Virus record (IMG/VR): IMGVR_UViG_3300010148_000009
DNA from: an uncultured virus (IMG/VR IMGVR_UViG_3300010148_000009)
Taxonomy: Duplodnaviria; Heunggongvirae; Uroviricota; Caudoviricetes
Direction: 5' to 3' (one strand)
Length of the DNA: 20,000 nt
Below, in pieces: positions 1-20,000 of the stretch. Under the pieces are notes generated by a model. The model saw only the letters and a program-made list of their open reading frames with translations, was not told the origin of the DNA and ran no database searches. Positions within the stretch are counted from its first letter, which is position 1, and each line of letters starts with the position of its first letter. The translations under genes were made by a program, and so were the position numbers.

Positions 1-1674
1 AACTTCAATTAGCGCGCATTGACCTTTCGTATATTCAATCATATCGTATAAATGCTCTACCAAGTCTATCATCTTTGCGCCATCACTTTGGCCTTGCTCT
101 TCTTCTGCAAAATTAGAAAATTTTAAATTTTTAATGGGTATCTTCTTTCTTCTTTGCTCTTGATATGAATCATTCATAGCTCTTGATCCAAACCATATTC
201 TTTTATGATCAAAATTAGCTTGTAAAAGCTCGTTGGCTCTTCGTATCCAATTAGATGTAGGCTTTCTTAAACAACAAGGTATTCCATCCTCTTCAAATTC
301 TCTTTTGGCTAATCTTAAAGATTTTTTATAGTTTTCTAAATCATCAAACTCAGTCTCTATTACATTAACTTTTATATCTGAAGATTTAAATAAAGAACTT
401 TCCTTTACAGCATTAATAAATTGTACTCCACCATTATAGTCACCAACAATAGCAACAATATTAAAATTAGTTAATAAATAATGAAAATAATTAATATGAT
501 TTTTTAAACTTTCTCCAGCCATAGCATAAACATGAACTAAAGTGCCGTTTCCGTTTTCTTTATCTAGTTTAAATACTTGCATTGCAAAATCGTCAGAGCT
601 TTCGCTTTCCGCCCAGCTAGGGTCAAATGACAATAAATAATCTTCGCCAGCTTCACCTTTAGTTTCTATAGATGGGTTACTTCCGTCCTCAATTGAACAT
701 TGTTGCATTTTAGATATCTTAAAATATCCTGAGCTATCGTCTGTGAAAACTGCACCAAACTCCCTGTCATACTGGCTTTGACTCATTGTTGACTTAGCTT
801 GCTCTATCAAATTTTCATCAAAAAGTTGCTTGGGAGCGCAATCATAAGAAAACTGCATGATCGACCTTGTTGCACTATTATTGCCTTGATCTTGTTGTAA
901 AATTAAGTTTTCAAAATTTTCATAAAGCTTATATAGATATTCAAACTTATAGCTTGCAGAGGATAACATTATCAATTTATTGTTGGGCCAAACGTATCTT
1001 TCTTCTTCTTTCATTTCGCCTTTTTCAATAAGTTGAGTTTCTAAATTATATAAATCTTCTCTTTCTTTTGGATTAGGTACTACAGACAAGAATGGCACAA
1101 TAACCTCATTGTATATTCTTTCAGGCATCAATAACATCTCGTCAATAATAATTCTATGAAATCTAAAACCACGGAGCTTAGATCCATCACCAAGAGGTAA
1201 AGCTCTTATTGAGCTATTACCTATTTCCATAACCCATTCGTCATTAGCTTTAGAAGTTCTTGTTATACATTGAGATAAATATTGAGCTTCAGGTTTAGAT
1301 GCTATATCTTCAATCTTTTTGAAAATCATTTTAGCCTGACGAAAAGATTTTGATAAAATACCAATATCAACACCTTGATTCATTATGGCATCCATAAATG
1401 CAAAAATACCAGTAGTCCATGACTTTGACATACCACGAGACCATACCCCTAAAAAATAATCACTTTCGAACATAGCTTTTACAGCCATGTGTTGGAAAGG
1501 AAATAAATCGACTCCAGCTAATAAGTTAGTGCTGAATGTAATGTTTTCCCTGAGAAACTCATACAATAAAAGTTTTGCGTCTCTCTCTTCTATAAAACCA
1601 TCCATTTGAGATATAATTTCATTTATATCTCTTTCCTTAGGTCTTCTGTTTTGTGTTCCCTTTTCCCAACTCAT
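1..1674 (-). CDS. terL: Terminase large subunit (3' end runs off the window)
   Basis: Hand translation from ATG 1674 (MSWEKGTQNRRPK...); the frame is still open at position 1. Contains LFPFQ (adenine-binding), Walker A-like WSRGMSKS, LRGFRFHRIIIDE (Walker B), LIMLSSAS (motif III) and an RNase H-like nuclease motif LLSFDPSWAESESSDDF. Absent from the ORF track because it has no stop in the window. Confidence 0.9.
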   Translation of the reverse strand, partial: MSWEKGTQNRRPKERDINEIISQMDGFIEERDAKLLLYEFLRENITFSTNLLAGVDLFPFQHMAVKAMFESDYFLGVWSRGMSKSWTTGIFAFMDAIMNQGVDIGILSKSFRQAKMIFKKIEDIASKPEAQYLSQCITRTSKANDEWVMEIGNSSIRALPLGDGSKLRGFRFHRIIIDEMLLMPERIYNEVIVPFLSVVPNPKEREDLYNLETQLIEKGEMKEEERYVWPNNKLIMLSSASYKFEYLYKLYENFENLILQQDQGNNSATRSIMQFSYDCAPKQLFDENLIEQAKSTMSQSQYDREFGAVFTDDSSGYFKISKMQQCSIEDGSNPSIETKGEAGEDYLLSFDPSWAESESSDDFAMQVFKLDKENGNGTLVHVYAMAGESLKNHINYFHYLLTNFNIVAIVGDYNGGVQFINAVKESSLFKSSDIKVNVIETEFDDLENYKKSLRLAKREFEEDGIPCCLRKPTSNWIRRANELLQANFDHKRIWFGSRAMNDSYQEQRRKKIPIKNLKFSNFAEEEQGQSDGAKMIDLVEHLYDMIEYTKGQCALIEV

Positions 1675-2600
1675 ATCTTTAATATCCTTTTGTCAATATA
1701 GTATTGAACGTCTGAGTGCCACATTTCTTCCCCAGCTTCTAAAAGTTTAGGGATTAAATTTTGAGATCTGTTTCTACCGCCAGAAAAAATAAACTGACAA
1801 TTTCTAGCAAACTCATGAGATAAAATTCTCATTTGATGCCAGACGAACTTTAGGTTTGACTTGTGAGCTCCAAAACTATTATTATTAATAATCTTATCTA
1901 TCGAACTTTCTGTTACAATATACATAAATGAGTCGAAATTTTTCGCTCTTTCTAATTCTTTTCTGAATCTCTCGAATCCAACCGTCATGGTAGACTTAAA
2001 GTCGGTTTCACTTTTTCTGTCTACATAAGTTTTATTGTAGTAATCTCCTGATGCGGTGTAATCTCCAAAATCTAATTTATGAGATTTGCTATTAGAAAAC
2101 TTTAATGGAGTTTGCTCTCTAGTATCTATCAGTATTTCCATATCATTTAAATTTTTACTGTCTTTTAAAAATTTACCTTTTATACTTTTATTTAATAGTG
2201 GCTCAACCTGAAGCCTTCGGCAGGCTTCATTGTATGACCCGAAATATGTTTTATATATTTCTATATTTGGTAAGTCAAGCAGCTTTAATTCTAAATGATT
2301 CGGGGCGTATTGTAAATTCTTACTAATTATTCTTTTGCCTAATATATCAAGTAGTATTTGTTGTACATGCTCTTGGTCAGCTGTCGCTGCCCATTTTTCC
2401 ATTTCAACATTATTAGAAAAATAAGTAGAAAAATATTGATCCTTGTTCTTAAAAGGAATTAATTCATTAGTATATAAATTATATCTAGGATAATATGTTA
2501 TATAATATTCTGACAATAAAACACCATGAGCCTTAATATGAGCATGTAAGGATCTCTCGGACTTAAACTCCGCATCACATATTTTACACTTTACACTCAA
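1671..2600 (-). CDS. C2H2 zinc-finger + ERCC4/XPF-like nuclease domain protein
   Basis: N-terminal CKICDAEFKSERSLHAHIKAH (C2H2); C-terminal ILIDTREQ...LDFGDY...VDRKSETDF matches the ERCC4 pattern (DxRE, GDY, ERK-like). Confidence 0.75.
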   Translation of the reverse strand: MSVKCKICDAEFKSERSLHAHIKAHGVLLSEYYITYYPRYNLYTNELIPFKNKDQYFSTYFSNNVEMEKWAATADQEHVQQILLDILGKRIISKNLQYAPNHLELKLLDLPNIEIYKTYFGSYNEACRRLQVEPLLNKSIKGKFLKDSKNLNDMEILIDTREQTPLKFSNSKSHKLDFGDYTASGDYYNKTYVDRKSETDFKSTMTVGFERFRKELERAKNFDSFMYIVTESSIDKIINNNSFGAHKSNLKFVWHQMRILSHEFARNCQFIFSGGRNRSQNLIPKLLEAGEEMWHSDVQYYIDKRILKI

Positions 2601-3265
2601 CGCCTAATCCATATTGATTGTTTTGAATCTAATAAACAAATAAATCCATCACTCTCCAATTGCCTCTTGGCAAGAAGAGTTTGTGAGCCGCCAGGATAAT
2701 CGTTTCCTTCTAGAAGTACGATTGCAGAGCGACTGAGGCGACTCTTAAAGGTTTCGTACTCTGTTAGTACTTTTACCCTACATGGATCAATAATGTCCTT
2801 GTAGAGCTTATTTAATTCAGATTCACTCATTCCGTTTAATATATTCCTAGCTTCTAAGAAATTTAAACTATCACTCATATGTTCTGTTAATTCATGTATA
2901 GGATAGCATATATCATTTAATATTAATAAGTCTATATACTTTGTACCATATTCATCATAATTAATTATGTTTTTTAATCTTATTTTGTTGGGGTTATAAT
3001 CTGAATATATTATTCTTTCTATTTGAGCTACCCTTTTTAAATTTGTATCATCATGATAAATATCGTAAGTACTATTAGGTATATCCATACATAATTTAGC
3101 AAAAATATCTACCAAATCAAAACTAGCGTATTGGTTTTCTCTAGATTGACACCCGACTTGAAAAATAGATTCACCCCGAAGACTCTGAAATAAATTAAAG
3201 GTCAACTGTAAGGTATAATACCTTTGACCCAAACTACTTTCGTATTTAGATAAATTACACGACAT
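2597..3265 (-). CDS. Hypothetical protein, possibly degenerate class I SAM-methyltransferase fold
   Basis: Likely start MSCNL at 3265, which avoids a long overlap. IFQVG, IDLLILND and AIVLLEGNDYPGG resemble Rossmann methyltransferase strands, but there is no intact GxGxG. Confidence 0.4.
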   Translation of the reverse strand: MSCNLSKYESSLGQRYYTLQLTFNLFQSLRGESIFQVGCQSRENQYASFDLVDIFAKLCMDIPNSTYDIYHDDTNLKRVAQIERIIYSDYNPNKIRLKNIINYDEYGTKYIDLLILNDICYPIHELTEHMSDSLNFLEARNILNGMSESELNKLYKDIIDPCRVKVLTEYETFKSRLSRSAIVLLEGNDYPGGSQTLLAKRQLESDGFICLLDSKQSIWIRR

Positions 3266-4304
3266 CGTCTTTAGAGATCCCCAAAACTCTTGCCTTCCAG
3301 ACATCCATGTTTTCTAGCCTGTCAGCTTCTTCCGTTATTAATAATTTTTGTTTTTCTGCCATTTCAACCATACGCTTTCTATCAGTTTCGTTTTGAAAGA
3401 GTTTTACTAAAGATAGTATAGATGCATTATTTCTATGTTGATTTTTAATACGTTCTTTTCTATCTCCATTTAAACGCGAAATTAAAGCTTCCTGACGTTT
3501 TTCACATTGATTGTATTCTTCACTTTTTGTTTTAAGTAGTTCTGCAAGCCTAACAGTCATATCTTGTTGATCTTCACACTCTTCGAACATTCTATTTAAT
3601 TTGTCAATAGCTTTACTAATATTCTTTAAATGAATATAATCCATACAAACATTAATGTATAAATTTAATTCATCACTTGTTAAGTCTGGTTTATTCCATG
3701 TAGATCTTATATATTCAGCTTCAAACAATTCTCTATCATCTAAACTATTATAAGTATTAATAGCTTGTACGAATCTAGGTGCAGATAAAAATTTTATTGT
3801 GCTTTCTATGTTATCTATGTCTTGTCTTGATAATTCTTTTTCATTTAATTCTTCTTGACAGTAATTATTAATTTTTTTAATTGCTCTAGATGCTGACCTT
3901 GGAGGGAAGTATTTAGCATTCATTGCATTCTCATCTGGATGCAATAATCTTTCATCGATGTTTTCTATAAATTTAGCAACTTCTATTACTTCTTTACTTA
4001 AATTTGTTACATTTATGTCAGGAAAGAGAATTTTTGATATTTCATAAGCAGACATGTCTTCTTTAGCATATTGAATAATAAACTGTTGTTGCTCTTCAGT
4101 AAATTCAATTTCTTCTCTTTTTTCTTTTTTTGTTGTGCTATATTGTAAATCATTAGAAACTAAGTACTGCCTTACAGCTCTACCCTCTTTAGTTCTGCCG
4201 TCAAGAGAATCGTCATCAAATGTTCTCCTTGTTAGCTCAATCAAATCAGAAATAATATTATAGTTATTTCTAATAAATTCTTTTTGTTCTTCAGTTAAGT
4301 TCAT
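3255..4304 (-). CDS. Hypothetical 349-aa protein with duplicated N-terminal HTH-like unit and coiled-coil C-terminus (terminase small subunit candidate)
   Basis: LTEEQKEFI and FTEEQQQFI repeats, helical C-terminus, same operon upstream of terL. Function inferred from position only. Confidence 0.5.
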   Translation of the reverse strand: MNLTEEQKEFIRNNYNIISDLIELTRRTFDDDSLDGRTKEGRAVRQYLVSNDLQYSTTKKEKREEIEFTEEQQQFIIQYAKEDMSAYEISKILFPDINVTNLSKEVIEVAKFIENIDERLLHPDENAMNAKYFPPRSASRAIKKINNYCQEELNEKELSRQDIDNIESTIKFLSAPRFVQAINTYNSLDDRELFEAEYIRSTWNKPDLTSDELNLYINVCMDYIHLKNISKAIDKLNRMFEECEDQQDMTVRLAELLKTKSEEYNQCEKRQEALISRLNGDRKERIKNQHRNNASILSLVKLFQNETDRKRMVEMAEKQKLLITEEADRLENMDVWKARVLGISKDDVV

Positions 4305-5020
4305 ATTACATCATTATCTCTAATTAATTTTTTAGCCAACTCTTTAAACATCTTCTCAAAATTTTTAATTTGTTTGTAACCCGCTTTCCTTCCCTTTTCA
4401 TTACTTTTATAACCAAGCTTTTCTGCAGCTTTATTAATGTCTAAATTTTTTATATAAATCATTTCGTATATGATATAATGTTTTTCACTTAAATTTTCTC
4501 TCATTAAAATATTAAGTTTTTGATTAGCTTTATCAATGTCAAATTGTTTTTCTTGTTTAATAAAATTAGAACTGTCATCTATATTGACGGCCATATTTAT
4601 ATTAAATGAAGATTTCTTAGTTTTCTCCCATTTAGCATAAAGCGGACAAGTACAGTCTTGCTTGCCACTTTTAGTCCAAGAACAATAGTTTTCATCGTTA
4701 ATGTTATCAATCGCGCCAGAAACATTAAAAGGACACTGATTGCACGGCCTAATAAAATTACTATAGTAATTTCTTAGAATGTTTTTGATTTGATTGGATA
4801 TTATTCTGTTGAGCCAAGGTTCAAGCGGTCTTTTTTGATCCCATAAATGCCACTTGTTATATATATGAGTTTTTATTATTTGTGAGACATCATCCCAGGA
4901 AATCCATGATATCGCTTTTAAAAACCACTTACCTCTTCTTTTCTCTACTTGCTCATCTATAACATCATATCTATCTTCAAATCTTATTTTTCTAGGCCTA
5001 CCTCTTTTCCGCTTCTCCAT
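4301..5020 (-). CDS. Phage sigma-70/ECF-like RNA polymerase sigma factor
   Basis: Probable start MEKRKRGRPRK (5020). Region-2-like WDDVSQII...WDQKRPLEPWLNRIISNQIKNILR and region-4-like LSEKHYIIYEMIYIKNLDINKAAEKLGY, with a Cys-rich insert between them. Confidence 0.65.
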   Translation of the reverse strand: MEKRKRGRPRKIRFEDRYDVIDEQVEKRRGKWFLKAISWISWDDVSQIIKTHIYNKWHLWDQKRPLEPWLNRIISNQIKNILRNYYSNFIRPCNQCPFNVSGAIDNINDENYCSWTKSGKQDCTCPLYAKWEKTKKSSFNINMAVNIDDSSNFIKQEKQFDIDKANQKLNILMRENLSEKHYIIYEMIYIKNLDINKAAEKLGYKSNEKGRKAGYKQIKNFEKMFKELAKKLIRDNDVI

Positions 5021-5294
5021 CGTCTTCAAGATCGAATAGCTCTTCCACCTTGAACGACTTCTTTTCAAATGGAGAAACTTCATATTGCAAACTTGCAATG
5101 TTGGGTACATAGTCAATATCGCTCTCATCCTCAGCAAGAACCTCTTGCCTTTTTGTTTGAGCTATTGAATTTTTAACTACTCGCTTTGCAACCACGGCTG
5201 AACCCATAGGCTTTCCGCAGTTACTACAAAATTTAGGAACAGAACCGATGTACTCGTTTTTACTCCCGCAACTTTTACAATATTTTTGTGGCAT
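4998..5294 (-). CDS. Zinc-ribbon protein
   Basis: YCKSCGSKN...PKFCSNCGKPM double CxxC motif and an acidic tail. Confidence 0.7.
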   Translation of the reverse strand: MPQKYCKSCGSKNEYIGSVPKFCSNCGKPMGSAVVAKRVVKNSIAQTKRQEVLAEDESDIDYVPNIASLQYEVSPFEKKSFKVEELFDLEDDGEAEKR

Positions 5295-5521
5295 TATTTT
5301 ATAATAATTAAATTTGTTTTTTCTGAACCATGAGACTCAAACATAATCTCATCTTTTCTCTTTTTTGTATCTACGACATATATGTTTTTAGTATTAATAT
5401 TTAATTCCTTAACTAATGTCTTAACAGCCATATCTCTAGTTTTGTCTTCTTTCTTCTTGTTTATGAAGGCGACAATTATAGCGGATAACGCTCCGATTAG
5501 TGCAGATACTATGATTTCCAT
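5294..5521 (-). CDS. Small protein with N-terminal transmembrane helix
   Basis: MEIIVSALIGALSAIIVAFIN followed by KKKE; stop overlaps the next start. Confidence 0.6.
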   Translation of the reverse strand: MEIIVSALIGALSAIIVAFINKKKEDKTRDMAVKTLVKELNINTKNIYVVDTKKRKDEIMFESHGSEKTNLIIIK

Positions 5522-5586
5522 AATTAAACTATACTTGTATTATACAAAATACACGTATTAATTCAATTAATAAATTTTTTATTTTT

Positions 5587-5781
5587 TTAATTAATTATTT
5601 TTAATTTGCTTTTCTCTATTTTTATCTCGTGTTTATTAAATAAACCCCTAGAGTGTTCGGGCATAATTATTACAAATTCTTTGCCGTGATTTTCAAATCC
5701 TATTTGAGTAAAGATTTTAATTATTCTTCCGCATTTATCTTGATGATCATGCCGAAAACAAATCCTTTCTCCTTCTTGCAT
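5587..5781 (-). CDS. Hypothetical protein
   Basis: 64-aa ORF starting 1 nt after the phoH stop. Confidence 0.55.
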   Translation of the reverse strand: MQEGERICFRHDHQDKCGRIIKIFTQIGFENHGKEFVIIMPEHSRGLFNKHEIKIEKSKLKIIN

Positions 5782-5782
5782 T

Positions 5783-6508
5783 TTATATGTTTTCTAGTTT
5801 TTTAACAATATATTTTAATATCTCACTTCTTTTTATATCTTTGTGATCAAACTCAAAATTATGTATTCCTTGTTTTTGACTAGATTCGTCATTAAATAAA
5901 TCTTTAATTTTATTAAATCCACTTTTACCATTGATATCACTCTGCATAGCGTCACCACAAATAAAAATCTTAGTGTTTTCTCCTATTCTTGTAATAAGAG
6001 TAATTAGTTCTTTTACGCTAAAGTTTTGAGATTCGTCAGCGATTACGATCTGATCGTTAAGGCTAGCTCCTCTAAGATAGTTAATAGGCATCGCTGATAT
6101 AACCCCTTGATCGTCTAACTCTTTCGCGTCGCTAGCAGCCATTAATTCAAACAGTTTGTCGTTTAATGGCATCATAAATGGACAGAACTTCTCATCTATG
6201 TTTCCAGGAAGCGCACCCATTCCACGGTCAGCGCTTTCTATAATTGTTCTTACATAACTAATGTTATAGTTATTATTCATATTAAATAATTGAATTGCGG
6301 CATAGATAGCCATAAAAGTCTTACTAGTCCCAGCAGGACCGCTTATAAATACTATCTTAGTGCCCCTATCAAACATTATCTTTAACAACTCTTGCTGTTT
6401 CTCAGAAAAATCTAACTTTTTAAGTTTTATTTTAGTTTTATTAAGAGAAGTCATTGCCTTCTCTATTTCCTGAGCATCATTGATGTCGGCTTTTTTGCGT
6501 CTAGGCAT
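5783..6508 (-). CDS. phoH: PhoH-family ATPase
   Basis: GPAGTSKT Walker A, GALPG..DEK..PF, YLRGASL, IADESQN, TRIGENTKIFICGDAMQSD and DIKRS are all PhoH signatures. Confidence 0.95.
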   Translation of the reverse strand: MPRRKKADINDAQEIEKAMTSLNKTKIKLKKLDFSEKQQELLKIMFDRGTKIVFISGPAGTSKTFMAIYAAIQLFNMNNNYNISYVRTIIESADRGMGALPGNIDEKFCPFMMPLNDKLFELMAASDAKELDDQGVISAMPINYLRGASLNDQIVIADESQNFSVKELITLITRIGENTKIFICGDAMQSDINGKSGFNKIKDLFNDESSQKQGIHNFEFDHKDIKRSEILKYIVKKLENI

Positions 6509-6724
6509 ATGTATATATTATTACAGTTATTTTTACACATGTTCGGATTTTTTTTTAAAAAACGTATAATTCCCAGTAATCACACGGCCAGATTTTGAGA
6601 AAAACCACCCCCGCGCGATCTCGGCAGTAATCTGCCGTGAAAAAATTCAAAAAAAGGGGGTCATTAGTCTAGCTACTGCAGGCATTAGCTACGCTACAAG
6701 CGTCCTAATTCGAAGTTTTTTTTC

Positions 6725-6759
6725 TTGTGGTTTGGCTGTTTATATGCTAAGTTATACTT
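6725..6759 (+). promoter_or_regulatory. sigma70-type promoter for a leaderless mRNA (representative of about 20 in 6725-18950)
   Basis: TTGTGG-17-TAAGTT-atactt-ATG. The same geometry occurs before ATGs at 6999, 7936, 8141, 8510, 8913, 9185, 9907, 10691, 11250 (+) and 12595, 13016, 13521, 13873, 14985, 16126, 16399, 17168, 18039, 18913 (-). Confidence 0.75.
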
Positions 6760-6951
6760 ATGAATCACAAAGGAATAGAGATACTCGCCAAGGTCAGATC
6801 TGATCTTGAATGGTGCGAACGCAGGCTTCGGCTTTCAACCGATAGGGTTGAGAAGGAAATTCTCGAAAACCTAATCGAGCAAAACAAGTCTTGGCTTGCT
6901 GAATGGGATTTGCAAGACAAGATCGCAATGAAAAATAATTGCAAGAGGTAA
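6760..6951 (+). CDS. Small helical hypothetical protein
   Basis: ORF with its own leaderless promoter. Confidence 0.7.
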   Translation: MNHKGIEILAKVRSDLEWCERRLRLSTDRVEKEILENLIEQNKSWLAEWDLQDKIAMKNNCKR

Positions 6952-6998
6952 TCTTTTTCCTTGCAATTCCATAAAAAAAAGTTTATAGTTATATCATA

Positions 6999-7214
6999 AT
7001 GAAAATTGAAAAAGGATTAAAAGTCGGAGGAATTTATCACTCCTCGCAAAACAATAAAGCCGTGAGACTCGTCTCACTTGATCGCATCAAGGGCGGTCTT
7101 CGGGTTGCTACTATCAAGCACCACGGGCAAGATCACTTGTTCCAATCGGAAGTTTACCTTTCCGATCTTAGCAAGGCAACTGCCGAGCAAGTCGCTTCTT
7201 ACTTCAGCCGTTAA
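6999..7214 (+). CDS. Hypothetical protein
   Basis: TTGCAA-17-TATAGT promoter 9 nt upstream of the ATG. Confidence 0.7.
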   Translation: MKIEKGLKVGGIYHSSQNNKAVRLVSLDRIKGGLRVATIKHHGQDHLFQSEVYLSDLSKATAEQVASYFSR

Positions 7215-7235
7215 CCTAAAACAAAAGGAAATAAT

Positions 7236-7391
7236 ATGTTCATCCTAAAATCCATTCTCAACCAAGCGGGAGCCGTTTGGCAAGTCGAATCCATTGCAAT
7301 GCGTAAGCGTGACGCCGAAAGGCTCTTGCGTTCCCGCCTTGCTAATAACGACGGCTCTCGTCGTTACGGGCTTTTTTCCGCTAACCGCTAA
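7236..7391 (+). CDS. Hypothetical 51-aa protein (MFILKSILNQAGAVWQVES...)
   Basis: Hand-translated; AAGGA Shine-Dalgarno upstream; fills the gap between neighbours. Confidence 0.6.
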   Translation: MFILKSILNQAGAVWQVESIAMRKRDAERLLRSRLANNDGSRRYGLFSANR

Positions 7392-7403
7392 CACTTTAAA
7401 AAT

Positions 7404-7709
7404 ATGAGAAAAGTTACAGAACAAATCAAGCAAGCTTTCGAGCAAGGCACATCTAAGAAAGTCGGCAACACCGAGACAGACGGGCAAACCGTTTGGCTTC
7501 ACGGGAACGCCATTGTCAAGCGTGATCTTGATGGGCTAGTCCGTTGGAGTTTGGCGGGTTGGAATACTCCAACGACACGCGAACGCGTCAACGGCATTGC
7601 CAACGCGGGCGTTCACCAAGTCAACTTCGAGCCTGTCCTAAACGGTCAAGTGATTGACTCATTCGATTGGTTCGCCTCCGATAGAGTTGCACAATTCAAC
7701 TCTATATGA
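7404..7709 (+). CDS. Phage hypothetical protein (LHGNAI...GWNTPTTRERVN motif)
   Basis: The motif pattern resembles small conserved phage early proteins (from memory, not searched). Confidence 0.75.
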   Translation: MRKVTEQIKQAFEQGTSKKVGNTETDGQTVWLHGNAIVKRDLDGLVRWSLAGWNTPTTRERVNGIANAGVHQVNFEPVLNGQVIDSFDWFASDRVAQFNSI

Positions 7710-7756
7710 TTGTCTTAATCGTCTTAAGTGTTGCACTATACTATCATACACTATGA
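7706..7756 (+). CDS. 16-aa hydrophobic micropeptide MIVLIVLSVALYYHTL
   Basis: ATGA overlap with the upstream stop; its own stop lies 2 nt before repeat R1; similar to micro-ORFs at 9331 and 11953. Confidence 0.45.
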   Translation: MIVLIVLSVALYYHTL

Positions 7757-7758
7757 CG

Positions 7759-7829
7759 TAAGTCACTGATAGTCAGGCACTTAGGCGGCGGGCGGCCCGC
7801 GACGTAAGTCTTTGGTAACCAACGACTTA
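7759..7829. repeat. Paired-palindrome element R1
   Basis: TAAGTcaCTGAtagTCAGgcACTTA - 21 bp GC spacer - TAAGTctTTGGtaaCCAAcgACTTA. Confidence 0.95.
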
Positions 7830-7935
7830 CGAAACGCATGTACATATACCATGCCAATCTATGCAGTAGGATTGTGCAAAAAGATAGTTGAAAGTTTTCC
7901 TTGACTTTTCGGGTTTTCTCTGCTATGTTATAGGT

Positions 7936-8109
7936 ATGATTAAGAATAAAGATGTAGTAGTAGACCGACAAGGTCGAATTTTTCAAGTTGTCGATGCAGA
8001 CTTTCGGACTGACCGACTAGGTAAGCAAATCCTTTGCCGTTTGTATCGCTCGCAAAAGCGAGTTGCATTCATGCCTTGGCAAGTCAAGAAACATCCTTTT
8101 TTCTCTTGA
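7936..8109 (+). CDS. Hypothetical protein (MIKNKDVVVDRQG...)
   Basis: Start reassigned to ATG 7936, 6 nt after TTGACT-17-TATGTT. Confidence 0.7.
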   Translation: MIKNKDVVVDRQGRIFQVVDADFRTDRLGKQILCRLYRSQKRVAFMPWQVKKHPFFS

Positions 8110-8140
8110 CTTTTCCTAAAAAATCCTTTACTTTATACTT

Positions 8141-8404
8141 ATGTTAAATCAATCAAATAAAAATGTTCCTACTCGTAGGGTTCGCTTTTACTCTTTCAAG
8201 GCTCAAGTCACTCGCGTACTGAAGGACGATTCCTCGCAAGTAGATGTCTACAATATGCAAGGCACTTCTGATGTACACCCTTTAGAGCTAGAGGTATCCG
8301 AAAGGATTGCCTTGTTAGGCTACGAGGATTATTCTCCTTGGAAGGTCACCGACTTCAAACTTACCCATGTATGGGAAGACTCAACCGAGCAATTCGTTTA
8401 CTAA
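8141..8404 (+). CDS. Hypothetical protein
   Basis: TTGACT-17-TACTTT-atactt-ATG. Confidence 0.7.
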   Translation: MLNQSNKNVPTRRVRFYSFKAQVTRVLKDDSSQVDVYNMQGTSDVHPLELEVSERIALLGYEDYSPWKVTDFKLTHVWEDSTEQFVY

Positions 8405-8478
8405 TGTTAACCGAACGAGAAAAAATCCTTTGCAAGTTTGTCATCGCTAAGATGAAAAAAACTAAAAAAACTTCTTGA
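8404..8478 (+). CDS. 24-aa micro-ORF MLTEREKILCKFVIAKMKKTKKTS
   Basis: TAATG translational coupling to the upstream gene. Confidence 0.35.
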   Translation: MLTEREKILCKFVIAKMKKTKKTS

Positions 8479-8509
8479 CTTTTACCGAAAACTTTGCTAC
8501 ATTATACTT

Positions 8510-8695
8510 ATGAATAAATCAGAAATGCTTAGAGAAATCTCCATCCTCCACGAAACGCTTAAGGACTGCGTCCTTACCATCGCCGACAAGGTTGCGATTC
8601 GCAACGAGATCGGCGACCTGCAGGACAGGGTCGCTCTCCTGGACTTCCAAGAGTCTGAGGACATCGACTTCGGTCACCACTCCGAGTGGGAGTGA
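8510..8695 (+). CDS. Small acidic helical-hairpin protein
   Basis: TTGACT-17-TACATT-atactt-ATG; stop 2 nt before R2. Confidence 0.7.
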   Translation: MNKSEMLREISILHETLKDCVLTIADKVAIRNEIGDLQDRVALLDFQESEDIDFGHHSEWE

Positions 8696-8697
8696 CC

Positions 8698-8768
8698 TAA
8701 GTTCTTGATAGTCAGGCACTTAGGGCGGCGGCGGCCCGCGACGCAAGTGCTTGATAATCAACGACTTA
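8698..8768. repeat. Paired-palindrome element R2
   Basis: TAAGTtcTTGAtagTCAGgcACTTA - 21 bp GC - CAAGTgcTTGAtaaTCAAcgACTTA. Confidence 0.95.
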
Positions 8769-8780
8769 CGAAAGGCTCGC

Positions 8781-8809
8781 ATTATAACATATAAGCCAAG
8801 AAATGTCAA
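8781..8809 (-). promoter_or_regulatory. Consensus antisense sigma70 promoter pointing into R2
   Basis: Reverse strand TTGACA-17-TATAAT with extended -10 TG. Confidence 0.75.
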
Positions 8810-8912
8810 GAAAAAAAACGCAGATTCGCAAACTTTTTTTCAGTCGTTTTGTGCAATAAAATAGTTGAAAGTTTTTCTTGCAATTTTGCATTTCATGTGT
8901 TACTTTATAGGT

Positions 8913-9140
8913 ATGAATCAGTTAAAAGAAATTAAAAAAGAATTGAACCGAGATCTCGATCTTGGTCTTGCTCTATCCAAAGCCGAGGGAAACCTCAACT
9001 TTCTCGCAGGAGAATCTTCCAAGCAAGATTGGCAATCTTCGATTACTCAAGGTATGGCAATCCTTGACGCTCTCGAAGCCGTCCAAGTTGCTCGCAAGGC
9101 TTGGCAAGAAATCATCCGAGAAAAAAGAGCCGAAAGGTAA
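8913..9140 (+). CDS. Hypothetical helical protein (MNQLKEIKKEL...)
   Basis: Start reassigned to ATG 8913 after TTGCAA-17-TACTTT. Confidence 0.7.
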   Translation: MNQLKEIKKELNRDLDLGLALSKAEGNLNFLAGESSKQDWQSSITQGMAILDALEAVQVARKAWQEIIREKRAER

Positions 9141-9184
9141 TCTTTTCCCTTGCAATTTAACAAAAATTAGTTTAGATTTATAAT

Positions 9185-9331
9185 ATGAAAACAAAAGAAC
9201 AACTACAAAATGATCTTGCTTGGTGGCAAGACAAACTTAACCGATCACGCAAGGAATCGACTCGCTCGATTCGTGCCGTTCATGTGCAATACTTGCAGAG
9301 TGAAATTAAAAAGCTAGAGGATAAATCCTAA
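9185..9331 (+). CDS. 48-aa helical protein (MKTKEQLQNDLAWWQDKLNRS...)
   Basis: Hand-translated; TTGCAA-17-TAGATT-tataat-ATG; resembles the 6760 ORF (DL.W...L..S). Confidence 0.65.
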   Translation: MKTKEQLQNDLAWWQDKLNRSRKESTRSIRAVHVQYLQSEIKKLEDKS

Positions 9332-9387
9332 TGTTTTTTCTTATAATGTTCGCTCTCTCCTGCATCCTTTACTACCAACAAAGCTAA
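9331..9387 (+). CDS. 18-aa hydrophobic micropeptide MFFLIMFALSCILYYQQS
   Basis: TAATG coupling; similar to micro-ORFs at 7706 and 11953. Confidence 0.45.
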   Translation: MFFLIMFALSCILYYQQS

Positions 9388-9394
9388 AAAAATT

Positions 9395-9598
9395 ATGTCA
9401 TCATTCCAAATAAAATCACGAATCAAAGAAGTAAACGCAAGGCTTGCAAAGGCTACCGACTCGCAAGAGATCGCCCAACTAGAGAAGGATCTCCAAGATT
9501 GGAAGAACATTTTGCACGATGTCCAAATGCAAGAGTTTGAAGATCAAGTCGGCTTTAAGTCTATGGAACAAAACGCAGGCGTTTGGGACGAACGCTAA
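9395..9598 (+). CDS. Small coiled-coil protein
   Basis: Heptad-like helical hairpin, co-directional with neighbours. Confidence 0.7.
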   Translation: MSSFQIKSRIKEVNARLAKATDSQEIAQLEKDLQDWKNILHDVQMQEFEDQVGFKSMEQNAGVWDER

Positions 9599-9626
9599 AA
9601 AAAATAAAAAAAAGCTTGACAGTAAA

Positions 9627-9707
9627 ATGTTTGACCTAGTACAAATTCTAATACCCTTTTCAGCTATACTAATACCTTGCCTAATAGTTTGGATTTGGCC
9701 CGCATAA
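9627..9707 (+). CDS. 26-aa hydrophobic micropeptide MFDLVQILIPFSAILIPCLIVWIWPA
   Basis: Internal ATG of track ORF 9519-9707; its TAA stop is the first 3 nt of R3. Confidence 0.45.
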   Translation: MFDLVQILIPFSAILIPCLIVWIWPA

Positions 9708-9775
9708 GTCACTGATAATCAGGCACTTAGGGCGGCGGCGGCCCGCGACGCAAGTGCTTGATAAGCAACGGCTTA
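9705..9775. repeat. Paired-palindrome element R3
   Basis: TAAGTcaCTGAtaaTCAGgcACTTA - 21 bp GC - CAAGTgcTTGAtaaGCAAcgGCTTA. Confidence 0.95.
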
Positions 9776-9787
9776 TGAAACGCTCGC

Positions 9788-9816
9788 ATTATAACATAAA
9801 AGGCAAAAGTTGTCAA
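9788..9816 (-). promoter_or_regulatory. Consensus antisense sigma70 promoter pointing into R3
   Basis: Reverse strand TTGACA-17-TATAAT with TG extension. Confidence 0.75.
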
Positions 9817-9906
9817 GGAAAAAATGCGACTCCATTAAAGTTTTTTTGTGAATAACTTTAGAAGATTTTTCTTGCAATTACTAGGTTTTACCTTTAGATT
9901 TATAAT

Positions 9907-10095
9907 ATGCAATCAAAAGAACTAGCAATCAAAACTCTCGAATCTCGCATCGAGGGAATCCGTAACGCCATTGCAAAGATGCGTAAAGACGCAACTTCTG
10001 CAACCCGTGCCAATATCGAAATGGCAATCGAGATGCTTGCTCTCCCTGAGCTTGCCAAAGTGCAAGCCGAGCTTGCTGAAATCGAAAACTCCTAA
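9907..10095 (+). CDS. Small coiled-coil protein
   Basis: TTGCAA-17-TAGATT-tataat-ATG. Confidence 0.7.
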   Translation: MQSKELAIKTLESRIEGIRNAIAKMRKDATSATRANIEMAIEMLALPELAKVQAELAEIENS

Positions 10096-10099
10096 CACC

Positions 10100-10441
10100 A
10101 TGTTTCAAGCTCAACCATACACCCAAGACATACACGACCAATGCAAGGCATTGGATGATGTCAAGGCAGGTGTTACCTGCAAGAGTAATATCCCATCAGA
10201 TCCTGCTTGGAAGGGTAACGCCAAGCGGTGGCAAGCCCATTGCTCAGGCAATCTCTACGCTCTGACCATACAGAATAGGTCAATGGATCACACCTTTACT
10301 GTACATCAGTACGGCAAGAATGTTTTTCAAGCAGGTCTACGCTACTATCGAGGCTTTAATGTTAAGCATTCAGGCGGGGCATCTTGGACTTGGCAATGCA
10401 CTAAGATAGTCAACGCTCAACTGCTCAAGAATAACGCTTGA
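10100..10441 (+). CDS. Hypothetical protein (MFQAQPYTQD..., 113 aa)
   Basis: Start reassigned to ATG 10100, 4 nt after the upstream stop. Confidence 0.65.
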   Translation: MFQAQPYTQDIHDQCKALDDVKAGVTCKSNIPSDPAWKGNAKRWQAHCSGNLYALTIQNRSMDHTFTVHQYGKNVFQAGLRYYRGFNVKHSGGASWTWQCTKIVNAQLLKNNA

Positions 10442-10447
10442 CAAGCA

Positions 10448-10518
10448 TAAGTTCCTGATAGTCAGGCACTTAGGTGGCGGGCGGCCCGCGACGCAAGTGC
10501 TTGGTAACCAACAACTTA
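10448..10518. repeat. Paired-palindrome element R4
   Basis: TAAGTtcCTGAtagTCAGgcACTTA - 21 bp GC - CAAGTgcTTGGtaaCCAAcaACTTA. Confidence 0.95.
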
Positions 10519-10531
10519 TAAAACGCTTTAC

Positions 10532-10559
10532 ATTATATCATAATTTTTAATTTTGTCAA
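10532..10559 (-). promoter_or_regulatory. Antisense sigma70 promoter pointing into R4
   Basis: Reverse strand TTGACA-16-TATAAT with TG extension. Confidence 0.65.
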
Positions 10560-10690
10560 GTATAATATAAGGTGTTTAGTATTTGTTCTATTTGTTAGTA
10601 TCTCTTATCGCTAGTATTAGATAAATTTAAAAGTTGTATTTAGTGAATTTTTTTCTCGCTATTGTTCGGAAAGTGCTTTAGTCTTTATAT

Positions 10691-10807
10691 ATGAAAACAA
10701 AAAAGATCAAAGTAAGAATCCCAATTCTTTTCACCAAGGCTCGCCCAATGAAGGACAAGTCTAGATATTCACGCAGGGTCAAGCATAAGCAAGCCCTTTC
10801 ATACTAA
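10691..10807 (+). CDS. 38-aa basic peptide with ArfA-like motif (MKTKKIKVRIPILFTKARPMKDKSRYSRRVKHKQALSY)
   Basis: Hand-translated; leaderless promoter geometry; LF...R..K.K..Y.R..KH pattern. Confidence 0.55.
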   Translation: MKTKKIKVRIPILFTKARPMKDKSRYSRRVKHKQALSY

Positions 10808-10825
10808 ACCAAGGAGGACAAAGCA

Positions 10826-11050
10826 ATGGCTAAAGGAGGACATTCCAAAAAGGAAAACCGAAAGATAATGAAGCAAATGAAAAAGTGCAAAGAGATTCGA
10901 GAAATCGCTGAGACTGCAGATGGATACAGCGTTTTCTTGTTCGACAAGAGTATAGACCCTTTTTCAAATCATTGGTCAAGCAATGGATTTCATTCTCTTC
11001 GCAGGTGGTTGAAAAAGCACACAAGTCTCAAAAATTTAACATGGAGCTAA
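10826..11050 (+). CDS. Basic hypothetical protein, possibly HicA-like alpha-beta3-alpha fold
   Basis: Strong AGGAGG SD; the fold is a guess from the residue pattern only. Confidence 0.65.
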   Translation: MAKGGHSKKENRKIMKQMKKCKEIREIAETADGYSVFLFDKSIDPFSNHWSSNGFHSLRRWLKKHTSLKNLTWS

Positions 11051-11051
11051 A

Positions 11052-11237
11052 ATGATCTCAATAAGAAAAAACCCAAACTTTACTCAGTTCTTTCAAGTGT
11101 TTGCATATGGCAAATTTATCGATGAGCTTTTCACTCAAGCAGAAGCTTTAAGGGTTGCAGAAGATGAGGCTAAACTTCGCCAAGTAAAACAAATAAATTT
11201 TCTTGGAAATATCCTTGACATAAAGCCCAAAATGTAA
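11052..11237 (+). CDS. Hypothetical protein
   Basis: Starts 1 nt after the upstream stop. Confidence 0.65.
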   Translation: MISIRKNPNFTQFFQVFAYGKFIDELFTQAEALRVAEDEAKLRQVKQINFLGNILDIKPKM

Positions 11238-11249
11238 GAGAATTAAAAC

Positions 11250-11432
11250 ATGGAAACATTAAAAGAACTCACCGACAGAAAAAACGAACTCGAACAGATC
11301 ATTGATTTTGAGACTGACAACGCAAACGAAGGTTGCGTAAGCTCTCGCCAATTAGTGATAAACTCTCAAATGGAAATTGATTTAATCAATGAAACCATTG
11401 AAGCACTCGCAATCTCTAACTGCTTAGTATAA
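11250..11432 (+). CDS. Small acidic coiled-coil protein
   Basis: TTGACA-17-GAGAAT-taaaac-ATG. Confidence 0.65.
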   Translation: METLKELTDRKNELEQIIDFETDNANEGCVSSRQLVINSQMEIDLINETIEALAISNCLV

Positions 11433-11560
11433 TGACAGACAGAAACCAACAACTCACAGGCAATACTTTACTTATGTATCTTATGAGCCGATTTAATATG
11501 ACCCGTCAAGAAGCCCTCCACTCAATGAGGAGAGCAGGACACAACACCGAAAACCTATGA
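11432..11560 (+). CDS. 42-aa hypothetical protein (MTDRNQQLTGNTLLMYLMSRFNMTRQEALHSM...)
   Basis: Coupled at both ends (TAATG and ATGA overlaps). Confidence 0.6.
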   Translation: MTDRNQQLTGNTLLMYLMSRFNMTRQEALHSMRRAGHNTENL

Positions 11561-11808
11561 GCTATAACGGATGGAAAAATCGTCAGACCTGGAATGTCGC
11601 CCTTTGGATTCAAAACGACGAAGGTCTTTACCACTTCGCGAGAGATTGTCAAGATTATCAGCAATTTGTTGATGACATCAAAGACACTAGCGGAGACTCT
11701 GCAATCGGATACCGCACACCCGACGGTATCGCTTGGAACGATTCAGGGCTTGACACCCCAAGGCTAGACGAGCTAATAAATGAACTAAATGGTTCTGTAA
11801 GTTGTTGA
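11557..11808 (+). CDS. Conserved phage protein with YNGWxNxxTWxVxLW motif
   Basis: Recognisable N-terminal motif of a widespread phage hypothetical family; stop codon lies inside R5. Confidence 0.8.
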   Translation: MSYNGWKNRQTWNVALWIQNDEGLYHFARDCQDYQQFVDDIKDTSGDSAIGYRTPDGIAWNDSGLDTPRLDELINELNGSVSC

Positions 11809-11869
11809 AGTTCAGCCACTTAGGTGGCGGGCCGCCGCCCGCCCCAAGTGCTTGATAGTCAGTCACTTA
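11798..11869. repeat. Paired-palindrome element R5 (at the convergence point of the two arrays)
   Basis: TAAGTtgTTGAagtTCAGccACTTA - 22 bp GC - CAAGTgcTTGAtagTCAGtcACTTA. Confidence 0.95.
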
Positions 11870-11893
11870 GGACGGGGGCTTACGACCACTAAA

Positions 11894-11953
11894 TTAATCT
11901 GTTATATGATACCAAAGAGCAAGCGACATAATACATAATATTAGCAACTCCAT
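11894..11953 (-). CDS. 19-aa hydrophobic micropeptide MELLILCIMSLALWYHITD
   Basis: TAATG coupling; similar to micro-ORFs at 7706 and 9331. Confidence 0.45.
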   Translation of the reverse strand: MELLILCIMSLALWYHITD

Positions 11954-12018
11954 TAACTTGTAAACATTATATAAAATACGAATAGCCAAGGCGAAAGCAA
12001 AAGTATATCCCAAGGCAT
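11953..12018 (-). CDS. 21-aa hydrophobic micropeptide MPWDILLLSPWLFVFYIMFTS
   Basis: Starts 4 nt after the 12023 stop with AAGGA upstream. Confidence 0.45.
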   Translation of the reverse strand: MPWDILLLSPWLFVFYIMFTS

Positions 12019-12022
12019 TTTC

Positions 12023-12271
12023 TTATCCTTTCAAAACGGATTCTACAACAGGACGAGCAACAAGGTTGCGAATTGCAACTCCGTCTCCGTACTGACTACC
12101 TTTGACTACTGACTTGAACGAACGAGTTGCATAGTCGTAGTATGCGTTGACGATTGTACCAACTGCGTTCTTGTAAGAGAACCACATCTTGTCGTCTTGG
12201 CGATTTACTTGTAAAGGTTTGTAAGCCTCTACTGCGTTAGCTTGTTGGGTGAATGAGAACTCTGTTTGCAT
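12023..12271 (-). CDS. Hypothetical protein
   Basis: AAGGA SD upstream; fits the minus-strand array. Confidence 0.7.
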   Translation of the reverse strand: MQTEFSFTQQANAVEAYKPLQVNRQDDKMWFSYKNAVGTIVNAYYDYATRSFKSVVKGSQYGDGVAIRNLVARPVVESVLKG

Positions 12272-12286
12272 AATTATTCCTTTGTT

Positions 12287-12595
12287 TTAGTTTTTATCGT
12301 AAATTCTTCGCATCTCTTCGGAGAGACCAAAGTCTTCGTCTTCCTCGTCAATCTCTTCAGCAGAGTCGGTAAGAAAAAATTGCGACTCGTCTTTCAAGTC
12401 GTTCTCTTGAGCGTCAAGAGTGCCGTGTTCAGAAAGAAACTCCTCTGTTCTTACTTCTTCAACAAAGTGCATAATACTTCTGACATTTATGTTACCAATA
12501 CGCTCTTCAGCTTTCTTCTTAGTAAGCGTTTGGAAATCTTCATGAGCATCACGAATGATTGCGATGCGTTCTTCTTGTGTTAGTTGTGTTTCCAT
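12287..12595 (-). CDS. Acidic hypothetical protein (METQLTQEER...)
   Basis: Start reassigned to 12595 after TTGACA-17-TAAGAT. Confidence 0.7.
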   Translation of the reverse strand: METQLTQEERIAIIRDAHEDFQTLTKKKAEERIGNINVRSIMHFVEEVRTEEFLSEHGTLDAQENDLKDESQFFLTDSAEEIDEEDEDFGLSEEMRRIYDKN

Positions 12596-12620
12596 AATAG
12601 TAATCTTAGTATAATAAGGT

Positions 12621-13016
12621 TTAGTTGTCAAGGTCTAAATCTTTTCTGAAGTCATCCCTGAGATTGTGAAGCAAAGTGACCCAAGCAAAGTCATTGAGTT
12701 GTGCTTGGTGCATAAGTTGGGTAACTTGCACAGGAGTTTGCCAACCAAGCACATCGTCAGAAACAGACAAAGGAAGCATGGTATCTCGATCTTGAAACCA
12801 CATTGCAACTTCGTAAGTGTTGTCGTTAATGTGACCATACAAGCCTGTTCCATCGTTAAGGTTTTGAACAACTGAGATCGTGAACTGATCTTGATTGTCT
12901 TTGTCTCGTTGACCGAAAGAAAGCTTGGCTTGACGAGCCTTGCCTTGCGTGAATCCTCCATGTTGACCGAAAGTCAAATCATCGAAGCCTTTTAGTTTAG
13001 TGTCGTTTTTAATCAT
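12621..13016 (-). CDS. Conserved phage hypothetical protein (FDDLTF...LYG...TYEVA...DDVLGW)
   Basis: Start reassigned to 13016 after TTGTGT-17-TACTAT; motif pattern recalled from small phage proteins. Confidence 0.75.
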   Translation of the reverse strand: MIKNDTKLKGFDDLTFGQHGGFTQGKARQAKLSFGQRDKDNQDQFTISVVQNLNDGTGLYGHINDNTYEVAMWFQDRDTMLPLSVSDDVLGWQTPVQVTQLMHQAQLNDFAWVTLLHNLRDDFRKDLDLDN

Positions 13017-13087
13017 GTTATAATAGTAAGCGATTTTTTGAATTAACACAAGGAAAAAATGCAGAAAAGTGAAAAAAAGTTGTTGTG

Positions 13088-13159
13088 CAAGTCATTGATA
13101 GCCAAGCAGTTGCGCTGCGCGGCGGCCGCCCGCCTAAGTGCTTGACACTCAGGGGTTTA
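13088..13159. repeat. Paired-palindrome element R6
   Basis: CAAGTcaTTGAtagCCAAgcAGTTG - 22 bp GC - TAAGTgcTTGAcacTCAGggGTTTA. Confidence 0.9.
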
Positions 13160-13173
13160 AGTCGGGGCTAGCT

Positions 13174-13521
13174 TCATGGTCTTAGCATATCGTTGTAAAA
13201 TTCTTCGTCAGCTTTCCCGTCATCATTGCGAACTTGAAGCTCAAGGCATTCAGCAGGGAATACATGGCAATGTGCGTCAGCACCATTTTGCTTTATGTAC
13301 CAAGTGGGTGGGTTTTGTGGTTGAACTATCAGCCCAATGAAACTATGCTCAACGAAGTATTTGAGAACAGTTGAGCGACCAATACCATTGATCTTTACTT
13401 CGACCTCTGATCCAATCGCAGGGATCGGTTTGTTTGAAACCCATTGGAGTTTCTCAAACTCGGTGTAAGTCCCTGTAGGGCGTGAAATACTCTTGGTTTC
13501 TACTGCTTCTGTTTTAATCAT
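13174..13521 (-). CDS. Hypothetical protein
   Basis: TTGACA-17-GAGAAT-atactt-ATG. Confidence 0.7.
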   Translation of the reverse strand: MIKTEAVETKSISRPTGTYTEFEKLQWVSNKPIPAIGSEVEVKINGIGRSTVLKYFVEHSFIGLIVQPQNPPTWYIKQNGADAHCHVFPAECLELQVRNDDGKADEEFYNDMLRP

Positions 13522-13533
13522 AAGTATATTCTC

Positions 13534-13707
13534 TCAGTTTTGTTCTGTATTGTCAAGGTTATTCAAAATCTTTCTCCATGCAGAATTAACATCTTTCATG
13601 AATTCGTCAGTAGCCATCGCGGGGTAGACATGGCTTATGTCTTCGGGTTCATAAACATTGATGACATCAAAGACCGCCTTTAATTCTTGTTCAGTTAAGT
13701 TATCCAT
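13534..13707 (-). CDS. 57-aa hypothetical protein (MDNLTEQELK...)
   Basis: Internal ATG of the track ORF, overlapping the upstream stop. Confidence 0.6.
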   Translation of the reverse strand: MDNLTEQELKAVFDVINVYEPEDISHVYPAMATDEFMKDVNSAWRKILNNLDNTEQN

Positions 13708-13873
13708 TTTGTTTTGCCCTCTTGTTTTGATCATCAACAATTTTTGCGAGTCGAAGAAGTTCTGATTGAACATCTTTCTTCGCTTGTGGATCTGCTTTTG
13801 GATTCTTCAACACCTCAACCATTGGAAGGATGAGTGCTGACCATGTTGGTGTGATATCTATCGTTTTTTGCAT
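13700..13873 (-). CDS. 57-aa hypothetical protein (MQKTIDITPTWSALILPMVEVL...)
   Basis: Hand-translated; TTGACA-17-TAGATT-tatatt-ATG. Confidence 0.7.
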   Translation of the reverse strand: MQKTIDITPTWSALILPMVEVLKNPKADPQAKKDVQSELLRLAKIVDDQNKRAKQNG

Positions 13874-13925
13874 AATATAAATCTAAAGTAATTTGTTTTA
13901 ATTGTCAAGGAAATAGTTTGTGAAC

Positions 13926-14000
13926 CTCTTTCTCTCTCCCGAAGGTTGTAGGCGTGTACTGACGCCTCGTTGTTCAATGCTTTTGCATCTACAGAAAGAG
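13926..14000 (-). ncRNA. Putative small structured RNA immediately 3' of the tRNA-like gene
   Basis: Closing stem CTCTTTCT/AGAAAGAG, inner TGTAG/CTACA, AGGCGT/ACGCCT hairpin and a CTTCGG tetraloop. Confidence 0.35.
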
Positions 14001-14001
14001 C

Positions 14002-14117
14002 AGGAGCGTGGGAGATTCGAACTCCCATCTTCAGTCGCTGACCAATGATCAGTTGGCGTGGGCTTACCTAGTATACCACTTGAGAACTGACGCTTTAACC
14101 GATTAAGCTAACGCCCC
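14002..14117 (-). tRNA. tRNA-like gene with a 48-nt branched insert in place of the anticodon loop; identity unresolved
   Basis: Acceptor GGGGCGT/ACGCTCC (G3.U70), D-arm GCTT-AATCGGTTA-AAGC, stem TCAGTT/GACTGA, T-arm GGGAG-TTCGAAT-CTCCC; no encoded CCA; own upstream promoter (TTGTGT at 14175-14180). Confidence 0.8.
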
Positions 14118-14207
14118 ACAAATAAAATTGATTATCAAAAGAACTAAATACAATAATAAAGCAAACTGCAAATAACACAAGGAAAAAATTAAACAAAATG
14201 CATTTTT

Positions 14208-14279
14208 TAAATTGTTGACAGTCAAGCAGTTACGTCGCGCGGCGGCCAGGCACCGAAGTGCCTGATAGTCAAGAACTTA
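14208..14279. repeat. Paired-palindrome element R7
   Basis: TAAATtgTTGAcagTCAAgcAGTTA - 22 bp GC - GAAGTgcCTGAtagTCAAgaACTTA. Confidence 0.9.
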
Positions 14280-14985
14280 CGCCTTCTTTAACGAAGCCTG
14301 TCTCGTCTTTCTTGGCAAGTCCTTTCTCTATAAGCCCAACTACTACCCCTCTCTTGTCAAGGAATCGCAAATCTGATTCGTCACCATCGACAACTTGATA
14401 CCCGTTCCAAGTTTCAGGTAATTGGTTGCGGAAGACAACCGCAACATTGCCACCCATTTGCAAAACAAGTTGAGCGATTTTTTCGTTAGACTCGGAGCAA
14501 GAAAAAGTCAAGTGGTAGTTGCTTGGCAACTCGCCATTGAGAAAGGCTTTCATTCTCTTGAACGACTTTGTATAATCGTAGAATTGAGTTGAGCTATGCT
14601 TCTCAAATAGATTGACTCCGTCTTCATTGATAATGTCTTCCCAAGCAATGTCACTTGTAAGGTTTGGACGAAAAACCGCTTGCATACCTTTTTTAGTTGC
14701 TGACTTAATCGAAGAAGTAATTTCTTTGGATAGTTTTGCAAGGAAGTCGAACCTTTGCTCAAAGAAAAGTTTTGTCTTTGCAATGCGTGAATCTTGAACT
14801 GAATTCATTTGACCACGACCTGCGGTGTTGAGACAAGCCATAGTGCAACCTTTGCTTCTCCATCGGCAAACTTCGTACCCCGAAAGGTTTGCGGGAGCTA
14901 AATGAATTCCTTTGGTAATATATCCAAATGCCTCGCCTTTTGTAATCTTGGCATTTCCTGCGGTGAGTAGAGTTGTCTTAATCAT
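14269..14985 (-). CDS. GP88-like phage protein (Cys-cluster)
   Basis: LLT.GNAKI.KG, LAPA..SGYEVC.W.S.GC...CL..AGRG, FYDYTK, NYHLTFS, DGDESDLRFLD match the gene product 88 family as recalled; stop lies inside R7. Confidence 0.75.
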   Translation of the reverse strand: MIKTTLLTAGNAKITKGEAFGYITKGIHLAPANLSGYEVCRWRSKGCTMACLNTAGRGQMNSVQDSRIAKTKLFFEQRFDFLAKLSKEITSSIKSATKKGMQAVFRPNLTSDIAWEDIINEDGVNLFEKHSSTQFYDYTKSFKRMKAFLNGELPSNYHLTFSCSESNEKIAQLVLQMGGNVAVVFRNQLPETWNGYQVVDGDESDLRFLDKRGVVVGLIEKGLAKKDETGFVKEGVSS

Positions 14986-15048
14986 GTATAAATACTAAGG
15001 CATTTTTTTAGTCATTGCAAGAAAAAAGTTCAACTAAAAGTAAGATTT

Positions 15049-15120
15049 TAAATCGTTGGTAATCAAACACTTACGACGGCGGCGGCCGCGCCGCCTAACT
15101 GCCTGATACTCAGCGACTTA
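15049..15120. repeat. Paired-palindrome element R8
   Basis: TAAATcgTTGGtaaTCAAacACTTA - 22 bp GC - TAACTgcCTGAtacTCAGcgACTTA, followed by CGAAACGC as in R1. Confidence 0.9.
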
Positions 15121-15147
15121 CGAAACGCCAGGTTTTGCTTGGGCAAC

Positions 15148-15178
15148 AAAAAACCCCCCGCCCGATTGGCGAGGGGTT
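15148..15178 (-). terminator. Rho-independent terminator
   Basis: AACCCCTCGCC-AATCG-GGCGGGGGGTTTTTT downstream of the DUF932 gene. Confidence 0.8.
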
Positions 15179-15202
15179 ATTTGGTTGGGGTTGTATTTGT
15201 CC

Positions 15203-16126
15203 TTACTCGTAAAACTCGGCAGGAACTTCCCCATTAACATTTGCACCGATTAGTTCAGCTTCGGTGGCTTCTTCGACTTCATCAACAACATCAACATCAT
15301 CCAAATCAAAGTGGTTTGCCATATCGAAATCGACTTGAGAGTCAAGAACAGAATGCAACGCATCGGATCGAGCAGGGAGGGCAACAAGGTTGCCTTTGTA
15401 TACTTCGGTAAAAGCGTTGTAGAGAGAATTGAGGTTGCGATCACGGAACTCGACATGATCGCTCGACTCCCATTGATTGACTACATCCATAATTTTACTC
15501 TTAGGAATTGCACCTGCTTTGCAAGCTCGGATCACAAGATCGTTGGCAAGAGCATTGCCAAGCTCGAAATCTTGGTAGGCTTCGATCCTTTGATCTTGTC
15601 CGTGCCAAAAGTTGAACAACTTTCCGATTGCTCTATTGATGGTTTGGTTGAGATCGTCAAGAATGTGGCGAGTGTGCCTACGAGCGAGTTTGATCGTATT
15701 GGTAAAGATCAAGTTGTCGCAAACGAAAGGAGCATCACCTGCACACAATCCTGCAGGAAAGGTCTTGTCGTGAGAGTTACGCAATCCGATTACGCAACCA
15801 CGATCAGATTCTGCACGATTAGCGTGATCTACGGCAAACAATCCAAAATAGTGATTGTTTTCTCTAGCGAGGGAGTGAACCTCATCTTGAATGGTGAAAC
15901 CATTGTCTCCCAAAAAACCTCTAGTTCTTTCGACTAGCTCGTGATGAGGAATAGGTTGGTGAGATATGGCAAGCTCGCCTGTCTTCTTGTTAGGTTTGCT
16001 ACGATAGGAAACAGGAGGAGTAGGAACTCCGACTACTTGTTCGTAATCTACCATAGTGCGATTACCTCCACAAATGCTAAGGTTAACAGATTTGCGAGGA
16101 GCGATGTTGTTTTCTTGATTTTCCAT
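15203..16126 (-). CDS. DUF932/DUF945-family protein
   Basis: HQPIPHHEL, GLRNSHDKT...G...FVCDNL...RRHT and NSLYNAFTE are typical of DUF932; acidic C-tail. Confidence 0.8.
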   Translation of the reverse strand: MENQENNIAPRKSVNLSICGGNRTMVDYEQVVGVPTPPVSYRSKPNKKTGELAISHQPIPHHELVERTRGFLGDNGFTIQDEVHSLARENNHYFGLFAVDHANRAESDRGCVIGLRNSHDKTFPAGLCAGDAPFVCDNLIFTNTIKLARRHTRHILDDLNQTINRAIGKLFNFWHGQDQRIEAYQDFELGNALANDLVIRACKAGAIPKSKIMDVVNQWESSDHVEFRDRNLNSLYNAFTEVYKGNLVALPARSDALHSVLDSQVDFDMANHFDLDDVDVVDEVEEATEAELIGANVNGEVPAEFYE

Positions 16127-16165
16127 AGTAATAATAATAGTTGAGTTAGGTTAAAATGTCAAGGA

Positions 16166-16399
16166 TTAATTTCTGTAATTGTTTTCTCCCTCACCTGCGA
16201 TCATGTTTTCGTAGGCAGTAGCTTTTTCAGCGATCATCTTGAAGGTTACCCCTATGACTGCAAGCATCATAGCTTGGTCTTCAGTAAGCTCGCTTTCTTT
16301 AGGCTCAATGAAGTTTTCGAAGATGTACCCCATAGAGGAGTCCATTGCGTCGTTGGCGTTCATTTCGGAATCGGATTGGAAGTCTTTTTTAATGTTCAT
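16166..16399 (-). CDS. Hypothetical protein
   Basis: TTGCAT-17-TAGTAT-tatatc-ATG. Confidence 0.7.
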   Translation of the reverse strand: MNIKKDFQSDSEMNANDAMDSSMGYIFENFIEPKESELTEDQAMMLAVIGVTFKMIAEKATAYENMIAGEGENNYRN

Positions 16400-16471
16400 G
16401 ATATAATACTAAGGGAGTTTTTAATTTTATGCAAGGAAAAAGTGATCTAAAAGGAAAGAAAGTTGATTACG

Positions 16472-16543
16472 TAAGTTGTTACACATCAAGCACTTAGGCG
16501 GCGCGGCGGCCAGGCACCGAAGTGCCTAACCATCAACGACTTA
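16472..16543. repeat. Paired-palindrome element R9
   Basis: TAAGTtgTTACacaTCAAgcACTTA - 22 bp GC - GAAGTgcCTAAccaTCAAcgACTTA. Confidence 0.9.
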
Positions 16544-16545
16544 CA

Positions 16546-16713
16546 TCACTTGGGTTTGCGGTAGTAAAGCATGTTTAACATCTTTGCGTGTTGAGCTTTC
16601 TTTATTTGGTACTCTTCAGATTCGTCTCCTTGTTCTTCTCTTATTGCAAGCATGTGTCCGAATCGACGCAAACTTTCTTGCATAGTGTTTCTCTTTGGTT
16701 TTTCTGTTTTCAT
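16546..16713 (-). CDS. 55-aa hypothetical protein (MKTEKPKRNTMQESLRRFGHML...)
   Basis: Hand-translated; starts 1 nt after the upstream stop; its stop is 2 nt from R9. Confidence 0.6.
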   Translation of the reverse strand: MKTEKPKRNTMQESLRRFGHMLAIREEQGDESEEYQIKKAQHAKMLNMLYYRKPK

Positions 16714-16714
16714 A

Positions 16715-16948
16715 TTACGCTTTGTTTAGAGAAACGATTTGGTCGTAGCGAAACGAACGGACATCACCACGATTGTGGCAAAAGCTCCTAAAGCCTACGA
16801 CAGACTTACCTTCGCTCATGTTTCCAAACTCGTGAATATGTTGTGGTTTTGTGATGGTGTACATCTCGGTTCTTCCATCTTTGGTCGTATAGACGACTTG
16901 GTAGAGTGGGTTGAACCAACGATAGATTTTAGTTAGCATTTTCTTCAT
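16715..16948 (-). CDS. Hypothetical protein with WYL/SH3-like pattern
   Basis: VVYTTKDG...FCHNRGDVRSFRYDQI resembles the WYL-domain C..R...RSFR.DRI motif. Confidence 0.6.
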   Translation of the reverse strand: MKKMLTKIYRWFNPLYQVVYTTKDGRTEMYTITKPQHIHEFGNMSEGKSVVGFRSFCHNRGDVRSFRYDQIVSLNKA

Positions 16949-17168
16949 TCTTCTTTTCTCCTACGGGATTTTGATTGTAATAGTTGTAGATGTCGCAAGC
17001 TTCTTCTGCGTTCTCGCAACTATAAGAAATTATATCTCTTGGAATATCGTATGGAAACCAAGGAGTCTCGGATTCCTCAAAGTACACTTCGTACTTCTCG
17101 CTTTCTTCATTCCAAGTGGGCAAGTCGAGTGGTTTGCCGACACATACTGCTTCTATGTAATTGTTCAT
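16929..17168 (-). CDS. Acidic hypothetical protein
   Basis: TTGACA-17-TATTAT-tataatc-ATG. Confidence 0.7.
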   Translation of the reverse strand: MNNYIEAVCVGKPLDLPTWNEESEKYEVYFEESETPWFPYDIPRDIISYSCENAEEACDIYNYYNQNPVGEKKNEENAN

Positions 17169-17183
17169 GATTATAATAATAGA

Positions 17184-17336
17184 CTACTTGGTTGTTGGTG
17201 TCAAGAGTTTTTTGAATTTTTCTATGAAATGTATAGCGGCAAGAGCTTCGTCTCCGCTTATCTTACCTTGACTCCACATCTCTCTAGCTTCATCATCTAA
17301 TAGTCGTGCTACTTTTTCTATCTTAGTCATACTCAT
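17184..17336 (-). CDS. 50-aa hypothetical protein (MSMTKIEKVARLLDDEAREMW...)
   Basis: Hand-translated; ATGA overlap with the upstream stop. Confidence 0.55.
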   Translation of the reverse strand: MSMTKIEKVARLLDDEAREMWSQGKISGDEALAAIHFIEKFKKLLTPTTK

Positions 17337-17620
17337 AGTGAAGTCGCCTCAGTCCATGAAGATCTTGTTCTCCATTTTTTGTTTGGTTCGTTGTAGTTTC
17401 CTTCTTTGTCCCACCATCCAAACTCTAATACATCACCACCTTGGGTTTTGTCCCAACCTTTGGATAGGTAGTAGTTGTCTAGTTCTTCAATGTCAACCTT
17501 ATGAATATCAGACAACCAACTAGTGTCGAAATCTGAATCTTCATGAATTGTCCCATCTTCATTGACGAGCAGTATCCCAAAAGAACTATCGAATTGCATA
17601 GGTATTAATTCTTCTGTCAT
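17333..17620 (-). CDS. Acidic hypothetical protein
   Basis: Tightly packed minus-strand operon. Confidence 0.65.
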   Translation of the reverse strand: MTEELIPMQFDSSFGILLVNEDGTIHEDSDFDTSWLSDIHKVDIEELDNYYLSKGWDKTQGGDVLEFGWWDKEGNYNEPNKKWRTRSSWTEATSL

Positions 17621-17621
17621 G

Positions 17622-17858
17622 TTAGCAAGGGATTGGTGAGTCTTCGTCTGTATGAATAGTTATGCAAAAATGATCTGCTAACTCTTTGATCATCGTATCT
17701 TTATTGAAATAATTATACGCGAAAGTCAAAAGGTCTTCTTGGTCTTGTGCTGAATGTCCATCTCTGAGTTCATCGTATATCTCAAAGATGTTCATGTTCC
17801 AATTCCAACCTTCTACTCTTGATTCGATTTGTGCTTTAGTCATTTTTAACCTCCTCAA
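17622..17858 (-). CDS. Hypothetical protein (probable start MTKAQ, behind a GGAGG SD)
   Basis: Tightly packed operon. Confidence 0.65.
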   Translation of the reverse strand: MRRLKMTKAQIESRVEGWNWNMNIFEIYDELRDGHSAQDQEDLLTFAYNYFNKDTMIKELADHFCITIHTDEDSPIPC

Positions 17859-18039
17859 TAATTTGTTCCATTTGTTTTAAGACGGACTTCTTGTTACCTT
17901 TGAATCCGTACTCGGCTTTTGCGATTGAATATGCTGATTGACCTCTTCTAGTCATTCCAAGACACTCTAACTTGAGTGCGGATTTGAGACTGAGGAATCG
18001 AAACATATCGATTTGTTCGGGTGTGTCTAATGTTATCAT
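17836..18039 (-). CDS. Phage hypothetical protein (LKSALKLECLGM.RRG.SAY...K...GFKG)
   Basis: TTGACT-17-TAGTAT-tataac-ATG. Confidence 0.75.
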   Translation of the reverse strand: MITLDTPEQIDMFRFLSLKSALKLECLGMTRRGQSAYSIAKAEYGFKGNKKSVLKQMEQIIEEVKND

Positions 18040-18048
18040 GTTATAATA

Positions 18049-18288
18049 CTAGTTGACTTGTTCGGATAAGTCAAGGTTTTTTTCTCTGTTTTTCTTTAAT
18101 TCCCAACTAACATCATAGAGGTACTGACTAACTAGGTCGAGAGATCCCGCTATGTTTTTTAATTGAAATAAAATTTCATCGTTATTCTTTCTGTTCTCAT
18201 AGAGTTCATCTGCAACTCCATTGATTGCATCGGTGATTGAACATCTATCTTCTAGCTTTTTCTTGTGAGCTTCCATTATCTTATTCAT
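18049..18288 (-). CDS. Hypothetical helical protein
   Basis: TAATG coupling. Confidence 0.65.
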   Translation of the reverse strand: MNKIMEAHKKKLEDRCSITDAINGVADELYENRKNNDEILFQLKNIAGSLDLVSQYLYDVSWELKKNREKNLDLSEQVN

Positions 18289-18539
18289 TACTCTACTCCT
18301 AATACTGATTTTAATTGACGGAAATTTTCAGAGGTAATAAAAACTTCACGAACATAGTCATCTGACTCAGCTTCTACTTTTGCTATACGCTCGGCAACAA
18401 ACTTAGCGTGGCATAGTTCTCTTTCTCTCATTCCCCATTTAATAACTAATGGCATCCTGGGAAAGTGTTCCACAAGTTCTTCTAATTGTTTGGAGTCAAC
18501 GAAGCCCCAATGATCTATGATTTCTTTTAATATCTTCAT
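18288..18539 (-). CDS. Hypothetical protein
   Basis: ATGA coupling. Confidence 0.65.
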   Translation of the reverse strand: MKILKEIIDHWGFVDSKQLEELVEHFPRMPLVIKWGMRERELCHAKFVAERIAKVEAESDDYVREVFITSENFRQLKSVLGVE

Positions 18540-18913
18540 GCTGTTAATACTTTGTTGTGTGTTAGTGTTGCGAATCCTGAATAGTATACGGGACTTTCGG
18601 TGTTCTTGTCAACAAAAGAATTGTACTTGTAAGGATTATATGTAACTTGAGTTCCGATCATTACTGTACCACCTATGTCGTCAATCCTGCCCATAATACC
18701 TGCATGAACATTCTTGCGTTTTTCTTTGAGAACTTTTTCTCTACCTTTTTGGTTGACACGGAAACTGCAATCCCACATCTCTAGTTTGTCAGCATGAGCT
18801 TTTACTAGTCCGTCTTGCTTAACTGACCAACAATCTTTGTGGAGATTCTTGTATACAAATACTTTTCGACTAAAGTCGATGTCGTATCTCTTGTCTTCTT
18901 TTGTTCTGATCAT
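18536..18913 (-). CDS. Conserved phage hypothetical protein (VYKNLHK..WSV...GREKVLKEKRKNVHA...VTYNPYK)
   Basis: Recognisable motif set; start reassigned to ATG 18913 after TTGCGT-17-CATTAT. Confidence 0.8.
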   Translation of the reverse strand: MIRTKEDKRYDIDFSRKVFVYKNLHKDCWSVKQDGLVKAHADKLEMWDCSFRVNQKGREKVLKEKRKNVHAGIMGRIDDIGGTVMIGTQVTYNPYKYNSFVDKNTESPVYYSGFATLTHNKVLTA

Positions 18914-18977
18914 GTATATAATAATGACAGATAAAAGGTGTTGACGCAAGGAAAAAGTTCAATTAAAACAACATTTT

Positions 18978-19049
18978 TAAAACCTTAATAGTCAAGCACT
19001 TATGACTCGCGGCCGCCGCGCGCGCAAGTATCTGATAATCAAAGACTTA
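18978..19049. repeat. Paired-palindrome element R10
   Basis: TAAAAccTTAAtagTCAAgcACTTA - 22 bp GC - CAAGTatCTGAtaaTCAAagACTTA. Confidence 0.9.
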
Positions 19050-19072
19050 CAGCACACCTCTTTTCGGGACAC

Positions 19073-19102
19073 AAAAAAACCCCCCACCCGAAGGCAGGGG
19101 GC
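19073..19102 (-). terminator. Rho-independent terminator
   Basis: GCCCCCTGCC-TTCG-GGTGGGGGG-TTTTTTT. Confidence 0.8.
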
Positions 19103-19216
19103 AATCATGAGACATACAAAATGCTTTATTTAATTATTTATTTATATTATTTTTAATTTTATAATATTTTTTATAATTTAGAATGTTTTGTATTTATTAT
19201 TGTTATTTATTCTATA

Positions 19217-19285
19217 CTATTCTGCTTCTAATATCCATTTAATTCCTAATACTATAGCTAATGTAATGATTAATATAATTTCCAT
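19217..19285 (-). CDS. 22-aa hydrophobic micropeptide MEIILIITLAIVLGIKWILEAE
   Basis: Only ORF seen between a TTGACA-17-TAGATT promoter (about 19306-19334) and the 19073 terminator. Confidence 0.45.
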   Translation of the reverse strand: MEIILIITLAIVLGIKWILEAE

Positions 19286-19336
19286 ATAATTTATTGTAGT
19301 ATAATAATCTAAAGTAAAATGCGCGAAATGTCAAAT

Positions 19337-19381
19337 AAAAAACCTCCCCCCGCTTAAACATAGCAAAAAACGAGGAGAGGT
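19337..19381 (-). terminator. Terminator closing the non-coding transcript
   Basis: ACCTCTCCTCG...CGGGGGGAGGT followed by a T-run. Confidence 0.65.
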
Positions 19382-19537
19382 CGGATCACCAAATAAACTA
19401 AAAGGGATAGCGGGGTTTGCTAGTTTGTTTCAATGGGTAAGACATACCTGTTGCAGAATCTCTCTGCATACCATATCTAGCAAACCCCACCTTTTTTAAT
19501 CCAACGAACCAACAAGGCAGGTCGTATTGAAAATAGA

Positions 19538-19722
19538 TGTGGGGAGGGATTACTGTATACCCTCGACTTTTCGGGATGAACATCAGTTCATGGTGTACCT
19601 ACTTCGCACTACAAATTAGACATGGTATTTGTCATCGGCTCATTCGATTGAACTCTACCGCCCCACCACAGGGAATCTGCATACCTTAGCCCGCTCATCA
19701 CAGGCTTGCTCAGTCACCCACA
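19538..19722 (-). ncRNA. manA-like structured RNA (about 185 nt)
   Basis: Ends pair (TGTGGG/CCCACA). GTGACTGA...TAAGGT...GTGGTG...GGTATACAGTAATCC matches my recollection of the manA RNA motif of marine phages; not verified with a covariance model. Confidence 0.55.
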
Positions 19723-19815
19723 GGAAGGATTATAAGCCCTTCCAAAGTGTTTCCCGCAGGTAGTTTTTTCAACCCAAACCATATTGTTAATAGTGGCTAC
19801 CTACGAGAATTAAAA

Positions 19816-19827
19816 TGTTAAAGATCA
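19816..19827 (-). promoter_or_regulatory. boxA-like antitermination element
   Basis: TGATCTTTAACA, 11/12 match to rrn boxA TGCTCTTTAACA, between the promoter and the structured RNAs. Confidence 0.6.
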
Positions 19828-19875
19828 ATTTATTTTATTTATTTGAGTTTGGTTCTCAATTTTTATTATGTAATA

Positions 19876-19904
19876 ATTATACTATATAATATGTTATTTG
19901 TCAA
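19876..19904 (-). promoter_or_regulatory. Consensus sigma70 promoter driving the ncRNA cluster
   Basis: TTGACA-17-TATAAT on the reverse strand. Confidence 0.8.
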
Positions 19905-20000
19905 GTATTATTTTATATTTTTTGAAATAAGTTATTAACAATGTGCTTTATTCTTATTTGAAATAATTTTTTGTAATTTTAAATCGGCTTCTCGTTGTTG

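Follow-up and report, generated by a model that had tools for sequence, protein, structure and literature searches.

What could be the role of ten paired palindromes that set apart small groups of early genes in an uncultured marine phage? The preliminary description of the 20,000-nucleotide stretch analyzed here (hereafter, the window) placed ten such elements, R1 to R10, each made of two boxes around a GC spacer, and considered them either sites of cassette shuffling or loading sites for a protein. The elements are there, at the positions given below: a search with the IUPAC box pattern, tolerating 3 mismatches at most, returned 19 matches, all on the ten elements, against an expectation of 0.05 (200 shuffles, largest 1), and the 20th box, the left one of R6 (13088), which is too degenerate for this pattern, was recovered through a repeat search and a profile. 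As had been claimed, every box is 25 bp long, the GC spacer measures 21 bp in R1-R4 and 22 bp in R5-R10, and positions 1-6508 contain no copy in either box-pattern or profile scans. The start-to-start spacings from R1 to R10 are 939, 1007, 743, 1350, 1290, 1120, 841, 1423, and 2506 bp, hence inter-element gaps of 0.67-2.43 kb, which agrees with the earlier range; the accompanying figure of one to eight genes per interval requires correction, with about 10 ORFs between R9 and R10. The elements and the signals around them are the following.

7759 to 7829, plus strand: R1, type I (21-bp spacer), followed by the motif TGTACAnnnACCATGCCAA, with no consensus reverse promoter
7901 to 7938, plus strand: forward early promoter downstream of R1, with leaderless ATG; the distance varies, as it does at the other type I elements
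8698 to 8768, plus strand: R2, type I, starting 2 nt past the stop codon of gene 8510-8695
8781 to 8809, minus strand: perfect sigma70-type promoter (12/12, TG before the -10) directed into R2, its -10 lying 12 nt off the box edge
9705 to 9775, plus strand: R3, type I
9788 to 9816, minus strand: perfect sigma70-type promoter (12/12, with TG) directed into R3
10448 to 10518, plus strand: R4, type I, starting 6 nt past the stop codon of gene 10100-10441
10532 to 10559, minus strand: perfect sigma70-type promoter (12/12, with TG) directed into R4
11798 to 11869, no strand: R5, 22-bp spacer, where two gene arms converge; its left box contains the stop codon of gene 11557-11808
12986 to 13051, minus strand: R6-coupled promoter and start of gene 12621-13016 (T-rich upstream stretch, TTGTGT, 17 nt, TACTAT, 6 nt, leaderless ATG)
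13088 to 13159, minus strand: R6, type II (22-bp spacer), low-coordinate box degenerate; promoter -35 at 36 nt beyond the element
14208 to 14279, minus strand: R7, type II; promoter 27 nt beyond the element, leading to a tRNA gene; the high-coordinate box contains the stop codon of the GP88-family gene (14269-14985)
14983 to 15021, minus strand: R8-coupled promoter (TTGCAA, 17 nt, TAGTAT) and leaderless ATG of the GP88-family gene
15049 to 15120, minus strand: R8, type II; in the sense direction, a canonical intrinsic terminator comes before it
15152 to 15178, minus strand: that terminator (11-pair stem and T-run), between gene 15203-16126 and R8
16397 to 16435, minus strand: R9-coupled promoter and leaderless ATG of gene 16166-16399
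16472 to 16543, minus strand: R9, type II, both inner stems degenerate; promoter -35 at 37 nt beyond the element
18911 to 18950, minus strand: R10-coupled promoter (TTGCGT, 17 nt, CATTAT) and ATG of an L5-gp82-family gene
18978 to 19049, minus strand: R10, type II; in the sense direction, a canonical intrinsic terminator comes before it
19079 to 19102, minus strand: that terminator (10-pair stem and T-run), immediately upstream of R10

The opposite-strand consensus promoters that point into R2-R4 had escaped the preliminary description, as had the existence of two arm-specific subfamilies of the elements.

A scan of relatives, already envisaged in the preliminary description, places the elements in a conserved family confined to the early region. 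The profile, built from the ten window copies, matched 28 of the 64 viral loci searched, derived from at least 15 related contigs, with 10-13 copies per contig where enough sequence was covered. We collected 112 distinct copies and analyzed 107, setting aside five weak ones from L003 and L034. In a complete relative of 80,842 bp (G002), all 11 copies lie at 10.5-21.7 kb, that is, within one 11-kb early region. Across the family, the spacer spans 21-23 bp, its center, GGCNGCC, is nearly invariant, and the two arm-specific subfamilies are maintained among the relatives. The central base is G or C in the closest relatives of the window and A or T in c2930, L033, L044, and c4546, and both kinds are found in c1439 and L041. 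As for the host, there are some cyanobacterial hints, namely, a manA RNA, a gene of the Kyanoviridae Gp96 family, and a best terminase match to a Microcystis phage, at 25% identity.

The pattern of conservation within the elements fits a protein bound to double-stranded DNA better than a hairpin, in line with the original preference for two dimer-binding sites on duplex DNA, with which the half-sites, conserved in sequence and lacking covariation, are consistent. Compensatory change is absent from all 47 proposed pairs (22 internal to the boxes and 25 in a long hairpin) among the 107 copies, the paired fraction at each of them being that predicted for independent columns; at one variable pair, for example, T-G occurs 33 times, T-A 30, C-A 22, and C-G 21. 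The top mutual-information pairs include no helix, and the complementarity of the two spacer halves of an element does not exceed that of halves taken from different elements (z 0.6). The NN positions are seldom paired inside a box, as noted before (13%, 40%, 21%, and 19%; 107 copies). Furthermore, both boxes are palindromes of a single half-site; for a three-hairpin or a long-hairpin fold, such symmetry would not be needed. Single strands of the ten elements are nonetheless predicted to fold stably, at -25 to -36 kcal/mol (z -1.0 to -4.1). Among the early ORFs, Pfam and PHROGs name no DNA-binding protein, and Atlas gave no lead to one.

The elements stand in a regular relationship to gene ends and promoters. 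In 60 of 115 flanks, the upstream stop codon lies between -11 and +12 nt from the element edge, and often it is the TAA or TGA of the box itself; the polarity of the element matches the flanking transcription in 63 of the 73 cases that lie between co-directional genes. In type II elements (22- or 23-bp spacer), the distance to the promoter is fixed and helically phased, a point absent from the preliminary description, with the 10-bp steps resting on about four independent length changes. From the box end to the -35 TTG, this distance is 26-28 nt in 34 of 44 elements, the exceptions being 36-37 nt in six, 17 nt in one, 126 nt in one, and no match in two. The 26-28 nt spacing is kept ahead of at least 11 different downstream gene clusters, the value for one and the same cluster is 27 or 36 nt depending on the genome, and the ATG follows the element at 62-64 nt in 29 of the 44. 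In type I elements, the forward promoter distance is not fixed, and the element is faced instead by an inward consensus promoter or a conserved motif. The genes between the elements had been credited with their own promoters, which holds for the 14 of 39 early ORFs that carry the strict promoter pattern; the remaining ORFs do not, so not each gene has its own. A Shine-Dalgarno-like site precedes 8 of the 39.

Comparison of the relatives bears out the prediction that breaks in gene order would fall at the elements: synteny breaks are concentrated there. In five disjoint genome pairs, adjacency is kept across 5 of 24 element boundaries, compared with 14 of 19 promoter-only boundaries (p 7.5e-4) and 19 of 23 other internal ones. 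In a second count, limited to 36 gene clusters present in at least 5 genomes, adjacency persists in 7 of 23 cases across elements and in 32 of 37 without an element (p 1.6e-5), a difference reached in 0 of 500 label shuffles. In the cassette maps, the units [6 10 7], [11 49 20], and [35 0 0 17 16 15] occur in differing orders, and the unit [40 3] has moved between arms, its direction flipped to match. The elements are not the sole joints: among strain variants in marine metagenome contigs, joints occur at the left edges of R1-R4 and within the R6 spacer, but many sit at promoters, and at this level we see no clear enrichment at elements, with about 5 of 36 endpoints by our own tally (15 tabulated joints and further ones). 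Confinement of crossovers to the GC spacer, another early proposal, is not supported by the one genome pair examined closely, where some elements are left/right chimeras, whereas another has moved whole with its upstream cassette, so that this crossover was outside the center. The L033 element at 3851 combines a left half nearest to the c2930 element by gene 7 with a right half nearest to the one by gene 11. Where adjacency is broken, upstream halves show 0.713 identity to the half beside the same gene elsewhere over a baseline of 0.672, and downstream halves 0.643 over 0.613, slight gains in both cases. The link between breaks and elements could also reflect selection for insulated units rather than recombination at the elements.

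The explanation to which we assign an even chance is that each element, bound by a protein, is a boundary and a module upstream of early promoters and serves also as a recombination joint resembling the promoter-early stem-loop (PeSL) cassettes. The element would be a composite site on double-stranded DNA, in which four 11-bp half-sites, TAAGTnnYTGA, form two 25-bp palindromic boxes flanking the 21-23-bp GC spacer centered on GGCNGCC, and a sequence-specific protein would bind as one dimer per box, possibly with a further contact at the center. Such a site would close one early expression unit and, set ahead of the early promoter that follows at a constant distance in phase with the helix, might act as a boundary and as an upstream control module, be it an activator site, a shut-off operator, or an insulator. 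Together with the T-rich linker and the promoter, it would make up about 130 bp of repeated DNA at each unit boundary, and recombination between such modules, probably general rather than site-specific, may repeatedly have relocated, exchanged, and inverted entire cassettes in this lineage, as PeSL modules do in T4-type phages. The inward-facing promoter or motif at type I elements is unexplained by this model.

Two alternatives rank next, on a par with each other. The elements might be dedicated recombination sites, with an unrecognized recombinase binding the boxes and exchanging strands at GGCNGCC, so that cassettes move in integron-like fashion. Recombinase core sites usually consist of inverted binding sites around a short conserved center, and the elements share this layout; they also have polarity, differ in central base class by genome, with mixtures in c1439 and L041, include left/right chimeras such as that in L033, and gather synteny breaks that promoter-only boundaries do not. 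This possibility nevertheless appears unlikely, and a dedicated integron-like system, as initially contemplated, was not borne out: no tyrosine or serine recombinase is found in five related records, complete G002 included, and the 97 G002 ORFs of at least 60 aa, a set without three ORFs that span borders between sequence pieces, contain no integrase, no transposase, and no annealing protein of a known kind at E <=0.001. The element that moved whole and the many strain-level joints at promoters point the same way, and strand exchange gives no role to the fixed promoter phasing. Improbable, too, is an action at the RNA level, where the element would be a long imperfect 3' hairpin that serves as a transcription terminator, a barrier to 3' exonucleases, or a substrate of RNase III and, at R2-R4, would double as the 5' hairpin of antisense RNAs from the reverse promoters. 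The location directly behind stop codons, the polarity that follows transcription (63/73), the predicted folds (z down to -4.1; 7 of 10 long hairpins by inspection), and the three perfect promoters that begin transcripts about 5 nt from the element all suit a hairpin, and PeSL stem-loops work as terminators, as far as the published account describes (PMC2839356). Against it stand the lack of compensatory change at any of the 47 pairs, with C-A mismatches as common as C-G, the lack of a T-run after the element, and the internal palindromy of each box, which a long hairpin does not need. Canonical terminators immediately upstream of R8 and R10 imply that the phage uses ordinary terminators where needed, and a search of 7600-11000 against Rfam, with E values up to 1 admitted, yields no match.

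The remaining alternatives look outside the phage or deny the elements a phage function. Binding of a host nucleoid protein, an IHF-like bender perhaps joined by gyrase, could create topological boundaries between strongly transcribed units, similarly to BIME/RIP. The IHF core consensus, WATCARNNNNTTR, fits 123 of 400 half-sites and 74 of 100 elements, with 17 matches/kb inside elements and 0.23/kb outside; however, this enrichment is partly circular, because the consensus is short and shares positions with those by which the box is defined. BIMEs are located at transcription-unit ends, as the elements are, and a bacterial-genome contig filed under an Enterobacterales MAG contains four true elements, but a phage contig binned into a MAG is weak host evidence, the other hints (manA RNA, Kyanoviridae Gp96, Microcystis phage terminase) are cyanobacterial, and cyanobacteria are not known to have IHF. 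We consider this scenario quite unlikely. Highly improbable is a selfish miniature palindromic mobile element, to which the many copies per genome, the palindromic ends, and the differing copy number (10 in the window, 11 in its nearest relative) would be congenial; all 11 copies of the complete genome lie inside the 11-kb early region, the register to stop codons and promoters is fixed, the arm-specific subfamilies persist across relatives, and no transposase was found among the G002 ORFs.

Among the closest known systems are the PeSL regulatory cassettes found in T4-type phages (Arbiol et al. 2010, PMC2839356; Comeau et al. 2014, PMC4122927). As far as these accounts extend, both systems are repeated intergenic modules in plastic early-gene regions, begin at the upstream stop codon, bring together self-complementary GC-rich DNA, an AT-rich stretch, and a strong early promoter of sigma70 type, and mark joints of insertions, deletions, and swaps between relatives. 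Here, in contrast, the GC stretch lies between two strict, conserved 25-bp palindromic boxes and has the nearly invariant center GGCNGCC, pairing covariation is absent, the -35 distance is 27 +/- 1 nt with 10-nt steps, whereas PeSL stem-loops are described at five promoter-relative positions, and downstream genes are leaderless rather than Shine-Dalgarno-led. The phage itself is not T4-like, with its 2,798-aa tape-measure protein and 80-kb genome, and it is for PeSLs that terminator activity and mini-circles are reported. The REP/BIME (RIP) elements of enterobacterial chromosomes also join GC-rich palindromic units with an IHF-type site at transcription-unit ends, a likeness of layout; here the arrangement is reversed, with IHF-like boxes flanking a GC core, and located in a phage, not a chromosome. 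Integron attC sites, too, are imperfect palindromes at cassette 3' ends, co-oriented with the genes and serving as cassette joints, but it is their fold that is conserved, not their sequence, they depend on the IntI tyrosine recombinase, and integron cassettes have no promoters; the present elements show sequence conservation and no covariation, searches found no tyrosine recombinase, and the cassettes have promoters. Stoperators are asymmetric, measure 13 bp, bind an immunity repressor as a monomer, and are spread over the whole genome, unlike the 72-bp double palindromes of the early region, for which no repressor or integrase was found. What they share, as far as the source describes the stoperators of Cluster A mycobacteriophages, is a single site present many times in short intergenic gaps in an orientation tied to transcription, the bound phage protein regulating promoters and stopping elongation in the stoperator case (PMC9283540).

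The tRNA-like gene of the window, missed by ARAGORN, matches the Rfam tRNA model with 55.7 bits and carries 49 nt at the 6-position anticodon loop of that model.

The ten elements of the window (R1-R10), each built of two 25-bp palindromic boxes around a GC spacer, belong to an element family that is solidly established as real and conserved. The pattern TAAGTNNYTGANNNTCARNNACTTA, allowed up to 3 mismatches, yields 19 matches in the window, all of them listed on the + strand, against 0.05 expected from 200 shuffles, and the 20th box, the degenerate left box of R6 at 13088, was recovered by a repeat search and by the profile; all ten elements reported in the preliminary description are indeed in place. 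The constant box length of 25 bp, the spacers of 21 bp (R1-R4) and 22 bp (R5-R10), and the lack of copies in the core operon (1-6508) were likewise borne out. Two particulars had to be amended, namely, the range of one to eight genes per interval, which is exceeded between R9 and R10 with about ten ORFs, and the assignment of own promoters to the cassette genes, which stands only in part: just 14 of 39 early ORFs show the strict promoter-plus-ATG pattern, with a Shine-Dalgarno-like site in 8 others, which implies that several genes are co-transcribed. A small ORF running through the element was ruled out by inspection, the frames differing between copies.

The seed for the family search, the exact pattern of the inner half-sites, returned 64 loci from viral contigs, and the profile of the ten window copies, scanned over the relatives as had been proposed, matches 28 of these; the remaining 36 are presumably chance matches to the seed. 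The family is present in at least 15 contigs, with 10-13 copies in each where there is enough DNA, and in a complete relative (G002; 80,842 bp, rated 100% complete) the 11 copies are all confined to 10.5-21.7 kb. De-duplication left 112 distinct copies, of which 107 were aligned, five weak ones from loci L003 and L034 being left out. Throughout this alignment, the letters TAAGT, TGA, TCA and ACTTA are kept in both boxes, the inner half-sites (TCARGCACTTA and its mirror) are the stronger ones, and the spacer centre, GGCNGCC, is kept as well. Neither the whole window nor R2 with its flank (the latter at E up to 0.01) has a DNA match among 50,697 cultured-phage records, and the nearest record to the window, a 4.9-kb fragment (G001), contains no box match. 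In Rfam, the manA RNA and one tRNA are the sole matches in the window at gathering score, the element being unmatched, and nothing matches over 7600-11000 at E up to 1; nor is the element described in any of the papers listed in a survey of the main texts of open-access literature on PeSLs, stoperators and phage intergenic palindromic repeats.

The single-box pattern occurs in at least 122 loci of bacterial genomes (L071-L150 among them), mostly of Bacteroidota. There, the boxes are perfect palindromes of another kind, in which the NN positions and the flanks also pair, and roughly 10 of 86 matches stand immediately after tRNA genes, in many cases with A- and T-runs. The Bacteroidota box seems to be a terminator-like hairpin that the phylum conserves, with no relation to the double-box element. 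Among the bacterial matches listed, the sole holder of true double-box elements is L124, an 11.9-kb contig of an 'uncultured Enterobacterales' MAG, with four of them within 3 kb. The contig also encodes homologues of clusters 1, 3, 4 and 22 of the early genes, and is probably of phage origin and binned together with bacterial DNA.

The genes around the elements form a + strand arm (6760-11808) and a - strand arm (19000-12023), which converge at R5. Element polarity, set mainly by the asymmetric spacer ends, matches the direction of the flanking genes in 63 of the 73 elements that lie between co-directional genes. Where the 3' end of a gene faces an element, the stop codon falls -11 to +12 nt from the element edge in 60 of 115 flanks, and it is often the box's own TAA (of TAAGT) or TGA (of YTGA). 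Two element subfamilies are maintained across the relatives:

Type I: spacer of 21 bp; arm adjoining the PhoH/terminase block
Type II: spacer of 22 or 23 bp; opposite arm

As a separate feature of the boxes, the central base is A on the + strand in 17 of the 20 window boxes and T in none, in both gene arms, and this bias stays put when the rest of the element flips orientation; it recurs in the closest relative and is weaker in more distant ones.

That the elements have served as cassette joints in the evolution of this lineage is well supported by gene order. When ORFs were called in ten related early regions, their proteins clustered and cassette maps drawn, element-bounded units recurred as sets of protein clusters (e.g. 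[6 10 7], [21 45 24], [4 9 (22)], [35 0 0 17 16 15] and [11 49 20]), and the order of the units varied between genomes. The unit [6 10 7] leads in L033 and L044 but takes second place in c1439 and third place in G002, c2930 and c4546, and [40 3] lies on one arm in the window and on the opposite arm in c1439, its direction flipped to match. Conservation of gene adjacency depends on the kind of boundary:

Conserved adjacencies by kind of boundary, in five disjoint genome pairs and in all ordered pairs (the latter not independent)
Element boundaries: 5/24 (disjoint pairs); 58/295 (all ordered pairs)
Promoter-only boundaries: 14/19 (disjoint pairs); 216/284 (all ordered pairs)
Other boundaries: 19/23 (disjoint pairs); 282/447 (all ordered pairs)

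For the disjoint pairs, element and promoter-only boundaries differ with p 7.5e-4, a contrast which argues that the breaks fall at the elements, beyond mere promoter-started units. With the non-element boundaries pooled, adjacency is conserved in 33 of 42, against 5 of 24 across elements; for the 36 clusters present in at least 5 genomes, the disjoint pairs give 7/23 across elements versus 32/37 without (p 1.6e-5), and no element-label shuffle out of 500 reached the observed difference. When relatives are compared, breakpoints are accordingly found at the elements. The closest pair, the window and a 76-92% identical relative, is nearly collinear, with 5/7 adjacencies conserved across elements and 12/14 elsewhere.

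At broken adjacencies, the element half beside a shared upstream gene is 71.3% identical between genomes versus a baseline of 67.2%, and the half beside a shared downstream gene 64.3% versus 61.3%, both small effects. Between L033 and c2930, one element is a clear left/right chimera, another is chimeric in its right half only, and a third moves whole with its upstream cassette. Strain variants, read from contigs of four marine metagenome runs aligned to the window, have joints at the left edges of R1-R4 (7759, 8691, 9703, 10436), within the R6 spacer (13127) and often at promoters (e.g. 6951 to 9141, 6995 to 8913, 9898 to 6752); by our own tally, about 5 of 36 listed endpoints lie at elements, with no clear enrichment. 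Given this spread, exchange anywhere in the homologous element-linker-promoter module fits better than single-point cleavage, and a restriction of crossovers to the GC spacer is not supported. As in the preliminary description, the window is without a visible recombinase, an IntI-type tyrosine recombinase not being found there, and the search for one in relatives was negative: in five related records, one of them 100% complete, there is no match to PF00589 (tyrosine recombinase) at E <=0.01, a search that detected the control genomes, and no serine recombinase. No integrase, transposase or known annealing protein was found at E <=0.001 among 97 ORFs of G002, all of at least 60 aa and exclusive of three that cross borders between sequence pieces.

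The element is probably a protein-bound boundary combined with an upstream promoter module. The type II elements are followed at 26-28 nt, in 34 of 44 cases, by pattern matches to a T-rich linker, TTGnnn, 17 nt and TAnnnT. Measured from the promoter-side box end to the TTG of the T-run-plus-TTG promoter, the distances are as follows:

Distance from box end to TTG in 44 type II elements
26 nt: 4 of 44
27 nt: 23 of 44
28 nt: 7 of 44
36-37 nt: 6 of 44
17 nt: 1 of 44
126 nt: 1 of 44
No promoter match: 2 of 44

The distance from the element to the ATG is 62-64 nt in 29 of the 44. The 26-28 nt spacing precedes at least 11 different downstream gene clusters, the linkers before different genes have a mean identity of 69%, and clusters 4 and 6 follow at 27 nt in some genomes and at 36 nt in others. 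Departures from 26-28 nt come in steps of 9-10 nt, that is, one helical turn, with 126 nt as the lone exception, which suggests that the element and the promoter have to lie on the same face of the helix, a suggestion based on about four independent length changes. In the pattern-matched layout of the candidate promoter (TTGnnn, 17 nt, TAnnnT), the ATG comes 6-7 nt after TAnnnT, so that the messages would be leaderless; over 6700-19100 of the window, 14 of 39 ORFs have an ATG 5-9 nt after TAnnnT with TTGnnn 16-18 nt before it. Type I elements show no fixed distance to a promoter. Each of R2, R3 and R4 has, on the opposite strand and pointing towards it, a perfect 12/12 sigma70-type promoter with TG, whose -10 lies 12-13 nt away from the box. 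A pattern scan finds four perfect promoters in 6400-20000, these three included, and the three would start antisense transcripts beginning with the element. At the corresponding place in R1 (window 7830-7870), 9-10 nt after the element, there is a conserved motif, TGTACAnnnACCATGCCAA, which likewise follows many type I elements in relatives, e.g. L029, L004, L045 and L050.

Recognition of the element as duplex DNA, that is, as a putative protein site, is favoured, and a role at the RNA level is kept as its rival. As single strands, the ten copies are predicted to fold stably (-25 to -36 kcal/mol, z -1.0 to -4.1), and 7 of the 10 folds are, by inspection, long imperfect hairpins, as an RNA role would have it; however, among 47 candidate pairs (22 box-internal and 25 of the long hairpin), there is no compensatory change in 107 copies. 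In each of these, the fraction that pairs is just what multiplying the column frequencies predicts, and the variable Y/R pair of box A is distributed as T-G 33, T-A 30, C-A 22 and C-G 21. Mutual information over the aligned copies reveals no helix, and the two spacer halves of one element match each other no better than halves taken from different elements (complementarity z 0.6); box hairpins, the long hairpin and a spacer hairpin were accordingly rejected as unsupported by mutual information, per-pair tables and within-versus-between complementarity. Two weak signals of z 4.9, one between the upstream flank and the spacer start and one between the right half of box A and the spacer start, are mutually exclusive and uncorrected for relatedness, and were set aside. 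Both boxes are palindromes of one half-site, giving four like half-sites per element, an arrangement that is explained in a single step by one protein binding as dimers; a fold of three hairpins or of one long hairpin needs only part of this symmetry, which therefore counts as telling. Furthermore, no T-run follows any of R1-R10, which also speaks against the RNA role, and an intrinsic-terminator scan lists no element, its two strongest sites lying beside R8 and R10 and outside them, where canonical terminators with stems of 11 and 10 pairs and T-runs stand directly upstream in the sense direction. Taken together, the lack of selected pairing, the four-half-site symmetry and the ordinary terminators at R8 and R10 favour recognition as duplex DNA, and the early preference for this over a hairpin is upheld, the sequence being kept without covariation.

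The closest known counterpart of the elements is the PeSL module of T4-type phages, in which a stop codon is followed up by a GC-rich stem-loop and an AT-rich stretch together with a strong sigma70-type promoter, and which mediates modular shuffling (PMC2839356, PMC4122927). Here, too, an AT-rich stretch and, by pattern, a sigma70-type early promoter are part of the repeat (34 of 44 type II elements), and the joints of insertions, deletions and swaps between related phages are at the repeats (5/24 versus 33/42 adjacencies conserved). As regards the stable, transcription-terminating stem-loop of PeSLs, the elements show stable predicted folds, no covariation and no T-run. In contrast to PeSLs, the elements are double palindromes of fixed anatomy around a conserved centre, pairing in them is not selected, and the promoter distance is fixed in helical steps; moreover, the phage is not T4-like, G002 having a siphovirus-type tape-measure gene and an 80.8-kb genome, and the best terminase matches (23-27% identity) are to non-T4 phages. 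The elements work like PeSLs but fall outside that class. Identity with integron attC sites fails on three counts: there is no IntI-type tyrosine recombinase in the window or in 5 related records; attC sites keep the fold while the sequence varies, whereas here the sequence is kept and there is no covariation; and integron cassettes are promoterless and served by one common promoter, whereas here promoters follow the elements. Intrinsic terminators were rejected as well, no T-run standing directly behind the GC-rich element and the terminator scan listing none. With stoperators, the elements have in common only the principle that a single protein site recurs at the borders of units.

As for the protein, Pfam and PHROGs assign none of the early ORFs to a DNA-binding family, and an HTH protein, proposed as a search target, did not appear among them: no repressor-like or HTH family matches an early ORF even at E up to 0.5, and Atlas look-ups of two universal early proteins returned no named family. 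The IHF core consensus fits 123 of 400 half-sites and 74 of 100 elements, which serves only as a lead, since the consensus shares positions with the letters by which the box is defined; an HU/IHF gene is represented in the relatives by a single sub-threshold match (14.9 bits versus a cut-off of 22.4). One might imagine a single, unrecognised protein that binds the four half-sites, sets the adjacent early promoter and catalyses or directs exchange at GGCNGCC, a combination that we regard as improbable. Were it true, a marine phage lineage would have a cassette system of its own, dedicated and driven by a protein, in which early genes are shuffled as insulated, self-expressing units, with an integron-like logic and without a known recombinase family.

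The early regions of lytic phages hold most of the unknown host-takeover genes, and the gain and reordering of early genes are poorly understood outside the T4 group. The present lineage is an unusually clean case, in which a long element of fixed geometry at every cassette boundary predicts the gene-order breaks between relatives and is tied in helical phase to putatively leaderless early promoters. A protein bound to the element, if there is one, would switch or insulate early expression globally. Should the element be no more than recombinogenic, PeSL-type shuffling would reach beyond T4-type myoviruses to marine siphovirus-like phages unrelated to them, whose repeat is very different from that of PeSLs.

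Several other features of the window were noted:

1671-2600, - strand: ERCC4-type nuclease domain with an N-terminal C2H2 zinc finger, adjoining the large terminase
4301-5128, - strand: 275-aa protein, weak sigma-70 region 2 match (E 0.004, below cut-off)
7404-7709, + strand: Kyanoviridae Gp96 family gene (30.8 bits versus a cut-off of 27)
10691-10807, + strand: basic 38-aa peptide gene, weak DUF7230 match
14002-14117, - strand: tRNA gene (Rfam, 55.7 bits; no call by ARAGORN)
19534-19743, - strand: full-length manA RNA motif (RF01745, 79.1 bits)
19876-19904, - strand: fourth perfect sigma70-type promoter, upstream of the manA RNA

The hints as to the host conflict. Three point to cyanobacteria, namely, the manA RNA, the Kyanoviridae Gp96 family gene and the best terminase match, which is in a Microcystis phage (25% identity); the occurrence of L124 in an Enterobacterales MAG is a weak hint to that order. 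A Bacteroidota host was judged unlikely, the early promoters matching TTGACA-17-TATAAT, a type other than that of Bacteroidota. Gp96 is a gene family of T4-like cyanophages, and G002 carries genes for GDP-mannose dehydratase and epimerase. The product of 1671-2600 might be a structure-specific nuclease with palindromes among its possible targets, and the 275-aa protein, kept in 8 related regions, might serve the later genes as a phage sigma factor. The very basic 38-aa peptide is kept in 9 of 11 related regions, usually as the first gene after an element. The tRNA gene, served by a pattern-predicted promoter coupled to R7, has 49 nt where the anticodon loop of the tRNA model has 6 positions, an insert that suggests an intron.

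What the first reader, a model, noticed from the sequence alone, without database searches (positions are those of the whole stretch)
14002..14117. tRNA-like RNA with the anticodon loop replaced by a two-hairpin 48-nt domain and a G3.U70 pair
Seen: intact acceptor, D and T arms. Between TCAGTT and GACTGA lies CTCAA-[GTGG..CCAC hairpin]-GCCAA-[CTGATC-ATT-GGTCAG]-C instead of a 7-nt loop. The acceptor has G3.U70, the discriminator is U, and CCA is not encoded. Established: G3.U70 is the AlaRS identity element of tRNA-Ala and tmRNA (normally with A73), and bacterial tRNA introns are self-splicing and far longer than 48 nt. Inference: a non-decoding tRNA mimic (decoy for anticodon nucleases or tRNA-sensing defences, or a minimal tmRNA-like rescue RNA), or a tRNA with an unusual short protein-spliced intron (the insert starts CTCAAG, like a Leu-CAA loop). 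It is the first gene of the R6-R7 cassette.
Basis: partly seen in the sequence, partly recalled or inferred. Interest (0 to 1): 0.75.

Follow-up and report, generated by a model that had tools for sequence, protein, structure and literature searches.

The report
tRNA-shaped domain of composite phage RNA
An uncultured marine phage encodes a roughly 230-base non-coding RNA in which a tRNA-shaped piece carries two conserved hairpins instead of an anticodon loop and is joined to a second folded RNA that also occurs on its own in some tiny-genome bacteria; no RNA catalogue lists it and its job is unknown.

Summary
A tRNA-shaped RNA lies on the minus strand at 14117..14002 (Rfam tRNA 55.7 bits), with a 49-nt insert in place of the anticodon loop.

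- The second hairpin is CCAA-[CUGAUCA]-UUGG, not CUGAUC/GGUCAG (covariation).
- G3.U70 is not conserved: 8 of 38 distinct relatives.

It is not a decayed gene. 38 distinct relatives keep the insert, while the tRNA arms change by compensatory substitutions.

It is unlikely to decode:
- Positions 32-38 are base-paired in 37 of 38 relatives.
- No single excision rule gives a consistent anticodon.
- No uninterrupted version of either tRNA body searched was found.

It is one domain of a larger unit: conserved leader, tRNA-shaped domain, then at +1 a 77-nt four-way-junction RNA (13925-14001).
- That junction RNA abuts tRNA-shaped 3' ends in 53 of 64 distinct viral units.
- It stands alone, with promoter and terminator, in some Patescibacteria.
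- It matches no Rfam family.

Both insert loops carry 6-nt self-complementary words that change yet stay self-complementary. This suggests loop-loop pairing in trans.

Function is unproven and no expression data cover the RNA.

The parts
14153..14180 (-). Putative promoter of the unit: -35 TTGTGT (14180..14175), 16-nt spacer, -10 TATTAT (14158..14153).
   Evidence: Placed by alignment with relatives that have TTGACT-17-CATAAT at the same place. The consensus scan did not flag it in the window. Inference.
14118..14146 (-). Conserved leader of about 29 nt (UAGUUCUUUUGAUAAUCAAUUUUAUUUGU). Its last five bases, UUUGU (14122..14118), are the 5' strand of a leader-tail helix H0.
   Evidence: The leader is nearly invariant across relatives whose tRNA arms differ. 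For H0. The 5' end is inferred from the promoter, not measured.
14002..14117 (-). tRNA-shaped domain, 116 nt: acceptor 14117-14111/14009-14003, D arm 14108-14092, T arm 14026-14010, discriminator U at 14002, no CCA.
   Evidence: Rfam tRNA 55.7 bits. Family model R1 scores 108 bits. Acceptor, D and T helices co-vary.
14031..14090 (-). Extended 'anticodon' stem (14090-14085 with 14036-14031) closing a three-way junction. It includes a pair at tRNA positions 32-38.
   Evidence: The 32-38 pair is formed in 37 of 38 distinct sequences (UA 17, CG 16, UG 4).
14058..14079 (-). Hairpin P1: stem GUGG/CCAC and 14-nt loop UAUACUAGGUAAGC (14075-14062) holding the CUAG word.
   Evidence: 3 of 4 pairs change on both sides. 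Loop variants are listed. N-CUAG-N' flanks are complementary in 36 of 48 occurrences.
14042..14056 (-). Hairpin P2: stem CCAA/UUGG and 7-nt loop CUGAUCA (14052-14046) holding the palindrome UGAUCA.
   Evidence: 4 of 4 pairs change on both sides. The palindrome is present in 36 of 38 distinct sequences.
13925..14001 (-). Four-way-junction RNA domain starting at +1 after the discriminator. H1 is 14000-13994 with 13932-13926. Hairpin a is 13989-13976, hairpin b 13966-13951 and hairpin c 13945-13938. Junction strands are UGUA, GAACAACGA, UACAA and AGAGA.
   Evidence: Model R2 scores 62.6 bits, E 9.5e-17. H1, hairpin a and hairpin c co-vary in 81 distinct sequences; hairpin b never varies. No Rfam match.
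13917..13921 (-). Tail strand ACAAA of helix H0, pairing with leader UUUGU (14122-14118).
   Evidence: Leader classes GUUAU, UUUAU and AUUAU have tails AUAAC or AUAA instead of ACAA. One relative has 10 contiguous pairs. Moderate support.
14185..14280 (.). 96-nt dispersed repeat (6 copies in the window) that bounds the cassette upstream of the unit.
   Evidence: Repeat family D1.

Best explanation
The 116 bases are the tRNA-shaped domain of a composite, non-coding phage RNA of about 230 nt.

Shown:
- The acceptor, D and T arms are kept as a fold, while their sequences differ freely between phages.
- The anticodon arm is replaced by a longer stem that opens into a three-way junction bearing two hairpins, whose loops are almost invariant.
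- Directly after the discriminator base begins a second, very conserved four-way-junction RNA.
- A short helix between the leader and the tail probably closes the whole unit.

Inferred:
- The RNA does not decode. The tRNA shape serves as a rigid, nuclease-resistant and enzyme-recognisable scaffold.
- The two loops, each carrying a self-complementary 6-nt word of about -5 kcal/mol, pair with the same loops of other copies (kissing loops). The RNA would then act as a dimer or larger assembly.

Not known:
- Whether host RNase P and RNase Z later cut the three parts apart.
- What the assembly or the four-way-junction domain binds.
For: tRNA shape:
- Rfam 55.7 bits.
- Covariation in the acceptor (6 of 7 pairs), D (3 of 4) and T (4 of 5) helices among 38 distinct sequences.

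Non-decoding:
- The 32-38 pair is formed in 37 of 38 sequences and co-varies.
- The next pair inward is formed in 23 of 38.
- ARAGORN's intron-mode anticodons are inconsistent within one body lineage.
- A related unit (L267) has a 9-bp hairpin with a tetraloop in place of the anticodon arm.
- Bona fide tRNA-Met genes in relatives encode CCA. In the alignments, none of the insert-bearing RNAs continues with CCA.
- 0 uninterrupted copies of either body were found in viral contigs, although interrupted ones are there (against 22 and 58).

Composite unit:
- Leader and 3' domain are conserved across relatives with different tRNA arms.
- The 3' domain matches model R2 at 13925-14001 and co-varies.
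- A T-loop lies at a fixed 29-34 nt before the junction in 53 of 64 distinct viral units.
- The leader-tail helix shows compensatory classes.

Self-complementary loops:
- P1 has a full 6-nt palindrome in 33 of 38 sequences and P2 in 36 of 38.
- P1 variants ACUAGU, ACAUGU and UCUAGA, and P2 variants UGAUCA, UAGCUA, UAAUUA and GUAAUUAC, all remain palindromic.
- Flanks of CUAG are Watson-Crick complementary in 36 of 48 occurrences, using all four pair types.
- Computed self-duplex energies are -4.6 to -5.8 kcal/mol for all variants but UAAUUA.
Against: - No expression, end-mapping or oligomer data exist. Contigs of 4 RNA-library runs did not cover 14004-14620.
- The window's own P1 word is ACUAGG, only a 4-nt palindrome.
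- The covarying N-CUAG-N' flanks could equally be an intramolecular pair closing a CUAG loop.
- Palindromic hexamers in the wider set are only modestly enriched: 113 observed against 83.7 +/- 8.5 in shuffles, maximum 110 of 200.
- Alignments A3 and A6 were fitted to the models, and many sequences are close kin, so pair counts lean towards the structures.
- The leader-tail helix is short (mostly 4-5 bp). Its covariation rests on 5 of 33 distinct units.
- A tRNA shape with no CCA followed by a structured trailer also fits a plain processing signal.
Confidence: 0.55

Rival explanations
1. Processing handle only. The tRNA shape is there so that host RNase P and RNase Z cut the primary transcript and release the four-way-junction RNA with an exact 5' end. 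In Patescibacteria the same RNA gets that end from its own promoter. On this reading the insert hairpins are secondary.
For: - The 4WJ domain starts at +1 after the discriminator. A T-loop lies at a fixed distance in 53 of 64 distinct viral units, against 6 of 51 in the genome set.
- Stand-alone copies in Patescibacteria sit a few bases after a promoter-like TTGACA...TATAAT and end with a terminator hairpin.
- No CCA is encoded.
Against: - The insert loops are more conserved than the tRNA arms, which a mere handle does not need.
- The leader is conserved and seems to pair with the tail next to the acceptor stem. That would hinder RNase P rather than help it (established for leader-trailer pairing in pre-tRNAs; recalled).
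- Not exclusive with the best explanation.
Confidence: 0.2
2. The four-way-junction domain is a new self-cleaving ribozyme. It cuts at its own 5' end and so trims the 3' end of the tRNA-shaped RNA, as proposed for theta (HDV-like) ribozymes next to phage tRNAs.
For: - It has the same position as theta ribozymes, which lie within 5 nt of tRNA 3' ends (Kienbeck et al. 2024, PMC10879173; passages read).
- Helix H1 starts right after the putative cut.
- 23 junction bases are almost invariant.
- In viral units the first base is G in 49 of 62.
- Its sporadic spread, 4 of 151 sampled Patescibacteria genomes, resembles that of small ribozymes (recalled).
Against: - No Rfam ribozyme family matches, even at E up to 10.
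- My manual threading onto the HDV-like nested double pseudoknot failed: the partner of the first strand lies at the very 3' end, after three hairpins.
- The putative cut lies 7 bp from the conserved junction.
- Stand-alone copies have almost nothing upstream to release.
Confidence: 0.12
3. A real tRNA with a new kind of short intron, removed by an unknown phage or host enzyme, like the 'enigmatic introns' reported in Lak megaphage tRNAs.
For: - ARAGORN in intron mode accepts it: Leu-CAA with a 41-nt intron.
- The bodies differ as isoacceptors would, and one has a long variable arm (L015).
- Precedent: Devoto et al. 2019, PMC6784885, passages read.
Against: - The called anticodons differ within one body lineage (Val, Lys, Ala, Ile).
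- The supposed loop bases 32/38, and in many 33/37, co-vary as pairs.
- L131 and L001 lack U33 in either register (by inspection).
- L033 and L154 differ in the 3' junction.
- No intron-less allele was found.
- No RtcB, Rnl or tRNA-intron endonuclease family appeared among 98 ORFs of a 76%-complete relative.
Confidence: 0.08
4. A decoy or sponge. The tRNA body or the anticodon-loop-like P2 hairpin binds a host tRNA-directed nuclease, a modification enzyme or a host tRNA anticodon, and protects the phage.
For: - tRNA arms diverge fast while the fold is kept, as expected in an arms race.
- P2 has a 4-bp stem and a 7-nt loop beginning Y-U, like an anticodon loop.
- The unit lies among early accessory cassettes.
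- Phage tRNAs that evade anticodon nucleases are known (PMC10264068, search listing only).
Against: - Nothing links the RNA to a defence gene.
- The loop sequence is fixed while the bodies vary, the opposite of mimicry of a particular tRNA.
Confidence: 0.08
5. The palindromic words act in DNA, for instance as sites for a dimeric DNA-binding or cutting protein, and the RNA fold is incidental.
For: The words (ACTAGT, TCTAGA, TGATCA, TAATTA) are typical 6-bp palindromic sites. The leader also holds a DNA palindrome, TTGATAATCAA.
Against: - A sequence-specific protein would not tolerate the observed changes of word.
- The stems around the words co-vary, which selects for a hairpin in single strands.
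- The words sit in loops of an RNA-model-supported fold.
Confidence: 0.03

Closest known systems
Transfer RNA (Rfam RF00005)
   Same: 7-bp acceptor stem, D arm with GG, T arm with GUUCGAAUC, 4-nt variable region, L-shape signature; scores 55.7 bits.
   Different: - No 7-nt anticodon loop; positions 32-38 are paired.
- A 49-nt two-hairpin insert.
- No CCA.
- Embedded between a conserved leader and a second RNA domain.
tRNA genes with 'enigmatic introns' in Lak megaphages (Devoto et al. 2019, PMC6784885; passages read)
   Same: Phage tRNA-like genes enlarged by a highly conserved insert in the anticodon region that matched no known intron class.
   Different: - Lak inserts were seen in alleles with and without the insert, and a normal anticodon is restored on removal. 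Neither holds here.
- Different phages and habitat.
- I did not compare sequences; their supplementary tables were not opened.
Theta ribozymes, minimal HDV-like ribozymes beside phage tRNA genes (Kienbeck et al. 2024, PMC10879173; passages read)
   Same: A conserved folded RNA begins within a few bases of the 3' end of a phage tRNA-shaped RNA.
   Different: - The domain here is a four-way junction, not a nested double pseudoknot.
- No Rfam HDV-type match.
- It also occurs alone in bacterial genomes.
tmRNA tRNA-like domain
   Same: A tRNA-shaped acceptor/T-arm module whose anticodon arm is replaced. The window copy has G3.U70.
   Different: - A true D stem is present.
- No tag reading frame or pseudoknots.
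- G3.U70 in only 8 of 38 relatives.
- No CCA.
- No tmRNA model hit.
Self-assembling bacterial and phage RNAs (ROOL, GOLLD, OLE: PMC12286853, listing and abstract only; manA 60-mer cage: preprint 10.64898/2026.07.01.735769, abstract and outline only), and the palindromic dimerisation loop of HIV-1 (recalled)
   Same: Structured RNAs, often phage-borne and near tRNAs, that use loop-loop contacts between identical molecules. A manA RNA lies 5.4 kb away in the same window.
   Different: - Assembly of this RNA is only inferred from self-complementary loops.
- It is much smaller than ROOL or GOLLD and unrelated in sequence.

Membership tests
tRNA (decoding) | Cloverleaf with acceptor, D and T arms | tested here: met
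   Rfam RF00005 55.7 bits; covariation in all three helices.
tRNA (decoding) | 5-bp anticodon stem closed by a 7-nt loop with U33 and an unpaired 32-38 | tested here: not met
   49-nt insert. The 32-38 pair is formed in 37 of 38 sequences. ARAGORN default finds no gene.
tRNA (decoding) | 3' CCA and aminoacylation | not testable with these tools
   CCA is not encoded; post-transcriptional addition and charging need experiments.
Intron-containing tRNA (protein-spliced, bulge-helix-bulge type) | Excision restores one consistent anticodon loop across relatives; bulge-helix-bulge at the exon-intron borders | tested here: not met
   Intron-mode calls give four different anticodons within one body lineage. 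No two 3-nt bulges separated by 4 bp were seen by inspection and 37 alignments.
Group I intron in tRNA | Catalytic core of about 200 nt or more | tested here: not met
   The insert is 49 nt. No Intron_gpI match at E up to 10.
tmRNA | Conserved G3.U70, tag reading frame, pseudoknots, CCA end | tested here: not met
   G.U in 8 of 38 relatives. No tmRNA hit in the window. The same model does detect a mini tRNA-like domain in L205, which serves as a positive control.
HDV-like / theta ribozyme (for the 3' domain) | Nested double pseudoknot P1-P2-P3-P1'-P4-P2' with a catalytic C in J4/2 | tested here: not met
   The helix order found by covariation is H1-a-b-c-H1'. No Rfam HDV-type hit. The threading was by hand only.
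Self-cleaving ribozyme of any class (for the 3' domain) | Site-specific self-scission | not testable with these tools
   Needs an in vitro cleavage assay.
Bacterial SRP RNA / 6S RNA (for the stand-alone Patescibacteria copies) | Match to RF00169 or RF00013 | tested here: inconclusive
   The 4WJ locus matches neither. Neither family was found anywhere in the 5 genomes, so they give no contrast. The low prevalence, 4 of 151 genomes, argues against a housekeeping RNA.

The most novel reading that the evidence does not exclude
A new class of small 'ornate' phage RNA. A tRNA-shaped scaffold presents two different self-complementary kissing loops, so that copies join P1-to-P1 and P2-to-P2 into dimers, rings or chains. 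A fused four-way-junction domain, shared with stand-alone small RNAs of Patescibacteria, provides a second, still unknown activity, possibly catalytic. The same accessory region of the phage also carries a manA RNA, a motif reported in a preprint to build 60-subunit RNA cages. These phages may therefore deploy several self-assembling RNAs early in infection.
Probability: 0.3. Interest if true: 0.85.

Novelty: new variant of a known kind. Interest (0 to 1): 0.72.

Why it matters
tRNA-shaped RNAs that cannot decode are known only as scattered cases. This one is a well-populated family with clear rules: a fold kept while the sequence is free, an invariant two-hairpin insert, and strict fusion to a second conserved RNA.

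- It gives a concrete, testable candidate for natural RNA-RNA self-association in a 116-230-nt RNA.
- It uncovers an uncatalogued four-way-junction RNA shared by many phages and some Patescibacteria.
- It warns annotators that 'tRNA with intron' calls in phage genomes can be non-decoding structural RNAs.

Tried and rejected
- **Expression or splicing from public runs.** 20 runs hold part of the stretch. The 4 RNA-library runs, kept as contigs, gave no cover of 14004-14620, so nothing can be said. One 180-nt contig of run X18 covers 13944-14003 and runs on for 102 letters into what reads like the T arm of a different relative. This may be DNA carry-over and is no proof of transcription.
- **A single splicing rule.** I tried registers with 2+5, 3+4, 5+2 and 6+1 loop bases by hand. 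None gave U33, a purine at 37 and a constant anticodon within lineages.
- **Stop-codon suppressor idea.** Window UCA, L024 CUA and L033 UUA came out under different rules. Dropped as not consistent (L154 against L033).
- **Known ribozymes or riboswitches.** No Rfam hit.
- **Splicing or repair enzymes in a relative.** None among 98 ORFs. ORFs under 100 aa and the missing 24% of the genome were not seen.
- **Close cultured phage.** No DNA match. Only distant protein matches, so the host is unknown.
- **The 4WJ RNA as SRP or 6S RNA of Patescibacteria.** Inconclusive. A recalled SRP motif scan was no better than its reversed control.
- **Riboswitch reading of stand-alone copies.** Rejected. Downstream genes differ in the 5 genomes looked at.
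- **Pairing of the P1 loop with the D loop, the leader or the 3' domain.** By eye, not conserved.
- **Literature.** Nothing describing this RNA in searches.
- **Own genome.** Not held. The nearest record, G001, is a 4.9-kb fragment without the RNA.

Full report
**1. What is there**

Read on the minus strand, window 14117..14002 is a 116-nt tRNA-shaped RNA.
- Rfam's tRNA model matches end to end at 55.7 bits (E 8.6e-10; gathering 29), with 49 extra bases where the 7-nt anticodon loop should be.
- ARAGORN finds no tRNA in the whole window by default. Only in intron mode does it call Leu-CAA with a 41-nt intron.
- No other Rfam family matches 13700-14400 up to E = 10 or 6000-20000 up to E = 1, apart from chance-level hits and a manA RNA at 19534-19743.
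- The lone-sequence fold is not unusual (z -1.48).
The second hairpin is not (section 3).

**2. Setting**

The window is part of an uncultured marine phage.
- It carries a T4-type terminase, PhoH, a GP88-family protein and an L5 gp82-like protein.
- It has no DNA match in the phage collection and only distant protein matches.
- The RNA is the first unit after a 96-nt dispersed repeat (14185-14280), one of six copies that bound small cassettes.

**3. Relatives**

- The neighbouring GP88 protein led to 80 loci out of 155 matches.
- ARAGORN in intron mode found enlarged tRNAs in 15 of these 80 loci.
- A covariance model built from 11 sequences found strong matches (79-130 bits) in 11 of the 80 loci, plus the window, and weaker ones in variant forms.
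- A pattern scan of metagenome contigs added 41 stretches.
- Together these give 52 matches and 38 distinct sequences.
- Each of three larger relatives' contigs holds one strong copy.

The tRNA arms differ between lineages by compensatory changes. Pairs changed on both sides: acceptor 6 of 7, D 3 of 4, T 4 of 5. One relative has a long variable arm (L015).

The insert is the constant part.
- P1 is a 4-bp stem (3 of 4 pairs co-vary) with a 14-nt loop.
- P2 is a 4-bp stem (4 of 4 co-vary: CCAA/UUGG against GCGA/UCGU) with a 7-nt loop.
- Both helices are paired in 100% of cells.

Caveat: the alignment was fitted to the model and many rows are close kin.

**4. Not Ala-like, not tmRNA-like, not a pseudogene**

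- The 3-70 pair is C-G in 27, G.U in 8 and G-C in 3 of 38 distinct sequences. Near-identical kin of the window have G-C (L188, L177).
- No tmRNA model hit occurs here. The model does find a 64-nt tRNA-like-domain-only element in locus L205, so it works.
- Conservation of the insert excludes decay.

**5. Does it decode?**

Evidence against:
- The pair at tRNA positions 32-38 is formed in 37 of 38 sequences (UA 17, CG 16, UG 4), and 31-39 co-varies CG 19 / UA 19.
- A further pair is formed in 23 of 38. The stem is therefore 6-7 bp and opens into a three-way junction.
- ARAGORN's anticodons differ inside one body lineage: Val, Lys, Ala, Ile.
- No hand-tried excision rule gives U33, a purine at 37 and a stable anticodon.
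- In a related unit the arm is simply a 9-bp hairpin with a tetraloop (L267).
- Normal tRNA-Met genes of relatives encode CCA. In the alignments, none of the insert-bearing RNAs continues with CCA.
- Uninterrupted versions of two bodies were sought in viral contigs and not found, 0 and 0, although interrupted ones that fit the same flanking words are present.
- No RtcB, Rnl-type ligase or tRNA-intron endonuclease family appeared among 98 ORFs of 100 aa or more on a 103-kb relative contig, 76% complete.

Splicing cannot be excluded without RNA data, but nothing supports it.

**6. A larger unit**

Flanks are more conserved than the tRNA arms.

Upstream:
- Relatives have TTGACT-17-CATAAT. The window has TTGTGT-16-TATTAT (14180-14153; my alignment, not flagged by the scan).
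- A leader of about 29 nt follows.

Downstream, starting at the base after the discriminator, lies a 77-nt four-way junction (13925-14001):
- Order of elements: H1, then UGUA, hairpin a, GAACAACGA, hairpin b (GGCG..CGCC), UACAA, hairpin c, AGAGA, then H1'.
- A second model scores the window at 62.6 bits.
- That model collects 101 matches, 81 distinct. H1 (7 of 7 pairs), hairpin a (3 of 3) and hairpin c (4 of 4) change on both sides. Hairpin b never varies. 94.9% of cells are paired, against 65.7% in shuffles.

The leader's last bases pair with the tail just after the junction RNA.
- In the window this is UUUGU 14122-14118 with ACAAA 13921-13917.
- Leader classes ending GUUAU, UUUAU and AUUAU have tails AUAAC or AUAA. 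One relative has 10 contiguous pairs.
- This helix is short and only moderately supported.

**7. Reach of the junction RNA**

- Its core words occur in 108 stretches of viral contigs, of which 80 were fetched.
- In 53 of 64 distinct upstream contexts, a tRNA T-loop lies 29-34 nt before the junction. The domain thus abuts a tRNA-shaped 3' end.
- Those tRNA-shaped RNAs carry many different inserts.
- In the species-genome collection the words occur in 88 stretches. One group, in Bradyrhizobium and others, sits in GC-rich sequence that looks coding and was set aside untested.
- The Patescibacteria hits are stand-alone small genes with promoter-like and terminator-like flanks. There is one per genome in 5 of 5 examined, and the neighbours differ.
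- Only 6 of 51 distinct genome contexts have the tRNA-shaped partner.
- The model found it in 4 of 151 sampled Patescibacteria genomes, under strict filters. It is therefore sporadic, not housekeeping.
- It matches no Rfam family.
- In viral copies the first base is G in 49 of 62 and the base after H1' is G in 60 of 62.

**8. The loops**

- P1 holds ACUAGU in 31 sequences, ACAUGU in 1, UCUAGA in 1 and ACUAGG in 5 (the window's lineage). That is a full 6-nt palindrome in 33 of 38.
- P2 holds UGAUCA in 35, UAGCUA in 1 and CGAUCA in 2, a full palindrome in 36 of 38.
- Variant families have UCUAGA in P1, and UAAUUA, GUAAUUAC or UGAUCA in P2.
- Across 56 distinct viral units, CUAG occurs 48 times. 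Its flanks are Watson-Crick complementary in 36 of 48, using all four pair types (AU 19, UA 11, GC 4, CG 2). GAUC occurs 32 times, 17 of them flanked U..A.
- Computed self-duplexes are -4.6 to -5.8 kcal/mol for all variants but UAAUUA (-0.4).
- Against over-reading: palindromic hexamers overall are only modestly enriched (113 against 83.7 +/- 8.5). The flank covariation could also be an intramolecular closing pair.
- Changes in the two central bases that keep self-complementarity (UGAUCA to UAGCUA to UAAUUA; CUAG to CAUG) are better explained by pairing between two copies.

**9. How it most likely works**

Shown:
- A conserved composite fold: leader, tRNA shape with a two-hairpin junction, and a four-way junction.

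Inferred:
- The tRNA shape is a scaffold that cannot decode.
- The hairpin loops pair in trans with the same loops of other copies.
- The second domain has its own, unknown role.
- Cutting by RNase P and RNase Z, or self-cleavage by the junction RNA as proposed for theta ribozymes (PMC10879173, passages), remain open. They are listed as rivals.

**10. Known things and novelty**

- Closest in print are the unexplained conserved inserts in Lak megaphage tRNAs (PMC6784885, passages) and the theta ribozymes beside phage tRNAs.
- Self-assembling ROOL, GOLLD and manA RNAs are functional analogies only (abstracts).
- My searches found no description of this RNA. Supplements of these papers were not opened.
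I read it after I had found the loops, the flanks and the anchor domain. It gave me the Lak reference, and note e1-5374615 gave the theta-ribozyme reference.

**Verdict**

This is a real member of an uncatalogued family of non-decoding, tRNA-shaped phage RNAs. The mechanism is proposed, not shown.

Noticed in passing
window 19534-19743 (-): A manA RNA motif (Rfam RF01745, 79.1 bits) lies in the same accessory region. A 2026 preprint (10.64898/2026.07.01.735769, abstract and outline only) reports that manA RNAs form 60-subunit cages.
   Followed up: partly
L205:46-109 (-), contig IMGVR_UViG_3300009103_000148: A 64-nt element directly after a second insert-bearing tRNA-shaped RNA. It matches only the two ends of Rfam's tmRNA model (59.1 bits): a tRNA-like domain with G3.U70 and encoded CCA, but no tag region.
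   Followed up: partly
L195, L197, L201, L211, L214, L215, L224, L227 and L212, L213, L216, L220, L233, L234 (about positions 90-215 of each locus): Other phages carry tRNA-shaped elements of about 150 nt, some within tRNA arrays. They share the P1-loop motif GAUAUUCUAGAUAAAGUA but have different, larger inserts, and in the first group no four-way-junction domain follows. None is recognised by Rfam at E <= 0.01.
   Followed up: partly
window 6000-19100; repeat copies at 11775, 13065, 14185, 15026, 16449, 18955 and 7759, 8698, 9705, 10448: Two families of 96-120-nt GC-rich palindromic repeats separate small cassettes. Each cassette has a TTGAC..TATA-type promoter placed so close to the ATG that the mRNAs would be leaderless (reading). 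Earlier scan notes compare such borders with T4-type PeSL elements.
   Followed up: no
L246:9969-10745 (-) in relative genome G002: A 258-aa protein with the C-terminal domain of arginyl-tRNA-protein transferase (PF04377, E 9e-9). The same contig has PSCyt2/PSD1/DUF1501 genes and five sulfotransferases, typical of Planctomycetota-like hosts. An aminoacyl-tRNA-using transferase beside a non-decoding tRNA shape may or may not be a coincidence.
   Followed up: no
L268:142-226 and 302-385: Two tandem copies of the four-way-junction RNA in one viral contig.
   Followed up: no
window 13858-14028 (-): A 56-aa ORF starts inside the T arm and runs through the whole four-way-junction domain. Stem covariation and hairpin-length changes in relatives make it unlikely to be coding.
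   Followed up: partly
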